NCBI GenBank assembly: GCA_031261985.1 | Contig: JAISIR010000007.1 | Coordinates: 786-64,785 of the forward strand | Source: Clostridiales bacterium | GTDB taxonomy: Bacteria > Bacillota > Clostridia > Monoglobales > WRBX01 | Reading direction: 5' to 3' | DNA length: 64,000 nucleotides | Shown: piece after piece, positions 1 through 64,000 of the stretch | Layout: every line of letters starts with the position of its first letter | Position numbering within the stretch: the first letter of the stretch is position 1 | Made by a program: the position numbers and the translations under genes | Notes under the pieces: generated by a model | What the model was told of the DNA's origin: nothing | What the model saw: only the letters and a program-made list of their open reading frames with translations | Database searches by the model: none

Positions 1-268
1 TGTAATAGTTGTTTCGGTTAAAAAAGCGATACCGAATGGCGGCGTTAAAAAGGGTGATGTTGTTAAAGGCGTGGTAGTAAGAACCGCTAAGACGACTCAA
101 CGTATTGATGGGACCGCTATTAGGTTTGACGAGAATGCTGTTGTACTTATTCGTGATGATGGTACTCCGCGTGGGACACGTATTTTTGGCCCAGTTGCTA
201 GGGAGTTGCGAGATGCTGATAGCAATAAGTATTCTAGGATATTATCCTTAGCGCCAGAAGTATTATAA
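1..268 (+). CDS. rplN: 50S ribosomal protein L14 (5' partial)
   Basis: Frame from position 2 reads VIVVSVKKA...[11 protein letters not shown]...[13 protein letters not shown]...SLAPEVL; precedes rplX. Confidence 0.97.
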
Positions 269-367
269 AGTGGTAGCGGAGGAATAACGTCGTAAATCTA
301 AGGCAATTAGCATTGCGACAAATTGCGTTAATTGTTACCGAGTGTGACGTTGGAGGTTAGATAAAAA

Positions 368-685
368 ATGGCTAAAATGAATATCAAAACTGGGGATAAA
401 GTTTGCATTATTGCTGGGAAAGACAAGAATAAGACCGGTAAAGTGCTTGCGTGTGACCCTAAGAGTAATAAGATAAAAGTAGAAGGCGTTAATGTTGTAC
501 ATCGGCATACTAAGCCGCGTGCAGTGGGGCAAGCCGGGGGGATAATCTCGAACGAGCAGCCGTTTAATGCGTGCAAGGCGATTGTGGTGTGTCCTAAGTG
601 TGGGGCGAAGACGCGTGTGGCGAGGCGTAGGATAGCTGATGGCACAGGCGTAAGGCTTTGCAAGAAGTGTGGCGAAGAGCTATAA
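368..685 (+). CDS. rplX: 50S ribosomal protein L24
   Basis: KOW motif IKTGDKVCIIAGKDKNKTGKV, VEGVNVV; GGAGG RBS; operon position. Confidence 0.96.
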   Translation: MAKMNIKTGDKVCIIAGKDKNKTGKVLACDPKSNKIKVEGVNVVHRHTKPRAVGQAGGIISNEQPFNACKAIVVCPKCGAKTRVARRRIADGTGVRLCKKCGEEL

Positions 686-916
686 ACTCTGCCGTTTGAT
701 ACCTGGATTGGCTTGACGATAATCTAGTGACATGTTGTGCTAGTGTTGATTCACTTTAGAGTTGAGTTGGCGGGTTGTGTTCTATGTTGTGCTTTTGTCC
801 GCGTTGTGTTATTGAAATAACACACGATATATTTTGACATAAATTATTGAGTATAAAACAAGACAGAATATTTTAACGAGGCAGAATGTTTTTGTAGAAA
901 GTGAGTGTAAGGTAAA

Positions 917-1480
917 ATGGCTACAGATACTAAAAAACCTAATCTAAAGCGATTGTATATATCTACTGTTGCGCCTAGTTTAATGAAGAAGTTCAATTAT
1001 AAAAGCGTGATGGAGATTCCTAAGCTAGACAAAGTTGTTATAAATGTCGGCGTTGGCGAGGCTAAGGAAAATTCTAAGGCAGTGGATAATGCTGCGGGGG
1101 ATTTAATGCTTATAACAGGGCAGAAGCCGGTTATTACTAAGGCTAAGAAGTCTGTTGCTGCATTTAAACTACGTGAGGGAATGCCAATTGGCTGTAAGGT
1201 TACTTTAAGGGGCGACCGTATGTATGAGTTCCTTGACAGGCTGTTTAATCTTGCGTTGCCACGTGTGCGCGACTTTCATGGGATTAACCCTAACTCGTTT
1301 GATGGGCATGGGAACTATTGCTTTGGGATTCGTGAGCAGTTGATATTCCCTGAGATTGATTATGATAAAGTAGATAAAATTAGAGGTATGGATATTATAA
1401 TCACAACAACAGCGAAGGTGGACGAGCAAGCGAAAGAGTTGTTAGCGCAACTTGGGGCACCTTTTTATAAAACGGCGTAG
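917..1480 (+). CDS. rplE: 50S ribosomal protein L5
   Basis: [37 protein letters not shown]. Confidence 0.98.
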
Positions 1481-1497
1481 GGGGTAGAGGATAAAAT

Positions 1498-1689
1498 ATG
1501 GCTAAGAAATCTATGATAGCGAAACAAAAAAAGCAAGCTAATTCTAAGTTTAGTACTAGGACATATAATCGATGCAAAATTTGTGGACGCCCGCATGGGT
1601 ATTTACGTAAATTTGGTATTTGCAGGATTTGTTTTAGGAAGCTTGCATACGCTGGGACGATTCCTGGAGTGCGTAAGGCTAGCTGGTAA
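1498..1689 (+). CDS. rpsN: 30S ribosomal protein S14 (Zn-binding type Z)
   Basis: [10 protein letters not shown]...CRICFR...PGVRKASW. Confidence 0.97.
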
Positions 1690-1944
1690 AAAAGGGTTAG
1701 TGCAAAGGTAAGTGCTTTAGTGCAAAGGTGCCTATATCGACAAGATTTAGTGCATGAGTATTTGTGTTAAACATATTTTACTTGATAGTTTAAGTTTTAA
1801 ATAGTAGTTTTAAAAAATAGAAATTTCTAAACAAAACGTATGTGGTTAAGGCGCAAATGCTTAGATTTATTTAGCGGGTGTCAAAAAAATGTCCATTATG
1901 TTTTGAAGCGAATATAAACGCGGCGATAGCGGAGGTTAAAGATT

Positions 1945-2343
1945 ATGCAAATTACAGACCCAATTGCAGACTTGCTTACAAGAATAAGAAATGCAAGTAA
2001 TGCTAATCATCCAACAGTAGAGGTTCCTGCTTCTAACATGAAGATATCCATCGTTAAGATTTTACTTGATGAAGGTTATATATTGAAGTATGAAGTAATT
2101 AAGGATTCTATGCAGGGTGTTATTAAAATTTGGCTAAAATATAGCGATAATAAAAAACAAGTTATTAAAGGCATCAAGAGAATTTCTAAGCCAGGGTTGC
2201 GTGTGTATGTTCCTAAAGAGGAATTGCCACGTGTGCTAAAGGGTTTGGGTGTTGCTATTGTGTCTACATCTAAAGGGATAATGACTGATAAAAAAGCAAG
2301 GCGAGAGAATGTTGGCGGCGAAGTTTTAGCTTTTGTTTGGTAA
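1945..2343 (+). CDS. rpsH: 30S ribosomal protein S8
   Basis: [42 protein letters not shown]. Confidence 0.98.
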
Positions 2344-2475
2344 GATTAAGCTAAGCTGCATTGTACTAACAATCTTGACTGTTGGCGTATGACTAAGCAT
2401 TGCATGAGATAAGTGATGTTAGCTTTTTATGAAACGGTTTAAGATAAAAGTTTTATGTGAAAAAGGTGAATTTAC

Positions 2476-3021
2476 ATGTCAAGAATTGGAAGACAACCTA
2501 TTAATATACCTAACGGTGTTGAGGTTAATATAGACGCGGCGAATGTTGCAACGGTAAAGGGGCCTAAGGGTACTTTAACTCAGCAATTGCCTAAGATGAT
2601 TATTGTGACAATTGATAATAGTGTGATAACGGTTACACGTCCAGATGAGACTAAGGTTTCTAGGTCTATGCACGGGTTAACACGCACGCTATTGATGAAT
2701 ATGATTATTGGTGTTACAGAGGGCTGCAGCAAAACGCTAGAGATTAATGGTGTTGGTTATCGTGCAGAGAAGCAGGGAAAGACTTTAAAGCTTACTGTTG
2801 GTAAATCGCATCCTGTTACTTATGAAGATACAGAAGATATTAAGATAGAGGTACCGAACCCTAATACTATTATTGTAATTGGTATTGATAAGCAGCGCGT
2901 AGGTGCTGTGGCGGCGAATATCCGTGGTGAGCGCAAGGCGGAACCGTATAAGGGTAAAGGTATTAAGTATCTAGGTGAAGTTATTAAGCGTAAAGAGGGT
3001 AAAGCTGGCGGTAAGAAGTAG
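2476..3021 (+). CDS. rplF: 50S ribosomal protein L6
   Basis: [25 protein letters not shown]. Confidence 0.98.
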
Positions 3022-3105
3022 GCTAAACCGTCTATAGCTTAAGTGTTAGATGTGATTACTTAATTAGATAGATTTTACGACCGTTTTTTGGAGGGAAATG
3101 TTACA

Positions 3106-3465
3106 ATGAACAAGAAAAACAAGAATTTTGCTAGACAGCGCAGGCAAATGCGAGTGCGTGGGAAGGTTGCAGGCACAGCGGAGCGTCCTAGGTTGAATGT
3201 TTTTCGTAGCTTAAAAAACATTTATGCGCAGTTGATAGATGATGATAAAGGTGTTACTTTGGCTTCGGCGTCTACTAAAGACAAAGGGTTTGCGGCGCCG
3301 ATTAAGGGTAATAAGGCGGCGGCTAGAGAAGTTGGTAAAGCTTTGGCAGAGCGCGCTACTAAGATTGGGATTACCGAAGTGGTATTTGACCGTGCAGGAT
3401 ATATATATCATGGGCGTGTTGCCGAGCTAGCAGAGGGTGCGCGCGAGGGCGGTTTGCAATTTTAA
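3106..3465 (+). CDS. rplR: 50S ribosomal protein L18
   Basis: [34 protein letters not shown]; ATG at 3106 follows GGAGG RBS. Confidence 0.97.
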
Positions 3466-3688
3466 GACGTCGTGTTGTTATGGAGGTTTTAAGCTCTGTG
3501 GACTCTGGCGTTAAATGTAGTTTAAGGTTCTGTGGCGTTTGTGTATCTCCTTAGCGAGGACGTTGGTGCATAATGGCATTGAGGCTAGTGCATTTATTTT
3601 AAACAAAGAAATATTACTAGATTTTGATTACAAATTAATATATTGGTAGTTATACAAAATTATCGATTAGATACGTGAGGTTAGAATT

Positions 3689-4207
3689 ATGGCAAAACCT
3701 ATGAAGCAAAGACATGAAAAACAAGATGACATGCTAGAGCGTGTTGTAAAAATAAATCGTGTTGCTAAAGTTGTTAAGGGTGGTAGAACCTTTAGGTTTA
3801 GCGTTTTAGTTGTTGTTGGCGATGGTAAGGGGAAAGTAGGCTATGGTGTTGGTAAAGCAGCCGAGATTCCTGATGCTGTGCGTAAGGCAATAGAGGCGGC
3901 TAAGAAGAACATGATTACCGTGCCGCTTAAAGGGTCTAGTGTTCCGCACGAGGTTATTGGTATTTTTGGTGCAGGGCGTGTGCTTATTAAGCCGGCTAAA
4001 GAAGGTACCGGTGTTATTGCTGGTGGTCCGGCGCGTGCGGTTATGGAACTAGCTGGGATAAAGGACATTCGTACTAAGTCTTTGAGGTCTAATAATCCGC
4101 ATAATGTAGTTGCTGCATGTATTGAAGGGTTGAAAGAGCTTAGAAGCGCAGAAGATGTGGCAGCGATTCGTGGGATTACAGTTGACAAGGTATATGCTGG
4201 GGCGTAA
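3689..4207 (+). CDS. rpsE: 30S ribosomal protein S5
   Basis: [35 protein letters not shown]. Confidence 0.98.
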
Positions 4208-4435
4208 ACGTGTTTAGTGTTATAAGCTCTAAGGGCATTCGCTTTGTTTATGATTATTTGCACGAGAGTGAGATAATGGTGCTTGTGTAAGAGCAACAAT
4301 TAGTATTTGATATTATCAGCAAGATAAATTTTTTCTACGAAAGCAAGATAGTAGTTTTTGTGTGAAACAAAGAATTAGTGTTTGAGATTAAATGCAAGCA
4401 AGATATTGTAGGTTAAAGTTAGGAAGGTATAAAAA

Positions 4436-4615
4436 ATGGCTAAAGTGACTATAACGTTAAAGCGTAGCTTAATAGGTAGGAAGAAGAATCATATTGCTAC
4501 CGCGCATGCTTTAGGTTTAACAAAGATAGGGAATAGCAATACCTTAAATGATAACGATGCTATTCGTGGTATGATAAATACAATTTCGTATTTAGTTGAT
4601 GTAAAGGAGGCGTAA
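4436..4615 (+). CDS. rpmD: 50S ribosomal protein L30 (absent from ORF track)
   Basis: Hand translation [59 protein letters not shown]; between rpsE and rplO. Confidence 0.95.
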
Positions 4616-4619
4616 TTAA

Positions 4620-5156
4620 ATGAATTTATCTAGTATTGTTGCGCCGATAGGGCGTACTAAGTTGCGTAAACGTAACCGCGGGACTAAAACTTGCTTCCGT
4701 GGGCAAAAGGGGCAGTGGTCGCGAAGCGGTGGTGGAGTTAGGCCGGGCTTTGAGGGCGGTCAGATGCCTATTTACAGACGTTTGCCTAAGGTTGGGTTTA
4801 CAAACATTTTTGCTAAGACTTATTGTTCTGTTAATATTGAGAGGTTAAGTATATTTGACGGTTCAGAAGTTATTACAGCAGAGTTATTAAAGCAAAAAGG
4901 TATTATATCTAAAATTAATGATGGTATTGTAATTTTAGGGCGTGGCGAGGTTACATCTGCATTAACAGTTGAAGCTGCTAGATTTACTAAAACAGCTAAA
5001 GAGAAAATTGAGAAGGCTGGCGGTAAGGCTGTAGTTAAGGCTAAGGCAAAGTATTCTAAAGAAGCGGCAAAGGCTGCTAAAGATGCGAAGACTGATAAAA
5101 AGGTGACTGACAAGCCTGCTAAGAAAGCGGCTAAAACTACAAAGGCAAGTGAGTAG
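4620..5156 (+). CDS. rplO: 50S ribosomal protein L15 with Lys/Ala-rich C-terminal extension
   Basis: GFEGGQMPIYRRLPKVGF, ILGRGEV, AKEKIEKAGG. Confidence 0.96.
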   Translation: MNLSSIVAPIGRTKLRKRNRGTKTCFRGQKGQWSRSGGGVRPGFEGGQMPIYRRLPKVGFTNIFAKTYCSVNIERLSIFDGSEVITAELLKQKGIISKINDGIVILGRGEVTSALTVEAARFTKTAKEKIEKAGGKAVVKAKAKYSKEAAKAAKDAKTDKKVTDKPAKKAAKTTKASE

Positions 5157-5374
5157 TTTGATAACTGTTATAAAAGAGAAATGAAGATATTACTCTAAAA
5201 AATTCTACCCTGTAATTGCGTTTAAGTGGGTGCAAATACATGTAAGGGGTAGGATTTTGTGAGTTATAGTTGCAAATTTAGTTAGAGTAAGCAAGACAAG
5301 CTTGCTGATTATTGTATTAAAGTGTATATCGATTTCTAATTTTGTTGTTACTTAAATGAGGAGGTTTGTCCCTG

Positions 5375-6649
5375 ATGTTTGAGACTATCAAAGAAGCATG
5401 GGCATTGCCAGATTTACGCAGGAAAATATTTTATACCATTATGCTAATTATAATATTCCGCATAGGTTCGTTTATTCCCGTTCCGTTTATGGACGCGGCG
5501 GCTATGCAACAATTGATTAATTCGGCAGGAGATGCCTCTATTATTGGGCTGTTGAACATGTTCTCGGGCGGTGCGTTTGCTAATGCGACCATATTTGCCA
5601 TGAGTATTACGCCATATATTAACTCTTCTATTATAATGCAATTGTTGACGATTGCTATCCCAGCGTTAGAGCGTATGCAGCGTGAGGGCGAAGATGGTAG
5701 GAAAAAGATTAATCAGTGGACTAGATATTTAACTATTGTATTGGCGTTTATCCAAGCGGCTGGATTATATGTAGCTTTGCAAGAGGTAACAGAGCGTGGA
5801 TTAATTCCATTTTTAGTAATGACTATTACGTTTACAACAGGAACCGCATTCTTAATGTGGCTAGGCGAGCAGATTAATGAAAAAGGTATTGGTAATGGGA
5901 TTTCGTTAATTATATTCGCTGGTATTGTAAGTCGCGCGCCGACGGTTATAACAACTCTTCAACAGAGCTATGTAAATGGGTCTATTAATGTGTTGGGTTT
6001 GTTAGGGATTGTGCTTTTAGCTTTGATAACTGTAGTGGCGGTTGTTATAATGAACGATAGCGAGCGCAGGCTTCAGGTGCAATATGCTAAACGTATTGTA
6101 GGGCGCAAAATGTATGGTGGACAAAGCACGCATATACCTATTAAGCTATTAGCGGCGGGTGTTATACCTATTATATTTGCGCTAAGTATTATGGCGTTCC
6201 CGTCTACTATTGCGGCGTTCTTTGGTGTAACTTCTACCTCGGGTGGGGTAATGGGTACAATTCTATCGTGGATTTCACCTGATTCGTGGATATATGCTAT
6301 AGTAACGTTCTTATTGATAATTTTCTTCACGTATTTTTACACATTTATTCAGTTCAACCCAGTAGAGGTTGCTAATAATATGAAGCGTTCGGGTGGGTTT
6401 TTGCCAGGGCTGCGTCCGGGCAAGCCAACGGCTGAGTATATTGCTAAGGTAGTGTCGCGTGTTACATTTGCAGGCGCGGTGTTCTTAGGTATCTTGGCGA
6501 TAATGCCTAACATGCTTAATATCTTTACAAGTGTTAATGTAGGTATAGGCGGTGCATCGGTGCTAATTGTGGTTGGTGTTGCGCTAGAGACTACTAAGCA
6601 GTTAGAGAGTAATATGGTAGTTAGGAATTATAAAGGGTTTTTAGAGTAA
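5375..6649 (+). CDS. secY: Preprotein translocase SecY
   Basis: SITPYINSSIIMQLL, WLGEQINEKGIGNGISLIIFAGIV, PGLRPGKPT; ATG after GAGGAGG. Confidence 0.98.
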   Translation: MFETIKEAWALPDLRRKIFYTIMLIIIFRIGSFIPVPFMDAAAMQQLINSAGDASIIGLLNMFSGGAFANATIFAMSITPYINSSIIMQLLTIAIPALERMQREGEDGRKKINQWTRYLTIVLAFIQAAGLYVALQEVTERGLIPFLVMTITFTTGTAFLMWLGEQINEKGIGNGISLIIFAGIVSRAPTVITTLQQSYVNGSINVLGLLGIVLLALITVVAVVIMNDSERRLQVQYAKRIVGRKMYGGQSTHIPIKLLAAGVIPIIFALSIMAFPSTIAAFFGVTSTSGGVMGTILSWISPDSWIYAIVTFLLIIFFTYFYTFIQFNPVEVANNMKRSGGFLPGLRPGKPTAEYIAKVVSRVTFAGAVFLGILAIMPNMLNIFTSVNVGIGGASVLIVVGVALETTKQLESNMVVRNYKGFLE

Positions 6650-6727
6650 AGTGTGCATGATGTGTGAGCGGTTTTAGCGTTAAGAGGATAATTTATAAAC
6701 GAAACGAAATTGAGGAGTAAATAATAA

Positions 6728-7360
6728 ATGAAGATAATTTTAACAGGTGCGCCGGGTAGTGGTAAGGGTAGTCAAACACCGAATCTTGAGAAATGGTTTG
6801 GGATTTCTACTATATCTACAGGGAATATGTTACGCGCGCAAGTAGCCGAGGGCACGCCGCTTGGTGTTCAGGCGAAAGAGATTATGGCGCGTGGCGGGCT
6901 GGTAAGTGATGATATAGTTATTGGCATGCTGGCTGATTCTATTGCTGAAGATAGATACAAAGCTGGGTTTATTTTAGACGGAGTGCCAAGGACGTTAGGG
7001 CAAGCGAAGATGATGACTGAAAAAGGCGTTGCAATTGATAAAGTTATCGTGTTTGATGTGCCAGATGAAGTTATCCAAAAGCGCATGAGCGGAAGACGCG
7101 TGTGTGAAGTTGATGGGTCGACGTATCATGTTGTGACTAATCCGCCACAAAATGGTAATAAGTGTGATAAATGTGGGGCGGAGCTAATTGTTCGCGAAGA
7201 TGACAAGCCTGAGACGGTTATGGCTAGGCTTAAAACGTATCATGAGCAGACCGAGCCGATTATTGAGTATTACAAGGATAAAGCAGACGTGATTATTATA
7301 AATGGTGACCAGACGATTGATGAGGTTGCGGTTGAGCTGAAAGAGGCACTGGGTGCGTAG
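6728..7360 (+). CDS. adk: Adenylate kinase
   Basis: GAPGSGKGSQ P-loop, GFILDGVPRT, lid domain; follows secY. Confidence 0.97.
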   Translation: MKIILTGAPGSGKGSQTPNLEKWFGISTISTGNMLRAQVAEGTPLGVQAKEIMARGGLVSDDIVIGMLADSIAEDRYKAGFILDGVPRTLGQAKMMTEKGVAIDKVIVFDVPDEVIQKRMSGRRVCEVDGSTYHVVTNPPQNGNKCDKCGAELIVREDDKPETVMARLKTYHEQTEPIIEYYKDKADVIIINGDQTIDEVAVELKEALGA

Positions 7361-7401
7361 AACATCGCATGAGTGCTATTTAAAAAACGAAGGTGCCTTT
7401 A

Positions 7402-8154
7402 ATGGTAAGTATAAAGAATAAAAAAGAAATCGACTTAATGATTATTGCAGGTGGTATTGTTGCAGAAACGTTAGATGCGATACAAGCGGCGATTGAGCCA
7501 GGGATATCGACTAAAGAGTTGGATTCTATTGCTTTAAGAGTTATCAAGAAAAATGGCGCGACGCCTTCGTTCTATCAATATGGTGGCTTCCCGGGGAATG
7601 TTTGCTTATCGATTAATGATAGGGTAATACATGGGATACCTTCTAGGCATGAGATATTACGCGAGGGTGACATAATTAGCGTTGATGCTGGTGCGTGTTA
7701 CAAGGGGTATCATGGTGATGCAGCGAGGACGTTTGGCGTTGGCAAGATATCGGCAGAGGCGCAAAGGTTAATAGACACGACGCGCTTGAGTTTTTTTGAG
7801 GGGATTAAGCAGGCGGTTGAAGGCAACAGGATAAGCGATATATCTAAAGCGATATTTAAAGTAGCGGACGATGCAGGATATGGTGTTGTGCGTGATTATG
7901 TTGGGCATGGCGTGGGTAGTAAGTTACACGAAGAGCCAGAGGTGCCTAATTATGATAGCGGGAAGCCAGGGGTTAGGCTATATAGAGGCATGACGATTGC
8001 GGTGGAGCCTATGGTGAATCAGGGGACTGCTGGGGTAAAAGTGTTAGATGATGATTGGACGGTTGTGACTGCCGATGGAGGGTTATCGGCGCATTATGAG
8101 AACACGATTTTGATAACCGATGGCGAGCCGATGGTGTTGACGGAGAAAAGATAA
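7402..8154 (+). CDS. map: Methionine aminopeptidase type I
   Basis: IHGIP, GDIISVDAG, GYHGDAART, GHGVG..LHEEP, SAHYENTI. Confidence 0.97.
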   Translation: MVSIKNKKEIDLMIIAGGIVAETLDAIQAAIEPGISTKELDSIALRVIKKNGATPSFYQYGGFPGNVCLSINDRVIHGIPSRHEILREGDIISVDAGACYKGYHGDAARTFGVGKISAEAQRLIDTTRLSFFEGIKQAVEGNRISDISKAIFKVADDAGYGVVRDYVGHGVGSKLHEEPEVPNYDSGKPGVRLYRGMTIAVEPMVNQGTAGVKVLDDDWTVVTADGGLSAHYENTILITDGEPMVLTEKR

Positions 8155-8193
8155 TCCGGAATTATTGATGGATATAAATATAATGATGGAGCC

Positions 8194-8577
8194 GTGAGCG
8201 TGTTGCCAGAGGCTGGCGATATTGATTGGAGTGTAAAGATGCTTGATGATAAAATATCTTCTATAGTGAGTGCCGCAGATGATAGCAAAGGCGTTGAGCC
8301 TGCAGGCGATGGCGTTTCGTTTGGTGATATTGTATTGTCTAAAAACGGAAGGTTTGCGAATCATTATTTTGTTGTGTTAAAAGTAGAGGATAATTTTGTT
8401 TATATAGCAAATGGCAAAACGCGCAAGGTTGATAGCCCTAAAAAGAAGAAGATTAAACATATACAAGTTATAGGGAAATCCGAGCATATTACATCGAAAA
8501 TGGCTAATGGCGAGAAGATAACCAATGCAGAAGTAAGACGGAGTTTGGCTAAGGCAAAAGGTGAAACTGACGAGTAA
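8194..8577 (+). CDS. KOW-domain RNA-binding protein (L14e-like) of the map-infA interval; start uncertain
   Basis: GDIVLSKNGR...YIANGKTRKVDSPKKKKIKHI; usual Firmicute position between map and infA. Confidence 0.8.
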   Translation: MSVLPEAGDIDWSVKMLDDKISSIVSAADDSKGVEPAGDGVSFGDIVLSKNGRFANHYFVVLKVEDNFVYIANGKTRKVDSPKKKKIKHIQVIGKSEHITSKMANGEKITNAEVRRSLAKAKGETDE

Positions 8578-8676
8578 CTATTTATTGCGGGTTATGCGAT
8601 TGGTGATAATTGAGAATGTGTTTATAGCACTTAATATTTAAAATTCGATTTTTTATGATAAAATGCCAAAAAAGAC

Positions 8677-8705
8677 TTGACAAAAGTCAAAAAGTATGAT
8701 ACAAT
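8677..8705 (+). promoter_or_regulatory. sigma-A promoter upstream of infA
   Basis: TTGACA-17bp-TACAAT with extended TG. Confidence 0.7.
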
Positions 8706-8793
8706 TCATAATCTAGGGGTTAATGTTTTTATGCTTAAAAAGCGTTGCTTACTTTAACCTTGTGTTACTTATCTTCGTTTGGAGTGGTAATTT

Positions 8794-9027
8794 ATGCCAA
8801 AAGGCGATGCGATTGAAGTCGAGGGTAAAGTTATAGATGCTTTGCCTAATGCTACTTTTCGTGTAGAACTTAAAAACGGTCATGTAATTTTGGCGCATAT
8901 TTCTGGTAAGTTACGTAGTAATTTCATCAGGATTTTACAGGGTGACCCTGTGACGGTAGAGATGTCGCCTTACGATTTAACTAAGGGGCGCATTACGTGG
9001 CGTGGTGCTAAGAAGAAAAAAGATTAA
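8794..9027 (+). CDS. infA: Translation initiation factor IF-1
   Basis: [45 protein letters not shown]. Confidence 0.98.
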
Positions 9028-9106
9028 CTTGTAAACGCATTGGTGTTTAGAACAGCATATATATTATGACATACAGAATTTTAGTTGTAAAAAAGGAAGA
9101 TTTAAA

Positions 9107-9220
9107 ATGAAAGTTCGTCCATCTGTTAAAAAAATTTGCGATAAATGCAAAGTAATAAAGCGTCATGGCAAGGTTATGGTTATCTGCGAGAACCCTAAAC
9201 ATAAGCAGAAGCAGGGGTAA
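9107..9220 (+). CDS. rpmJ: 50S ribosomal protein L36 (absent from ORF track)
   Basis: Hand translation [37 protein letters not shown]. Confidence 0.97.
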
Positions 9221-9274
9221 TTGCGTTTGTTTTAGATAGGTTTTAGTAGTATCGATTTTTAGGAGGAATTATAA

Positions 9275-9643
9275 ATGGCACGTATTGCCGGGAGAGATTT
9301 ACCCAAAGAAAAACGCGTTGCGTATGGTCTAGCAGCATCAATATATGGGATAGGGATTCCTACAGCGTTAAAGGTTGTAGATGATTGTGGGATAGACCAA
9401 GCGACTAGGTGTAAAGATTTAACGCCAGATGAAGAGGCTAAGCTACGCACCGAGATTGCTAAGTATAATGTAGAAGGCGATTTAAAACGTGAAGTTAACT
9501 TAAACATTAAGCGTTTGATAGAAATCGGTACTTATCGTGGGATTCGTCATAGACGTGGGCTTCCTGTTCGTGGGCAAAGGACAAAGACTAATGCTCGTAC
9601 ACGCAAAGGGCCTAGGCGTACCGTGGCTAATAAAAAGAAGTAA
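9275..9643 (+). CDS. rpsM: 30S ribosomal protein S13
   Basis: [32 protein letters not shown]. Confidence 0.98.
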
Positions 9644-9794
9644 AATAGTGTAGGTGTGTACTTTTGCATGGAGGATTGCAAGAGTGCGATAGACTGTTTT
9701 GTAATATAAAATTATTTGTTTTAGGTTAATCGACTAATAACGTTAATCGAGTGGCTTAAAAATTGAAACATTTAGAGAGTGAGTGTAGTATCTA

Positions 9795-10193
9795 ATGGCA
9801 ACAACTACTAAAAAAACCACAAGGAAAAAGCGCGTAAATAAGCAGGTCTCTAAAGGGCAAGTGCATATTTATAGTACTTTTAATAATACACATGTAACAA
9901 TTACCGACGAAAAAGGAAACACTCTTAGCTGGGCAACAGCAGGGGAGGAGTTTACAGGTTCGCGTAAGAGTACACCTTTTGCAGCTCAAAAAGCTACAGA
10001 TAAAGCCATCGCTTCGGCGTTGGGGGTGTCTAAAGGGTTTAACGAGGTTGAGGTTTTTGTTAAAGGACCAGGGCCAGGGCGCGAAGCGGCTATCCGTGCA
10101 ATCCAAGCAGCAGGCTTAACGGTTACGCTTATTAAAGACGTAACACCTATACCTCATAATGGTTGCCGTCCACCTAAACGTAGGCGTGTGTGA
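9795..10193 (+). CDS. rpsK: 30S ribosomal protein S11
   Basis: [43 protein letters not shown]. Confidence 0.98.
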
Positions 10194-10343
10194 TGTGTTT
10201 TTAATTTAGTAAGTGTGCTATAAAATATAGATTTTATTTGTGCGAAGTAGGGTATGGCAAGCTACATATCAAAAGGATATAGAGAGGGCTATCCCCAAAA
10301 AGAGGAAGATTAATCCTAAATTTTGTAATCGGGAGAGAAAGAA

Positions 10344-10973
10344 ATGGCTAGATATAGAGGACCAAGTTGCCGTCGTTGTAGGCGAGAAGGGCAAAAATTG
10401 TTTTTAAAAGGAGAGCGTTGTTATACCGAAAAATGCCCTCTTATAAAACGTGCTTATGCTCCGGGTCAACATGGTCAGGGTAGGCGCAAGCTATCGGAAT
10501 ATGGCATGCAGTTGCGTGAAAAGCAAAAGGCTAAGCGTTATTATGGTATTTTAGAGAGCCAATTTGCTAAGTATTTTGAGATGGCTAATAAAAAGAAAAC
10601 CGGTATCACCGGTGAGAACTTATTACAGATACTAGAGACTCGTCTTGATAACGTTGTATATCGTTTAGGGTTTGCTACATCCCGCGCAGAGGCACGTCAA
10701 ATGGTATTGCACCGTCATTTTACACTTAATGGCAAGGTGGCAAATATTCCATCTATTATTGTAAAAGTTGGCGATACTATTGCGTTGCGTGAGAAGAGCC
10801 TTGCTAGTGAGCGTGTTAAACGTGTATTAGAGATTACCGAGTCACGTGCTATACCTACATGGCTTGATACCGATAAAAATGCACATTCTGGTTCGGTTGT
10901 TAGGTTGCCAGAGCGTACCGATGTTGATATTGATATTAAAGAACATTTAATCGTTGAGTTGTATTCTAAATAA
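10344..10973 (+). CDS. rpsD: 30S ribosomal protein S4
   Basis: [39 protein letters not shown]. Confidence 0.98.
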
Positions 10974-11160
10974 TAGCTGAGTTGGCTGTTAATTAGTTGG
11001 CTGATTAGTTGATTGGTGATTGATTGATTAATTGATTAATAAAATCAGGCAATGAACTGTAATTGTTGCATGTTTATAGATAGACAAAACGACGGATTTT
11101 TTGTGAATTTATCGATATATGTTATTATAAAAAATTATATTAGCTATATCCAAGGAATAG

Positions 11161-12135
11161 GTGAAGCGAATAGTGAGTGTATTAAACATAGAGCGTCCAA
11201 AAGTTGAAATAACCGAGATTAATGAGAGCAAGACGTATGGGCAATTTGTAGTCGAGCCGTTAGAACGCGGATTTGGGACTACGATTGGTAATGCTTTGCG
11301 TCGAGTTTTATTATCATCTATACCCGGTGTGGCGGCTAGTTACATAAAGATAGATGGCGTGCTGCACGAGTTTTCTACTGTTCCAGGTGTTAAGGAAGAC
11401 GTAACTGATATTGTCCTTAATATTAAGAACTTGGCGTTAAAAATTGTCGGTGCAGAAACTAGCAAGACTATTTATATCGACGCCGAGGGCGAAGGTGAAG
11501 TTTGCGCGCGTGATATTAAGGCAGATGCTGATGTAGAAATTATCAACCCAGACATGCACATTGCAACGCTTAATAAAGATGCAAGGTTATATATAGAAAT
11601 TGGTGTAAATCAAGGCAGAGGGTATGTGGCTGCTGATAAAAACAAAGAGGAATTGCAGCCAGAGATTGGGATTATTCCTATCGATTCTATATATTCGCCG
11701 ATTCGTAAGGTTAATTATTACACCGAAGATACTCGTGTAGGTCAAGTGACGGATTATGACAAACTTGTGCTTCAGGTATGGACGGATGGGACTATCGCAC
11801 CAGATGAGGCGTTGAGTATTGCGGCAGGGATTTTGCATCAGCATATAGAGTTGTTTACATCTTTAGTAGAGATGCCATTGCCAATTACGCCAGAAATTGC
11901 GCCTATAGACCAAGACAATCCTGATAAAGAGATTTTAGAAATGGTAATAGAAGAGATGGATTTATCTGTTCGTTCGTATAATTGTTTGAAACGTGCGGGG
12001 ATAAATACCGTTGGCGATTTAACTACTAAAACAGAAGATGACATGATGAAGGTTCGTAATTTGGGTAGAAAGTCGTTAGAAGAAGTTATATATAAATTGC
12101 ATCAGATGGGGTTGGATTTACAACCGATAGAGTAA
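11161..12135 (+). CDS. rpoA: DNA-directed RNA polymerase alpha subunit
   Basis: [45 protein letters not shown]. Confidence 0.98.
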
Positions 12136-12261
12136 CGTGGCAGTTGTAGGAAAGACAACGGGTTCTGGGAAAGTTTAAGGGCTGTTGAGAAATCTAGGAC
12201 TGTTGGGAAATTTAGAGATTACAAGAAATGCTAAGCAATTGCAAGAAAGGGAATTTTGATT

Positions 12262-12600
12262 ATGTGGAATAGAAAATTAGGAAGACCTACCGCGCATAGA
12301 AAATCTATGTTGCGTTCGCTTACGACATCCTTCCTTGATAAAGGTAAAATTGTTACTACTCATATGCGTGCTAAGGAATTACAACGCATGGCAGAGAAAA
12401 TGATTACTTTGGCTAAAAAAGGCGGGCTGGCTAATTATCGTCGCGCGCTTGCGTATATTACTGTTGAAGATGTTGCTAAGAAGGTATTTGACGAGTATGC
12501 GCCTAAGTATGCAGACCGAAACGGTGGGTATACTCGTGTGCTAAAGCTTGGACCACGTCAGGGTGATGGTGCCGAGATGGCGGTTATAGAGTTAGTATAA
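12262..12600 (+). CDS. rplQ: 50S ribosomal protein L17
   Basis: [37 protein letters not shown]. Confidence 0.98.
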
Positions 12601-12741
12601 AGGTTTCATTTAATATAGTTGAGAGATTACAAAAAAGGCAAGCATGGCTGTCGGCTTAAGGGGAACGCACAAAGCTTTGCGCGATGGCTCTAGGTAGATG
12701 CGTGCTTGCTGTTTTGATATATTATCAATACACTATAATAG

Positions 12742-12816
12742 GGCCCCTTGGTCAAGCGGTTAAGACATCGCCCTTTCACGGCGGAAACACGAGTTCGATT
12801 CTCGTAGGGGTCACCA
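12742..12816 (+). tRNA. tRNA-Glu (TTC)
   Basis: GGCCCCT/AGGGGTC acceptor stem, anticodon loop CTTTCAC, GTTCGATTC T-loop, encoded CCA. Confidence 0.96.
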
Positions 12817-12840
12817 AAACTTTGCCCGTGGCAAAGAGAT

Positions 12841-12952
12841 AAAAACTAAAAGATAAAAGTGAAAAGAAATTGAAGCTTTTCTTGCGAAAAGCATTTTAGA
12901 GGCAAAGTTTTGTACTTTTCTCTTTTCATTTTTCACTTTTCACTTTTCACTA
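12841..12952. repeat. Degenerate 7-mer (AAAGTGA/TCACTTT) inverted array around a central hairpin
   Basis: aaaagataaaagtgaaaag ... gcttttcttgcgaaaagc ... ttttcatttttcacttttcacttttcact; similar 7-mers at about 31060-31115. Confidence 0.6.
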
Positions 12953-13001
12953 AAATAACTTTCCTTGCATTCCTTGCAAGGTTTTTTTATTTCCCCAAGA
13001 A

Positions 13002-13085
13002 TTAACGCAAATTTAACATAACCCCCTTTTTTACACTTGAAACTCTTCTTAAATTCTTGACAAACCCGAATATGCGTGATATAAT
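13002..13085 (+). promoter_or_regulatory. TTAACA-N5-TTAACA box plus sigma-A promoter
   Basis: TTAACG-CAAAT-TTAACA 13002-13018; TTGAAA 18 bp later (13037); TTGACA 13057-17bp-TGnTATAAT 13080. Confidence 0.7.
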
Positions 13086-13226
13086 TCAGGCATAATAAAC
13101 TTAAATGTACAAGCCCCGATATTTATAGGTAGAAATTTTGGGCTCATTATAAAGCTACCCAAACGGTAGCAAAAAATTATAGTTATTGATCTATTTCTTT
13201 GCTAATCGAAAGGATATACATAAATA

Positions 13227-13712
13227 ATGGGTAATAAACTAGATTTTGAAAAAATGAAAAATATTGGTCTGCCGGCAACCGAAAGAAAGGCAATGTTACC
13301 CTCTGTTGAGTGGACGATTTATGGGTTTATTGCAGTTTCTACTATTATAATAATGTATAAAGTATCGTCTGCAGAGGGGCAGGAATTTTCTCTATATATT
13401 AATATGATTATGTTAGTATATCTTTTTTCTGGTTTCTCTTTATTTAGTTCGTGGTTTATGCATAACACTGGTAAGGCAACTTTTTACAAAGATAGTATAA
13501 TGATAAACGGAACAAAATATGATAAATCCTTGTTTTTATATGTTTCATATTTACTATGCACCAGATTTGTTAATTATTCTCGCGTTTATGGAAGACGAGA
13601 TGAATTTTCTATTTTAATAAAATTCAAGCTCAAGAGTGGGGAGACGTTTTATAGCGAAATAGACCAGAATTACTTTAATAGTAAGATTAAACCTTATAAA
13701 ATTAAACGTTAG
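13227..13712 (+). CDS. Orphan membrane protein (2 predicted TM segments)
   Basis: 161-aa ORF with AAAGGA RBS, two hydrophobic stretches, basic C-terminus, downstream terminator. Confidence 0.7.
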   Translation: MGNKLDFEKMKNIGLPATERKAMLPSVEWTIYGFIAVSTIIIMYKVSSAEGQEFSLYINMIMLVYLFSGFSLFSSWFMHNTGKATFYKDSIMINGTKYDKSLFLYVSYLLCTRFVNYSRVYGRRDEFSILIKFKLKSGETFYSEIDQNYFNSKIKPYKIKR

Positions 13713-13754
13713 ACGCAGAATTATTTCGATATTTTATGACTGAATAATATTAAT

Positions 13755-13790
13755 CGAGTTGTTATATGATAACAGCTCGGTTTTTCTTTT
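13755..13790 (+). terminator. Rho-independent terminator
   Basis: cgagttgttat-atg-ataacagctcg followed by T-run. Confidence 0.65.
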
Positions 13791-13797
13791 TAAACCC

Positions 13798-13826
13798 TTG
13801 ACAAAGCTGCACAATAGTGATATAAT
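13798..13826 (+). promoter_or_regulatory. sigma-A promoter of AAA/VWA operon
   Basis: TTGACA-17bp-TATAAT with extended TG; GGGGGAG RBS downstream. Confidence 0.75.
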
Positions 13827-13859
13827 GCAGATATAAAATCAAGGGGGAGCAAATGCTTT

Positions 13860-15392
13860 ATGAGCGAAGCAACTTTAGCACTAAGTGCAAACCAGAATTT
13901 AGCACTAAGTACAAGGCAGAATATATCAATAAATAAGCAAGACTTAGACGATTTTAATAAAAAATTTAATGATCTAGGATATTTTTTTAGTAGTCAAACC
14001 GTTCTTCAACAGATTTTTCTTACTCTAAATTTTTATAATCTACAACGCAAAGGGCTTTCGGGCGTGCTTTTAGCAGGCGAGCCAGGCGTTGGTAAATCTT
14101 TTTTAGCCGAAGTTCTATCAAAAGTGGCAGGGTATGAGCTGCTTCAATATCAATGCACCGCCTCTACAACTGATGAGCAGCTTTTTGCTACCATCAGTCC
14201 TGTTGGCGTTGTTACTCGTAACGAAGAAGAAATGATTAAAAAAGGTATTCTTACGCAAGCGATTGACAGAGCTAATAATGGTGAAAAAATTGTCCTTTTA
14301 ATTGACGAGATAGATAAAGCTAACGAGAATATTGACCCATATTTTTTAACTTTTATGCAAGATGCTTTTTGTTTCACTCCTGAATTTGGAGCTAAACAAG
14401 TGGATAATGACAAGCGCGAGAACTTAATTGTTATTGTCTGCAAGAATAAGTGGAGAGAGCTAGACGGGTCGCTGCTTAGAAGGTTAAGGCGCGTAGAACT
14501 TGAATTGCCGACAGCCGAGAGCATGCAAAGAATAGTCGATTTTAGTGGCGATAACTACGACCCTGCTATGCGTAAAATTGCCCTTATTCTCTATGCGCAT
14601 ATGCGTAAGGAAAGAGAGAGTTTTTCGCGTGTGGCGACGGCGCAAGAGATTATAAATGCGCTAAACGATGATATTTTGCTTGAAAAAATAGAAGCGAGTG
14701 CAGCCGACCGTTTGTTTAGCTTGCTTAATTGGTTTTCTAATAATCATGATGCTGATTTTGAGAACCTTTGTAAAGTAATTAAAGATTTCGCTAAATTTGA
14801 TATAACTTCTGAGTTTAAGCCTGGGTTTGAACCTGTTCTTAACTTAACTTCAGAAGAAAGCGAGCGTTTGTTAAACCCTTATGGCGAGTTTTTTAAAGAA
14901 GTCTTTAGAGTTATTCAAAGCAATCTTACAACTTATTATGCAACCAATGGGAACAACCCTAAATTAATAGGTATAGTAAAATATAGCGGGAATAATATAG
15001 ATTTTAATATTCAGCAAAAGGAACTTACCTTTTTGCAAACTATTATTAACACAACGCCCGAGAAAGGGCTAGATAAAAGAATAAAAGTTGTAAATATGGC
15101 TGATGATGGACCGAACTCGTGTTATATGGCAGCTGTTCCTGTGAAAACTTTTGATAGCAATTACTATTTGCTTTTTTCTAACCAGAAAAATATGAATACC
15201 GAGAAATTTATAACAGGCATGCGAACCATTTTGGGGCAGGAAGAGAAGAAAACGACCTTTTTTGCTGGAAAAGTTCAAGCGGTAGGTGGAAGTGATACAG
15301 GGTTCCATAATGCTATGCTATCGGTTGAAGGGCTTGAGCCTAATGGCAATAATGCTAAATTCAACTTTTGGGGTAATGGAGGGGCGCGTTAA
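13860..15392 (+). CDS. MoxR/CoxD-like AAA+ ATPase with long C-terminal extension
   Basis: Walker A GEPGVGKS, Walker B LLIDEIDK, sensor/Arg finger RELDGSLLRRL. Confidence 0.8.
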   Translation: MSEATLALSANQNLALSTRQNISINKQDLDDFNKKFNDLGYFFSSQTVLQQIFLTLNFYNLQRKGLSGVLLAGEPGVGKSFLAEVLSKVAGYELLQYQCTASTTDEQLFATISPVGVVTRNEEEMIKKGILTQAIDRANNGEKIVLLIDEIDKANENIDPYFLTFMQDAFCFTPEFGAKQVDNDKRENLIVIVCKNKWRELDGSLLRRLRRVELELPTAESMQRIVDFSGDNYDPAMRKIALILYAHMRKERESFSRVATAQEIINALNDDILLEKIEASAADRLFSLLNWFSNNHDADFENLCKVIKDFAKFDITSEFKPGFEPVLNLTSEESERLLNPYGEFFKEVFRVIQSNLTTYYATNGNNPKLIGIVKYSGNNIDFNIQQKELTFLQTIINTTPEKGLDKRIKVVNMADDGPNSCYMAAVPVKTFDSNYYLLFSNQKNMNTEKFITGMRTILGQEEKKTTFFAGKVQAVGGSDTGFHNAMLSVEGLEPNGNNAKFNFWGNGGAR

Positions 15393-16886
15393 ATGATGAA
15401 TAATAACGCTTCAAACTCTAACCTTCAAACAAAAGCTAAACTTCAGGAAATTGCTGATTTACTTGAGGTTAATTTGAAAGCAAAGAAGAATAAACGAGTT
15501 TTTAATAAATTGAGAGCCAAGAAGCTTGAATTTAAAGGCGGTCAAGAGAAAGAAGGAACCGTTGACGAAGAAGATGCCTCGCAAAAATCTAAAAAAGAGA
15601 AAGCGCAAAAGCTGACTAAAGAACAATTAGAGTATATAAGGAATCATGCTGACCAACCGCTTGATTGGAATAAGCTGGAAGAAATTAAGGAACAATGTCA
15701 ACAGCCAAAGTTAGAGCTAGACGTCCAGTCTTCTGATGGGGAGTTTAGTTCTAGTGCGCAGGAACTTTTAGCAGATGCGTTAGAGGGGCAAGAGCTTGGC
15801 GAGGGAACACTTTCTGAAGAGGCACTAGAGGACACGCTCTCGAAGATATTGCAATATTTAGATGCAGAAACGTTAACTCAAATTTATAACAATGCAAAAC
15901 CGAAAAGTAGTTCTAAGGGAAAATCGGATGAGAATGATTTTTATGATTTGCTTGACGAATTTAGGTCCACAGAAAAGCTTTCGTACAAAGATTATAAAAA
16001 GAACAAAGAAAGCATGAATGATTTTGACAGCGACAATTACGATTTTGGCAGTGCGAAAATGGCACTTAAACATTACAAATTAACGCAAGAGCAGATTAAC
16101 AAAGAGCTTTCTGACTGGATTTTAAAAAGATTCGTTTCGCCTAACAACAATAGGTCAATAACATCTGATAAAATTGATTATTACAGGAAGCAATATGGCG
16201 ATAGATATATGCACAAAAAGAAAATAGTAAAGGATTTTGCAATGGGCTTGGAATATCGGATTCCGAGAGATACCTACTCACATCCTTTTGAAAAACAGCA
16301 CCCCCCTATTGCTATTTATTTTGATATCTCTGGAAGTAATTATAACTCGATAGATATGTATGCAAAAATTGTATCTAAAATTATGAAGAAAAATGTTTCG
16401 GTGTATATTGGTGCCGAGCCTGTGTTTTTAAGCTGTCGTGCTAAAGGGGATACGTTGCCAGCTGAAGATATACTAGATTATTGCTCTAATCTTGCGTATA
16501 ATGAGCCAGACGATGAGCTTGCAAAGTATTACGAATTTAAGCATTATAACTGGACGCATTTTGACGATTTAGTAGATGATGATAAAATTAAAACTTTAGT
16601 TTTGTTTACAGATTTTGATCGAGCGGAACATATAGCAAAGGCTAGTGAAAAATGTAATGTGTATTGGTTTTGTACAGAAATAAGAAATTCTAGGCATTGG
16701 GGCGGGCATGGAGTAAGGACGGAGTACCTTGACGATTTTAAAGGACACTTTATTGTTATAAACGAGGCTAATGACGCTTTGAAGTATTTGAAAAATGGAT
16801 TTGATAATAAAGAGTATGAAGAAAAAGAGCGCGCAAAGTATAAAGAACATATATTTGGTCAAAAGCAAAATGAAATGTTTAGATGA
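15393..16886 (+). CDS. VWA (MIDAS)-domain protein, likely partner of the AAA+ ATPase
   Basis: IAIYFDISGS (DxSxS), later LVLFTDFD; charged helical N-terminal half; abuts the ATPase stop codon. Confidence 0.7.
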   Translation: MMNNNASNSNLQTKAKLQEIADLLEVNLKAKKNKRVFNKLRAKKLEFKGGQEKEGTVDEEDASQKSKKEKAQKLTKEQLEYIRNHADQPLDWNKLEEIKEQCQQPKLELDVQSSDGEFSSSAQELLADALEGQELGEGTLSEEALEDTLSKILQYLDAETLTQIYNNAKPKSSSKGKSDENDFYDLLDEFRSTEKLSYKDYKKNKESMNDFDSDNYDFGSAKMALKHYKLTQEQINKELSDWILKRFVSPNNNRSITSDKIDYYRKQYGDRYMHKKKIVKDFAMGLEYRIPRDTYSHPFEKQHPPIAIYFDISGSNYNSIDMYAKIVSKIMKKNVSVYIGAEPVFLSCRAKGDTLPAEDILDYCSNLAYNEPDDELAKYYEFKHYNWTHFDDLVDDDKIKTLVLFTDFDRAEHIAKASEKCNVYWFCTEIRNSRHWGGHGVRTEYLDDFKGHFIVINEANDALKYLKNGFDNKEYEEKERAKYKEHIFGQKQNEMFR

Positions 16887-16981
16887 AAATGCAGCAATTG
16901 CTTGACAATTGCTAGGATTTATGGTAGTATTTACTTGAGCGATTCACCGCAGGTGGTGGAAATATACTTAGGGGGAGAATT

Positions 16982-17479
16982 ATGTCTAGAAAAAGTTGGA
17001 GACGAGCATATAAAGAGAAATATGGAGTGACGCCAGAGGAGCGGAAGCAACTGGATTTAGCACGAAAAGCTAAAGAGGCTAATATGTCAGAGGATGACGA
17101 GCTAGAGAATTCTGCAAAACAAAGCACCATTCCTGGTGGGAATCACGGTGTAGGGACGCATTATGGTAGTCGAAAAATTGGCGGCGTTGAGTATGATATT
17201 TATTGTGCAAAGAATTTAAAGAGAAGCAGGCGTGAGTTTGTTTTAGTCGGTTGGCAGAACGCGGCGGATGTTAAGGAACAAATTATACTCGGCACGGAAG
17301 AGCATCCTAAGTTAATATACCTTAATGGAGTGCATGAAGTAAAGGCGACTTTTGACATACCGTTTGGGTACGAGCGCGAAGTGGGTAGTATTTTGTTTGA
17401 TTGCAAGAGCTTAAACGATGCTAAAGCTCAAATAGATAATCTTAAGCTAAGAGCGGTTACTAATACTAAGAGTTTTTAA
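16982..17479 (+). CDS. Hypothetical protein
   Basis: 165-aa ORF with GGGGGAG RBS and own TTGACA(16902)-17bp-TGnTAGTAT promoter. Confidence 0.7.
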   Translation: MSRKSWRRAYKEKYGVTPEERKQLDLARKAKEANMSEDDELENSAKQSTIPGGNHGVGTHYGSRKIGGVEYDIYCAKNLKRSRREFVLVGWQNAADVKEQIILGTEEHPKLIYLNGVHEVKATFDIPFGYEREVGSILFDCKSLNDAKAQIDNLKLRAVTNTKSF

Positions 17480-17517
17480 CTATCACATTTGAGTTGACAA
17501 AAATGGGGGAGAATACC

Positions 17518-18879
17518 ATGAAATTAATTAGCAATGAGGCAATTGAATCGTTTTTAAGTGAGTGTAAGAATTGGGACGATATTACCAAGCTGGATTTTGG
17601 CAGGCAAAATTGTATCACTTTATTTGAGGTAATGGGCGAAAAGTTTAGTAATAGTTCTAACCTAGCAAGAGGCGAGGCGGCTTTTAAACAATTCTGTTAT
17701 GGTGTACTTGGCATGGCTGCGGGTGATGCCGGTTATAACAGGTATAAAACGGACGTAGGGGATATTTGTCATGCGGCGGCGAAATGTTTATTGCAGATGG
17801 GGGCTGTAGAGCCTAAAGTCTTTACATATTTATTACCAGAGGATATCTTTGAGCAATATAAAAAAGGTGATTATAACAGGAAATTAGAGCTGATAGAGAA
17901 TTTTAGTGAATTAAAGAGTGATGAGGCGAGCCGTCAGGAATTTTTTGAATTAATAGTTAAAGATAATGTTAAAGGTTCGACGGCTGAGAAGCTAAAAAGT
18001 AGTAAGAAAGTAGATGTATACGAAAAGGGTAAGCAGATAACAGATGAGAGGTTGCAGCTTGGTTTAATTAAATTATTGAATCAAGATAAAATAGATGTGC
18101 CTAAGAAAAGTTTGATTAAGCATTATGTAACTGGCTTTAAGGATATTCGGAATACTAACGAAGCGGTAAGGCTTGGAATTGAGCCGGCGGTGGATATAAT
18201 ATTACAGCGTGATATACAAGACAGCCTTATATTAGATAGCGATGCGCGGGATAGTTTTATTACTATAAGGGTGTGCAATAAACTAGGCGTAATTGGAAGT
18301 TACTTAAATATAAAGCAAGCTAAGGCGTTTGGGTTTGCTATTGTAAGCGATGGGCGTGGGATTAAGGCGATTAAGCTTGATGGATTATCGCCTGAGTATT
18401 TGAAAGCGTTATTGCTGGAAGAGATTAAGTCGGCTAAAGATAGTAAGTTTACACGTGATTTTATCATCGAGTTATTGAAGAAAAAATCGGCATCGGCGTT
18501 AGAAGAAGTATTTAATTGTGAAATGGTGAATGATGATATAAAGTGGGAGATTGCATCGAGTTTAAGCAAAGAAGATGCGTTTGTTAAACTTGCTTTACAA
18601 GAGGGGAATGGTGCCAGGGCTAAGATGGCGTTCTCACTTTTAAAGGAAGAGAAGAATATTCTTTGGGTGGTTTTAAAGTCGGACAATGCAGAGATTATAA
18701 ATAGTGGGATTGAAACTTTGAGTAATAAGCCTAATGTGCGCGATGCGCTAAAGGCGATACAAAAGAGTGCGGATTCGCCATATGCGCGAAATGTTGCCAT
18801 GCTTTATTTAAAGACGTTAGAGCACCCTATGGAAAAAGCTAAAGAAGTGAATAAGTATAAAGGTAGGAATATTGCGTAA
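17518..18879 (+). CDS. Hypothetical helical protein with possible HEAT-like repeats at the C-terminus
   Basis: Long ORF, ATG 17518 after GGGGGAG; roughly 25-aa amphipathic periodicity in the last 100 aa. Confidence 0.7.
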   Translation: MKLISNEAIESFLSECKNWDDITKLDFGRQNCITLFEVMGEKFSNSSNLARGEAAFKQFCYGVLGMAAGDAGYNRYKTDVGDICHAAAKCLLQMGAVEPKVFTYLLPEDIFEQYKKGDYNRKLELIENFSELKSDEASRQEFFELIVKDNVKGSTAEKLKSSKKVDVYEKGKQITDERLQLGLIKLLNQDKIDVPKKSLIKHYVTGFKDIRNTNEAVRLGIEPAVDIILQRDIQDSLILDSDARDSFITIRVCNKLGVIGSYLNIKQAKAFGFAIVSDGRGIKAIKLDGLSPEYLKALLLEEIKSAKDSKFTRDFIIELLKKKSASALEEVFNCEMVNDDIKWEIASSLSKEDAFVKLALQEGNGARAKMAFSLLKEEKNILWVVLKSDNAEIINSGIETLSNKPNVRDALKAIQKSADSPYARNVAMLYLKTLEHPMEKAKEVNKYKGRNIA

Positions 18880-18889
18880 GGGCAGGATT

Positions 18890-20896
18890 CTATAATGTAA
18901 GAGTGGTTAGGCTAGTGGATTTTGGTATTGTGCTATTTAGCCCAGGAACCCATTGTTTGATGAACTCTTGCGGGTTGGCATTATATTGCTTGCTAACCTC
19001 GTCGGGCGGTAGCTTAAACAGGGCGGTAACGACAGCCTTTTGAGCCACTAGTCTTGGGGCTATTGATTGGATTTTATTTAGTTCTTCGATAACATGGTTG
19101 ATTATTATTGTGTTTTCAAACCCGTCAAAAGTGTTGTTATGACAGGCTTTTTCAAAATCGCCTACGGTGCGAATATTATAATTATGCGTTAAATAAAGCC
19201 GGTTTTTTTTATCTAATGAATCTATATTTTTAAGTGGCGTGTTTTCGTTTAAAAAGCAAGGAGAGGTATTTGATGAGAGATTGGCGAAGAAATCTTCGTT
19301 TAACCCAGTAATCTCTTGAGCTTTTTGCATAATGTCAAACGATGTCGCCTTTTGCACTTGGTCTATTTTGTTTATAATTTTTGGCGGTTTAATATTATCT
19401 ACAGAGCTGTCTGAATTTTGTTCTAAAAGTTTATAATCTTTGATTTTCATTTTAATCTCGTCAAGAGTGGTTTTTCCCATGTAGTGTATTTGTTTAAGTT
19501 CGTCTTCACTTGTGTTAATTAAATCGGCTACAGTTTTAATACCAAAACGACGCAAGCAATTAAACGCTCTTACAGAAAAATGTAGCTCGCTTATATCTAT
19601 GTCGTTAGCGGAATCGCTAAAAGACGAGTTTTTATTCATTACACCAGCAACGGTTATTTTTATATCATTATCAATTGGTGTTTGCGTAACTTGATTATTA
19701 TCAGATTCTTTAGTTGTATTTTTAACTACCACATCATTTTCTAGGTAGCGTTGGATTTTACTCATTATTTTAGAATGTGACCTTTCGCCTAATCTAGGGA
19801 GGTGCAACAGTGATTCGCCATTGTCTTTGGCGGTTATTTCTAATAGTTTGTCTATCGTGGTAATTCCTGCGCGAACTAAGCATAAATATGAGTGCGTGTT
19901 TAAATCTAGGCTCATTATAGGGAAGTAAGGTAAATAGGAATCGGCAACAGAGGAAATGGGGATTGCCATAAAAGGAGTCTCTTGGTCGACATAAGTTGTA
20001 CGTGTAATAGAAGCGGCTTTGTCGTAAAATTTTTGTAAATGCCTATAGGCGGCAATTAATTGATTGGTACAGAATTTAGGTGATGAAGTGTAGTTGTATT
20101 TATCGACAATCTGTTTATTTGTTAATTTTTCTGCGCCAAATAAGCCTAGCCTATGCGATAAAATTATCTGGCGATTTTTAGACAGACTATTAAAAGCTTC
20201 GGTAAAAAGCTCGTCGGGTAGGAGCCTACCATGATGCATATTGCCGCCTAGTGCTATAGATTCATTTAAAATTTGCTTGGCAATAGGTATGATGGTTTTA
20301 TCTATTTTAAAACTTGAATAAGGTGTATTTTGGGGTTGTTCTGAGGGAGAGGGGCTACGCATGAAGGGAAGTAAGCCTGTGGGCTTTAGTAATTCAAATA
20401 TTTTATAATCATCGCTGGATTCAGGCGGTGTTGCAGCCTTATACTTGCGCCAAAATCTTTTTATAGTGTGATCCATAAAAATTGCTAGCTGGCGCTCGGC
20501 AAGGTTATCGCTATCCATCCTTGGGGGAGTGCCATCTTGCTTTGTATAATCTATCCATAGTTTAGCGTACTCGGGAAGAGGTTTGTTTTTTGGGTGTGGG
20601 ATATACTCAAGCGCGCCTATGGGGCTTAGCAGCTCGTGGATTCTATAGTCGATAGTATCGGCGGGTGGCTTTAAAATGCTAACGCTTATGCCTTTGGCGC
20701 TATCTATATTAATGGTGCCGCGACCATATTTTGAGTGTAACTCAGATTTTATTTCAAACATTTTTTTGCCTAGTTTTTGTTCGTAATCGCTTTTTTGTTT
20801 ATAATTTTCAGGTAAAAAGCCATTCTCGTCGTAAAAAGCGCGTATTGTTTTAGCCCAAGCGTAAGTCATGCTTGAATCGATGTTGTTTATACTCAT
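18890..20896 (-). CDS. Multidomain protein: N-terminal helical repeats, sigma70 region-4-like segment, two or more RNA polymerase alpha-CTD-like domains
   Basis: ISELHFSVRAFNCLRRFGIKTVADL...MGKTTLDEI and SLDLNTHSYLCLVRAGITTIDKL...LGERS resemble the RpoA CTD in this window; LSKNRQIILSHRLGLFGAEKLTNKQI is sigma4-like; ATG 20896 follows GGGGG RBS. Confidence 0.8.
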   Translation of the reverse strand: MSINNIDSSMTYAWAKTIRAFYDENGFLPENYKQKSDYEQKLGKKMFEIKSELHSKYGRGTINIDSAKGISVSILKPPADTIDYRIHELLSPIGALEYIPHPKNKPLPEYAKLWIDYTKQDGTPPRMDSDNLAERQLAIFMDHTIKRFWRKYKAATPPESSDDYKIFELLKPTGLLPFMRSPSPSEQPQNTPYSSFKIDKTIIPIAKQILNESIALGGNMHHGRLLPDELFTEAFNSLSKNRQIILSHRLGLFGAEKLTNKQIVDKYNYTSSPKFCTNQLIAAYRHLQKFYDKAASITRTTYVDQETPFMAIPISSVADSYLPYFPIMSLDLNTHSYLCLVRAGITTIDKLLEITAKDNGESLLHLPRLGERSHSKIMSKIQRYLENDVVVKNTTKESDNNQVTQTPIDNDIKITVAGVMNKNSSFSDSANDIDISELHFSVRAFNCLRRFGIKTVADLINTSEDELKQIHYMGKTTLDEIKMKIKDYKLLEQNSDSSVDNIKPPKIINKIDQVQKATSFDIMQKAQEITGLNEDFFANLSSNTSPCFLNENTPLKNIDSLDKKNRLYLTHNYNIRTVGDFEKACHNNTFDGFENTIIINHVIEELNKIQSIAPRLVAQKAVVTALFKLPPDEVSKQYNANPQEFIKQWVPGLNSTIPKSTSLTTLTL

Positions 20897-20919
20897 AGAG
20901 ATTACCCCCATATGCCTTT

Positions 20920-20984
20920 ATTATATCATAAATATTGACAAAGTTCAAGTGTAAAAAAGGGGAATTATGTTAAATTTGTGTAAA
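20920..20984 (-). promoter_or_regulatory. TTAACA-N5-TTAACA box plus sigma-A promoter (minus strand)
   Basis: Minus strand: TTTACA-CAAAT-TTAACA (20984-20968), 19 bp, TTGAAC (20948-20943), 17 bp, TGnTATAAT (20925-20920). Confidence 0.75.
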
Positions 20985-21122
20985 GTGATAGCTCATATTA
21001 CAAAAATGTTAAATTAATGTGAATTGGGCAAAATAAACTTGACAAAAGTTGGAATTAATGATAATATATTCTAGTGGAAATAATATAAAGAAATATGAAA
21101 GAAAAAAAGAAGGAGAATTAAG

Positions 21123-21701
21123 ATGTCTAAGATTGTCGAGATAAGATGGCATGGACGTGGCGGGCAGGGTGCTAAAACAGCGGCACTTTTATTGGCTGAC
21201 GCTGCTTTTAACACGGGCATGTATGTTCAAGGGTTCCCTGAGTATGGTCCCGAGCGTATGGGTGCGCCTATAACTGCTTACAACAGAATTTCTGATGAGC
21301 GGATTAATATCCATAGTAATATTTACACGCCTAATTATGTGGTAGTGGTAGATGATACCTTGCTAGATAGCATTGATGTGACTGCTGGGCTAGACGAGGG
21401 CGGTGCGATAATAATTAACACAAGCAAAAGTGCGGATGAAATTAAGCCTAAGCTAAAAGGTTATGGTGGTAAAGTGTTTACCATAGATGCAAGGGCGATT
21501 TCTATGGAGACGTTGGGCAGGTACTTCCCTAACACTCCTATGCTTGGTGCGGTTGTTAAGGTATCGGGCTTTATGCCAGTTGAGGATTTTGTTAGTGACA
21601 TGGAAGGCTCGTTTAAACATAAGTTTGCCAGCAAGCCTCAGGTTATAGAGGGGAATATGGCTGCATTAAAACGAAGTGTAACGGAGGTTGTTGAACTATG
21701 A
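21123..21701 (+). CDS. porC: Pyruvate:ferredoxin oxidoreductase gamma subunit
   Basis: EIRWHGRGGQGAKTAA, FPEYGPERMGAP. Confidence 0.93.
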   Translation: MSKIVEIRWHGRGGQGAKTAALLLADAAFNTGMYVQGFPEYGPERMGAPITAYNRISDERINIHSNIYTPNYVVVVDDTLLDSIDVTAGLDEGGAIIINTSKSADEIKPKLKGYGGKVFTIDARAISMETLGRYFPNTPMLGAVVKVSGFMPVEDFVSDMEGSFKHKFASKPQVIEGNMAALKRSVTEVVEL

Positions 21702-22003
21702 GTAAGATAATACCTAATGATGTTAAGTGGCGCGATATATCGCCAGGCGGGATTATAACCGATGCCGGGAACTCTGCCGAGTTTAAAACAGGTGATTGGA
21801 GAAGTGAACGCCCAGTTTGGTTAACCGATAAATGCAAGCAATGTTTGTTGTGCTATCCTACTTGCCCAGATACCTCTATTGTTATAGATGAAGAGGGTAA
21901 GCGTCAAGATTTTGATTATGACCATTGTAAGGGCTGCGGAGTATGCAAGCAGGTATGTCCGTTTGGTGCGATAGAAATGAAGCCGGAAGGAGGCAACAAC
22001 TAA
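21698..22003 (+). CDS. porD: Pyruvate:ferredoxin oxidoreductase delta subunit (2x[4Fe-4S])
   Basis: KTGDWRSERP, CKQCLLCYPTCP, CKGCGVCKQVCP. Confidence 0.93.
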   Translation: MSKIIPNDVKWRDISPGGIITDAGNSAEFKTGDWRSERPVWLTDKCKQCLLCYPTCPDTSIVIDEEGKRQDFDYDHCKGCGVCKQVCPFGAIEMKPEGGNN

Positions 22004-23178
22004 TGAGAGAGCGTTTAAGTGGTAACGAGGCGGTTGCAGTTGCAATGCGTCAGATTAACCCAGATGTGGTTGCTGCGTTCCCTATTACCCCATCTACCGA
22101 AGTTCCGCAATATTTTGCTAGCTTTGTTGCTAACGGCAAGGTAACGACCGAGTTTGTTCCTGTCGAGAGCGAACATTCTGCAATGTCTGCATGTATAGGT
22201 GCTCAGGCGGCTGGTGCAAGAACAATGACGGCGACATCTTCTGCTGGATTAGCGTTAATGTGGGAGATGCTATATATAGCTTCTAGCTCGCGTTTGCCTG
22301 TTACTTTAGCGGCGGTCAACCGTGCGTTGTCGGGGCCGATTAATATTAATAACGACCATTCTGATACAATGGGTGCGAGGGATAGCGGTTGGATTCAACT
22401 TTATGGCGAGACTAACCAAGAAGCGTATGATAATTTTATCCAGGCTGTTAAAATTGGTGAGCATAAAGATATAATGCTACCTGTTATGGATTGCTTTGAT
22501 GGGTTTATAACCAGTCACGCGGTTGAGAATATCGAGCTTATAGATGACGATAAAGTAAAAGCGTTTGTTGGTGAGTATAAACCTGAATTCTACTTGAATA
22601 ATAAAAAGCACCCTATAGCGGTTGGGCCGTTGGATTTACCTATCCACTATTTTGAGCATAAACGTCTGCAAGCCGAGGCGATGCGTAATGCTAAGAAGGT
22701 TATTTTAGATGTTGCAGCCGAGTTTGAGGCAATGACAGGGCGCAAGTATGGGTTGTTTGAAGAGTATAAAATGGAAGATGCAGAAGTTGCGATTGTTGTG
22801 CTAAACTCTACCGCTGGAACGGCTAAGTTTGTAGTAGATGGCTTGCGTGAACGTGGTGTGAAAGCAGGGTTAATCAAGATTCGCGTTTATCGTCCGTTCC
22901 CTGTTGAGGAGATTGCGGCGGCGTTATCTAAAGTTAAGGCAGTTGCTATTTTAGACAAAGCCGATAGCTTTAACGCGGCAGGCGGACCTGTGTTTACCGA
23001 TGTTACATCTGCTATGTATGGACGTGCTGATGGAGTTAAGGCGATTTCGTATATTTATGGTTTAGGTGGGCGTGATGTTAAATCTACCGATATTGAGCTA
23101 GTGTACGAGAGGTTGCTAAGCATAGTTGAGAGTGGCGACATTGGCGAAATTTACAACTATCTAGGTGTAAGAGAATAA
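22003..23178 (+). CDS. porA: Pyruvate:ferredoxin oxidoreductase alpha subunit
   Basis: SGNEAVA, AFPITPST, VESEHSAMS; ATG overlaps porD stop (TAATG). Confidence 0.94.
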   Translation: MRERLSGNEAVAVAMRQINPDVVAAFPITPSTEVPQYFASFVANGKVTTEFVPVESEHSAMSACIGAQAAGARTMTATSSAGLALMWEMLYIASSSRLPVTLAAVNRALSGPININNDHSDTMGARDSGWIQLYGETNQEAYDNFIQAVKIGEHKDIMLPVMDCFDGFITSHAVENIELIDDDKVKAFVGEYKPEFYLNNKKHPIAVGPLDLPIHYFEHKRLQAEAMRNAKKVILDVAAEFEAMTGRKYGLFEEYKMEDAEVAIVVLNSTAGTAKFVVDGLRERGVKAGLIKIRVYRPFPVEEIAAALSKVKAVAILDKADSFNAAGGPVFTDVTSAMYGRADGVKAISYIYGLGGRDVKSTDIELVYERLLSIVESGDIGEIYNYLGVRE

Positions 23179-23193
23179 GGAGTGAATTAAATA

Positions 23194-24126
23194 ATGGCTT
23201 ATAATTTAAAAGAATATGCTAAAAAGCCCGAGAGATTAGCAGGTGGGCATAGAATGTGTGCAGGGTGTGGCGCGCCGGTAGTTGTTCGCGCGGTTATGCG
23301 TGCGCTAGAGCCTGACGACCATGCGGTTGTATGTTCGGCAACAGGGTGTTTAGAGGTTTCTACATGCTTGTACCCATATAGCTCATGGAATGATAGCTTT
23401 ATTCACACAGCTTTTGAGTGTGCAGGGGCGACAATTTCGGGTGTTGAAGCGGCATATAATGCTATGAAGCGTCGTGGGGCGATTGATGCTACAACTAAGT
23501 TTATTGCGTTTGGTGGCGATGGCGGAACGTATGATATTGGTATTCAGTCACTATCTGGTGCTATGGAGCGCGGGCATGATATTGTTTATGTTTGCTACGA
23601 TAACGGAGCGTATATGAACACAGGAATTCAGCGTTCGTCTGCGACACCTACTTTTGCAGATACTACAACCTCGCCAGCTGGAAGTGTTGTGCCTGGTAAG
23701 GTGCAAAAGAAGAAGAACCTAACCGAGATTATGGTTAATCATGGGTTGCCATACGTTGCGCAAACCGCGCCGATGGGTAACTTTAAAGATATAACCGATA
23801 AGGCGCAAAAGGCTATATACACACCTGGTGCATGCTTTATTAATACTATTGCACCATGTCCACGTGGGTGGAGGTATAATACTCCTGACCTTATGAAGAT
23901 AATAAAGTTAGCGGTTGACACTTGCGTTTGGCCATTGTACGAGGTAGAAAATGGCAAGTATGCCATTAACTATACACCAAAAGAGAAGCTTCCTGTAGAA
24001 GAGTTCTTAAAGCCACAAGGTAGGTTTGCGCATATGTTTAAGCCAGGTAACGAGTGGATGATAGAGAAGTTCCAGGAAATGATTGATAATGAGTGGGAGC
24101 GTTTGCAAAAACTAGCTGCTATGTAA
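23194..24126 (+). CDS. porB: Pyruvate:ferredoxin oxidoreductase beta subunit (TPP-binding)
   Basis: GHRMCAGCG, GGDGGTYDIG...YDNGAYMNTGIQRS. Confidence 0.94.
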   Translation: MAYNLKEYAKKPERLAGGHRMCAGCGAPVVVRAVMRALEPDDHAVVCSATGCLEVSTCLYPYSSWNDSFIHTAFECAGATISGVEAAYNAMKRRGAIDATTKFIAFGGDGGTYDIGIQSLSGAMERGHDIVYVCYDNGAYMNTGIQRSSATPTFADTTTSPAGSVVPGKVQKKKNLTEIMVNHGLPYVAQTAPMGNFKDITDKAQKAIYTPGACFINTIAPCPRGWRYNTPDLMKIIKLAVDTCVWPLYEVENGKYAINYTPKEKLPVEEFLKPQGRFAHMFKPGNEWMIEKFQEMIDNEWERLQKLAAM

Positions 24127-24140
24127 TTAATATGTTTGAT

Positions 24141-24170
24141 AAGGGTGTTGCTAGTATAACACCCTTTTTT
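24141..24170 (+). terminator. Rho-independent terminator of por operon
   Basis: aagggtgtt...aacaccctt plus T-run. Confidence 0.75.
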
Positions 24171-24207
24171 ATCTTAAACTATCCTAAAAAAGGAGTGCTA
24201 AAAAACC

Positions 24208-25413
24208 ATGAAGTATGTTGTATTTTTATGTGACGGAATGGCAGATGACCCCGTTGATGCTTTAGGCGGCAAAACGCCTATGGAGGTTGCTAATAAACCG
24301 CTTATGGATGAGTTATGTTCTAAGGGAGAGTTATTGTCCATTAAAACGGTACCAGATGGCTTTGAAGTAGGTTCGGATGTAGCCAATCAAGGTATTTTAG
24401 GCTATGATGTTACTAAGAGTTATCATGGACGCTCGCCTTTAGAGGTGGTTAGTGCAGGGATAGAATTGACCGACCAAAATGTTACGTATCGTGCTAATTT
24501 GGTTACACTTTCGTATGATGATGAGAACCAAAAGTTCGAGGATAAAAAGATGGAAGATTACTCGGCGGGGGATGTTACCACCGAAGATGCAACCGAGCTT
24601 ATAGCGGCGTTAAATGCAGAGCTTGAGTGTGATGAGTATAAGTTTTACCCTGGGTTTATGTATCGGCAATTTTTGATATTTAATAACCCAGATGCGCCAA
24701 ACCCTAAGTTTAATCCACCGCATGATATATCGGGCGAAGTAGTAGGTAAATACTTGCCGAATGACGAGTTGCTGACATATTTAACTAAACGTAGTTACGA
24801 AATTTTACATAACCATCCTGTTAATTTAAGAAGGATAGCCGAAGGTGAGAAGCCAGCGAATAGTATATGGTTATGGGGCAGGGGGACGAAGTCTAACCTT
24901 GCTAACTTTGAGGAGAAATATGGTGTTAAGGGCAGCGTTATATCGGCGGTAGATTTGGTTCGTGGGATAGCGATGCTTTCGGGCATGGAAAATGTTATTG
25001 TGCCAGGTGCGACGGGGTATATAGACACTAACTGGAGCGGTAAGGCGCAGGCGTGCATAAACGAGTTAAAGCGTGGGCAAGAGTTTGTGTATATCCACAT
25101 GGAGGCGCCAGATGAGTGTGGGCATAAGTTTGAGGTAGAGAATAAAGTTGAATCGATAGAAGCGATTGACGAGCAAGTAATTAAGCCGATATATGAATAC
25201 TTAAAGAATTGTGGCGAGGATTATAGAATTTTGATTATGCCTGACCATAAAACGCCTTTAAAAGTAGGGACGCATACAAGTGGCGATGTTCCGTTGGTTA
25301 TTTACGATAGCAGAGTTGACAAGAACACAAATAAAGTGTATAATGAAGCAAATGCTACCGAGAAGTTTAAGGGCGAAGTGCATGAGTTGATGGAATACTT
25401 TATAAAAGGGTAA
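24208..25413 (+). CDS. apgM: Cofactor-independent phosphoglycerate mutase, ApgM type
   Basis: DGMAD, GKTPMEVA, GSDVAN, GRSPLE, HMEAPDECGH, PDHKTP. Confidence 0.85.
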   Translation: MKYVVFLCDGMADDPVDALGGKTPMEVANKPLMDELCSKGELLSIKTVPDGFEVGSDVANQGILGYDVTKSYHGRSPLEVVSAGIELTDQNVTYRANLVTLSYDDENQKFEDKKMEDYSAGDVTTEDATELIAALNAELECDEYKFYPGFMYRQFLIFNNPDAPNPKFNPPHDISGEVVGKYLPNDELLTYLTKRSYEILHNHPVNLRRIAEGEKPANSIWLWGRGTKSNLANFEEKYGVKGSVISAVDLVRGIAMLSGMENVIVPGATGYIDTNWSGKAQACINELKRGQEFVYIHMEAPDECGHKFEVENKVESIEAIDEQVIKPIYEYLKNCGEDYRILIMPDHKTPLKVGTHTSGDVPLVIYDSRVDKNTNKVYNEANATEKFKGEVHELMEYFIKG

Positions 25414-25458
25414 GCCAGAAGCCAGAAGCCACAAATAATTTTATTAAGGGAGAATAGT

Positions 25459-26559
25459 ATGGGAATTATAAACTCTAAGCATGCAAAGTTTTTCTTATTC
25501 GTAATTTATGCCGTTATTGTATGGTTTTTTGCCATGCACTGGTTGCCGACTATTCTTGCCTGCTTTATGCCATTTATTCTAGCTTATTTTGTGGCGGTAA
25601 TGACACAGCCTGTCAAGAGGTTTTTAACCGATAAATGCAAATTTGCGCCTAAGATAGCATCCTTTGTTGCTTTAGTATTGGTGCTGTTATTGTTTTGCGC
25701 GATTCTTGGGTTTATTATAACGCAACTTGTTATCGAGGTAATGAAGTTCTCGCAAAACTCGTCGCTTTATATTTCTAATATAAGTAATTTTATATCCGAG
25801 ATGGATGCAACCTCGTCGGAATGGCAGACGCGATTGCCAAACGATTTTGTCCCGTTTTATGATATGGCGATAGAGGCAATGTCGCAACAGGCAATAGCAA
25901 TGGTTAGCGGGTTATCGCAATGGGTGGTAAATTGGGCGACTAATTTAGCTAGAAGCATGCCGGCGACGCTGCTTTCGTGGTTAATATTTGTTGTGGCAAG
26001 CTTTTTTATGTGTATGGATTTTAGCATGATAAAGAGGTCGGTAATGCTTCAAATCCCCTTGGCGTACAGGGCTAAAGCTTTACAGGTAAAGACATATGCA
26101 GGAACCGCGGTGGCTAAATATATGCGCGGCATGGGCATGGTTATGCTAGTTTCGTTTGCGGTGTTGTGCATAGGGTTATTAGTGCTAAAAATTAATTACG
26201 CTATAACTATTGCGCTAGTGTTGGCGGTGCTAGAGATTTTGCCGCTAATAGGTACCGGGATAATTTTATGCCCATGGGGCGTGATAACTATCTTAAACGG
26301 AAACTATGCGGTGGGCATAGGCTTGATTGTGCTATACTTGGTTAATGTTATAATCCGTCAGGTGGTAGAGCCGAAGATATTGAGCCAGAGCTTGGGGCTA
26401 TACCCAATGGTTACTTTAATTTGTGTATATGTTGGGCTAAAACTGTTTGGGTTTGCAGGCGTTATTGTCTTCCCAATTTTGATGCTGGTTGCGGTGTATT
26501 TGCAAGGAGCGGGAGTAATACAGTTTTGGAAGACGGATAAGAGTATTAAATTGAAATAA
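25459..26559 (+). CDS. ytvI: Sporulation integral membrane protein YtvI (AI-2E family)
   Basis: PFILAY, EILPLIGTGIILCPWG, IRQVVEPKILSQSLGLYP; multi-TM. Confidence 0.8.
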   Translation: MGIINSKHAKFFLFVIYAVIVWFFAMHWLPTILACFMPFILAYFVAVMTQPVKRFLTDKCKFAPKIASFVALVLVLLLFCAILGFIITQLVIEVMKFSQNSSLYISNISNFISEMDATSSEWQTRLPNDFVPFYDMAIEAMSQQAIAMVSGLSQWVVNWATNLARSMPATLLSWLIFVVASFFMCMDFSMIKRSVMLQIPLAYRAKALQVKTYAGTAVAKYMRGMGMVMLVSFAVLCIGLLVLKINYAITIALVLAVLEILPLIGTGIILCPWGVITILNGNYAVGIGLIVLYLVNVIIRQVVEPKILSQSLGLYPMVTLICVYVGLKLFGFAGVIVFPILMLVAVYLQGAGVIQFWKTDKSIKLK

Positions 26560-26666
26560 TGAATAATTAATAATGCAGAATGCAGAATGATGGAAATAAA
26601 TTTTCGTTACACTCAAATTTATAAATAAAGCCATATTTCTGCATTTTGCATTATTCATTCTGCATT
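26558..26666. repeat. 7-mer (AATGCAG-type) flanked palindromic element
   Basis: aatgcagaatgcagaatg-GGAAATAAATT...AATTTATAAATAAAGCC-ctgcattttgcattattcattctgcatt; relatives at 31261, 34465, 54280. Confidence 0.7.
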
Positions 26667-26679
26667 GGTTTTTAAAGAT

Positions 26680-26743
26680 TTAACACAAATTTAACATAAA
26701 AGCGGATTTGCCTATTGCAATCCGCTTAATTTTGTGGTATAAT
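26680..26743 (+). promoter_or_regulatory. TTAACA-N5-TTAACA box plus sigma-A promoter
   Basis: TTAACA-CAAAT-TTAACA 26680-26696, 18 bp, TTGCAA 26715, 17 bp, TGnTATAAT 26738. Confidence 0.8.
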
Positions 26744-26781
26744 GTAAAAGTGAGATATTTAAAAAAGGGGAGTTTTTTAAT

Positions 26782-27543
26782 ATGTATGACAAAAATGAGT
26801 TAAACGAATTAAACGAATTGGCTAAGAAAATTTTGCCAGAAGTAGAAAAGCGCGCACTAAAGTTTATCGATGAAAACATGCCAGAGCATAAAAAGTGGTA
26901 TAAGAATCGTTATGCGATTATGAAATTTAATAAAGATTATGAGATTGCATATGATGATATTGATAAACATGTAAGTATAAAGACCGAGGATTTTAGGGTT
27001 TATCTTATTTTGCATCCCGAAAAAGGAATTGAAACGGCAGCAAGGGAAAATGATTTAGAAGAATTCAAAGAGCTTTTGAACGATGTTTTAAATAATATAG
27101 ACAATATTAGCTTTGATAAAATAATCGCATCGCCTAAAAAAGGATTGTACAGAAAATTAGTAGCAAGTAGTGATATTGCCGAAGGCTATGACAGGGCAAA
27201 AGATTTGATTGAATATCAGGAATATACCGAGCGTATTAACAAAATCACTTTAAAATATGAATCCGAAAGAAAGCTTTCTGAAGATAGACTAAAACGACCT
27301 TTTCAGCCTAAAGCTAAGCAACCTATTCTATTACATTCGAATTCATTTATGGAAAGAGTACATATTTTCCCGAAGGACTTAGCTACTAAAAAATCGGTGC
27401 GTGAAGAAATTAGCAAAAAGAAAAATGAAACCAAAAATGGAACGAAAAATTGGAGCGATAAAGCTAAAAGTCATCAACGCGCGGTGGCAAAGGCAAGCCT
27501 TAAAAAGGCGCAACAGATGAAAAAAGTGGGTAAAGGTAAGTAG
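26782..27543 (+). CDS. Orphan protein with highly basic C-terminal tail
   Basis: 253-aa ORF, GGGGAG RBS, own promoter; ends KASLKKAQQMKKVGKGK. Confidence 0.75.
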   Translation: MYDKNELNELNELAKKILPEVEKRALKFIDENMPEHKKWYKNRYAIMKFNKDYEIAYDDIDKHVSIKTEDFRVYLILHPEKGIETAARENDLEEFKELLNDVLNNIDNISFDKIIASPKKGLYRKLVASSDIAEGYDRAKDLIEYQEYTERINKITLKYESERKLSEDRLKRPFQPKAKQPILLHSNSFMERVHIFPKDLATKKSVREEISKKKNETKNGTKNWSDKAKSHQRAVAKASLKKAQQMKKVGKGK

Positions 27544-27699
27544 AGCTAAAATATAAATATTATTGTGAAAAAAGAGTGATTTTATATCCTCTTTTTTTAA
27601 TTTACATGAATATTGTCGAATAACATTATTTATTAGGTTAGCATAGAATAATATGTAACAAAAGATGATATTTGTTTAGAAAAAATTGGAGGTTGTAAA

Positions 27700-29199
27700 A
27701 TGAGAATTATAAGAACTAACGACAACAAAGGAACGACCAATGTTTCTTTTGTAAAGATTATGTCGGACGGGGAAAGTAAAATTGCAACAACGAAAATTTT
27801 GATGTTGTATTTTACACCAGGTATTTTAGGGCTGACGCTTGACAATATAACGCTAGCGGGCGCGCGAAAAGTTGCGTTGAACGATGCGTCGTATGGTAAA
27901 GGGTCAATATACTCGCTTGCTATTGATGATATCTCGGTACTAGATGGCGAAGAAGTAACAGTTACAATTACGCCACCTGAGGGATATGCTGTTGACCCTA
28001 CCTCACTATCTGTAGTGGTATATGTAGATGATGGAACAACGGATGTAAAGTTCCTTTCGTTAACAGCAGATGGTTCACCAGGTGCGGAAACGAGCGTGGC
28101 GTTGATTATGAAATTTTCGCCGGGTGTTATAGGTTTAACGCGTGATAATATTAGTGCAGAGGGTGTAACACTAGGCGAGATAACAGATGTGTCGGGCGTA
28201 GGAACAATCTACTCGCTGCAATTAAAATCGGTAGATGTACCAAGCGGTAGTGATGTAACAGTGACTCTTACAAACCCTGTAGGGTACAATATACTTCCGC
28301 TTTCTATGTCTTGCAAAATCGGCGTTAACGAGCTTATTATTCCTAAAGAGGGTAAAGTAATAGGCCCGCAGGATGATGAAGTTTCGTTAGATTTAGACAG
28401 GCTTGTTTTTGAAGCGGGCGGTGTTCTTACTGTAAAAGGTACTAGATTTATGTTGAATGCTAGAGAAATCCAGATGCAGGAAGGACAGCATGCGCCTTAT
28501 CAGATACAAATCATCGGGAAAGACGGTGCAGACGGTGCGATAGGTGCTCGTGGCGGTAACGGAGCTGCAGGTAGCGATGGAAGTAAAAACACTTGCAAAC
28601 TAAGCGGGACAGAAGTAGGTAATGCACCAACTCCTGGTGACCGTGGTCAAGACGGTGCCATGGGTGGTTTTGGTGGCGACGGTGGCATGGGAGAAACAAA
28701 CAAACATGCTGAGTTACACTTAGGTAAAGTTAATGATACGTTTAAAGTTATGGCTCGTGGTGGCATAGGCGGAAAAGGCGGCAATGGCGGCACAGGCGGT
28801 AACGGAGGCGCAGGCGGAAAAGGTGGAGCGGCGCATTTTTGTGCTGCAACAATTCCATCACACCCTGGCAACGGTGGTCAAGGTGGCGACGGTGGCCAAG
28901 GCGGATTTGGTGGCGTAGGTGGTAAAGGTTCCGACGGGACGGATATTGATGTATATATCGGTGCAGCGTTTGAACAAATGTATGCGTTTGAAGCATTAGA
29001 AGCTCCAGCTGGGGCAGGCGGTGCAGGCGGTGCAGGCGGTAATGGTGGTGCAGGTGGATCAAAAGGCGACCATACCAAAACTCCACTTTGTCACGATGCG
29101 CAAGATGGTAATCCAGGAAGTGTTGGGCATAAAGGATATGATGGAAAATCGGGCGATGTGTTAGGTAAGAAACCCGTGATATATGTTCACAAGATATAA
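27700..29199 (+). CDS. Protein with two ~100-aa beta-rich repeats and a Gly-rich (collagen/PGRS-like) C-terminal half
   Basis: Repeats GTTNVSFVK...VTVTITPPEGY and GTTDVKFLS...VTVTLTNPVGY; long GGxGGxG runs; GGAGG RBS. Confidence 0.8.
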   Translation: MRIIRTNDNKGTTNVSFVKIMSDGESKIATTKILMLYFTPGILGLTLDNITLAGARKVALNDASYGKGSIYSLAIDDISVLDGEEVTVTITPPEGYAVDPTSLSVVVYVDDGTTDVKFLSLTADGSPGAETSVALIMKFSPGVIGLTRDNISAEGVTLGEITDVSGVGTIYSLQLKSVDVPSGSDVTVTLTNPVGYNILPLSMSCKIGVNELIIPKEGKVIGPQDDEVSLDLDRLVFEAGGVLTVKGTRFMLNAREIQMQEGQHAPYQIQIIGKDGADGAIGARGGNGAAGSDGSKNTCKLSGTEVGNAPTPGDRGQDGAMGGFGGDGGMGETNKHAELHLGKVNDTFKVMARGGIGGKGGNGGTGGNGGAGGKGGAAHFCAATIPSHPGNGGQGGDGGQGGFGGVGGKGSDGTDIDVYIGAAFEQMYAFEALEAPAGAGGAGGAGGNGGAGGSKGDHTKTPLCHDAQDGNPGSVGHKGYDGKSGDVLGKKPVIYVHKI

Positions 29200-29312
29200 T
29201 GCAAATATTCAAGCTAGAAGCGTAAAACGCTTCTAGCCCTACATACGACTAACTTTGCCAAGTTAAATTAGGGTAATAAGAAAATGTGTCGTATGTAAGG
29301 AGATGAAAACAG

Positions 29313-30977
29313 ATGAGAAAAGTTTTTAGAGGACAAACACGTGCGAGGATAGCATTGTTTATGGTGCTTGTATTTTTATCGAGCATACTTTTAACGTTTT
29401 TTGTAAAGCCCGAAAAAGCTTATGCGAGCGCGTCCATGGGAGCGTATACGTTAGGGGACCCTAATGATTTAGTTAATGAAGGCGATTCTTTATACGCTGC
29501 AATTTACGAAAGTGAATTATTAGAAGCTCCTACCACTTTTGCTGATAATGTAGCCGAGGGTTTGACTAATGATGATAATTATATATCCATTCCGTTTTTG
29601 GGTAAGCTAGAACTAGGTGGCAGCGCAAGTTCGCAATACTATAGCGGCAAAAATAAAGATGGAATGTATGCTAATACCGAAACATTAGGTTTAGATGTCA
29701 TTACAGAAAGCGTGAATATAGTTAAAGCTGAGCTAGTGGGGTTATATCCTTCTGGAGAGGAAACAGTACTAACATTATGGGATTATAGTAATTATATTTA
29801 CGATGAAGATGATGAAAACGATACAGAAACAAAGTCGTTATATCAAACAAAGCTTACTAAAAATGTTACAGATAGTTTGAGTAATAATTCACAAGGTACT
29901 ATATCGCCAGGCAAGACTTTTGACGATTTTAGGATTTACTTTAGTAATGGTAGTGGTAATGGCGTGTCGAGTGAAACCGCATCTAGATATGATAAAAACA
30001 ACAACAAATGGGATGCAGCGACTATGCACTTCCCTTCTTCTGATGAGGATGATGGAATTTTAGAGGGATATTATATGCCGGCGGCAAAGTATAATAGTAT
30101 AAAACTAAAACTTAATTTTTTTACTGCAGGCGAGATAAATAGTCCATTGTTTGAGCTTGAAAATAATTTAGAAACTAGAGATTCAACTATTGAGCCGGGT
30201 ATGCGAAGTGATTATTATACGATGTATAATGCCTTTCCGTTAGATGCAACAGGAGGAATTACAGCATCGGCAGTTTACGCTAACAAAGAGTTTTTGTTTG
30301 AAAGAAAAACTTCTGATGCAGAGGGTAAAGAAGTATCTGGCAATATTGCTAGTGCATATAGAGGCTCTGTGGCGATTGGAGGGCAAAACTTTTTGTCGGG
30401 AGGCGAGAATCAAAGCGATGGTGGGTCTTCACAAACCGACATTGGTGGTGGAACGGGCGACGTTGATACCGATGGAGGAACAGCATTAGAACCTGGTGAT
30501 GGCGCAAATGTTGATGGCACAGGGGATAACGCATTACCTGGCGATTCTTTGCAAGCAACCGATTGGAAGACTGCTTTGGGTATATTCTTTGATGACCTGG
30601 TTATCTCTAACGATGATAACAGAAGGAGTATTGGTGATATTACGATTAATATAATAGGGAATACCGTCATGAATACAATTGGTAATTCGGTGGGGGATAT
30701 GCCTAATTCTATTTTGAACAGATATGAGCATTCATTGACGCGTGCAGATGTAGCCGTTGCGATTTATGAGCGTTTACAATTAAAAGGCGGTGGCGGTAAC
30801 GGTGCGTTTTATGATGTGGACGCTAATGCGTGGTACGCAAAAGCTATAAATGGTTTGGAGAATGTAGGGATTATTAAGGGTTATGGCGATGGTACGTTTC
30901 GTCCTAATTCTATTATAACTTTAGAAGAGTATATTGCTCTTATTAGCAGGGCGGTTCTTTGGAGCTGGCAAAATTAG
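29313..30977 (+). CDS. Secreted S-layer homology (SLH) domain protein
   Basis: Signal peptide ending AYA; C-terminal LTRADVA...FYDVDANAWYAKAI...GIIKGYGDGTFRPNSIITLEE. Confidence 0.85.
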   Translation: MRKVFRGQTRARIALFMVLVFLSSILLTFFVKPEKAYASASMGAYTLGDPNDLVNEGDSLYAAIYESELLEAPTTFADNVAEGLTNDDNYISIPFLGKLELGGSASSQYYSGKNKDGMYANTETLGLDVITESVNIVKAELVGLYPSGEETVLTLWDYSNYIYDEDDENDTETKSLYQTKLTKNVTDSLSNNSQGTISPGKTFDDFRIYFSNGSGNGVSSETASRYDKNNNKWDAATMHFPSSDEDDGILEGYYMPAAKYNSIKLKLNFFTAGEINSPLFELENNLETRDSTIEPGMRSDYYTMYNAFPLDATGGITASAVYANKEFLFERKTSDAEGKEVSGNIASAYRGSVAIGGQNFLSGGENQSDGGSSQTDIGGGTGDVDTDGGTALEPGDGANVDGTGDNALPGDSLQATDWKTALGIFFDDLVISNDDNRRSIGDITINIIGNTVMNTIGNSVGDMPNSILNRYEHSLTRADVAVAIYERLQLKGGGGNGAFYDVDANAWYAKAINGLENVGIIKGYGDGTFRPNSIITLEEYIALISRAVLWSWQN

Positions 30978-31002
30978 ATATAGATGTGTATATGGAAAGC
31001 AT

Positions 31003-31034
31003 AAAAATTCCTTGCCAGCGGCAAGGAATTTTTT
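31003..31034 (+). terminator. Bidirectional Rho-independent terminator
   Basis: aaaaattccttgcc-agc-ggcaaggaattttt. Confidence 0.8.
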
Positions 31035-31147
31035 GGGTGTGTGGCGAAAGCAAGTGCAGAAGTGAAACAATAGGAATAAGTGAAAAGTGAAAAACGAAGA
31101 GTGAAAGGTTAAAAGTACAAAACCTGCCAAGCAAGCTTGGCAGGTTT

Positions 31148-31223
31148 TGGCTGAGATGGCAGGATTCGAACCTGCGGATGCTAGAACCAGAATCTAGTGC
31201 CTTACCGACTTGGCGACATCCCA
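31148..31223 (-). tRNA. tRNA-Gln (CTG)
   Basis: Reverse complement TGGGATGTCGCCAAGTCGGTAAGGCACTAGATTCTGGTTCTAGCATCCGCAGGTTCGAATCCTGCCATCTCAGCCA. Confidence 0.95.
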
Positions 31224-31260
31224 ATATAAAAGGATAATGAAAAATGGAGAACTCCGCTTT

Positions 31261-31550
31261 AATGCAGAATGAATAATGCAAAATGAATAATGAAGGAAAT
31301 AAATTCTCGATAAATCTCGAATTTATAAATAAAGCCTCGTCATCCCGTGCTCGTCGCAACAGCTTCACGTAGCTGGTTTTTGCTAAAAGCGCAAAAACGT
31401 TGCTAGTGTTCCGCGTTGCTCCTCTTTTCCCACAAAACGAAAAGCGCGTTTTGCGGGAACCCTAGATGGAATCTATATGCTATATAGTAATCGACTGATG
31501 TCATTCTCAGTTTGCGTATAGATTGCGGGTCGAAGCCCGCAATGACACGA
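31261..31550. repeat. Cluster of 7-mer element and REP-like palindromes
   Basis: 7-mer array plus GGAAATAAATT core (31261-31336); hairpins cccacaaaacg/cgttttgcggg and ttgcgggtcgaagcccgcaa. Confidence 0.55.
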
Positions 31551-31574
31551 CACACTTTGAACATAAATTCTCAA

Positions 31575-32819
31575 TTACTTCTCGTTCATCTCATCTAATG
31601 CCAGCACGCGGGTATGTTGTGTATGGAACCACTCGTGCTTATTTTTATTGGCTATGCCTATAATAGCGATTGGTACCCATGTTAGCGAGTAGAAAGAGTA
31701 AACGATGAAGCCCCAAACTGTGCGCAGGGTAAACTTCTTCTCGACTATCAACACAAGCGGGCCCCATAAAAATTGCATGACGGCGATGACGTTCCAAATG
31801 CTAGAGGGGATAAAGCCCCAAACGATAAGTGTGGTGGTGGGGTAGGCGACTTGCATCCATGCCATAACCGTGATAACACCCATAACGATGATGCGAAGTG
31901 GCTGCATTAAATACATGGCGCAGTCGAAAGGTTTTATATTTCCTTCGGTAAAAGTCTTTTTCATTAAAGGGGCAAAGAAGCGCGATGCGACATCGGCGTG
32001 GCCTTGCATCCAACGTATACGTTGCTTCCAACTTTGGGCGAAAGTGATAGGTTTTTCGTCGTAAATTTTAGCATCGTTAGCCCACGAAACTTTGATATTA
32101 TTTAACGCAAGCTTCATGGTAAATTCCATATCTTCGGTTAGGCAAGTTGCGCCCCAACCCATTTCTTTTAGTGTATCGGCTTGAACAACAAAGCCGGTGC
32201 CAGAAAGTTGGCAGCCAAGACCAAGATTATACCTAGCCTGCTGGAATAGTTTGTTAACCGTCCAAAAAGCGAGTGAATATGAATACGAAATCCAGGAATC
32301 GTTAGGGTTTTTACTATCTACATAACCTTGAACAGCTTTATGCCCAAGCTGAGTTTGCTTGTTCATCTCGTGTAAAAAGTTAGGGTCTACTAAGTTATCG
32401 GCATCAAAAATTGCCACGTAATCGTACTGACGCTCCATATTAAATAGTTTATCGAACATCCATTCTAGCGCGAAGCCTTTGCCACGTTTATCGGCATTAG
32501 AGCGTTCAAAAACGTTTGCGCCAGCGGTTCGTGCAACATCGGCGGTAGAATCGGTGCAATTATCGGCTATTACGAAGATATCGTAAAACTCGCGCGGGTA
32601 TTTAAGCTTAGTAAGGCTTGTTACCATGTTTTTGATAACAGCTTGCTCGTTATGCGCGGCAACTATTAGTGCAAAGGTATTATGCCCGCCTGGGATATCC
32701 TTTGGCTTACGACGTGGGATAAAGGCGAACAGAGATATGATGAAGTAATATGTACCCAACATTAAAAATAAAATTTGGACTGAATAGTTAATATACAAAA
32801 GCATTGACGGTTCTTGCAT
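31575..32819 (-). CDS. GT2 family processive glycosyltransferase (membrane-bound)
   Basis: IVAAHNE, ADNCTD, FDADN, LTEDME, QRIRW (QxxRW); ATG 32819 after AAAGGAG. Confidence 0.9.
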   Translation of the reverse strand: MQEPSMLLYINYSVQILFLMLGTYYFIISLFAFIPRRKPKDIPGGHNTFALIVAAHNEQAVIKNMVTSLTKLKYPREFYDIFVIADNCTDSTADVARTAGANVFERSNADKRGKGFALEWMFDKLFNMERQYDYVAIFDADNLVDPNFLHEMNKQTQLGHKAVQGYVDSKNPNDSWISYSYSLAFWTVNKLFQQARYNLGLGCQLSGTGFVVQADTLKEMGWGATCLTEDMEFTMKLALNNIKVSWANDAKIYDEKPITFAQSWKQRIRWMQGHADVASRFFAPLMKKTFTEGNIKPFDCAMYLMQPLRIIVMGVITVMAWMQVAYPTTTLIVWGFIPSSIWNVIAVMQFLWGPLVLIVEKKFTLRTVWGFIVYSFYSLTWVPIAIIGIANKNKHEWFHTQHTRVLALDEMNEK

Positions 32820-32891
32820 AATTAGCCGCTCCTTTTGGTAAACGATAGTTATATATAAATTTATGTATTGACATTTTAACTCAACAATAGT

Positions 32892-32955
32892 ATTATATAC
32901 TATATTGAAACAAAATGCAAGCATTTTTTTAAAGTTTTTGTTAAATTTTTGTTAA
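32892..32955 (-). promoter_or_regulatory. TTAACA-N5-TTAACA box plus sigma-A promoter of the glycosyltransferase
   Basis: Minus strand: TTAACA-AAAAT-TTAACA (32955-32939), 18 bp, TTGCAT (32920-32915), 17 bp, TATAAT (32897-32892). Confidence 0.75.
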
Positions 32956-33012
32956 AATTTTTACTAAAACATCCATTTATACATTCTTATTCTATGTAGG
33001 GAAGAAGAAAAT

Positions 33013-34461
33013 ATGAAAAATAATACTAAAGTTAAAACAATTTTTGTGTGTAACGAGTGCGGCAATGAATCGCCTAAATGGGTAGGCAAATGCCCTGCCT
33101 GTGGTGCGTGGAACTCGCTTTTTGAGCAGCGGTTAGAGGTTGATTCTAAGTTTAAAGATACCGGTGTGGCAAAAAATAATGCGCTGACGTTAAGCGAGAT
33201 TAAGCTGGTTGATGATAATCGCTTTACCAGTGGTATTGGCGAGCTAGACCGTGTGCTTGGTGGTGGGATAGTTAGTGGCTCGTTGGTGTTAGTGGGCGGC
33301 GACCCTGGGATAGGGAAATCTACCCTTTTATTGCAAATGTGCCAGACGGTGGCGGGCGAAAAGGTGACAGCTGATGCGGGCGAGGCGGACGGCGGCGTTA
33401 AAAGCGAGGATAAAAGTAGCGCAAAAGGCGGGGCTAAAAACGGGACTAAAAATGGGGCGAAAATTTTGTATGCGTCGGGGGAGGAGAGTCAGAAGCAGAT
33501 TAAGATTCGTGCCGACCGACTGGGGATATCTAACCCTAATTTATTCTTAATTAGTGAAAATAATATTGATACAATTTTTGATGTGGTGCGAGAGATGTCG
33601 CCTAAAATATTGATAATCGACAGTGTTCAGACGGTTTATTGCCCAGAGATAACCTCGGCACCAGGGAGCATTTCGCAGGTTAGGGAAGTTACCATGCAAC
33701 TGATGAAGCTGGCGAAAGACACAGGGATTTGCATCTTTTTAGTAGGGCATGTTACCAAAGAGGGTGCTATTGCAGGGCCGCGCGTGCTAGAGCATATGGT
33801 GGATTGCGTGCTATACTTTGAGGGCGAGAGGCATCAGTTCCATAGAATTTTGCGGGCGGTTAAAAATAGGTTTGGCTCGACCAACGAAATTGGCGTGTTC
33901 GAGATGAGAGATAAAGGGCTAGAAGAGGTGCTTAATCCATCGGAAATGCTACTTAGTGGACGGCCGGAAAACACTGCTGGGAGCTGCGTTTTATGTAGTA
34001 TGGAGGGCAGCAGGCCGCTATTGGCAGAGGTTCAGGCGTTGATTACCAATAGTAGTTTTAATGTGCCGCGGCGGCAGGCATCGGGTGTGGATTATAACCG
34101 AATTAGCATGCTGATGGCGGTGCTAGAGAAGCGAGTTGGCTTAAATTTAAGCGGAAGTGATGCGTATGTTAACGTTATTGGTGGGCTTAAACTAGACGAG
34201 CCAGCGGTGGATTTAGCGGTGGCGTTGGCGATTGCATCTAGTTTTAGGAATATCCCGCTTGGTAAGGATGTTATGGCGATAGGCGAGGTGGGGCTGACGG
34301 GCGAGGTGCGTGCGGTTAGTTTTATAGAGAAGCGTGTGGCAGAGGCAGGGAAGCTTGGGTTTAAGACGTGTGTGATTCCTAAGGGGAGCCTAGATGAAGT
34401 GCCAAAGGGCGTTAATGTGCTAGAGGTTAGAACGGTGCGCGAGGCGATGGGGATAATCTAA
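33013..34461 (+). CDS. radA: DNA repair protein RadA/Sms
   Basis: CNECG...CPACG Zn finger, GDPGIGKST, KNRFG motif, Lon-like C-terminus. Confidence 0.97.
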   Translation: MKNNTKVKTIFVCNECGNESPKWVGKCPACGAWNSLFEQRLEVDSKFKDTGVAKNNALTLSEIKLVDDNRFTSGIGELDRVLGGGIVSGSLVLVGGDPGIGKSTLLLQMCQTVAGEKVTADAGEADGGVKSEDKSSAKGGAKNGTKNGAKILYASGEESQKQIKIRADRLGISNPNLFLISENNIDTIFDVVREMSPKILIIDSVQTVYCPEITSAPGSISQVREVTMQLMKLAKDTGICIFLVGHVTKEGAIAGPRVLEHMVDCVLYFEGERHQFHRILRAVKNRFGSTNEIGVFEMRDKGLEEVLNPSEMLLSGRPENTAGSCVLCSMEGSRPLLAEVQALITNSSFNVPRRQASGVDYNRISMLMAVLEKRVGLNLSGSDAYVNVIGGLKLDEPAVDLAVALAIASSFRNIPLGKDVMAIGEVGLTGEVRAVSFIEKRVAEAGKLGFKTCVIPKGSLDEVPKGVNVLEVRTVREAMGII

Positions 34462-34527
34462 CTTGAATGAACAATGAACAATGAACAGTTAAGGAAATAA
34501 ATTTTTGCTAACGCTCAAATTTATGAG

Positions 34528-34583
34528 TTAACACAAATTTAACATTTAAAAGTATTGCATTTGCAATACTTTTGTGCTATAAT
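34528..34583 (+). promoter_or_regulatory. TTAACA-N5-TTAACA box plus sigma-A promoter
   Basis: TTAACA-CAAAT-TTAACA 34528-34544, 10 bp, TTGCAT 34555, 17 bp, TGnTATAAT 34578. Confidence 0.75.
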
Positions 34584-34616
34584 ATTATAAAATTGATTAT
34601 TTGGGGGAAGTAGTAA

Positions 34617-35027
34617 ATGAGAAAAGAAAATATGAATCATGCTATAAAACTTTTGGAACATGTATCGGGCGATAAATATAACGAGACTCTAAAGAATATT
34701 CAAGATACTATGTACAAATATGGGAATGACCAATGGTGGCTATCGAATGATGTTCAATATAAGGCTTATCGTCAAGCGAACGAAAATATGATGCTTATAA
34801 CGCCTAGGGAATTTGCCGATGGTGTAAACTTGATATTAGACAAAGACTTTACAATGGACGAGATTGCTTGGTTGGCTTCTGATATTAGGGAAGCTGTGAA
34901 TAAGGCTTGGGATAAGAGATTGAAGTCGGTTAAAAAAAGCCTTAAGAATAATAATCGTGTTGCTAGGGATAAGGGCAAAGGGTCGAGGGTATCGCACAAG
35001 GTTGGTGCGCTTAAAAGGCCGAGGTAG
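34617..35027 (+). CDS. Orphan protein with highly basic C-terminal tail
   Basis: 136-aa ORF, GGGGGA RBS; ends KRLKSVKKSLKNNNRVARDKGKGSRVSHKVGALKRPR. Confidence 0.72.
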   Translation: MRKENMNHAIKLLEHVSGDKYNETLKNIQDTMYKYGNDQWWLSNDVQYKAYRQANENMMLITPREFADGVNLILDKDFTMDEIAWLASDIREAVNKAWDKRLKSVKKSLKNNNRVARDKGKGSRVSHKVGALKRPR

Positions 35028-35042
35028 CGGAAACAAATGGGA

Positions 35043-36446
35043 TTATAGCGGCTTAATTTCTATTTGAGGTTGCCCGCCATTATGGCTTGATTTATGTATG
35101 AACGCTGGAACTTGAGGTCTTATATTAATTAGCTCGCCTCTTGTATCATCAATTAGCTTTTTAATGTTATCCGAAGATTGCATTTGTTCTTGCCATTCGG
35201 CTATTTTGGTATTCAAGCCATAAGTTCCATTTACAAAATGGTCTATTTTGTTTGTATTCAATCCTTCTTTTTTAAAAGCTGTCCAAAGCTTGTCAATAAT
35301 TCCTTGATACGCGTCCCCCACACGCTTTATCCACTCGGGCGGCATACCAAGCGAAAGTTGTCTTGTAAAGCGGCTATATTCTGAAATATTTATAGTTCTG
35401 CCTAATTCTTTTTGTATTTTTAACTCAAAATGCCTATGACGAGGGTCTAGTAGTCTTGTTAGAATCTTACTTTCTGGGTCTTGACAGGTATAGTGCGTTT
35501 CACCTTGTTTCTCTGATAAATCAATAAAGCTTAAACCAGCATTTTTATCAAACATAACATTTTCGCCGATTTCATCATAACCAAACGCAATTTTTTTATC
35601 AGATACCAATAGTTTTACACCATGGACAAAACTATCTATCTGCTCTTGCGATAAATTAGCGATTTCTTCTAATCGAGTGGGGTATTTGTTTATATCAGCC
35701 ATATAATGCTCATAAATTTCGTCAATAGTTTTATCGGTTTTTGCAAACGAACCTTGCGAGCAAGTGCCTTCGTGAACAGGAACGCCGACGGCACGCTCTT
35801 GCAACATAAAACCATAAGGCTGGGTTGGGGCGTTGCCACCTTTAAAACAAAAACGGTGGAATTCTGCATCATCTTCTAAAGTGTGGTCTAGTGTTCTTGG
35901 TGTATTTATGCCAGATTCTATTGCATAGTCAAGCTCGGGTTTTAGCGCCATTAATTTTTCTATATCACTTTTTGGAGCATATAACAAAGCGCTGTCATCA
36001 AGAGTAAAGCAGAATTTAGTTGTTCCTCTATGGTCGTACTCTCTGCGATTTTTGGCTTCGGTTATAGCGTTAGATAGTTTTAAATGGCTAATATCTTTTA
36101 TCATTATTCTACTTTTGGGTTCTTGGGGAGTATACCCAAGTTTAGTATAAAAACTAACTAAATCGCCCTCTCCACTTGCAAAAAGACGAATGGATTTACA
36201 ATTATTCTCGGCAGCTTTATTTTCAAATTCTTTCATTAAGGATATAGCGAGTCCTTTTCCGCGTAAATCGGAGCGCACCCATAAATCATCAATAAGTATA
36301 GACCCATCGGTTTGTGGAGTTTCGCCTAAAACATGGCATAATTCTTGCCCAGTTTCTTTTGAAAATAACTGTATATATTCCCAATTGTAATTAACTATTT
36401 CTGCATTAAGCGACAATGCTTTTTGTTGCAAAGATTCGATCTGCAT
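35043..36446 (-). CDS. GNAT acetyltransferase fused to a putative protein-kinase-like domain
   Basis: LWVRSDLRGKGLA...LVSFYTKLGY (GNAT); HRGTTKFCF, GINTP, MLQERAVG, DEIGENVMFD, FIDL (kinase-like); GGAGGTG RBS. Confidence 0.72.
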   Translation of the reverse strand: MQIESLQQKALSLNAEIVNYNWEYIQLFSKETGQELCHVLGETPQTDGSILIDDLWVRSDLRGKGLAISLMKEFENKAAENNCKSIRLFASGEGDLVSFYTKLGYTPQEPKSRIMIKDISHLKLSNAITEAKNRREYDHRGTTKFCFTLDDSALLYAPKSDIEKLMALKPELDYAIESGINTPRTLDHTLEDDAEFHRFCFKGGNAPTQPYGFMLQERAVGVPVHEGTCSQGSFAKTDKTIDEIYEHYMADINKYPTRLEEIANLSQEQIDSFVHGVKLLVSDKKIAFGYDEIGENVMFDKNAGLSFIDLSEKQGETHYTCQDPESKILTRLLDPRHRHFELKIQKELGRTINISEYSRFTRQLSLGMPPEWIKRVGDAYQGIIDKLWTAFKKEGLNTNKIDHFVNGTYGLNTKIAEWQEQMQSSDNIKKLIDDTRGELINIRPQVPAFIHKSSHNGGQPQIEIKPL

Positions 36447-36478
36447 TATACTCCACCTCCTGCATCACTTATATCTTT

Positions 36479-36542
36479 ATTATACTATTATATTTTGTCA
36501 AAGTCAATGGCAATTAAGCGGTTTATGTTAGGTTTGTGTTAA
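36479..36542 (-). promoter_or_regulatory. TTAACA-N5-TTAACA box plus sigma-A promoter (minus strand)
   Basis: Minus strand: TTAACA-CAAAC-CTAACA (36542-36526), 18 bp, TTGACT (36507-36502), 17 bp, TATAAT (36484-36479). Confidence 0.78.
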
Positions 36543-36682
36543 ATCTTGCCTATATCTTTAGAAGCGCAGAAGAATTCAATTTGTCGCAGCGTATTTACAT
36601 TATAAGGGAAAATATTTTAATCTCAGCTCTTGACAAATCCATTTTTTTATGGTAACATATATAGGTACTTAATTTTACATAT

Positions 36683-36759
36683 GGCGGTGTAGCTTAGTCG
36701 GCTAGAGCATTCGGTTCATACCCGAAAGGTCGGTGGTTCGATTCCACTCGCCGCTACCA
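36683..36759 (+). tRNA. tRNA-Met (CAT), elongator type
   Basis: GGCGGTG acceptor, anticodon loop TTCATAC, GTTCGATTC, encoded CCA. Confidence 0.93.
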
Positions 36760-36838
36760 TGATTATTACCATCTATGGATAAACTCTATAGGTGGTATTT
36801 TTATAATTATTATCAGTAGTTTATTGATTTTATAAAAT

Positions 36839-36902
36839 TTAACATAAATTTAACATAACTGTCTATTTTACTATTGCATTTTATCTAAAAGTATGGTATT
36901 AT
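36839..36902 (+). promoter_or_regulatory. TTAACA-N5-TTAACA box plus sigma-A promoter
   Basis: TTAACA-TAAAT-TTAACA 36839-36855, 18 bp, TTGCAT 36874, 17 bp, TGnTATTAT 36897. Confidence 0.78.
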
Positions 36903-36913
36903 TAATATAAGGA

Positions 36914-37528
36914 GTGATACATATGCCAAGTATAACAACGTTATTTAATAATGACACAAAAGACCAAATTGATAAACCGCAAGTAGATACTAATAAAACT
37001 ATGGGGGAGAACCATCCGGATTTTCATAATTTAGTTTCTGTTGCTAAAAGTAAGGAATTTGGTAAGAGTAATGCAGAGTTTTTAGGTGGCACAGCAATAC
37101 AATCGCTTAGCTTGGTAGCCGAGACTTACGCTGCAGTTATATCTAATGTTCCAGCTGCGCTAATGTTTGCCGGTACCTATGCGCTTGGCACGGCTGCAGT
37201 TTTCCATGGAATATACGGTAATAAGCAACTTGAGGATTTTGCAAAAGTTATAGCGAATAATCCTGAGAAGGACGTAAAAATATCGCAAGGTGTTAAGAAT
37301 AAGTTATTAAAATATTCAAAGATAAGTGACCTTAAATATACCGAGAACCCTGTTACGGTGCTTAATTCTATTTTAGTAGTGCCAGATAAAGAGTATAAGG
37401 CACTTGTGAAGGCGACTAAGGCGAAGTTGAAAGCTTCGGTTCGTGGGAAAATTGGCAAGCATGGGAAGAAGGCTGCGGCGCCCACGCCAGAGAGTTTGAT
37501 TGTGAACCCGCCGATGATGAAAGTGTGA
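36914..37528 (+). CDS. Orphan protein with central Ala/Gly-rich hydrophobic hairpin and basic C-terminus (start may be ATG 36923)
   Basis: AAGGAGTG RBS; LGGTAIQSLSLVA...LGTAAVFHGI; KATKAKLKASVRGKIGKHGKK. Confidence 0.72.
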   Translation: MIHMPSITTLFNNDTKDQIDKPQVDTNKTMGENHPDFHNLVSVAKSKEFGKSNAEFLGGTAIQSLSLVAETYAAVISNVPAALMFAGTYALGTAAVFHGIYGNKQLEDFAKVIANNPEKDVKISQGVKNKLLKYSKISDLKYTENPVTVLNSILVVPDKEYKALVKATKAKLKASVRGKIGKHGKKAAAPTPESLIVNPPMMKV

Positions 37529-37617
37529 TTGTGGTAAGCCAGAAGCAATAAGCCAGAAATAAAGGCAAAGGCAAAATCAAAAGCAAAGAAAAATGAAGAA
37601 TGATGAATGATAAATGA

Positions 37618-37755
37618 CGGGTATCATACCCCAGGGCAAGCCCTGGACCCTCGCGCAAAAAGCGCGCGTTCGGTTCCGCGGCAAGCCGCGGGGTATTGAA
37701 CCCGGCTGTCGGTGTAAAAAATGATTTTGTGCAAGCACAATCATTTTTTACACCT
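37618..37755. repeat. Cluster of GC-rich GCAA-loop hairpins
   Basis: ccagggcaagccctgg, ccgcggcaagccgcgg, ggtgtaaaaaatgattttgtgcaagcacaatcattttttacacc. Confidence 0.6.
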
Positions 37756-37781
37756 CGAATAAAAAAATAATCCCTAGGGGA

Positions 37782-39857
37782 TTATTTTTTATTTGTCGGG
37801 CAATCCTTATTCGAGCAAGTTTCGTACTCGCCTGTTTTACCTTTCTTTTTTACCACGGCGGCGCCACAAGTTTTGCATAGCTCGCCCGTTGGCATATCCC
37901 AAGTGACAAAATCGCACTCGGGGTATTTTTCGCATCCATAGAAAATTTTGCCGCGCTTACTTTTGCGTACTAAAATTTTAGCGCCACATTTAGGGCAATC
38001 GACACCTGCTTCTTGAGTTATTGGCTTAGCGTTGCGACACTCGGGGAAGCCAGGGCACGCCAGGAATTTGCCATATCTACCCATTTTATATACCATCATG
38101 CGACCGCATTTATCGCAAGGGATATCGGATACTTCGTCTTGAATCTCTATCTCGCCGATTTCTTCCTCTGCCTTTTTAAGCGAAACCTCGAAAGGTGGGT
38201 AAAAATCGCCTAATACCTGCTGCCATTTAACCTCGCCTGCTTCAACGTTATCGAGTTCTTCTTCTATATTGGCGGTAAAATCGACGTCGACTATTTTATC
38301 GAAATATTGCTCCATAACCTCGGTTACAATGGTGCCAAGCTCGGTTGGGTATAGCACGCGCTTCTCGCGGGTTACGTAGCCGCGTGAGATTATAGTTGCG
38401 ATGGTAGGGGCATAGGTGCTAGGTCTGCCGATGCCAAGCTCTTCCATGGTTTTAATTAGGCTAGCCTCGGTGTAATTACTAGGTGGCGCGGTAAAATGTT
38501 GCTCGGGGTTAAGCGATTTTAATGTTAACTTCTCGCCATCTTTAAGGTTAGGAAGGAATTTTTCGTCCTTTGTTTCGGTATCAGAACTTTCGGTATAAAG
38601 CTTCATAAACCCTTGGAACTTAACGCGTGAGCCATTGGCGCGGAACAGGTAGCTATCGGCTGTTATATCGGCAGAGATGGTGTCTAGAATCGCGCTTTCC
38701 ATCTGTGAGGCAACAAAACGCTCCCAAATTAATTTATATAGGCGGTACGAAGATGAATCTAGGCTATCTTTAACCTCGGCAGGAGTAATATTTACATCGG
38801 TGGGGCGGATGGCTTCGTGCGCGTCCTGCGCCGATTTTTTAGTTTTAAAAACGCGCGGGGTATCGGGCAAAAAGGGTTTGCCATATTTATCGGTAATCAT
38901 GGTTCTAACAGCCGATAACGCTTCGTCGGAGATTCTAAGCGAATCGGTACGCATATAGGTTATAAGACCAAGGTTGCCACGGCCAGGCACGTTAACGCCT
39001 TCGTACAAGCCTTGAGCGAGGGACATGGTGCGTTTAGAGGTGAAGCCTAGCTTGCGAGAGGCATCTTGCTGTAAGGTGCTGGTGGTAAATGGAGGGGCGG
39101 GGTTGCGTTTTTTTTCGCCCACTTTTACTTTAGCAATTGTAAAGGCTGATTTTGCCAGGGAATCGACTATGTTTTGAGTATCTTTTTGGTTATGAAGTTC
39201 GATTTTTTTACCGTCGGACGAGCCGATGAAGTGTGCGACAAAAGGAGCTTTCTCGCTATTTAAAAGGTTGGCGTCGATGCTCCAATATTCCTCGGGGTTA
39301 AACGCGTCAATCTCGCGCTGACGTTGCACAATTAGACGGGTAGCGACCGATTGAACGCGGCCGGCAGACAGGCCTTTTTTGATTTTGCGCCATAGGAGCG
39401 GGCTAATTTGGTAGCCAACAACTCTATCTAGCACGCGGCGGGCTTGCTGGGCATCGACTAAGTCTTTATCAATATCGCGTGAGTTTTGAACAGCATTTTT
39501 AACCGCCGATTTAGTGATTTCGTTAAATGCGATGCGGGTAGTCTTCTCGGGCGGGACGGCTAGAACTTGAGATAAATGCCAGGCGATAGCCTCGCCCTCA
39601 CGGTCGGGGTCAGTTGCGATAAAGACTTTATCGGCAGTTTTGGCTTGCTTTTTAAGCGAGGCTAGCAGGTCGCCTTTGCCACGGATGGTAATGTATTTAG
39701 GCTCGAAATTATGCTCGATATCGACACCTAATTGGCTTTTAGGTAAATCGCGCAGATGACCCATAGATGCGACCACTTTATAGTTAGTGCCTAGGTATTT
39801 ATGGATGGTTTTAGCTTTAGCGGGTGACTCTACAATTACAAGATAAGACTTTGGCAT
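37782..39857 (-). CDS. topA: DNA topoisomerase I
   Basis: LVIVESPAKAKTI, ATDPDREGEAI, SAGRVQS, LITYMRTDS, C-terminal Zn ribbons. Confidence 0.98.
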   Translation of the reverse strand: MPKSYLVIVESPAKAKTIHKYLGTNYKVVASMGHLRDLPKSQLGVDIEHNFEPKYITIRGKGDLLASLKKQAKTADKVFIATDPDREGEAIAWHLSQVLAVPPEKTTRIAFNEITKSAVKNAVQNSRDIDKDLVDAQQARRVLDRVVGYQISPLLWRKIKKGLSAGRVQSVATRLIVQRQREIDAFNPEEYWSIDANLLNSEKAPFVAHFIGSSDGKKIELHNQKDTQNIVDSLAKSAFTIAKVKVGEKKRNPAPPFTTSTLQQDASRKLGFTSKRTMSLAQGLYEGVNVPGRGNLGLITYMRTDSLRISDEALSAVRTMITDKYGKPFLPDTPRVFKTKKSAQDAHEAIRPTDVNITPAEVKDSLDSSSYRLYKLIWERFVASQMESAILDTISADITADSYLFRANGSRVKFQGFMKLYTESSDTETKDEKFLPNLKDGEKLTLKSLNPEQHFTAPPSNYTEASLIKTMEELGIGRPSTYAPTIATIISRGYVTREKRVLYPTELGTIVTEVMEQYFDKIVDVDFTANIEEELDNVEAGEVKWQQVLGDFYPPFEVSLKKAEEEIGEIEIQDEVSDIPCDKCGRMMVYKMGRYGKFLACPGFPECRNAKPITQEAGVDCPKCGAKILVRKSKRGKIFYGCEKYPECDFVTWDMPTGELCKTCGAAVVKKKGKTGEYETCSNKDCPTNKK

Positions 39858-39882
39858 ATTTATGACCTCGTTTGCGCGACTT

Positions 39883-39985
39883 TAAAATTTGCTAAAACGC
39901 AAATTGCATTTGCTATGTTCCAATGTCGCTTCGGCATATATGTATATAGCCTTCAGCTCCATTGAAACATTTTAGCTAAATTTTA
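39883..39985. repeat. ~100-bp palindromic intergenic element, copy 1
   Basis: TAAAATTTGCTAAAACGC...TCCAATGTCG...CTCCATTGAA...TTTAGCTAAATTTTA; second copy 55342-55446. Confidence 0.8.
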
Positions 39986-40024
39986 TAGTGCTTAGTTTTA
40001 TATTTTTGTATTCTTATATTTTGA

Positions 40025-41128
40025 TTACACTATTTTAATATAACTTTTAGAGTTTAGGCGTTTTACTTGGTGCGTAAGCTCTAAAATGGCAAGCTGCGCG
40101 TTAATGGTAGGGATAGGAAGATTAGTGCGCATGGCTAAAGTATCTAAATTAGTAGGCACGCTTGAGTTAAGGTGGGATAGAATGGTTTTTTGGGTAGCGT
40201 TGGTGCTGGTATGTGATGCCCCATGTGCGCCAGATGTGCCGACAGTGGTTGACATAAAGTTTGGCGAGATATTTAAGTGCTTGCAAATATCCTCGGGTGC
40301 GGTGGCGATGATTCCGTTGGTTTTTAGTAGCTCGAAGTTACCGGTTGCGCGGATATTATCTAGGTTAGAGGGGATGGTAAATATCGGCTTATTTTGCTTG
40401 CGCGCGTGGTCGACAGATGTCATTGAACCGCTTTTTATTGTACATTCCATAACTAAAACCGCCTGAGACAGTGCGCTGATGATTCGGTTGCGAGTAGGGA
40501 AGTGGTTAGAAACAGGGGCGGTGTGTGGAGGATACTCGGAAAGGACTATGCCATTATGCGCGATTAGCTTCATAAGAGCTTTATTCTCGGCTGGGTAGGA
40601 AGTATCTAGGCCGTTGCCGACGACCGCAATGGTGTTGCCGTTAACGCTTAAAGCAGAGGAGTGGGCTATAGTGTCGATTCCACGAGCCATTCCACTAACT
40701 ATTGTAAAGCCGCTATTGGCTAAAAATGTTGCGAAACGCTTGGTTTGTTGCTCGGCATAAATAGATGGCGTTCGCGAGCCTATAACCGCAATTGAGTTAG
40801 GGAGTTTTGTTAAATTTTGTACATCTCCTATATAATATAGCAAAAGGGGTGGGTTTGTCAACTGTTTTAATAAATTTGGGTAAAAATTATCGTTGATACA
40901 CATTATTTTTATGTCAAATTTTGCGCAATCGGCAATAATATTATTCTCGGAATCTAGTGATTTATCCATTAAAAGTTTAACCGAAGCGGGCGGGATATTA
41001 TGGTAGGCGAACTTTTCGATATCGGCATTGTAGATATCTTGCGGTGAGTTAAAATGTTTGAGCAACTTTGCACCTTTAACACGCTGAAGCCAAAGGTGGT
41101 AGAGTATGTTTTGTGTAGAATCGGTCAT
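40025..41128 (-). CDS. dprA: DNA-processing protein DprA
   Basis: PPLLLYYIG, IAVIGSR, IVSGMARGID, FPTRNRIISALS; adjacent to topA. Confidence 0.93.
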   Translation of the reverse strand: MTDSTQNILYHLWLQRVKGAKLLKHFNSPQDIYNADIEKFAYHNIPPASVKLLMDKSLDSENNIIADCAKFDIKIMCINDNFYPNLLKQLTNPPLLLYYIGDVQNLTKLPNSIAVIGSRTPSIYAEQQTKRFATFLANSGFTIVSGMARGIDTIAHSSALSVNGNTIAVVGNGLDTSYPAENKALMKLIAHNGIVLSEYPPHTAPVSNHFPTRNRIISALSQAVLVMECTIKSGSMTSVDHARKQNKPIFTIPSNLDNIRATGNFELLKTNGIIATAPEDICKHLNISPNFMSTTVGTSGAHGASHTSTNATQKTILSHLNSSVPTNLDTLAMRTNLPIPTINAQLAILELTHQVKRLNSKSYIKIV

Positions 41129-41131
41129 GTG

Positions 41132-41959
41132 CTAGCCCACCTTGATAAGTGATTTAATTTGGTACAAAGCTATACCTGTGGCGACGGCGACGTTTAGGCT
41201 TTCGGCGTTGCCATAGATAGGGATAATTACCTTATGATTGGCTATGTTTAGTAGTGAATCGTGGATTCCGTTTGCCTCGTTGCCAACAATTAGTGCAGGG
41301 GTAGCGTTTTTGGCAAGGGTAAGAGAGAAGATATCGGTTGAGTTATAAAGCGAGGTAGCGATATAGGTAAATTTATTGTTATTTTGCACGAACTCGTCTA
41401 AATTGCAACGAATTATAGGCACATTAAACAGGCTGCCCATGGTGCTGCGGACGGTTTTAGGGTTATAGATATCGGCAGAGTTATTAGATAGGATGATTGC
41501 ATCTACACCTGCGCTATCGGCTGTGCGAATGATGGTGCCTAAGTTGCCTGGGTCGGCGACATCGTCACAAAGTAGGATAAATTGGGCGTTTGTGAGCGTG
41601 GCGGTGGCGACGGGAGAATGATTTGGGATATCGAGCGGGGGGCAAATGGTGATGATGCCCTGAGGGGAATCGGTACTAGCGCATTTATTGAATAAGGAAT
41701 CGGGCATAGTATAGATATGAGTGGCGGGGTTAAGGTTGGGCAGCAAAGGGGCGATAGTGTGTTGGAAAGTTTGGGAAGTATAGAAGGAATTAGACATTAG
41801 AATATGGGTGGAGGTGTGTTTAGTTATACTTTCGAGGCATAGTTTTAAACCCTCGCATATAAAAAGATTATCTTTTTTACGACCGTGAGGGGTTTTAAGT
41901 TTAGTTATTTGCTTAATGAGTGGGTTAGTGGCTGAGGTAATGGATGTTATGTTGGTCAT
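41132..41959 (-). CDS. TrmH/SpoU-family RNA methyltransferase
   Basis: DPGNLGTIIRTAD, GNEANG, AESLNVAVA. Confidence 0.92.
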   Translation of the reverse strand: MTNITSITSATNPLIKQITKLKTPHGRKKDNLFICEGLKLCLESITKHTSTHILMSNSFYTSQTFQHTIAPLLPNLNPATHIYTMPDSLFNKCASTDSPQGIITICPPLDIPNHSPVATATLTNAQFILLCDDVADPGNLGTIIRTADSAGVDAIILSNNSADIYNPKTVRSTMGSLFNVPIIRCNLDEFVQNNNKFTYIATSLYNSTDIFSLTLAKNATPALIVGNEANGIHDSLLNIANHKVIIPIYGNAESLNVAVATGIALYQIKSLIKVG

Positions 41960-41988
41960 GTAAGGTGCGCTCCTGCATTAATATAATA

Positions 41989-42020
41989 AACCGCAATGAT
42001 TATTTCGCTTCATTGCGGTT
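41989..42020 (-). terminator. Terminator hairpin after rplT
   Basis: aaccgcaatga...tcattgcggtt. Confidence 0.65.
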
Positions 42021-42037
42021 ATACATTTTTATATGAA

Positions 42038-42391
42038 TTATGCAGACTTTTTAACTTGTTCACAAAGTGTTGCAAAAGCTTTTTCGTCGTTAATTGCAAG
42101 CTCAGAAAGCATTTTGCGATTAATTTGTATATTAAGCTTTTTTAAACCGTTCATAAATTTGCTATAAGAGATTCCGTTTGCGCGAGTAGCAGCGTTAATG
42201 CGCGCTATCCATAATTGACGGAAGTTACGCTTTTTTTGTTTGCGGCCGATGTATGCGTTAACGCCAGCCTTCCAAACTGCATCAATTGCGGTGCCAAAAA
42301 GGTTCTTGCGACGTCCGCGATAACCTTTAGCTAATTTTAATATTTTTTTGCGACGTTTATGAGTAGTCATGCCGCCTTTTATACGAGCCAT
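42038..42391 (-). CDS. rplT: 50S ribosomal protein L20
   Basis: [36 protein letters not shown]. Confidence 0.98.
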
Positions 42392-42436
42392 ATATAAATC
42401 CTCCTAGAATATTTTATATTTAAAACAGCGGCAAAA

Positions 42437-42658
42437 TTATTTTACCGAAAGTAACCTACGAATAGATTTGCTATTTGCAAGCTTTAAGTAAGAACGTTTG
42501 CGCAACTGACGTTTACGCTTGGTAGTTTTGCCATGCCCATTTAGTAGGTGGCTAGTATGAGAATGCCTAAATTTTAACAAACCAGATTTAGTCTTTTTAA
42601 GACGCTTTTTTGCACCGGAATGAGTTTTGTGCTTAACTTTTTTAATTTTGTTTGCCAT
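42437..42658 (-). CDS. rpmI: 50S ribosomal protein L35
   Basis: KHKTHSGAKKRLKKTKSG, HLL...KRKRQLR; between infC and rplT. Confidence 0.93.
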   Translation of the reverse strand: MANKIKKVKHKTHSGAKKRLKKTKSGLLKFRHSHTSHLLNGHGKTTKRKRQLRKRSYLKLANSKSIRRLLSVK

Positions 42659-42722
42659 TATTGGTTTATCCTTTCGATTTTAAAAGTTGGTTTATAAAAT
42701 GCAACTTAAAACGCGTGTGCAT

Positions 42723-43238
42723 TTACTTTTTTACACCAGCGTTTATCATTACAGCAAGGTTGCGGCCTTCCATTTTAGGTGGCTTATCGGGCGTGCCATA
42801 TTCGGCAACAGCATCGATAAACTTGGTTAAAATTTTCATGCCTAAATCGCTATGAGTAATCTCGCGTCCTCTAAAACGGACGGTAGCTTTAACTTTATCG
42901 CCATGTTCTAAAAAGCGAATGGCGTTATTTGTTTTAAAGTTAAAATCGTGGTCACTAATATTAAGCGTAAAGCGAACCTCTTTTATAATGGTAACTTTTT
43001 GGTTCTTTTTGTTCTCTTTAAGACGTTTTTTCTCTTCAAACTTAAATTTGCTATAATCGATTATTTTACAAACCGGTGGCTTAGCTTGAGGAGCTATTAA
43101 GACTAAGTCTAGCTCGGCTTCGTTTGCCATAGCCTGCGCTTCGGTAAGTGGGATAACCCCAACTTGTTCGCCCTCTTTGCCTATAAGCCTAACCTCACGC
43201 GCACGGATTTGTTCGTTAATCAGCATGTTCTTTGCGAT
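42723..43238 (-). CDS. infC: Translation initiation factor IF-3, likely non-canonical ATC start
   Basis: INEQIRAREVRLI, PPVCKIIDY, VRFRGRE; GGGAGGTG RBS 7 nt before in-frame ATC at 43238. Confidence 0.95.
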   Translation of the reverse strand: MAKNMLINEQIRAREVRLIGKEGEQVGVIPLTEAQAMANEAELDLVLIAPQAKPPVCKIIDYSKFKFEEKKRLKENKKNQKVTIIKEVRFTLNISDHDFNFKTNNAIRFLEHGDKVKATVRFRGREITHSDLGMKILTKFIDAVAEYGTPDKPPKMEGRNLAVMINAGVKK

Positions 43239-43284
43239 GGTGTGACACCTCCCGGGTTAAAATTGTGTAGAAACAACCTGAAAA

Positions 43285-43455
43285 TATAAAAATGGTAGCT
43301 ACATAATAAGCCACCACTACCTTTGTAAGTTAATAATAATCTAAAAATATAGAAAATATAAACCCGCCCGCACAAATGTTTTTGAAAAAGGCTGCAACGC
43401 CCTTTAGTATAGCAAACATAAGGCTTGGCACAAGGTGAGAGATAACTCTACTTTA
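43285..43455 (-). promoter_or_regulatory. Putative L20 leader (autogenous attenuator) upstream of infC
   Basis: Position upstream of infC-rpmI-rplT; AAGTAGAG...TCTCACCTTG 5' segment; terminator-like ggtggct...agctacc plus T-run. Confidence 0.5.
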
Positions 43456-43632
43456 ATTACATGGTTATTGTAACACAAAGGCAAAACGCTCGTCGTTTTG
43501 CATTCACACCGTTTCAATAATTACAACGGTAAAATTGCTAACGAGCAATTTTTTCCTTTAGCGTAATTATTATAACATATTATCTTGACTTTGTCAAGTG
43601 TTTGTGATAAACTTTTTTTAGGTGATTAAAAA

Positions 43633-44253
43633 ATGTACGAATATATAGTAGGTAAATTGGTAGATACATCGCAAAATTTTGCTGTGGTAGATGTTGGCGG
43701 GGTAGGGTATAAGATGATAACAAGCCAGATGACGCTTAATAATGTTGGAATTGGTGATGAGGTCAAGTTTTATGCATATCTGCATGTGCGCGAGGATATT
43801 TTTGATATTTATGGGTTTAGTACAAAAGAAGAGCGCGCAACGTTTTTGATGCTGATATCGATATCGGGCGTGGGGCCTAAAGCTGCGTTATCAATACTAT
43901 CGGTTGTTACATCGCAAGAGTTGGCTATAGCGGTGGCGGCGGGGAACAGCAAGGTGTTTACAAAGGCATCGGGCGTGGGGCCTAAAATGGCGGGCAGGAT
44001 AGTGCTAGAGCTAAAGGATAAAGTGCAAAAGGAGCATTTAAAGGGCGCAAGTTGTGATTTAGCAGCAGGCGTTGGAGTAGGTGCGTTGCCAGGCAGAAGC
44101 AATATATTAGATGCCGAGAGCGCGCTAATGGTGCTGGGGTATAATATATCGGACGCGCAAAGTGCAATTGGTGAAGTGCTAGAGAGCGTGGAGAATGCAA
44201 GTGAGATTGATACCGAGACGATTATAAAAGAGGCGTTACGATTAATGAAGTAG
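43633..44253 (+). CDS. ruvA: Holliday junction branch migration protein RuvA
   Basis: VVDVGGVGY, HVRED..IYGF, ISGVGPKAAL, IVLELKDK. Confidence 0.96.
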   Translation: MYEYIVGKLVDTSQNFAVVDVGGVGYKMITSQMTLNNVGIGDEVKFYAYLHVREDIFDIYGFSTKEERATFLMLISISGVGPKAALSILSVVTSQELAIAVAAGNSKVFTKASGVGPKMAGRIVLELKDKVQKEHLKGASCDLAAGVGVGALPGRSNILDAESALMVLGYNISDAQSAIGEVLESVENASEIDTETIIKEALRLMK

Positions 44254-44299
44254 TGCGCTCACGGAGTTTACATAAATCACAAGTAAAAGAGGTAGGAAC

Positions 44300-45307
44300 A
44301 TGATATCTGAACAAAGCGATAGAATAATAACTAGGGATTTTTTATCGGAAGATAACGAAGTCGAGTTTAGCCTGCGGCCGAAAAGTTTGAAGGAGTATAT
44401 TGGTCAGCAGAAGGTTAAAGAGAATATGAAAGTATTTATCGAGGCGGCCAAAACGCGTGGCGAGCCGCTAGACCATACGTTGTTATATGGTCCGCCTGGG
44501 CTGGGGAAGACTACTTTGGCAGGCATTATCGCCAATGAGATGGGAGTTTCGATTAGGGTTACATCTGGGCCTGCGATAGAAAAGGCGGGGGATTTAGCGG
44601 CGATACTTACTAATTTGGCTAATAATGATATACTATTTATAGACGAGATTCATCGCTTAAGCCGAAGCGTGGAGGAAGTGCTATACCCTGCGATGGAGGA
44701 TTATGCTTTAGATATAATCATCGGAAAGGGGCCGTCGGCGCGGTCGCTACGTTTAGACTTGCCCAAGTTTACATTGATAGGTGCGACGACCAAGGCTGGG
44801 GCATTGACATCGCCATTGCGTGATAGGTTTGGAGTAATATCGCGCTTAGAGGTGTATACGCTAGAGGAGTTGACTGAGATAGTTCGCAGGAGTGCGTCTA
44901 TAATGGGTGTAGATATTTACGATGACGGGGCGGTTGAGATTGCGCGGCGGGCGAGGGGGACACCTAGGATAGCCAATCGCCTGCTTAAGCGTGTGCGGGA
45001 TTTTGCGCAGGTGATGGGCGATGGCGGGATAGACCGTGATATAGCGAATATTGCTTTGAATCGCTTAGAGATTGACGAGATGGGATTGGACAAGATAGAC
45101 AAGGATATGCTTATGGCGATTATGAAGGTGTTTAAAGGTGGTCCGGTTGGGCTAGAGACTATTGCGGCGACGATAGGTGAAGAAGTTAACACTATCGAGG
45201 ATGTGTACGAGCCTTATTTGCTTCAACAGGGGTTTTTATCGCGCACGCCACGTGGCAGAATTGCGACGGATAAGGCGTTTGAGTATTTTGGAGTGGGGAA
45301 GAAATAA
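44300..45307 (+). CDS. ruvB: Holliday junction branch migration helicase RuvB
   Basis: [42 protein letters not shown]. Confidence 0.98.
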
Positions 45308-45352
45308 ATGAGAGATTATAAAGATGATGCAATGTATTAATATTATAAAGAA

Positions 45353-45793
45353 GTGGGGATTGCTGTGTTTAACGAATTTATCTTTGTTTTTTGTATTCTT
45401 GTAATAACAGGCTTTGTATTATATTGCTTTTGGTATATATTTTTTGGGAAAAGCCCAAAAGACTACAATAAAAAAATTATGGTTACAATATCGGGCATAA
45501 GAAAAATCGATCGAAAGCTTTATTTTGATAGGGCAGCTCCTAAAGATTGGTTATTCAATTTTTTGATTAACCCAAAGCACTTCTTGCGGTTTTGGTTTTT
45601 ACCTACATTATATGAAATCAAAGTAAATTTTGAAAAAAATATTTCATCGTTTCTTCCTTCATATAAAAGATTAATGGTGAAACCAGATATATATCAAATG
45701 ATTATGGATAAAGGATTGACGGAACTTGAAGTTTTTGTAAATGAAAAAGGGGATAATTTACAAATTGATTTAGAATGGATTAAGAACATATAA
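45353..45793 (+). CDS. Hypothetical membrane-anchored protein (start uncertain)
   Basis: AT-rich ORF with N-terminal hydrophobic helix; no clear RBS. Confidence 0.5.
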   Translation: MGIAVFNEFIFVFCILVITGFVLYCFWYIFFGKSPKDYNKKIMVTISGIRKIDRKLYFDRAAPKDWLFNFLINPKHFLRFWFLPTLYEIKVNFEKNISSFLPSYKRLMVKPDIYQMIMDKGLTELEVFVNEKGDNLQIDLEWIKNI

Positions 45794-45849
45794 ATGTAGA
45801 AACATAAATAAGGTAAACATTTGCTGTGCTAATTTTCTACTATATAAAT

Positions 45850-45913
45850 TTAACACAAATTTAACATAAATTGCTTAAAAATGGTTGACTATTCTATATT
45901 ATTTTGGTATAAT
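45850..45913 (+). promoter_or_regulatory. TTAACA-N5-TTAACA box plus sigma-A promoter
   Basis: TTAACA-CAAAT-TTAACA 45850-45866, 18 bp, TTGACT 45885, 17 bp, TGnTATAAT 45908. Confidence 0.8.
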
Positions 45914-45924
45914 ATTAGTAGGAG

Positions 45925-46188
45925 ATGTTTACTATGAATCCAAAAAAACTAATTAGAACGCAATTTATGACTGCTATGAAGGATGCTATGAAAGGGCCTT
46001 TTGAATATCAACTTATTGCAGGAAAAGACTATGGGAATATAGGTGATACCAAGTTACTTAGTCTTTTTGAACATTATAATTATGAAAAATATAATGTTGT
46101 TACAGTAACTAAATTAATTAATGATTTGAGAAAAATTAAGAATAATGAAATTAAGAAGGTTAATAATGTTAGAAAAATGTCAAAATAA
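45925..46188 (+). CDS. Small orphan protein with basic C-terminus (start may be ATG 45934)
   Basis: AGGAG RBS, own promoter; ends LRKIKNNEIKKVNNVRKMSK. Confidence 0.6.
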   Translation: MFTMNPKKLIRTQFMTAMKDAMKGPFEYQLIAGKDYGNIGDTKLLSLFEHYNYEKYNVVTVTKLINDLRKIKNNEIKKVNNVRKMSK

Positions 46189-46287
46189 GATTAGCTAATA
46201 TGCTATGTTTTAAGCCAAAGACTATTGTATCTATAAAATATTTAAAAAAATATTGACAAATTTTGATAATTAGGGTATAATAATTAT

Positions 46288-46384
46288 AAGGATAAAAAAG
46301 AGCAAGAACCTCAAACGGCTATGCTCACAATTTTAGTTATTTAGATAACCGCAATCGTTTGCAGGCAATGGCGGTTATCTTTTT
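46288..46384 (+). ncRNA. Putative type I antitoxin RNA
   Basis: Perfect TTGACA(46253)-17bp-TATAAT(46276) promoter, no RBS-led ORF, ends in hairpin agataaccgc...gcggttatct plus T-run overlapping the 3' end of the toxin ORF. Confidence 0.65.
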
Positions 46385-46485
46385 GTATGGGGGCGATTTT
46401 TCTTCGCTAGCTTGTATAAACAAACCGTTGTTGATAAAATCGTTATTAGCAATATTATACCAAGTATAACCAAAGCAAATTCCAT
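46375..46485 (-). CDS. Putative type I toxin, 36-aa membrane peptide (absent from ORF track)
   Basis: MEFALVILGIILLITILSTTVCLYKLAKKNRPHTKR; AGGGGGTGA RBS; perfect TTGACA(46596-91)-17bp-TATAAT(46573-68) promoter. Confidence 0.75.
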   Translation of the reverse strand: MEFALVILGIILLITILSTTVCLYKLAKKNRPHTKR

Positions 46486-46615
46486 ACTATCACCCCCTCT
46501 CAGTTAAGAATGGGAGTGAGCATAACCGTCCAGCAGTTGCTGTTTTCAGTCCTTACTCTTGATAATTATTATACACTATTTTATAAAAAATGTCAATGCA
46601 AAAAATGACACGCTT

Positions 46616-47803
46616 TTACTTTTTATACTCATTTATACCTATTTTTAACAGTTTAGCAGCGGTTTTTAGTTCATCGCACGCGTTGGCGCAGAACGAGAAC
46701 CTGGCTGCATTTTTTATGTCCGCGTTTATATAGAACCCTGCGCCAGGGGCAAACGATAGAGTCTCGCCATTATGCTCGAAATCTTCTAGTAGGAACCTAA
46801 CAAAGGATTGAGTGTCGTCGACGGGAAGCGTGGCAAAAACGTAAAACGCGCTTTTAGGGAAGACGAAGTCGACACCGTCTATCTTAGAAAGCTCGGTGCA
46901 AAAGACATCGCGGCGGCGCATATACTCGCCACGGACGTTATCGGCATAGCTATCCATGGTATAAATTAGGTTTGCGCTTGCAATTTGCTCGATGGTAGAA
47001 ACAGAAAGGCGTGCCTGGCATAGCTTTAGTGCTTGTGAATAAAACTCTTTATTTTTAGTGGCTAGCACACCGATTCGTGCGCCACACGCGCTATAGTGTT
47101 TGGATATGCTATCGACTAAAACGCAGCGGTCGGTTAAGCCATCGATGTTCATAAACGATTCGTAGTAGCAATTATCGTAAACAAATTGGCGATACACCTC
47201 GTCGGTTATAATAAATAAATCATACTCAATTGCAAGTTGAGCTATGGTGTGCATCTCGTCTTTAGAAAGGATGGTGCCGAGCGGGTTGTTAGGGTTAGAG
47301 AGCAAGATAGCTTTAGTTTTATTAGTTATAGCTTTTTGCAAAGTTTTGTAAGGTGGTATTTTATAGTCGTTATTGGCATCTAGCCTTATAGGGCATGGCT
47401 TAACCGAGGCACACTTGATAAAGCTATCGTAGTTAGAGTAAAATGGCTCGAAAATGATGACTTCATCGCCTGGGTCACAAATGGTTTGAATGGCGAACAT
47501 AATCGCCTCGCTACCGCCATGAGTGATTAGGATTTCATCCTCGGTTAAATCGATTTTAGCGTTTTTATACATTTGGCAGAAGGCTTTAATTGTAGCGTGT
47601 GAGCCTGCCGAGTTCTCGTATTTAATTATTTTCTCTTTGTAATTATTGATTCCGTCAAAGAAGGCATCGGGCGTTTTAATATTGGGTTGACCGATGTGCA
47701 TTTCGTACACGTTTAGGTTTTTATTTTTGGCGTTCTCTAAAGACGGAACGATATTGCGGATAGGGGAGTAGTTCATGTTTTTTATTCGGGTAGATATATT
47801 CAT
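46616..47803 (-). CDS. PLP-dependent class I/II aminotransferase (aspartate aminotransferase-like)
   Basis: HIGQP, GGSEA, SNPNNPLG, DEVY, DSISKHYSACGARIG. Confidence 0.92.
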   Translation of the reverse strand: MNISTRIKNMNYSPIRNIVPSLENAKNKNLNVYEMHIGQPNIKTPDAFFDGINNYKEKIIKYENSAGSHATIKAFCQMYKNAKIDLTEDEILITHGGSEAIMFAIQTICDPGDEVIIFEPFYSNYDSFIKCASVKPCPIRLDANNDYKIPPYKTLQKAITNKTKAILLSNPNNPLGTILSKDEMHTIAQLAIEYDLFIITDEVYRQFVYDNCYYESFMNIDGLTDRCVLVDSISKHYSACGARIGVLATKNKEFYSQALKLCQARLSVSTIEQIASANLIYTMDSYADNVRGEYMRRRDVFCTELSKIDGVDFVFPKSAFYVFATLPVDDTQSFVRFLLEDFEHNGETLSFAPGAGFYINADIKNAARFSFCANACDELKTAAKLLKIGINEYKK

Positions 47804-47817
47804 GATTAATCACTCAT

Positions 47818-50430
47818 TTATACTATATGTTTTTTAGTCCACGAGCCGAAAATTACGATAATTTCGTTTAACACGATGGGCGAGAAGGCGATTAAAGTTA
47901 AGAATCCCCATTCTGCGCCGCTTAAGGCGACGGTGCCAAAGGCGTTAACAAGGAAGCCAACCTCGGTAACCGCGATTTGGAGCAGGTAGCCAAGTGCAAA
48001 TGCGACAATCATCATTTTATTGTTTAGGTGGTTGGTAGAGAATATGCTCCCGCGTGAGTTGCGCATGCAAATGGCATAGAATAATTGAGAGACACCTAGC
48101 ACGGTGAAGGCATAAGTTTGTGCGTGGTTTAAGACGCCTTCGGCTTGGAAAGCACGAGCGATATCTGCAAACGCCCATGAACCAGCAAGTTTAGCGGGGT
48201 AGCAAAGGTAGGCGAACAATGTAATAGCTGCGATAAATGCGCCAAAGCCTATGGTGCGGATTAAATCTGGCTTAGTAAACAGGCTTTCTTTAGGGTTGCG
48301 TGGTGGGCGTGACATAATGGCTTTTTTGTCGTTAGTATCGACACCTAGGGCAAGACCTGGAAGGCTGTCGGTAATTAAGTTAACCCATAAAATTTGGATG
48401 GCTTTAAGCGGCGCGGCAAGACCCATTAGGATAGATGCGAACATAGATATAATCTCGCCAAAGTTAGATGAAAGCAGGAAGACGATGGATTTTTTAATGT
48501 TCTCGTAGATTCCGCGACCTTCTTCGATAGCTTTTTCGATGGTTGCAAAGTTATCGTCGGTTAGTACCATATCGGCGGCAGATTTAGCTACATCTGTACC
48601 TGTTATACCCATGGCTACACCGATATCGGCAGTTTTAAGTGATGGGGCGTCGTTAACGCCATCACCTGTCATAGAAACTATGTATCCTTTAGCCTGCAAT
48701 GCTTGGACTATTTTTACTTTATGTTCGGGTGAAACGCGCGCGAAAACTCTTAGACTGTCTACTTTTTGGGCGAATTCTTCGTCGGTCATTGTATCGATTT
48801 TTGCACCCTCTAGACATTCTTCTTTAGTGGTTGCGATGCCTAGTTGTTTGGCAATTGCAAAGGCGGTGTCGATATGGTCGCCAGTTATCATAACCGTGCG
48901 CACGCCTGCATCTTTAAATAGTTTAACGGCGTCTTTTGCTTCCTCGCGAGGTGGGTCTATCATACCCACAAGCCCAATGAACTCTAGTTTCTCTTCGGCT
49001 ACGCTATCGGGGTTTAAACGTCTGGCTAAGCCTAGCACACGAAGGGCGTTATTGCTCATCTCGCTGGCGGCTGCTTCGATTTTTGTTTTATCGGCAGCGG
49101 TGATAGGTTTTATGCCATCGGCGGTTAAAATAGAGGTAGAGCGGCGCAAGATTTCGTCCATTGCACCCTTGGTAAAGCTGAAGGTACCGTTCTCGTCTTT
49201 ATGTAGCGTGGTCATCATTTTACGCTCACTATCAAAGGCAAGCTCGTCGGTTCGAGGGGCTTTAGAGTTTAAATGAGTTTTAGTGTAGCCATATTTTATA
49301 GCAAGGTCGATTAACGCAACCTCGGTAGGGTCGCCAATAGAAGTGCCATCGTCGTTGCGCTCGGCATCGGAACAAAGGGCAAACCCGCGGATAAGCTCGA
49401 AGTGTTTATCTTTATCTAAATCATTTGCAGATAGTGTTTCGCCTAGCATGTATGCTTTTTCAACCGTCATTTTATTTTGAGTTAGAGTGCCAGTTTTATC
49501 GGAACATACAACGCTAACTGCGCCTAAAGTTTCGACCGATGGAAGGCGGCGGACGATTGTGTTTACCTTAACTAGACGTTGTACACCAAGGGCTAAAACT
49601 ATTGTTACAACAGCGGGTAGACCTTCGGGGACGGCGGCAACAGCAAGGGATATAGCGGTAAGTAGCATTTCGGCAACATCGCGTTTTTGGAATATCGCCA
49701 AGACAAATAACGCGATACAAATTACAATTGCAACTGCGCCTAGAACTTTGCCTAAATCGGCTAGACGTTTTTGAAGCGGAGTTTGTTGGTCGTCGGCGTC
49801 GTTTATCATGCGCGCAATTTTACCGATTTCGGTTTGCATTCCTGTAGCTACAACCACACCTTCGCCTCTGCCATAGGTAACAGAAGTTGTCATGTATGCG
49901 CAATTTAAGCGGTCGCCCAAGGGGGCGTTATCGTCTGGTGTGTAGTGCGCATCTTTTTCGACAGGGACGCTCTCGCCAGTTAATGCGCTTTCTTCTATTT
50001 TTAAATTAATAGATTCTATAAGTTTTAAATCGGCAGGGATTTGGCGGCCGGCTTCTAAAATTATAATATCGCCAACTACTAATTGGCTGGCAGGAAGCTC
50101 GGTTACAACGCCATCGCGCCTAACTAATGCGGTGGGCGATGATAGCTTTTTGAGTGCCTCGAGGGCGGCTTGGGCTTTGCCTTCTTGTACAACACCTATA
50201 ACCGCGTTTAGGATAATAACGGCGCCAACGATTATAGCATCGGATACCTCGTGCAGAAAAAGCGAAACAGCCATGGCGACCATTAATATGTAAATCATCG
50301 GTTCGTTAAGCTGGGCAAGAAGCATTTGTAAATACGTTTTTGGCTTTTTTTGAGCTAAGACATTCTCGCCATTTTTAGCTAAAAGCTCGGCTGCTTGATT
50401 TGTGGTTAAACCTTGGTTCAACAAAGACAA
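47818..50430 (-). CDS. Cation-transporting P-type ATPase (Ca2+-type, P2A)
   Basis: [36 protein letters not shown]. Confidence 0.95.
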
Positions 50431-50557
50431 CTCCCTTAGATATTTTTAAAATCAAATTAGTAAGTATCATTATATACTATATATAATTAAATTGCAAGCA
50501 TTTTTTGTCAATAAATTGTCAATAATAACAAAAAAGAATTATAGGGAGCTTATAGTA

Positions 50558-51658
50558 ATGGACAAAGTTAGTAATAGACAGATATTTTTTATGATCTTTG
50601 TGGCGATAATAGGTGGGATAAACATAGTTATTATGCCTGCTAGGCTAGCACCAATTAGCACGGGCGGGGTATGGGTGACAATGTTTATAACTGGGGCTAT
50701 TTTTATTTTACCGCTACTAGCTTTTTGCTATTTGGGCAATAAGTTCCCGTGTGAAAGTATGCAACAATACCTTCCAAAAGTTATAGGTAAAGTGGCGGCG
50801 AAAATAGTTTTGGTTGCTTATTATTTATATTTTTCGTTTGCGTTTATATATTTTTCTAAAGAATTTGTGTATATGTTAAAAATAGAGGCATTGCCTAAAA
50901 CTCCTTTTATTGTTTTACTTGCACTAATATTTATAACCGCCATTTATGCTACTAGCAAAGGCATTAAAAATGTAGGGAGGCTAATGGAGTTTTGGATAGC
51001 AATATCTATACCACTTATTATAATAGTGCATATTGTTATGTTTGAAGAAGGCGAAGTTATTAATATGATGCCACTATTTGAAAAAGAGCAAATTGGCAAT
51101 TACTTAAAGGGCGTGCGCATGGCTTTAAGCGGTTTTTTTGGTATAGAGATATTAAATTTTATACCGTTTGATAATAAAAAACGAAAATCGCGTAAGTGGT
51201 ATTTATTGTCTGCTTTGTTGGCAGGCGTGGTATTATATTTAATAGTGATTTATAGCTCGTATAGTATATTAACAATAGATGACACAGGAAATTTCTCGAA
51301 TAGTTTATTTGCTGCATTAAGGCAAATAAGGATTCCAGCATTGCAAATATTTGCCCGGATAGATATATTATCGATAATTGATTGGATGATAGTTTCGATA
51401 GGATCGATATGTTTATTGGTGTATGCAATATCTAGCAATTTTTTTGCTGCATTTAGTATTAACCCTAAAACATGGAAGGTAGTGTTATTGTGTATTCCTG
51501 TTGGAATATTAAGTGCCATTGTACCACACGATGCTTTGTTAGATGATGAAGTTACTATTTGCCTTGGGATGACGGTTAGCGCGTTTTTGCCTATTATTAT
51601 AGCTATAATTGCCTTTTTTAGGAAGGTAAAAGGGGAGGTAGAGTATATTGATGAATAG
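50558..51658 (+). CDS. Spore germination receptor subunit B (GerAB/KB family)
   Basis: VSNRQIFF, LPKTP, FFGIE, ARIDIL; about 10 TM; adjacent to GerAC- and GerAA-like genes. Confidence 0.82.
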   Translation: MDKVSNRQIFFMIFVAIIGGINIVIMPARLAPISTGGVWVTMFITGAIFILPLLAFCYLGNKFPCESMQQYLPKVIGKVAAKIVLVAYYLYFSFAFIYFSKEFVYMLKIEALPKTPFIVLLALIFITAIYATSKGIKNVGRLMEFWIAISIPLIIIVHIVMFEEGEVINMMPLFEKEQIGNYLKGVRMALSGFFGIEILNFIPFDNKKRKSRKWYLLSALLAGVVLYLIVIYSSYSILTIDDTGNFSNSLFAALRQIRIPALQIFARIDILSIIDWMIVSIGSICLLVYAISSNFFAAFSINPKTWKVVLLCIPVGILSAIVPHDALLDDEVTICLGMTVSAFLPIIIAIIAFFRKVKGEVEYIDE

Positions 51659-52793
51659 TCGATTTTGTTGCATTAAAAAAAAGATAAGTTTATTATTAAT
51701 TATATGCTTAGTTGCGCCGATATTATCTGGCTGTTGGGATAGTTATGATATTGGCGATATGGATATTGTATTATCTGCCTTTGCAGATTACAAAGATGAA
51801 GAGTACACAGTTTATTTAGAACTAGCCAAAAGTTTTGGAGATATGCAAAGCAAACAAGGCAGAACCGATGCAAGTAGTATTATAATGGGCAAAGGCGCCA
51901 CGTACGAAGAAGCGATTTCTATGGTAGAGGCGACGGCGGATAATAAACTTTACACTAATGCTATACAAACGCTAGTTTTAGGGGAGAATTTAGTTAAAGA
52001 AGAAGGAGTATCGGAAATAGTAGAGCGAGTTAGAGGTGACCAAGAGTATAGAAATAATATTGATATATTTGTAACGACAGAGGACATAAAAGCTATGACA
52101 GAAGTTGAACCTAATAATAATGTATATTTAGGGACATCGTTGCGCCAAACAATAGTTAGTAGCGAAGAAGATGGGCAAGATTCTACGTGTAAGTTCCAGA
52201 ATATAATGCGAATGGAAGCGGCTAAAAATGTTAATTTTTTAGTGCCGATGGTGTGTTTGAACGAGAAGAATTATATTGTTCATGGTTATGCAATTTTTGA
52301 TGGTTATAAAATGGTTGGAGCTATTCCTATTGAGGAAAAAAAGGGGTTAGTTACAGTTACAAACCCTAGGGCTAGTTTTGAATATAAGGTGCGTGATGAA
52401 GAAAATATCCATTATTTTGTTGTAGAAAAAGTTAAAGGTGACGTTAAAACTAATTTAGACGAAACGACGGGTATAGTTACTTTTATAATGGATTATAAAT
52501 TTGATGCTAACTATATAAGCAGCGAGGTTTTTCAAAAATTAAATGGTGAGCATTTAAAAGAGTTTATTCCAGATTTGCAAGCACAAATATATCAGAATAT
52601 TGCAGATGAGTTATGGCGGAGTCAGCAAGAGTATGGGATAGATTATTTAGGGTTGTATAGGTATTTTAGGGCTAATTATTATTCGGAGTTTAAGAACTCG
52701 GACTGGCGCGAGATGTATAAAAACGCTAAGTTTGAGATTAATGTTAATATCGATTTAGAAGACGTGAACGACCAGAATTTAGAAGCGGAGTAA
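51651..52793 (+). CDS. Spore germination receptor subunit C (GerAC family lipoprotein)
   Basis: Lipobox ILSGCWD; GIDYLGL near the C-terminus. Confidence 0.85.
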   Translation: MNSRFCCIKKKISLLLIICLVAPILSGCWDSYDIGDMDIVLSAFADYKDEEYTVYLELAKSFGDMQSKQGRTDASSIIMGKGATYEEAISMVEATADNKLYTNAIQTLVLGENLVKEEGVSEIVERVRGDQEYRNNIDIFVTTEDIKAMTEVEPNNNVYLGTSLRQTIVSSEEDGQDSTCKFQNIMRMEAAKNVNFLVPMVCLNEKNYIVHGYAIFDGYKMVGAIPIEEKKGLVTVTNPRASFEYKVRDEENIHYFVVEKVKGDVKTNLDETTGIVTFIMDYKFDANYISSEVFQKLNGEHLKEFIPDLQAQIYQNIADELWRSQQEYGIDYLGLYRYFRANYYSEFKNSDWREMYKNAKFEINVNIDLEDVNDQNLEAE

Positions 52794-52799
52794 AGGCTT

Positions 52800-54263
52800 A
52801 TGATGTTTATTAAAAAGAGTATAGAAAAACAGAATCAACAGATAGTAGATGATTTTATACGAAAGAATCAATCGGCTATTAAGCGCGTGATAAAATTGCC
52901 TAAGGGGTATATTAATTTACTTTATGTGCCGCAGATAACTGATAGGCAAAGGTTGTCTGAGCATATAATTGAGCCTTTAATTAGGTATATCAATAGCGGT
53001 GGCAAGAATTATGATGTGGAATATATAGCCAGTAATATTGTAGACTTTGACGATTTAGATGTTAAAGACGACATAAGTGTGCTTCAAGATGAGGTGCTAG
53101 ATGGGCATTGTGTGTTAATTATGCCAAATTCTAAGCAATTTATAGTTTTCAACACCAAAAATGTAGCCAAAAAGGGGATTCAAGACCCTAAGATTCAGTA
53201 TACATTGCGCGGGCCTAAAGATTGTTTTAACGAGAATATGGACGAGAATTTGTCGTTAATTAAATATCGAATAAAAGATAATAACTTAACGATAGATAAG
53301 TTTAAAGTAGGCGAGCGGACCAAGACTAATGTTGCCATGATTTACTTAACCGATGTTGTTAACAATGACTGTGTAGAAAAATTGACCGAGCGGATTAATG
53401 AGATAAACGTAGATGGCGTGCTTGGCTCGGCGGACTTGCAAAACTCGTTAAGCCAGACTAAGTGGGATATATTCCCAGAATTTGGTATAGCCGAGCGTTC
53501 GGATATGGCGATTGGTGCGGTGCTAGAAGGTAAGGTTATTATATTGGTAGAGGGGAGCGGGTTGGTTCTAATTGCGCCCAAAACTTTTACCGAGTATATG
53601 ACCAGTTGCGATGATTATTACAATGATAAGTTTTATGGAATGTACTCTAAGCTATTAAGGTATGTATCGTTATTTTTACATTTACTATTAGCGCCTATGT
53701 ACGTTGCGATAAAAAGTTTTAACACGCAACTACTTTCGGGCGATTACACTTTAACGCTGGCGACGCTCTCGAATGCTACACCGTTTAATGCGTTAACCGA
53801 GACGTTAATTGTTATGTTTATAGTAGAGTTAATGCGCGAATGTTTATTGCGTGTGCCGCGCGAGATTGGCTCGAGCATTGGTATTGTAGGCGCGGTGGTT
53901 ATAGGGCAATCGGCGGTGACGGCGGGGGTGTTTAGCCCTATTATTCTTATTATAGCGACGTTAAGCTTGCTATCGTCGTTTGTTGCGCCAGATTATATTA
54001 TAACTAATGCGTGCAGATATTTAAACTTTATAATTATAATTATGGCGGGGACGTTTGGGATAGTTGGCGTTATGATATCTATGTTTATACTATCGATTAA
54101 AATGGTAAGCACCGAGAGCTTTGGTGTTCCGTTTATGGCACCTTATGCGCCATGGAACACATCTGATGCGCGAAAGACTATTATATATGATAGGGCAAAT
54201 GAGCAGAAGCGACCAAAGTTTTTGGAGTTGAATGATGAAACGAGGAAGACACCGGAGAAGTAA
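52800..54263 (+). CDS. Spore germination receptor subunit A (GerAA family)
   Basis: LRGPKDCFNE, VGERTKT, ERSD..IGAVLEGKV, ECLLRVP, SFGVPFMAP. Confidence 0.9.
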   Translation: MMFIKKSIEKQNQQIVDDFIRKNQSAIKRVIKLPKGYINLLYVPQITDRQRLSEHIIEPLIRYINSGGKNYDVEYIASNIVDFDDLDVKDDISVLQDEVLDGHCVLIMPNSKQFIVFNTKNVAKKGIQDPKIQYTLRGPKDCFNENMDENLSLIKYRIKDNNLTIDKFKVGERTKTNVAMIYLTDVVNNDCVEKLTERINEINVDGVLGSADLQNSLSQTKWDIFPEFGIAERSDMAIGAVLEGKVIILVEGSGLVLIAPKTFTEYMTSCDDYYNDKFYGMYSKLLRYVSLFLHLLLAPMYVAIKSFNTQLLSGDYTLTLATLSNATPFNALTETLIVMFIVELMRECLLRVPREIGSSIGIVGAVVIGQSAVTAGVFSPIILIIATLSLLSSFVAPDYIITNACRYLNFIIIIMAGTFGIVGVMISMFILSIKMVSTESFGVPFMAPYAPWNTSDARKTIIYDRANEQKRPKFLELNDETRKTPEK

Positions 54264-54461
54264 GCGATAAGAAACTAGTCAGAAGCCAGAAATTAAGAAA
54301 TGATGTAATAAATTATCCATAAATCTCGAATTAATTACGCGCAGTAGCTTGCAGCCAAAATTTGTTCGCTAAAACCAAGCTCCAAATTTATGGGCAAGCC
54401 TTGCGTTCGCTTTGCCAGCCAAAACTCCTGCGCCTTCGGCTTGTAGTTTTGGGGCAAACCT

Positions 54462-55280
54462 TCATATAGAATCTAGTGCTATCATAAGCATAAAGCCGAT
54501 ACATGAGCCGATGATGCCTATGCGTTGGTGGTGCGTTTTAATGAATTGAGAGATAAGCTCTTGCAACGAGACGGTTAGCATTGCTCCGGCGGCAAAACCT
54601 AGTGCATATGGTAAAATTGTGGTGACGCTAGTAATTAAAATTGCGCCCAATAGTGCAAAAATGGGTTCGACTATTGCGGTTGCCTGAGCGATGAAGAAGC
54701 TTTTTATTTTAGAGATGCCGCTGCTGGCTAATGGGACTGAAACGGCGGCGCCTTCTGGGAAGTTTTGTATAGCGATTGCCATGCAAAATGATATGGCGGC
54801 GGCTAGGGTATTACCGTTTACAATTGCGCCAAAAGTGATGCCTAGGGCTAGACCTTCGGGGATGTTATGCAGAGTTATAGCCCAAATAAGAGAGCGCAGA
54901 GTGTTGTTGTTGGCGGGCGTTGTTTGGGGTAGCGGTTCGATAGTTAAGTCTTTAATAGGGCGGTTTAGTTTACATAAAAAGCTTTTATATATTTTGTTCC
55001 AAGGTATCAAAAAAATAGAGCAGCCGATTATAAACCCTAATGTGGCTGGTAAAAACGCCAGGTGTGACGGCTTTAGCATATTAATGGCGGGGAGTAAAAG
55101 CGAGGTAATAGACGCGGCAATCATGATTCCTGATGAAAAGCCATACATGGCGGCGGTGGTGCGTTTGCTAAAGTTAGATAGTAAAAAAACGACAGATGCG
55201 CCCAAGAGAGTGGTAGCCCAAGTGCAAATGCCGGCGATTAATGCTAGTAATGTGTTATCTATAGTTAGTAATGTAGTCAT
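54462..55280 (-). CDS. ZIP family metal transporter (ZupT/GufA)
   Basis: AITLHNIPEGLA, AIQNFPEGAAVS, GFAAGAML; ATG 55280 after GGGAGG. Confidence 0.9.
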   Translation of the reverse strand: MTTLLTIDNTLLALIAGICTWATTLLGASVVFLLSNFSKRTTAAMYGFSSGIMIAASITSLLLPAINMLKPSHLAFLPATLGFIIGCSIFLIPWNKIYKSFLCKLNRPIKDLTIEPLPQTTPANNNTLRSLIWAITLHNIPEGLALGITFGAIVNGNTLAAAISFCMAIAIQNFPEGAAVSVPLASSGISKIKSFFIAQATAIVEPIFALLGAILITSVTTILPYALGFAAGAMLTVSLQELISQFIKTHHQRIGIIGSCIGFMLMIALDSI

Positions 55281-55341
55281 TATAAAAATAACCTCCCACA
55301 TATATAGTATGCTTGGAGGCTATTAATGGTAATTGCAGCTC

Positions 55342-55446
55342 TAAAATTTGCTAAAACGCCAATTGTAAATTGGCTTTGCTCCAATGTCGGCTTGATATAT
55401 ATTAATATAATCTGCGCCTCCATTGAAGCAATTTAGCTAAATTTTA
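55342..55446. repeat. ~100-bp palindromic intergenic element, copy 2
   Basis: Same conserved blocks as 39883-39985. Confidence 0.8.
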
Positions 55447-55503
55447 GCGTTGCAATGGGTTCTGTTTTTAATTTGACAATATAAAATGCCAATTATAATT
55501 ATT

Positions 55504-56037
55504 TTAAAAGTTTTCGGCTTTCTTCTCGAAATAAGCTTGGGCATGGCTGCAGACAGGGCATTTCTCGGGAGCGGTAGGACCGATGTGGACGTGACCACAA
55601 TTGCGGCAAATCCATACTGTACCTTCGTTTGATGTAAATACTTTACCTTCGCTTAAATTAGAAAGTAGTTTTTTATAACGTTCTTCGTGGTCTTTTTCTA
55701 TAACAGCGACGCCGTCGAATAAAGCTGCAATCTGTACAAAGCCTTCTTCACGAGCTACGTCTGCAAATTCTTTATACATCTCGACCCATTCGTAATGTTC
55801 GCCTGCGGCAGCACTTTCTAAATTTTGTTGAGTATTGCCTATACCAGAAAGTAATTTGAACCAAATTTCGGCGTGTTCTTTTTCGTTATTTGCAGTGATA
55901 TTAAAAATATCGGCAATTTGTTCATACCCTTCTTTTTTTGCAACGCTAGAAAAATATGTGTATTTGTTACGAGCTTGTGACTCTCCTGCAAAGGCTGCCC
56001 ATAAATTAGCTTCGGTTTTGCTTCCTTTAAGTTCCAT
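55504..56037 (-). CDS. rbr: Rubrerythrin
   Basis: AFAGESQARNKY, EKEHA, WICRNCG...CPVC. Confidence 0.95.
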   Translation of the reverse strand: MELKGSKTEANLWAAFAGESQARNKYTYFSSVAKKEGYEQIADIFNITANNEKEHAEIWFKLLSGIGNTQQNLESAAAGEHYEWVEMYKEFADVAREEGFVQIAALFDGVAVIEKDHEERYKKLLSNLSEGKVFTSNEGTVWICRNCGHVHIGPTAPEKCPVCSHAQAYFEKKAENF

Positions 56038-56205
56038 AGTTTTTTCAACTCCTTAGTATATTGGTTAAATAAAATCTTTGTCATAAATCGCTGACTATAT
56101 TCTATCATAAAAAAAATCTTTTGTCAACCTCTTGACAATAATCTTTAAATAATGTATTCTATAGGTATAGTGTTAGACGTCTTGTTTTTATGAGGAGAAT
56201 TTAAT

Positions 56206-57390
56206 ATGAAATATAGGAAGAATAAATCGGGTGACGACCTTTCTATCCTTGGGTTTGGCTGCATGAGGTTACCGACGCGCGCAGGGATAATTGACTTTAA
56301 CGCGGCGAAGGCTACCCTTATGTATGCGTACGAGAATGGCGTTAATTATTTTGACACTGCCTATATTTATCATGCGGGGCAAAGTGAGGGGTTTGTAGGC
56401 AGGGCGTTGGCAGAGGTGCGCGATAAAGTTAATATAGCCACTAAGCTTCCGCCTTATTTGGTTAAGCGACCTGCAGATATTGAAAAAATATTTAACACGC
56501 AGATGAAGCGTTTAGGCACGGAATATATCGATTATTACTTAATGCACGCGGTTAAGGATTTATCTACCTGGGAGAAATTGATTGAGCATGGGATTATTGA
56601 TTGGATAGCTGATAAAAAAGCCAAAGGGATAATTAAGAATATCGGATTTTCGTTCCATGGTGTATATGATGAGTTTATAAAACTATTAGATGCGTATGAA
56701 TGGGATTTTGTTCAGATTCAGTATAATTATTTAGACGAGTATAATCAAGCAGGTGTGGCAGGGTTAGATTATGCCTCGAAAAAAGGGTTGCCAGTTATAA
56801 TTATGGAGCCGTTATTAGGTGGCAGGTTAGCGGGAGCACATCCTGAGGCGGCGCAGAAAGTGTTAGACGAGTTCCCGAATGAATGGAGTAATGCCGAGTG
56901 GGCGTTGCGGTGGTTATGGAACGACCCTAGGGTGACGGTAGTGCTATCGGGCATGGGGGATATGGCGCAAGTAGAGGAGAATGTTAGGATAGCCGGTGAG
57001 GCGATGCCAGGCGGGTTAAGCGAGGACGAATTAACGGCGATAGAAGATGTTAAGTTAGAGCTTAAGCGTCGTAATAAGGTGCCATGCACGGGGTGCAGAT
57101 ATTGCATGCCATGCCCTAATAATGTGGATATTCCTGGGTGTTTTAAGGATTATAATAATTTAGATATTGAACCTAATAAAGTAATGGCTAAGCTAAAGCA
57201 TATTGGCTTTAAAAGTGGGTTGACAGGAGGGGCAGACACAGGAGCGCACATGTGTATTAAATGTGGCAAGTGCAAGCCGCAATGCCCGCAAAATATAGAT
57301 ATCCCAGAGCAATTAGATAATGTAGCACGAGAGATGGAAGGGATATTGTATAAAATGATTTCGGGGATAAAAAAGTTGGGTAAAAAGTAA
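56206..57390 (+). CDS. Aldo/keto reductase with C-terminal 4Fe-4S domain
   Basis: LGFGCMRLP, YFDTAYIY, CTGCRYCMPCP, CIKCGKCKPQCP. Confidence 0.9.
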   Translation: MKYRKNKSGDDLSILGFGCMRLPTRAGIIDFNAAKATLMYAYENGVNYFDTAYIYHAGQSEGFVGRALAEVRDKVNIATKLPPYLVKRPADIEKIFNTQMKRLGTEYIDYYLMHAVKDLSTWEKLIEHGIIDWIADKKAKGIIKNIGFSFHGVYDEFIKLLDAYEWDFVQIQYNYLDEYNQAGVAGLDYASKKGLPVIIMEPLLGGRLAGAHPEAAQKVLDEFPNEWSNAEWALRWLWNDPRVTVVLSGMGDMAQVEENVRIAGEAMPGGLSEDELTAIEDVKLELKRRNKVPCTGCRYCMPCPNNVDIPGCFKDYNNLDIEPNKVMAKLKHIGFKSGLTGGADTGAHMCIKCGKCKPQCPQNIDIPEQLDNVAREMEGILYKMISGIKKLGKK

Positions 57391-57423
57391 ATTGGTTAGG
57401 CAAAAACTAATTGGAGGAAAGCA

Positions 57424-58482
57424 ATGAGATACATAAAAGCAATAGCTCTTTGTTTAGTTATATGTTTATGCGCGATGTCGTTTAGTGGCTGTGGCAAAAA
57501 GAAAGTTTTGCGCGTGTATAATGCAATGGATTACATTGATGGGTCTGTGCTATCGGCATTTGAGAAAGAGAATAATTGCATAATAGAGTATAATAATTAT
57601 GATAACAACGAAGATGCTTATAGCGTTATTACTTCTGGTAAATTAGAGCCTTATGATATTGTAATAGCGCGCGAGTATACCATTAGTAAGCTTATTTGGG
57701 GGGATTATTTACAGCCGCTTAATATGTCGCTGATTCCGAATAGTAGTGGGATAGATGCGTTGTATAAGAACTTGGAGTTTGATGCTGGCAATAAGTTTAG
57801 TCTGCCTTATATGGTAGGTACGTTTGGTGTTTTATATAACTCGGCGCATGTAAAAGAGCCTATTAATGGTTGGAACGAGTTATGGAATGTTAACAACACC
57901 GCTAAAATGGTAATGATTAATAGTCAGCGTGATGGTATTGCCGTTGGTTTGAGCGTGCTAGGGTATAGCGTTAACTCGAAGAACTCTAAAGAGATTACAG
58001 ATGCAAAGAGTAAATTGGCAGGTTTGGGCAGGTACATTACGGGGTATCAGAACTTTCAGATAAAAGACAATATGGCAGCAGAGAGGATATACCTAGCACC
58101 TAGTTACTCGGGCGATGCGTATTATGCAATAGCCAAAGCGGCGGCTAATAATGTTACGCTTAAGTACGAGTTGCCAAGCGGTGGAGCCTCTAAGTTTATA
58201 GATAGTTTTGCCATAATGCGTGATGCAAAAAATGCTGATTTAGCGCATAAGTTTATTGATTATATGTGTAGGGCAGATGTAGCTACTAAAAACAGCGTGG
58301 TATCGTGCTATACATCGGCGGTGACGGCGGCAAAGGCAGGTCTACCAGCCGAGATGCAAAACTCGCCTATATTATACCCTGCTAAAAATGTTTGGAGTGC
58401 GTTGCCAATGTATGATTTTAACTTAAATGCCGATGAGTTATATAATAAAGCATGGTTAGAGGCGAAGACGAATAAGGGGTAG
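57424..58482 (+). CDS. Polyamine ABC transporter substrate-binding lipoprotein (PotD-like)
   Basis: Lipobox FSGC, LRVYNAMDYI, LPYMVGTFGVLYN, AHKFIDYM. Confidence 0.82.
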   Translation: MRYIKAIALCLVICLCAMSFSGCGKKKVLRVYNAMDYIDGSVLSAFEKENNCIIEYNNYDNNEDAYSVITSGKLEPYDIVIAREYTISKLIWGDYLQPLNMSLIPNSSGIDALYKNLEFDAGNKFSLPYMVGTFGVLYNSAHVKEPINGWNELWNVNNTAKMVMINSQRDGIAVGLSVLGYSVNSKNSKEITDAKSKLAGLGRYITGYQNFQIKDNMAAERIYLAPSYSGDAYYAIAKAAANNVTLKYELPSGGASKFIDSFAIMRDAKNADLAHKFIDYMCRADVATKNSVVSCYTSAVTAAKAGLPAEMQNSPILYPAKNVWSALPMYDFNLNADELYNKAWLEAKTNKG

Positions 58483-58506
58483 AGTTTTGACGGTAGCGCG
58501 CGTGGG

Positions 58507-59118
58507 CTAGAATAATTTAGCTACTAGGTTTATAAAAACTGGAACAATAAAGCCATCTACTAATGATGACACAAAAAAGGCGATGCCAAACATAATTGCG
58601 CGCCAGGTCCATTTTTTCTTGGTTATGCTTTCGTCCTGATTTTTAACTTTAAGCGAATGTAGTTTAGATGCAACATTTAGCGCACACACGTTAAAAATTA
58701 CCAATGCAGGGATAAAAATTATCGTTTGTGGAATAATTGAAACTATAGACACTAAAAAACCGCGACCACCAAAATAAAGGGTCATGTATCCTAAGCTAAA
58801 GCCTAGGCAAAAACCTTTTATTATTTGTGCTACGCCGCTTAAAAATCTTAATCTATACATAAAACCTAAAATAAATATAAGTAGCCATAGGCGCAAATTA
58901 AAAAATAACGATTTTACAAATACTTGAAAATAGTCTATGGCATCTAGTGATAATCCGCTCATAAAATTTTGGATATTGCGCGAGACATCTTCTGCTTTGC
59001 TAAAGCCTGCAAGCGTGAATCCGCCAATGAATCCTATTGATAAACACATTAGTACAAACATATATTTCATTCGATTATTGTTTATGTGATACATTATAGA
59101 ATTGCGCAAAGATTTCAT
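58507..59118 (-). CDS. spoIIM: Stage II sporulation protein M-like membrane protein
   Basis: KGFCLGFSLG, IIPQTII, SSLVDGFIVP; multi-TM. Confidence 0.7.
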   Translation of the reverse strand: MKSLRNSIMYHINNNRMKYMFVLMCLSIGFIGGFTLAGFSKAEDVSRNIQNFMSGLSLDAIDYFQVFVKSLFFNLRLWLLIFILGFMYRLRFLSGVAQIIKGFCLGFSLGYMTLYFGGRGFLVSIVSIIPQTIIFIPALVIFNVCALNVASKLHSLKVKNQDESITKKKWTWRAIMFGIAFFVSSLVDGFIVPVFINLVAKLF

Positions 59119-59131
59119 GTGTAAACACCTC

Positions 59132-59208
59132 TGTAAAGAATATGTAACAAAAATGTAAAATATGTTTTTTAAAAAAGGGGTTTACAAATTTTTTTTTTGT
59201 GATATAAT
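59132..59208 (+). promoter_or_regulatory. murA promoter with upstream TGTAA[AC]-N5 triple direct repeat
   Basis: TGTAAA-GAATA-TGTAAC-AAAAA-TGTAAA 59132-59159; TTTACA 59181, TGnTATAAT 59203. Confidence 0.55.
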
Positions 59209-59264
59209 TAATGTAGTATGGTAAGTATGTTATAAATATTAGTAGTACCAAAGGAACGTTGTAA

Positions 59265-60560
59265 ATGGAAAAAATGATAGTAATGGGTGGCAAGCCCTTA
59301 AATGGCGAGGTTACAATTAGCGGCGCGAAAAATTCTGCTGTGGCAGTTATTCCTGCAGCTTTATTAGTCGACGGCGTTTGTAGGATAGAAAATGTTCCTA
59401 ATATAAACGATGTTACCGTGCTGCTTAATATTTTGGCATCGCTTGGGGCTAAGCACAGGTATGTTTCTAGTGATGTAATAGATATAGATTGCACCAACTT
59501 AAAAACGCATGTTGTGCCATACGAAATGGCGGTTAAAATGCGCGCGTCTTCGTACTTAATAGGTAGCCTTATCGGCAGATTTAACAAGGCCGAGGTTGCC
59601 ATGCCAGGTGGGTGTAATTTTGGGGTTAGGCCTATAGACCAACATCTTAAAGGGTTTGTTGCCCTTGGCGCAGATGTGAAACTAGAGCATGGTGTGGTTA
59701 ATGCTGTTGCCGAGAAGCTTATTGCTTCGTCAATTTATTTAGATGTAGTTTCGGTTGGTGCGACTATTAATATAATGCTTGCAGCTAGCAAGGCAGAGGG
59801 TGTTACGCATATCGAAAATGCGTCTAAAGAGCCTCATGTTGTTGATGTTGCCAACTTCCTTAACGCAATGGGAGCGAATATAAAAGGCGCGGGCACCGAT
59901 GTAATAAAAATCACTGGTGTGCGTAGCTTGCATGGTGGAACCTATAGTATCATCCCCGACCAAATTGAAGCAGGAACTTTTATGCTTGCGGCGGCGGCTA
60001 CTAAAGGGAATTGTTTAATCAAAAATGTTATACCTAAGCATTTAGAGGCAATTACCTCTAAGCTTATAGAGATGGGTGTGCAGGTAGAAGAATTTGAGGA
60101 TTCTGTTAGAGTTTCGCGCACAGGTGAGCTTAAAGCTACTAATATAAAAACGCTGCCTTACCCGGGGTATCCTACCGATTTACAACCGCAAACGGTTGCG
60201 CTTTTATCTATCGCTAAGGGTGTAAGTGTGATAACCGAGAGTGTGTGGGATAATCGCTTTCAGTATATAGATGAAGTTCGTCGAATGGGTGCAGACATTA
60301 AGGTAGATGGTAGAAGTGCCATTATTCAGGGTGTGCATGAGCTTATGGGTGCGCCAGTTAAGATGACGGATTTGCGCGCGGGTGCGGCGCTGATTATTGC
60401 AGGACTAGCTGCTAATGGTGTTACCGAGCTTGCTAATTTGGTGCATATAGATAGAGGATACGAGAATTTAGAGCAAAAATTACAAGCGTTAGGTGCGCAA
60501 ATTGTGCGTAAGGTATGTGATGATGCGCCAGAGTTCCCTGATGTGAAAAAGCATGCTTAG
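59265..60560 (+). CDS. murA: UDP-N-acetylglucosamine 1-carboxyvinyltransferase
   Basis: ISGAKNS, MRAS, PGGCNFGVRPIDQH, TDLRAGAAL, HIDRGY. Confidence 0.97.
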   Translation: MEKMIVMGGKPLNGEVTISGAKNSAVAVIPAALLVDGVCRIENVPNINDVTVLLNILASLGAKHRYVSSDVIDIDCTNLKTHVVPYEMAVKMRASSYLIGSLIGRFNKAEVAMPGGCNFGVRPIDQHLKGFVALGADVKLEHGVVNAVAEKLIASSIYLDVVSVGATINIMLAASKAEGVTHIENASKEPHVVDVANFLNAMGANIKGAGTDVIKITGVRSLHGGTYSIIPDQIEAGTFMLAAAATKGNCLIKNVIPKHLEAITSKLIEMGVQVEEFEDSVRVSRTGELKATNIKTLPYPGYPTDLQPQTVALLSIAKGVSVITESVWDNRFQYIDEVRRMGADIKVDGRSAIIQGVHELMGAPVKMTDLRAGAALIIAGLAANGVTELANLVHIDRGYENLEQKLQALGAQIVRKVCDDAPEFPDVKKHA

Positions 60561-60603
60561 CTTACTAGCTGATTAAACAAATTTTTAATTAAGGATTATT
60601 AAG

Positions 60604-61401
60604 ATGGAAATAACTTCACTTTCTAGCGGGAGTAGTGGCAATTGTATTTTAGTTAGCCATAACGAAACGAATATTTTAGTTGATTGCGGACGTTCGGGTA
60701 AACACATCGATTCTTGCTTGGGCGAAGTAGGGCTAACGGGGAAAGATATCGACTATATCCTTATAACGCACGAGCATAACGACCATATTAGTGGTGTGGG
60801 CGTATACTCGCGTAAATATAATTTGCCCATTTACTCTACTGTGGGCACTTTTTCGTACATCAATATGCATAATAAGTTAGGTAAAATTGCGCCAGATAAT
60901 ATACATACTTTTGATTATGGGCAGGAGCTTAAGCTTGGTGGCGTGCATGTTATTCCTTTTAAAACACCTCATGATGCGACTCAGCCTGCGTGCTATAGGT
61001 TTATTGCAGATGGGAAATCGGCGGTTGTTGCTACCGATATTGGCTACCTAAGCGATAGTGTGTGCGAGCATTTGTTAGATGGTGCGGATATTGCGTTTAT
61101 CGAGGCTAACCACGATATTAATATGCTAAAAAATGGTGATTATCCTTACTTTTTAAAGGATAGGATATTGGGGGATAAGGGGCATTTGCCTAACGAGAAA
61201 TCGGCGGAAATTGCGGTTAAGATGATAAAAAAAGGTACGAAACATATAATGCTTGGGCATTTAAGCACCGAGAATAACCTGCCTAAGCTTGCGTATGAAA
61301 CGGTTAAGAATGCGCTAGAGAATGCTGGAGCGACGGTGGGCGATGATGTTTTGCTAGATGTGGCTAATAGGAACGAGCCGAGTAAGAGGATGATAGCGTA
61401 A
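60604..61401 (+). CDS. Metallo-beta-lactamase-fold hydrolase (YycJ/WalJ-like)
   Basis: SGSSGN, THEHNDH, PHDA, EANHD, GHLSTENN. Confidence 0.88.
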   Translation: MEITSLSSGSSGNCILVSHNETNILVDCGRSGKHIDSCLGEVGLTGKDIDYILITHEHNDHISGVGVYSRKYNLPIYSTVGTFSYINMHNKLGKIAPDNIHTFDYGQELKLGGVHVIPFKTPHDATQPACYRFIADGKSAVVATDIGYLSDSVCEHLLDGADIAFIEANHDINMLKNGDYPYFLKDRILGDKGHLPNEKSAEIAVKMIKKGTKHIMLGHLSTENNLPKLAYETVKNALENAGATVGDDVLLDVANRNEPSKRMIA

Positions 61402-61510
61402 AAGCAAATGATTAATTAACGAAAAAACTTTTAGCCGAAACTAAAAGTTTTATTTTTTTAGAAATCATCTGTTTTGCATTTATTATTAATTACTAATTAC
61501 TAATTATTAA

Positions 61511-63442
61511 TCATCCTTCGTCTTTTACTTTGGCGACCACCACGGTTACATCGTCTACACTTTCGTTATAAACTTCTGCCTGCTGCAAAATATCATTCAT
61601 CATGTTTTGCGGCGTCATTCCATTTAAATCTAAGCTGCTTAAATATCCTGCAATCCAAGGGGTTTGCGGGTTTTCTGCGCCGTCCGATACCATTATAACA
61701 TAATCGCCATCGTCTACATATGTTGTGCGCGTTTCTATATCTGCATCGCCAAGTATGCCAACGGGGAGCGATGTTGAGGGGATTTGTTCGACCACGTTCT
61801 CGCGCTGGCGGACGATATAGCTTGTGTTAGCGCCTGTTTTGATAAACTCTGCCCTACCGTTAAATAGGTCGATAACTAAAACATCGGCGGTGGCATACGC
61901 ATCTTCGCGCTCTTTTAGCATTAATACAGAATTAACCAGCTCCATTGTTTTAAGCCTGTCGATGCCTGCTTTTAAGAAGCGTTGAGCTAAATCGACGGTT
62001 GCATTTGAATACTTATTAGCGCACTCGCCTATGCCCATTCCGTCGGATATAGCAATTATATACTTGCCGTCGTCCATGTATCTAAAACTAAAGGTGTCGC
62101 CGCACACATCTTGGCTTTGTGCGCGCATGCTTTGACCTGTGACCTCTACTTTAAGCCTAGGGCATTCGACCAATCGTAATTTATGCCTGCCTAGTGAATC
62201 TAGAGTGTCGCTTGCTAACTCGAACGGACGTTTTAGTACTTGATTGACCACAGCCATAACGCTATCTACACTTGCTAAGTTGTTAGAGCGCAACGTTATA
62301 TTGACCTCGTATTGCTCTTGAGAGTTTTGCACCACAACGACGCTGCTATGCCTTACGCCGCTTACAATTAACTCGCCCGATAGCTCGGCATCGAGTGCGG
62401 GGTTAAACTCTACATCGCAATCGGCTTTGCGTGCTAAGCTGCCAAAGTTGGATATAACGCCAATGTTAGAGTTATTATCGTTTGCCGCGCTTATATGCCC
62501 TAACCTTGCTATGTTCTCGCTGACTGTTCGAGAGTCGCTAATTTTAGTGATATAGCTACTTGTGTTTGTTGCGGTGTCGAAAGAATCGGCTAATTGGTTA
62601 TAGCTTACTTTATTGCCGAACCTGCCACTGGCTGCGGTGCGTGTAGGGATAGTATTTCGCACCACTATAGGGCGATTGGCGCGCCGCTTTTTATACTCGT
62701 CGTTAAGTGCCTCTTTTAGCTTGGTAAAGCGAATGCAACTTTTGGTGAAGTAATCGGGGAAGTCCTCGTACACAGCCTCGCCAAACTCCTCATACACAGG
62801 CAGAAGCTTAGATAGTGCATCGAAGGTGGAGTTGTAGTTTTTTTGCCAGCACTCATCGTTTCTTGCACAACGACGGCATACTTTATTGCTTATGCTCTCT
62901 ACAATTGGCAGACCCTCGCCGCTTTGTACCACGCCTATATTATTGAAGATTTTTGCCCATTCTTCTTTAAAATTGCATTTTTTGCCATTCCATAGAAGCA
63001 ATGTCATCTCTCTAAAGTTGCGCAGCGCGTACGAGCCAAAACCTATTAAAACGCACTCTAGAGGAAGCATAAGGCTATCGTACAAATTAAAGCCTAGTGC
63101 GAATATGTAGATGGTGCCAGATATCATTAACGCGGTGGAAAGTGCCAATGGCTCTAGGCTATCTTTTTGCGAGATGGTAACGCCAGCGTACTCGATTACC
63201 TCGCGGATTACCATATACAAAACCAGCGCGACAATGTATTTGGTAGCTGCTATGCCAAGCGATGTGCTAAGCACGCCAACTGTCACGCAAAGAGCGACGA
63301 GTTTTGCAAACTTTCCTTTTTTATAGATTGCACCATAAATTATCAGTCCAAAAGGTGCAAGCGTGTCGAAAATTACAATATGCGAAGCAAAAGCTATTAT
63401 CGCACATAATGCTAAACGGAACCAAACAAGTTTTTTTGTCAT
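61511..63442 (-). CDS. spoIIE: Stage II sporulation protein E (PP2C phosphatase), shortened membrane region
   Basis: N-terminal TM helices, VCRRC...CW, CGD, ISDGMG, ATAD, MVSDG, DDVTVVV. Confidence 0.82.
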   Translation of the reverse strand: MTKKLVWFRLALCAIIAFASHIVIFDTLAPFGLIIYGAIYKKGKFAKLVALCVTVGVLSTSLGIAATKYIVALVLYMVIREVIEYAGVTISQKDSLEPLALSTALMISGTIYIFALGFNLYDSLMLPLECVLIGFGSYALRNFREMTLLLWNGKKCNFKEEWAKIFNNIGVVQSGEGLPIVESISNKVCRRCARNDECWQKNYNSTFDALSKLLPVYEEFGEAVYEDFPDYFTKSCIRFTKLKEALNDEYKKRRANRPIVVRNTIPTRTAASGRFGNKVSYNQLADSFDTATNTSSYITKISDSRTVSENIARLGHISAANDNNSNIGVISNFGSLARKADCDVEFNPALDAELSGELIVSGVRHSSVVVVQNSQEQYEVNITLRSNNLASVDSVMAVVNQVLKRPFELASDTLDSLGRHKLRLVECPRLKVEVTGQSMRAQSQDVCGDTFSFRYMDDGKYIIAISDGMGIGECANKYSNATVDLAQRFLKAGIDRLKTMELVNSVLMLKEREDAYATADVLVIDLFNGRAEFIKTGANTSYIVRQRENVVEQIPSTSLPVGILGDADIETRTTYVDDGDYVIMVSDGAENPQTPWIAGYLSSLDLNGMTPQNMMNDILQQAEVYNESVDDVTVVVAKVKDEG

Positions 63443-63532
63443 TAGTCACACTTCCAATTACCATTTTCTTCCAATTATACACCTATTAAAAATAAATGTG
63501 TGTTGAAATATGTCGTCAAAATAAAAAAAACT

Positions 63533-63539
63533 TTCGACA
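63533..63539 (-). promoter_or_regulatory. Spo0A box upstream of spoIIE
   Basis: TTCGACA = TGTCGAA on the minus strand, about 90 bp upstream of spoIIE. Confidence 0.55.
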
Positions 63540-63542
63540 AAT

Positions 63543-63640
63543 TTAACGAAAATTTAACAAAGATTTAACATAAAGGGCGAAAAAGCCATTGAAATTAGGG
63601 ATTTTTTATGGTATAATATAAATATAAACAAAAGGGGAGC
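63543..63640 (+). promoter_or_regulatory. Triple TTAAC[AG] box, sigma-A promoter and RBS without a downstream ORF
   Basis: TTAACG-N5-TTAACA-N5-TTAACA 63543-63570, 18 bp, TTGAAA 63589, 17 bp, TGnTATAAT 63612, GGGGAG 63634. Confidence 0.72.
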
Positions 63641-63686
63641 AATTAAATAAGTTCCAATTAGTAGTAGAATTATTTAATCCTTAAAT

Positions 63687-63719
63687 AAAAAAGCAATTGC
63701 CGAAACAATTGCTTTTTTT
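63687..63719 (+). terminator. Rho-independent terminator
   Basis: aaaaaagcaattg-ccgaaa-caattgcttttttt. Confidence 0.8.
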
Positions 63720-63793
63720 AATGGGGAAATTTTGCATTATTAAATCTTTGCTTGCATAAAATACTATCGAACACTAATTAGGAGGTTTTTTAA

Positions 63794-64000
63794 TTGAAGA
63801 AGATGATATCTGCATTTTTAATTATGAATATATTTGTTTCTATATTTTTTGCATGCCCAATTATTGCTAAAGAGGAGGCGAGTGCGCCTTCTGCGACGGC
63901 AGCACAGCCTAGCATAGAGCTTACATCAAAAGGTGCGACGTTGATTGAGGCATCTACCGGTAAAGTTTTATTTGCTAAAAATGCTGATGAGAGGATGCCG
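63794..64000 (+). CDS. D-alanyl-D-alanine carboxypeptidase (DacF/DacB-like), 3' truncated by window end
   Basis: GGAGG RBS, TTG start, signal peptide, then LTSKGATLIEASTGKVLFAKNADERMP. Confidence 0.82.
   Translation, partial: MKKMISAFLIMNIFVSIFFACPIIAKEEASAPSATAAQPSIELTSKGATLIEASTGKVLFAKNADERMP

Follow-up and report, generated by a model that had tools for sequence, protein, structure and literature searches.

The 64-kb window (the whole stretch of DNA analysed here) comes from an uncultured, spore-forming, gut-type member of Clostridia with a small genome. A ribosomal-protein cluster at positions 1-12600 carries no copy of the element described below, a direct repeat of two TTAACA-like hexamers (the box) that is found at nine sites in the window (Table 1). 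A pattern search confirmed the coordinates and strands of all nine, as listed in a first-pass annotation of the sequence, and gave a tenth match at 63543 that overlaps the one at 63554 and makes the last site a triple repeat. Ten matches compare with a mean of 0.25 in 100 dinucleotide shuffles, in which the largest count was 2 and none reached 10, and the box is thus far in excess of chance.

Table 1. Boxes, promoters and target ORFs in the 64-kb window. Gaps are distances between each box and its best TTGnnn-N17-TATAAT/TATTAT promoter.
Box	Site	Box position	Strand	Box features	Gap (bp)	-35	-10	ORF	Product
1	13002	12997..13021	+	AAGAA TTAACG CAAAT TTAACA TAA; TTGAAA at 18 bp	38 (TTGACA-N17-TATAAT)	13057-13062	13080-13085	13227-13712	161 aa, one hydrophobic segment, no Pfam
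After 1								13860-15392	AAA_5 ATPase
After 1								15393-16886	no Pfam
2	20968	20965..20989	-	distal hexamer TTTACA	19	20943-20948	20920-20925	18890-20911	673 aa, two RNA_pol_A_CTD domains
3	26680	26675..26699	+		18	26715-26720	26738-26743	26782-27543	253 aa, no relative in any database searched
4	32939	32936..32960	-		18	32915-32920	32892-32897	31575-32819	family-2 glycosyltransferase (GT2), four hydrophobic segments
5	34528	34523..34547	+	followed by TTT, not TAA	10	34555-34560	34578-34583	34617-35027	136 aa, no Pfam family above cut-off
6	36526	36523..36547	-	spacer CAAAC, proximal hexamer CTAACA	18	36502-36507	36479-36484	35043-36446	467 aa, N-terminal GNAT as sole recognisable domain
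7	36839	36834..36858	+		18	36874-36879	36897-36902 (TATTAT)	36923-37528	201 aa, no Pfam family above cut-off
8	45850	45845..45869	+		18	45885-45890	45908-45913	45934-46188	84 aa, no Pfam
9	63554	63538..63573	+	triple repeat, hexamers at 63543, 63554, 63565	18	63589-63594	63612-63617	63794 to beyond window	392 aa, DacC/PBP5-like D-Ala-D-Ala carboxypeptidase, signal-peptide-like N-terminus; leader ~170 nt

Each box points in the direction of transcription, with a same-strand ORF ahead of it, and lies at a roughly constant distance from a sigma-A promoter, just as the annotation had described. The shorter gap of box 5 places it about one helical turn nearer to the -35 than usual. In the box 3 promoter, a palindrome, CGGATTTGCCTATTGCAATCCG, occupies positions 26703-26724 and spans the -35. 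Box 7 stands back to back with box 6, 83 bp past a tRNA gene (36683-36756). The first ATG of the box 2 target is only 8 nt past the -10, and the real start is therefore probably the ATG at 20896. The site at 63554 had been taken to have no gene; in fact its target is an ORF that begins at 63794 and continues past the window end, and the product of this ORF matches solved DacC/PBP5 D-Ala-D-Ala carboxypeptidases (E 2e-54). A Pfam family is assigned to three of the other eight first genes, those for the GT2, GNAT and alpha-CTD proteins, and to none of the remaining five.

In the 1.44-Mb, 94%-complete assembly (G000), where genes beyond the window were called with a simple home-made ORF caller, the box pattern matches exactly 83 times and its backwards version 5 times, and a matrix scan at 14 bits or more gives 104 sites against 2 in the reversed-sequence control. 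Of the 76 strong merged sites, 73 fall between genes, and at 68 a CDS begins on the same strand no more than 420 bp away. The picture of a stereotyped, oriented, dispersed module at a fixed distance from its promoter therefore stands, but its scale does not: there are about 75-90 box promoters rather than nine, roughly one in five of the consensus promoters in the genome. The sites show no clustering above random intergenic positions and no association with tRNA genes.

Alignment of 58 sites gives the full 25-base motif AAAAT-TTAACA-CAAAT-TTAACA-TAA, in which each hexamer keeps the C of ACA in 97% of sites and the AAA and TAA that flank the hexamers are kept in 75-97%; this conservation points to a protein that reads bases and not to mere A/T richness. 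No conservation is found in the aligned sites upstream of the box or between box and -35, and the 3' ends of the genes behind boxes share no common motif. The gap from box end to -35 is 18 bp at 42 of the 83 genome sites and 19 bp at 17, and minority gaps of 9-10 bp in the genome and 8 bp in related metagenome contigs are about one helical turn off. The core promoter that follows is a near-consensus sigma-A promoter: TTGnnn, a 17-bp spacer, often TG, and then TATAAT. Fixed, helically phased, upstream of the -35 and centred near -62, the box has the geometry of a class I activator site, and a direct repeat with an 11-bp period at that position fits the OmpR/PhoB-type activator format, as the first-pass annotation had proposed.

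The genes behind the boxes are unlike the rest of the genome. Only 12 of 65 first box genes reach the Pfam cut-off, compared to 17 of 20 random non-box genes (Fisher p = 1.1e-7), a comparison in which the control is 20 genes and “orphan” is, for most genes, a Pfam-based term; the expected enrichment of orphans is borne out. For two box genes searched exhaustively, no relatives were found anywhere. Box genes have a GC content of 37.0% against 41.3%, with an equal coding score, and a hydrophobic segment occurs in 10% of box proteins as opposed to 32% of the remaining proteins. The targets are mostly single, species-specific, AT-rich genes, unrelated to each other, for proteins that are seldom membrane-bound or exported, and the proposed effector or host-interaction programme finds no support in them. 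A search of the 94%-complete genome for three families, WXG100, contractile (phage) sheath and flagellin, found none of them. Some targets are ordinary chromosomal genes, such as those for GreA, MurC and the DacC-like protein. A few have cell-wall functions: the DacC-like gene, MurC and a GT2, together with a 3D-domain and an SLH protein in the sister-genus genome (G001).

The composite pattern of box plus promoter occurs 48 times in G000 and 14 times in G001, and in none of 149 other genomes of the order. A class-level sample of 401 genomes yields a single match in each of two genomes and none in 398. The layout of the module is the same in G001, but its target genes are different. The module is therefore restricted to one family, and the target genes have turned over between its two genera.

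On balance, we lean towards the reading that the box is the binding site of one transcription factor that contacts RNA polymerase and unites the 75-90 promoters, a case that we rate a little better than even. A single sequence-specific factor would bind as a head-to-tail dimer to two 11-bp units (xAAAy-TTAACA), with three units in some promoters, at about -75 to -51 from the start site, and would contact RNA polymerase at the adjoining sigma-A promoter, so that the scattered promoters would all answer to one signal. Protein binding, activation, co-expression of the genes and the identity of the binder are what we infer from the motif and its placement. The module looks like one regulator set over a large collection of new genes that changes quickly. 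A substantial and unexplained part of bacterial genomes consists of orphan genes, and how they come to be expressed and regulated is an open question. Here, about 5% of a genome's genes, mostly true orphans (by a mainly Pfam-based definition), have one precisely placed cis-element in common, which makes their regulation testable. The sister genus provides a natural comparison, with the same switch and other cargo, and, as a simple marker at the sequence level, the module can be used to find such genes in relatives that are uncultured.

Other readings of the box have to be weighed against a polymerase-contacting factor. It could be an operator for negative control, at which a repressor or nucleoid-type silencer quiets AT-rich, recently gained genes until a signal arrives. 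Near-consensus core promoters with an extended -10 should fire unaided, perhaps with no need for an activator, and this speaks for a negative or modulatory role; the targets also have a higher AT content than the genome, a usual trait of silenced foreign genes. Furthermore, seven box promoters carry a palindromic second operator over the -35, which shows that layered negative control exists at box promoters. The box itself, however, overlaps neither the -35 nor the -10 at any site, and, as a short direct repeat with a specific sequence, it differs from a degenerate A/T patch. Its distance from the -35 is held within 1 bp at 59 of 83 sites, with variants that differ by a helical turn, so a polymerase-facing factor is expected there and not a roadblock or a spreading silencer. 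We consider negative control through the box unlikely.

The chances are slimmer that no regulator binds at all and that the box is a far-upstream, UP-like or curved element, with AAATTT tracts every 11 bp that strengthen polymerase binding through alpha C-terminal domains, possibly also those of two extra proteins in G000 with at least two alpha-CTD domains each. There is an A3T3 tract in each unit and the units are in helical phase; both extra proteins are encoded behind boxes, and the best of their domains retains the SVRxxNCL and G-K motifs of RpoA. Nevertheless, minor-groove reading of A-tracts does not require the conserved C of ACA, and the box lies beyond the usual UP region at -60 to -40. 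The ribosomal-protein cluster lacks the box, which is concentrated on orphans, not on highly expressed housekeeping genes, and G001 has the module, yet alpha-CTD is found there only in rpoA. It also seems improbable that the module is a travelling promoter that came with its genes from phages or mobile DNA and reflects common origin instead of a host regulon. The unrelated, AT-rich singletons behind the boxes would suit such an origin, as would a viral contig (L190, identical to L212) with 11 generic box matches in 14.4 kb, several of them beside sigma-A-like promoters. However, that contig has a different box layout and no DNA or protein similarity to G000, and none of 10 box proteins matches a phage protein family at E below 0.001. 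The lack of clustering and of association with tRNA genes, the ordinary chromosomal targets, and the lack of conservation upstream of the box, in the gap and downstream of the genes likewise speak against it. The conserved ends or flanks beyond the functional motif that would mark a mobile promoter or gene cassette are absent.

A known system of similar overall design is the PmrA regulon of Legionella and Coxiella, in which an OmpR-type box marks dispersed, lineage-specific Icm/Dot effector genes (PMC2701608). The two share a regulator box that marks and predicts many dispersed, lineage-specific genes of atypical GC content; PmrA targets, however, are substrates of a known secretion system, whereas the proteins here look cytoplasmic. 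The hosts differ as well, as this is a small-genome, spore-forming member of Clostridia in which the WXG100, phage sheath and flagellin searches came up empty.

If a factor binds the box, it is most likely a response regulator, the group from which the candidates were drawn. Our candidates, in order of preference, are a WalR/YycF-like regulator found across the order, a Spo0A paralogue confined to the family and a PhoP-like regulator. The genome encodes four OmpR-type regulators. The WalR-like protein is put forward because of an exact fit on the opposite strand: the reverse complement TGTTAA-ATTTG-TGTTAA agrees at all 12 specified positions with the Bacillota WalR (YycF) consensus TGTWAH-N5-TGTWAH, as quoted in PMC9210968, and shares its 11-bp direct repeat. 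That consensus has 150 hits in the 1.44-Mb genome, counted over the whole genome and both strands, against 34 in the reversed control; the 29 exact hits given for C. difficile in the same source are a count of intergenic hits only (PMC9210968). The YycF-like regulator reaches 334 bits, where the cut-off is 340, and has a DNA-binding domain close to those of solved WalR/VicR structures, with no kinase gene next to it. Of 30 relatives, 29 conserve it at 63-71% identity; 28 of these are outside the family and lack the module, and the regulator therefore cannot alone explain the family restriction. The encoded regulator and a few cell-wall targets recall a WalR regulon, but such regulons are small and made up of cell-wall genes, whereas here 75-90 promoters serve mostly non-exported orphans. 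In G000 the only gene with a 3D domain (YocH-like) is not preceded by a box. A WalR-type target set was rejected, since cell-wall or envelope genes are few and no Pfam family covers 53 of the 65 first genes.

The Spo0A paralogue follows the phyletic distribution of the module: its best match is in G001 (44% identity, 222 bits), and other genomes reach at most 183 bits. The 0A box is TGTCGAA, in which canonical Spo0A contacts G2, C4 and G5 specifically (PMC3485338). The tandem half-site TGTTAAA shares five of seven positions, including G2, but differs in the central CG, where C4 and G5 are T and A. A canonical Spo0A box was rejected on this core, and canonical Spo0A should bind the box poorly. 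The paralogue retains the VERAIRH helix, so that with C4 and G5 replaced an altered specificity is a guess. A bolder and rather doubtful idea is that the family keeps an “entry module”, a fixed box with a consensus promoter, through which ORFans peculiar to a species would join a single developmental or stress programme. The reader would be the family-specific Spo0A paralogue or a redeployed WalR, with cis-module and reader held constant while the genes of the regulon turn over completely from one sister genus to the other, and the two box-driven proteins with repeated alpha-CTD domains would feed back on the same polymerase contact.

The third candidate would come from a PhoP/PnpS-like pair encoded in the genome. 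The PhoP boxes of B. subtilis are TT(A/T/C)ACA repeats 11 bp apart, and the hexamer, its strand relative to transcription and the period are all shared with the box. PhoP sites take the place of the -35, whereas here a consensus -35 is retained 18 bp downstream. The targets show no link to phosphate, and neither PhoU nor a clear pst operon was found in the genome. PhoP sites with several units do, however, resemble the boxes of related metagenome contigs, which have 3-4 tandem units.

The window carries a recurring regulatory module, a tandem hexamer repeat (the box) at a nearly fixed distance upstream of a sigma-A promoter. The pattern TT[AT]AC[AG]-N5-[TC]TAACA has 10 matches in the window, whereas 100 dinucleotide-preserving shuffles of it averaged 0.25, with 2 as the maximum. 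The first-pass annotation had listed nine boxes, all of which were recovered, and an overlapping copy at 63543 turns the last site into a triple repeat. The flanking sequence also agrees with the spacing claimed there: at six sites 18 bp separate the box from a TTGnnn-N17-TATAAT/TATTAT promoter, with 19 bp at one site and 10 bp at another. At 13002, a TTGAAA hexamer stands at 18 bp and a complete TTGACA-N17-TATAAT promoter follows another 20 bp downstream. Every site has a downstream ORF in the matching orientation, including 63554, which had been described as driving no gene.

The finding is real, and its scale is much larger than originally reported. The genome (1,442,134 bp in 21 contigs, the window being C5:786-64785) contains 83 exact matches, against 5 for the same pattern written backwards. 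With the best downstream -35/-10 pair chosen for each of the 83, 42 sites show a gap of 18 bp and 17 a gap of 19 bp. A further 5 sites fall at 20-21 bp, 4 at 9-10 bp and 6 at 28-29 bp, this last group being mostly triple repeats measured from their distal unit. In 81 of the 83, the promoter has a 17-bp spacer. Seen from the promoters, 49 of the 260 intergenic TTGNNN-N17-TATAAT sequences have an exact box at 17-21 bp. Alignment of 58 sites yields the 25-bp motif AAAA(T/C)-TT(A/T)ACA-(C/T)AAA(T/C)-TTAACA-TAA, in which the C of each ACA is retained in 97% of sites. The corresponding matrix gives 104 hits at 14 bits or more (2 in the reversed genome) and 81 at 20 bits or more (0 in the reversed genome), which collapse to 91 sites, 76 of them strong. 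Intergenic DNA holds 73 of the strong sites, and for 68 a gene begins on the same strand no more than 420 bp away (median 90 bp).

The genes behind the boxes are mostly orphans, as the first-pass annotation had proposed from its nine sites. Genes were called with a simple codon-usage ORF picker, and the first gene behind each strong box was scanned with Pfam. Only 12 of 65 box genes reach a curated Pfam cut-off (3/8 in the window, 9/57 outside it), compared with 17 of 20 non-box genes of at least 100 aa in a seeded random draw (Fisher's exact p = 1.1e-7). The window count leaves out a ninth gene, that behind 63554, which matches solved DacC/PBP5 carboxypeptidases. The families recognized among the Pfam-positive genes are AAA ATPase, GNAT, GT2, GGACT, HD, VWA, GreA and MurC; in addition, a 702-aa protein carries a methyltransferase domain, there is a short PTS-like stretch, and two proteins contain alpha-CTD domains of RNA polymerase. 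There are few paralogue groups, all of them small. Box genes have a lower GC content than other genes (37.0% vs 41.3%; GC3 31.5% vs 39.7%; Mann-Whitney p about 1e-14) and the same coding score per codon. Their products are enriched in K, E and N and depleted in G and V, and 10% have a hydrophobic segment, compared with 32% of other genes.

Two cases were searched in depth. The 253-aa orphan of the window found only itself among 5.8 billion clusters, with no usable protein-atlas hit. When a four-member box-driven family was searched as a profile against 1.84 billion representatives, nothing came back but the four members themselves and a single marginal hit; the AlphaFold model of this family is all-helical (pLDDT 76.9), with 0 PDB matches at E <=0.001 and a best TM-score of 0.27. 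Directly downstream of the 510-aa AAA_5 ATPase behind the first box of the window is a 497-aa protein without a family, a pairing that, by analogy, recalls two-gene NTPase defence modules.

The module is restricted to a single family. The composite pattern TTWACA-N5-TTAACATAA-N14-16-TTG has 48 matches in this genome and 14 in G001, the sister-genus genome and only other one of the family, and none in the 149 remaining genomes of the order, which span 33 genera in 7 families. As a control, the pattern written backwards matched once, in one other genome. In a class-wide sample of 401 genomes, the pattern was found 48 times here, once each in two genomes and not in the other 398. In G001 the arrangement of the sites is the same, and their distal hexamer is TTTACA. 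None of the ten G001 box loci examined has a homologue of any box gene of the present genome; of five G001 box ORFs, three lack a Pfam family, and the other two contain a 3D domain and SLH domains, respectively. One flanking gene used as a query was unmatched in G001, and around a second, collinearity extends over three genes only. A 20-base box string matched 35 metagenome contigs, most of which look like chance occurrences. Contigs L196, L204 and L208, whose source organisms have housekeeping proteins about 57% identical to those of the present genome, carry 3-4 tandem box units; the last of these stops 8 bp upstream of a TTGACA/TTGCAA -35 hexamer, one helical turn closer than in this genome. 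These arrays are the same module in a variant layout, outside the species collection. By comparison of an EF-G-like protein, the nearest named relatives, at 62-67% identity, are MAGs of uncultured Clostridia, among them Congzhengia sp., and since YpeB and Spo0A are encoded in the genome, the organism is a spore former.

The box is a short direct repeat with base-specific conservation, an 11-bp period and strict orientation. Its distance to the -35 hexamer is constant within 1 bp, and variants are one helical turn off. Repeat, period, orientation and distance together imply a base-reading protein that must face RNA polymerase. With the -35 hexamer placed at -35 to -30, the 25 bp of the motif would span about -75 to -51, with the centre near -62, the classical class I position, and the box is therefore read as a tandem-dimer transcription-factor site. 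Such a factor would co-regulate the box promoters. The orphan enrichment and the fixed module are supported, and the idea of a response-regulator regulon of lineage-specific genes is plausible rather than proven.

Three encoded regulators fit the box format. One belongs to a PhoP/PnpS-like pair; in B. subtilis, PhoP recognizes this hexamer in the same strand orientation. However, no pho-type genes were found: PhoU was not detected, and two PBP_like_2 genes lack pho-type promoters. A WalR-like protein reaches 334 bits with the YycF/WalR equivalog model, whose cut-off is 340, and resembles solved WalR/VicR DNA-binding domains; its gene is flanked on one side by an M23 peptidase gene and on the other by a 52-aa ORF that lies upstream of polC. 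The other strand of the box, TGTTAA-N5-TGTTAA, fits the B. subtilis WalR consensus as given in PMC9210968, and a handful of box targets are cell-wall genes. Against this candidate, it is 63-71% identical to proteins in 29/30 relatives, 28 of which lie outside the family and lack the module, no kinase gene adjoins it, and the YocH-like (3D-domain) gene of this genome has no box. The third candidate is a second Spo0A-like protein. Its closest match is in G001 (44% identity, 222 bits, with at most 183 bits in the other genomes searched), so that its distribution matches the phyletic pattern of the module, over two related genomes only. Compared with the 0A box TGTCGAA, the half-site TGTTAAA is different at C4 and G5, where canonical Spo0A makes specific contacts according to PMC3485338. 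The paralogue retains the VERAIRH helix and has changes in the three preceding residues, and a canonical TGTCGAA lies just downstream of its own promoter. G001 has two such proteins beside the canonical one, and several other genomes of the order have second Spo0A-like copies of other lineages.

Positions of box genes, candidate regulators and associated elements (contigs C are those of the genome containing the window unless stated)
Feature	Location	Strand	Remarks
AAA_5 ATPase and 497-aa protein	window 13860-16886	+	behind first box
Box-driven alpha-CTD protein	window 18890-20911	-	673 aa; two domains, Pfam 94.6 bits
Orphan box protein	window 26782-27543		253 aa
Box-driven alpha-CTD protein (locus L004)	C1:99431-102559	-	1042 aa; at least 3 degenerate copies
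WalR-like candidate	C2:64035-64787		250 aa
WalR-like gene neighbourhood	C2:63624-66573
PhoP/PnpS-like candidate pair	C5:87267-88837 (PhoP-like protein at C5:88136-88837)
Second Spo0A-like candidate	C20:14980-15771	-
Extra Spo0A-like proteins of G001	G001 C80:3056-3832; G001 C27:58-804
-35 palindromes	window 26703-26724; C2:53275; C3:19493; C10:6843; C11:55725; C13:85614; C17:47854
Examples of leader hairpins	C3:19470; C11:54186; C5:71343; C17:5644
tRNA-following boxes	window 13002; C5:103607; C6:33890		tRNA at window 12742-12813 for the first

Repression or modulation by way of the box must be taken seriously as an alternative to activation: the core promoters come close to consensus, in many cases have a TG extension, and may be strong on their own. 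In seven box promoters, a 22-bp palindrome, (C/A)GGATT-N10-AATCC(G/T), lies across the -35 hexamer; it occurs 10 times in the genome and 0 times in the reversed control. It is probably an operator for a second, probably negative, regulator acting on a subset of the box promoters. A pure UP-like or curvature element is unlikely, given the conserved C within the motif, its location far upstream and its absence from the ribosomal-protein cluster (window 1-12600); furthermore, the module is present in G001, yet no extra alpha-CTD proteins are found there.

It is also unlikely that the boxes are copies of a travelling promoter, as conservation is limited to the box and the core hexamers. What favors mobility is one viral contig (L190, the same as L212; 31,474 bp) rich in similar boxes, with 11 generic TTWACR-N5-YTAACA matches in 14.4 kb, often flanking a GC-rich palindrome (CGGGCCGGCCCG) and sigma-A-like promoters. 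L190 has no similarity to the present genome, and its largest ORF has no match in phage records. Also tried and rejected were a motif common to the 3' ends of box genes, or cassette ends (neither was detected), insertion beside tRNA genes (5/76 sites within 500 bp of a tRNA vs 6.4 expected from random intergenic positions), clustering of boxes (26/74 nearest neighbors within 3 kb vs 24.7 expected) and a phage origin of the box proteins (0/10 below E 0.001 in PHROGs).

The nearest published analogy is the PmrA box (PMC2701608), which in Legionella and Coxiella is found at many effector genes with atypical GC content. The likeness is one of regulatory logic and not of secretion: the box proteins lack export signals, and a search of the 94%-complete genome for WXG100, contractile sheath and flagellin families was negative. 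The effector programme suggested earlier is not supported by these results. The regulatory principle is known, and a search of the literature for the motif and for an orphan regulon returned nothing relevant. A module that is confined to one family, covers about 5% of the genes of a small genome, most of them true orphans, and exchanges its cargo between sister genera is unusual and can be tested directly.

In the 673-aa alpha-CTD protein, the better of the alpha-CTD-like domains retains the SVRxxNCL and G-K motifs of RpoA, and the protein has no relative in 185,579 species genomes. In 30 other genomes, alpha-CTD was found at most in rpoA (one had no match), except for two small extra fragments in one genome (G022).

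In many of the predicted box transcripts, a stable hairpin would lie just a few bases downstream of the predicted start, such as CAAATTGCC...GGCAATTTG, or TGTGAT...GTCACA followed by an A-run. These hairpins may serve as 5' stabilizers. An Rfam scan of the window detected three tRNAs only. Three boxes of the genome each lie 204-205 bp after a tRNA (Glu, Glu and Lys), and the sequences directly before them are alike (TTTTTTATTTCCCC...); they may represent a small duplicated tRNA-flank unit.

Follow-up and report, generated by a model that had tools for sequence, protein, structure and literature searches.

An orphan clostridial protein that joins two RNA polymerase alpha-CTD units to a segment resembling sigma region 4

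In the window (the whole stretch of 64,000 nucleotides of Clostridiales bacterium DNA that was analysed), we found that an orphan open reading frame, P0001, encodes two units of the RNA polymerase alpha-CTD type and a segment resembling region 4 of sigma-70. In RNA polymerase, upstream promoter DNA is read by two parts, alpha-CTD and sigma region 4. P0001 represents an extreme case, a sequence orphan in which a sigma4-like segment, a pair of alpha-CTDs and two other regions occur together. Its host has a reduced genome of 1.44 Mb, in which a private, rigidly placed promoter box precedes dozens of orphan genes, and the P0001 gene itself is one of those headed by the box. We read P0001 as a cytoplasmic, modular DNA-binding protein that would act as a regulator within the box regulon, and we give this reading, which was drawn from sequence, a probability of about one half.

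The gene and its polymerase-like modules

The open frame on the minus strand (18890..20911) corresponds to 673 amino acids when counted, as in the ORF list, from an upstream ATG at 20911, and residues are numbered here according to this 673-aa frame. The ATG at 20896 is the likely start codon of a 668-aa product, since it is preceded by GGGGG, since the ATG at 20911 lies just 9 nt past the -10 hexamer, and since the database copy of the protein has the shorter length. The reading frame is real: its 668 codons are intact, in DNA of 37.6% GC. A crude check of N-terminal hydrophobicity flagged no export signal in P0001, a check that leaves other secretion routes possible. The features of the gene and of its upstream region are collected in the table.

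Table. Coordinates of the features of the P0001 gene and of its promoter region in the window
Feature	Position	Residues	Strand	Evidence or remarks
Orphan protein CDS	18890..20896		-	668 aa from the SD-preceded ATG; database copy P0002, 668 aa
Shine-Dalgarno-like GGGGG	20905..20909		-	8 nt upstream of ATG 20896; sequence reading
N-terminal repeat 1	20588..20869	~15-108	-	internal repeat test; putative HA likeness, structural leads
N-terminal repeat 2	20312..20587	~109-200	-	Smith-Waterman 64 vs shuffle maximum 49
Sigma-70 region-4-like segment	20066..20221	231-282	-	phmmer to P0004, hhalign; without Pfam match
Alpha-CTD unit 1	19739..19921	331-391	-	degenerate; Pfam 30.8 bits, own profile 22.2 bits, hhalign 96.3%
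Alpha-CTD unit 2	19427..19612	~434-495	-	well conserved; Pfam 72.1 bits, own profile 63.7 bits, hhalign 99.0%
C-terminal 178 residues	18893..19426	496-673	-	no homologue; AlphaFold2 pLDDT 48.7
Sigma-A-type promoter	20920..20948		-	TTGAAC 20948-20943, 17-nt spacer with TG, TATAAT 20925-20920
'-62 box'	20965..20984		-	two TT[A/T]ACA hexamers 11 bp apart, TTTACACAAATTTAACATAA
Inverted partner of the promoter-upstream region (20944-20984)	13002..13041		+	same box and spacer, CCCCTTTTTTACACTTGAA

P0001 matched the Pfam family RNA_pol_A_CTD (PF03118) with an E-value of 3e-27 and 94.6 bits, for a cut-off of 23.8, over two stretches which the whole-genome scan placed at window positions 19439-19612 (unit 2) and 19751-19927 (unit 1). 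The same two units had been picked out by eye in an earlier note on this DNA, and they were recovered independently by hhalign and by our own alpha-CTD profile, which was built from the CTDs of RpoA proteins and the units of P0003, P0001 being left out. Unit 2 matched the alpha-CTD of B. subtilis with an E-value of 1.6e-10. In the alignment to this domain, the SVRxxNCL motif of unit 2 keeps its Arg, Asn and Cys, and the second hairpin its Gly-Lys; we take these positions to be the DNA-contacting '265 determinant' of the E. coli literature. After Gly-Lys, unit 2 carries Thr-Thr where Lys/Arg-Ser is expected. In unit 1, His and Leu replace the Arg and Asn of SVRxxNCL; Cys, Gly, Arg and Ser are retained. 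The residues ahead of the SVR motif, where acidic positions presumably form the sigma4-contacting '261 determinant', are S-E-L-H in unit 2 as against E-E-M-D in the RpoA of the same genome. In the whole-genome protein search, identity to RpoA CTDs, including the one encoded in the same genome, was only 31-38% (38% between the latter and unit 2), indicating that the alpha-CTDs of P0001 are not a recent copy of rpoA.

Both alpha-CTD units of P0001 share homology with the alpha-CTD of RpoA (PF03118; B. subtilis PDB 3ihq, 3gfk and 1z3e). However, RpoA possesses one alpha-CTD plus an alpha-NTD, whereas P0001 has two alpha-CTDs in tandem and, as the earlier note had stated, no alpha-NTD: neither RNA_pol_L nor RNA_pol_A_bac was listed by Pfam, and the score of 81.9 bits against the rpoA equivalog TIGR02027 lies under the cut-off of 227.8. 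The missing alpha-NTD implies that P0001 cannot assemble into polymerase; on this ground, and on that of the TIGR02027 score, we rejected P0001 as an RNA polymerase subunit. The true rpoA of the genome is found at window positions 11161-12135. A possible third alpha-CTD unit, proposed from the letters alone at residues 562-~615 (window 19067-19228), had to be abandoned. HMMER reported no domain there with its filters off, hhalign against the alpha-CTD profile gave 0.2%, and 490 and 501 of 1000 shuffles reached the observed Smith-Waterman score against units 2 and 1, respectively.

The sigma4-like stretch that had been noticed upstream of these units stood in part, its link to P0004 and its hhalign match being set against the lack of a direct Pfam match. 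Pfam Sigma70_r4 (PF04545/PF08281) gave nothing in P0001 at E<=1, and P0001 was absent among the nine matches of the genome at E<=10. Residues 233-282 matched a metagenomic protein, P0004, with a phmmer E-value of 4e-6 among 1.84 billion proteins, and the repeats of P0004 are Sigma70_r4 at 7e-32. By hhalign, the segment scored 93.1% with an E-value of 3e-7, the match being confined to residues 231-277, and an HMM of the P0004 repeats ranked P0001 first of the 5334 ORFs of its own genome. The likeness to sigma-70 region 4 (PF04545) takes in region 4.1 as well as the first helix of the HTH, whereas the recognition helix is divergent and not recognisably kept. Neither Sigma70_r2 nor Sigma70_r3 was listed by Pfam in P0001. 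The candidacy of P0001 as a sigma factor was rejected, given the lack of regions 2 and 3, the unconserved recognition helix and the lack of a Pfam Sigma70_r4 match.

For the N-terminal part, the earlier note had described two repeats reminiscent of helicase-associated (HA) domains. The duplication was upheld in a piece of about 26 residues (PPxxxDYxIxELLxPxGxL), the only significant one between the two repeats, for which 0 of 1000 shuffles reached the observed score. The HA profile (PF03457) gave no match in P0001 at E<=1 or E<=10, and HA likeness is only a weak structural lead: a low-confidence Atlas model of P0001 reached TM scores of 0.45/0.42 with an HA cluster and of 0.43-0.47 with HA-bearing helicases, all below 0.5. 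HA sequences were also sought in 301 genomes of the phylum; none were gathered and the controls were likewise silent, so that this search carries no weight in either direction. The N-terminal repeats are possibly HA-like. AlphaFold2, run without alignment, gave a mean pLDDT of 39.1 for full-length P0001, and this model, like that of residues 496-673, was too poor for a fold search. About 45% of P0001 (residues 1-230 in part, and 496-673) is without assigned function.

Relatives and proteins of similar architecture

The orphan status claimed for the protein held across the searches run: no full-length homologue of P0001 was found in the collections searched, nor in 40 related genomes. The full-length search recovered only P0001 itself and P0003, and residues 225-500 and 496-673, searched separately, recovered only P0001 itself. 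The exhaustive phmmer search (1.84 billion proteins) covered residues 1-330. No relative appeared in scans of genome contigs and viral contigs. Using tblastn on phage and plasmid records, we obtained short matches only, within residues 408-505 around unit 2 (13 and 52 records); those annotated are DNA-directed RNA polymerase subunit alpha, and 80% query coverage was reached in none. PHROGs returned 0 families for P0001 and three of its neighbours (497, 165 and 461 aa), and a 277-residue piece of P0001 gave matches only at E 0.017 and 0.031.

The pairing of alpha-CTD with sigma4 is not unique to P0001 and recurs in unrelated proteins. P0003 (542 aa) contains four alpha-CTDs and Sigma70_r4 at 22 bits, and a 1096-aa ORF of a same-order genome, G070, scored above the cut-offs for PF03118 (32.7 bits) as well as for PF04545 (28.6 bits). 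Clusters of the ESM Atlas with both modules (53-218 members, some viral), which are leads only, bear the automatic name 'Bacterial RNA polymerase, alpha chain C terminal/Sigma-70, region 4 domain' and come from Bacillota, Bacteroidota and phages. All of these share module types with P0001 and occur sporadically, often in mobile or viral settings, but have no detectable homology to it beyond the shared modules. Sigma4 comes after alpha-CTD in P0003 and in the G070 ORF, whereas the order is reversed in P0001, with the sigma4-like segment before the alpha-CTDs. Furthermore, the sigma4 module of P0001 lies below the Pfam threshold, whereas P0003/G070-type proteins carry canonical DNA-binding sigma4 helices.

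P0001 belongs to a loosely defined and uncharacterised class of proteins other than RpoA that carry alpha-CTD and sigma4 and come from Bacillota, Bacteroidota and their phages; it has both modules and lacks polymerase-assembly domains, the class being one of architecture, not of shared descent. The earlier note had allowed that the architecture might turn out to be that of a common, characterised family with another role. It does recur elsewhere, but a characterised role was not found in the papers searched, and the searchable literature yielded no described function for any non-RpoA protein with alpha-CTD and sigma4. The alpha-CTD-like HhH of the BREX kinase PglW (residues ~785-866) is locally similar to unit 2 (NCBIfam 19.5 bits, PADLOC 22.3 bits). 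However, this match concerns a small segment only, for a cut-off of 990 bits, P0001 has no kinase, and BREX genes are not nearby. One Atlas cluster (745 aa), a lead only, combines alpha-CTD, sigma4 and HA.

The promoter and the private box of the genome

The P0001 gene has a strong promoter, which matches the sigma-A consensus at 10 of 12 positions, plus TG, in a consensus scan. The earlier note had located a box at about -62 of this promoter; it is indeed present, is of the genome-wide type, and stands in the modal register, with 50 nt from the start of the ATTTAACATAA core to the start of TATAAT. In the genome as a whole, the box is a pair of TTAACA-like hexamers located around -72 to -52 of the promoter, and the offset to TATAAT is 49-50 in 30 of 48 boxes. 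The TTAACA hexamer is -35-like, with one mismatch to TTGACA, and it lies in A/T-rich surroundings at a fixed distance from sigma-A promoters. The genome contains 48-74 copies, most of them upstream of orphan genes, and the box is specific to this genome (48 copies vs 0-10 in 20 relatives). No Pfam family was found in 28 of the 34 ORFs of the box regulon that were scanned, and the genes of the regulon are AT-richer than the genome (GC 0.361 vs 0.411). Carrying the box in its promoter makes P0001 a member of the box regulon, which it could regulate.

On contig C1, a 1054-aa ORF that bears several half-length alpha-CTD-like repeats and a neighbouring 318-aa ORF likewise have boxes. The 318-aa ORF is sigma4/HhH-like by eye only, as Pfam gives no such family. 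When P0001 was compared to the two small sigma4/HhH-like ORFs of its own genome, the link was weak, with a P of 0.012 by hhalign and none found by phmmer. It appears unlikely that the private box is read by P0001, perhaps jointly with these small ORFs of contigs C1 and C20. If it were so, P0001 would control about 50-70 promoters, nearly all of orphan genes. In that case, sigma4 (for -35-type hexamers) and alpha-CTD (for the adjacent A/T minor groove), both detached from the enzyme, would form an activator or gatekeeper of a new type. Binding to the box would mean that polymerase parts can be reused as free transcription factors, and would open an opaque regulon to study.

Possible functions of P0001

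The recognisable parts of P0001 are all small helical nucleic-acid-binding modules, the alpha-CTD being a helix-hairpin-helix. The alpha-CTD of polymerase binds the A/T-rich minor groove at UP elements. From the modules we infer DNA binding by P0001, its target sites and a regulatory effect: unit 2 would dock in the minor groove of A/T-rich DNA, and the sigma4-like module may contact adjacent DNA or a partner. P0001 would then sit on DNA of the promoter-upstream type and transcription would be modulated; being itself transcribed from a box promoter, it could regulate the box regulon. If binding were non-specific, P0001 would be a further accessory DNA-binding protein of modest interest. The divergent recognition helix of the sigma4-like segment, the loss of Arg and Asn in unit 1 and the Thr-Thr of unit 2 count against the DNA-binding reading.

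Alternatively, a cassette acquired horizontally might use P0001 for DNA sensing or regulation; P0001 would act there with an AAA_5 ATPase and four other ORFs that have no assigned family, for instance in a conflict or defence module of the MoxR/vWA type or in a regulatory module derived from a phage. The gene lies in a stretch of 7.9 kb that separates tRNA-Glu from the PFOR operon and is flanked by 40-nt inverted repeats. The partner repeat heads a unit (13227-18879) that is convergent with the P0001 gene and encodes a 161-aa membrane protein, the AAA_5 ATPase and orphans of 497, 165 and 461 aa. Consistent with acquisition, the stretch follows tRNA-Glu, an 18-mer of the inverted repeats occurs exactly twice in the genome, and GC is 0.35-0.38 as against about 0.40-0.41 for the genome; the AAA_5 ATPase also has weak PADLOC matches. 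In relatives, extra alpha-CTD ORFs stand in phage or mobile contexts (the 1096-aa ORF of G070 and, in genome G065, a YopX+alpha-CTD ORF that adjoins an ORF that is DNA-methylase-like by eye), and viral clusters with alpha-CTD and sigma4 exist. However, each of the inverted repeats is a copy of a promoter type that the genome contains about 50 times, so that the two need not be the ends of an element. Integrase, transposase and phage families were not found, nor any PHROG for P0001 and its three adjacent neighbours; PADLOC on P0001 gave just the local PglW alpha-CTD-like match, and for the 497-aa neighbour vWA is suggested by a motif seen by eye, Pfam finding none. In six relatives, the rpoA-rplQ flanks (7.5-16 kb) contained no island genes, and the window genes after rplQ were absent from them, save for one weak porD-like match; these relatives are distant (RpoA 54-65% identical) and not syntenic, so that the empty-site comparison is uninformative. 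Taken together, we consider a role in such a cassette improbable.

As alpha-CTD and sigma region 4 are polymerase surfaces contacted by activators, the earlier note had proposed that P0001 is a mimic of RNA polymerase or an activator decoy. By titration, its free surfaces would draw activators or sigma/alpha contacts off RNA polymerase, so that the box regulon is damped or transcription in another cell is disturbed. The two modules are indeed present without a polymerase-assembly domain, the box in the promoter of P0001 makes negative feedback conceivable, and the identity of unit 2 to the RpoA CTD of its own genome points the same way. This role nevertheless seems very unlikely. Arg, Asn, Cys and Gly-Lys are kept among the putative DNA-contact positions of unit 2, the residues before its SVR motif depart from those of the host RpoA, unit 1 is degenerate, the likeness to sigma4 is partial, and the crude check found no export signal. 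Moreover, the canonical sigma4 helices of P0003/G070-type proteins suit DNA binding better than titration. The retained Arg, Asn, Cys and Gly-Lys of unit 2 lean toward DNA binding over pure mimicry.

There is, finally, only a slim chance that P0001 is an accessory protein that evolves fast, plays no part in transcription and uses its alpha-CTD units as scaffolds for protein-protein contacts, for instance a host-interaction or structural protein of a reduced-genome bacterium: the scarcity of Pfam families and the AT-richness of the box regulon would suit this, as would the half-length repeats of the 1054-aa ORF, but the alpha-CTD of unit 2 is complete in length and well conserved, and the sigma4-like HTH alongside it, in a pairing repeated in unrelated proteins, argues for nucleic-acid work.

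Domain composition of P0001

The 673-residue frame P0001, whose numbering is used throughout, matched the alpha-CTD family RNA_pol_A_CTD (PF03118) in two stretches (E 3e-27, 94.6 bits against a cut-off of 23.8) and also HHH_5 in a Pfam search. A six-frame scan of the genome scored the units at 72.1 and 30.8 bits. We also built an alpha-CTD profile, leaving P0001 out, from four units of the 542-aa protein P0003 and nine distinct RpoA CTDs, which remained after one duplicate was removed from the ten loci taken from this genome and eight relatives. On P0001 it gave 63.7 bits for unit 2 (residues 435-495) and 22.2 bits for unit 1 (residues 331-391), with hhalign values of 99.0% and 96.3%, respectively, and the alignment of unit 1 with unit 2 was better than all 1000 shuffles. 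The best solved relatives were B. subtilis alpha-CTD chains (3ihq_B, 3gfk_B and 1z3e_B; E about 2e-10). The two units that the earlier note had recognised by eye are thus borne out. Its third, degenerate unit was rejected: no domain was reported at the site with all HMMER filters off, hhalign gave 0.2%, and the Smith-Waterman scores were no better than those of an average shuffle, being reached by 490 and 501 of 1000. The proposed lack of an alpha-NTD was confirmed, as Pfam listed no such domain in P0001 and all rpoA equivalog models fell far under their cut-offs (e.g. 81.9 against 227.8 bits). P0001 cannot be part of the polymerase.

In a tool alignment with the B. subtilis alpha-CTD, unit 2 has retained Arg, Asn and Cys in the SVRxxNCL motif as well as Gly-Lys in the second hairpin; directly after Gly-Lys it has Thr-Thr in place of Lys-Ser. 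The kept positions correspond to E. coli R265, N268, C269, G296 and K297, which belong to the '265 determinant' for DNA binding; from their retention, unit 2 may bind DNA. Unit 1 is without the Arg and Asn of this motif and, because of this loss, may act as a spacer or protein contact. At three positions presumably forming the acidic, sigma4-contacting '261 determinant', the genome's own RpoA has E, E and D (E-E-M-D) and unit 2 has S, E and H (S-E-L-H). Unit 2 is 38% identical to the own RpoA CTD and 31-37% identical to the CTDs of relatives, and is not a recent rpoA duplicate.

Sigma70_r4 was not listed by Pfam for P0001 at E<=1, and P0001 was absent from the nine genome matches to this family at E<=10. 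An exhaustive phmmer search of 1.84 billion representatives with residues 1-330 returned one non-self match (residues 233-282, E 4e-6), the metagenomic 1051-aa protein P0004, whose tandem repeats match Sigma70_r4 (7e-32) and Sigma70_r4_2 in Pfam. P0004 consists of seven tandem Sigma70_r4 repeats of about 93 residues, an unusual array from which other sigma regions are absent. An HMM of these repeats ranked P0001 first of 5334 own-genome ORFs (E 0.0013), with four of the own-genome ORFs that match Pfam Sigma70_r4 next to it or close behind, and hhalign gave 93.1% (E 3e-7) for the segment. The likeness spans residues 231-277, covering region 4.1 and the first HTH helix; the recognition helix shows no recognisable conservation. 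The sigma4-like stretch seen earlier is partly supported, through its homology with the P0004 repeats.

The two N-terminal repeats, previously likened to helicase-associated (HA) domains, form a significant duplication solely within about 26 residues (PPxxxDYxIxELLxPxGxL; Smith-Waterman 64, shuffle maximum 49, reached by 0 of 1000 shuffles), and no HA profile in Pfam matched P0001. The low-confidence ESM Atlas model of P0001 (pLDDT 0.57) gave alignments below the tool's bar: with a cluster that has HA alone (TM 0.45/0.42), with helicases that carry HA (TM 0.43-0.47) and with a 745-aa cluster in which RNA_pol_A_CTD occurs in 31%, Sigma70_r4 in 31% and HA in 25% of members. These structural alignments are leads only; the duplication is partly supported and the HA likeness stays a lead. 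Residues 496-673 had no homologue in a word search of 5.8 billion proteins.

The gene and its surroundings

P0001 is among the few minus-strand genes of the window, where nearly all long ORFs lie on the plus strand. Plus-strand GC skew is very strong and sustained over positions 1-64000 (0.15-0.34 in most 2-kb windows). As the upstream ATG at 20911 comes just 9 nt past the -10 hexamer, translation most likely yields a product of 668 aa, a length that matches the database copy P0002 and the end coordinate of the earlier note. P0001 is a genuine, well-promoted orphan gene.

Coordinates of P0001, its neighbours and related features (window positions unless a contig is named)
Feature	Position	Strand	Remark
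Genuine rpoA	11161-12135		
Ribosomal-protein/rpoA/rplQ cluster, tRNA-Glu	tRNA 12742-12816		one flank of the P0001 stretch
161-aa membrane-like ORF			between flanks, convergent with P0001
510-aa AAA_5 ATPase			between flanks, convergent with P0001
497-aa ORF			convergent with P0001; DxSGS motif by eye, no Pfam family
165-aa orphan			between flanks, convergent with P0001
461-aa orphan			between flanks, convergent with P0001
P0001 long ORF	18890..20911	minus	673 aa, ORF list
Probable start ATG	20896	minus	sequence read
GGGGG Shine-Dalgarno	20909-20905	minus	sequence read
P0001 sigma-A-type promoter	TTGAAC 20948-20943, TATAAT 20925-20920	minus	17-nt spacer with TG; read directly and consensus scan
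Inverted repeats, 40 nt	13002-13041, 20944-20984		bound the stretch
2-oxoacid:ferredoxin oxidoreductase operon	from 21123		four subunits; other flank
Boxes	13002-13021, 26680-26699, 34528-34545, 36838-36859, 45850-45869, 63554-63573	plus	
Box of P0001 promoter	20965-20984	minus	
1054-aa ORF	C1 99434-102595	minus	box promoter
318-aa ORF	C1 102787-103740	plus	box promoter
234-aa paralogue of 318-aa ORF	C20 2170-2874	minus	blastp 6e-10; no box
1096-aa alpha-CTD+Sigma70_r4 ORF	L060 (G070:C15) 1243-4530	minus	
624-aa ORF	L060 (G070:C15) 6127-7998	minus	no Pfam family

The stop codons of P0001 and the 461-aa ORF lie 10 nt apart, and no terminator-like site was found between them. The 18-nt core of the bounding inverted repeats occurs exactly twice in the genome, and both copies are inward-facing promoter-upstream regions. 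The 161-aa and AAA_5 ORFs each follow a perfect sigma-A promoter (TTGACA-17-TATAAT, TG included), at 13044-13095 and 13785-13836, respectively. The two promoters are nearly the same, with 75% identity across 52 nt, and a strong terminator-like hairpin lies between them at 13752-13782.

Orphan status and proteins of similar composition

No full-length relative of P0001 was found in the 5.8-billion-protein word search, in 40 related genomes, or in GTDB species genomes, viral contigs, and phage and plasmid records. Non-self matches came from 38 of the 40 genomes; all of them aligned residues ~407-572 with the CTD region of rpoA, and almost all lay within open frames 316-359 aa long. Orphan status thus holds within the collections searched; the nearest genomes are distant (RpoA identity is 56% for the sole genome of the same family and 54-65% for five others compared), so that it may partly reflect sparse sampling of the lineage.

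P0003 carries four alpha-CTD units (2.2e-48), then Sigma70_r4 at 22 bits, just below the 24.1 cut-off. Alpha-CTD family matches outside rpoA (E<=1e-5) occurred in four of 80 sampled same-order genomes, of which G070, G065 and G051 were inspected and G022 was left out. G070 has a 1096-aa ORF in which PF03118, at 32.7 bits, and PF04545, at 28.6 bits, each exceed their cut-off; G065 has a 186-aa YopX+alpha-CTD ORF adjoining a gene that is DNA methylase-like by eye; and G051 has a stand-alone alpha-CTD of 116 aa. The C-terminal ~600 aa of the G070 protein have no assignment, and its gene lies ~1.6 kb from the 624-aa ORF, a possible conserved partner. ESM Atlas clusters automatically named for both domains have 53-218 members, from Bacillota, Bacteroidota, Saccharimonadota and phages; nearest to P0001 by features are two clusters from Bacillota, of 716 and 591 aa, that are named for the alpha-CTD alone (score 0.90). 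All these proteins have modules in common with P0001 but no detectable common descent. No published description of alpha-CTD/sigma4 proteins was found in the literature searched, which omits most subscription journals, so one may exist elsewhere. In its architecture P0001 represents a variant within an existing, uncharacterised class and is therefore less singular than it first seemed.

The '-62 box' and the function of P0001

P0001 is transcribed from a predicted promoter carrying the '-62 box', an upstream element of two TT[A/T]ACA hexamers. This box, reported in the earlier note, proved real and also genome-wide: the 11-mer ATTTAACATAA has 48 genome copies against 2 for the reversed control, and the 20-mer TTAACACAAATTTAACATAA, with up to 3 substitutions, 74 against 1. 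The full pattern is [T/C]TT[A/T]ACA[C/T]AA-ATTTAACATAA. T[AG]TAAT was found 30-80 nt downstream of 40 of the 48 boxes (random positions, 137 of 2000) and at offset 49-50 in 30 of them; the P0001 box, at offset 50, has the modal spacing. These promoters run from the box over 14-16 nt to TTGAAA, TTGCAA or TTGACT, and then over a 17-nt spacer containing TG to TATAAT, so that the box covers about -72 to -52. In 20 relatives the 11-mer was not enriched (0-10 copies against 0-9 in controls); as sampled, the box is private to the lineage.

By a crude ORF call, 43 boxes led to 40 downstream ORFs. Among the 34 scanned together, 28 had no Pfam family at E<=1e-3 and four were above a curated cut-off (D-Ala-D-Ala carboxypeptidase, Mur ligase, GGACT-like protein and a PTS-related fragment); four more were scanned separately and two of 43-44 aa were left out. 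Mean GC was 0.361 for box genes against 0.411 for 963 ORFs of at least 200 aa. On contig C1, divergent 1054-aa and 318-aa ORFs have two boxes in the region between them. In the former, some four to eight half-length alpha-CTD-like repeats (alpha-CTD family 3.8e-17 in Pfam for the 699-aa part scanned) precede a C-terminal ~400 aa without assignment; the latter is sigma4/HhH-like by eye only, Pfam giving no such family. This lineage-specific regulon is arguably more striking than P0001 itself.

Every recognisable module of P0001 is of a kind that binds nucleic acid in known contexts. For this reason, and because unit 2 keeps the DNA-contact positions while its '261 determinant' is changed, we infer a DNA-binding regulator, with a probability of about 0.5, in preference to a sensor, a decoy or a scaffold. 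P0001 is unlikely to be a sensor specific to the cassette and acting together with the AAA_5 operon. It is similarly doubtful that P0001 itself reads the box. A sigma4-type HTH beside alpha-CTD modules is the reader one would design for such an element, whose TTAACA hexamers are one base off the -35 consensus TTGACA and lie 11 bp apart in A/T-rich DNA, and three alpha-CTD or sigma4-like genes lie under the box. However, the recognition helix of P0001 is divergent, the hexamer repeat is also compatible with the direct repeats that OmpR/PhoP-type response regulators bind, and the tie between P0001 and the box is a co-occurrence in one genome only. Less probable still is the decoy suggested earlier, with its speculative mechanism: P0001 does combine alpha-CTD and sigma4-like modules, but S, E and H in unit 2 weaken exact mimicry of the polymerase surface. 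A scaffold acting outside transcription is equally improbable given modules of nucleic-acid-binding kinds.

Many box promoters have, by eye, an inverted repeat that lies between box and -10 and has a palindromic -35, TTGCAA, at its centre (for example window 26700-26735; C10:6829, C13:85628, C6:33880 and C16:3214). The stems vary yet stay complementary (GCGGATT/AATCCGC vs GAGGATT/AATCCTC, or CCCC...GGGG). This repeat could serve as a further operator or form a hairpin that overlaps the -35.
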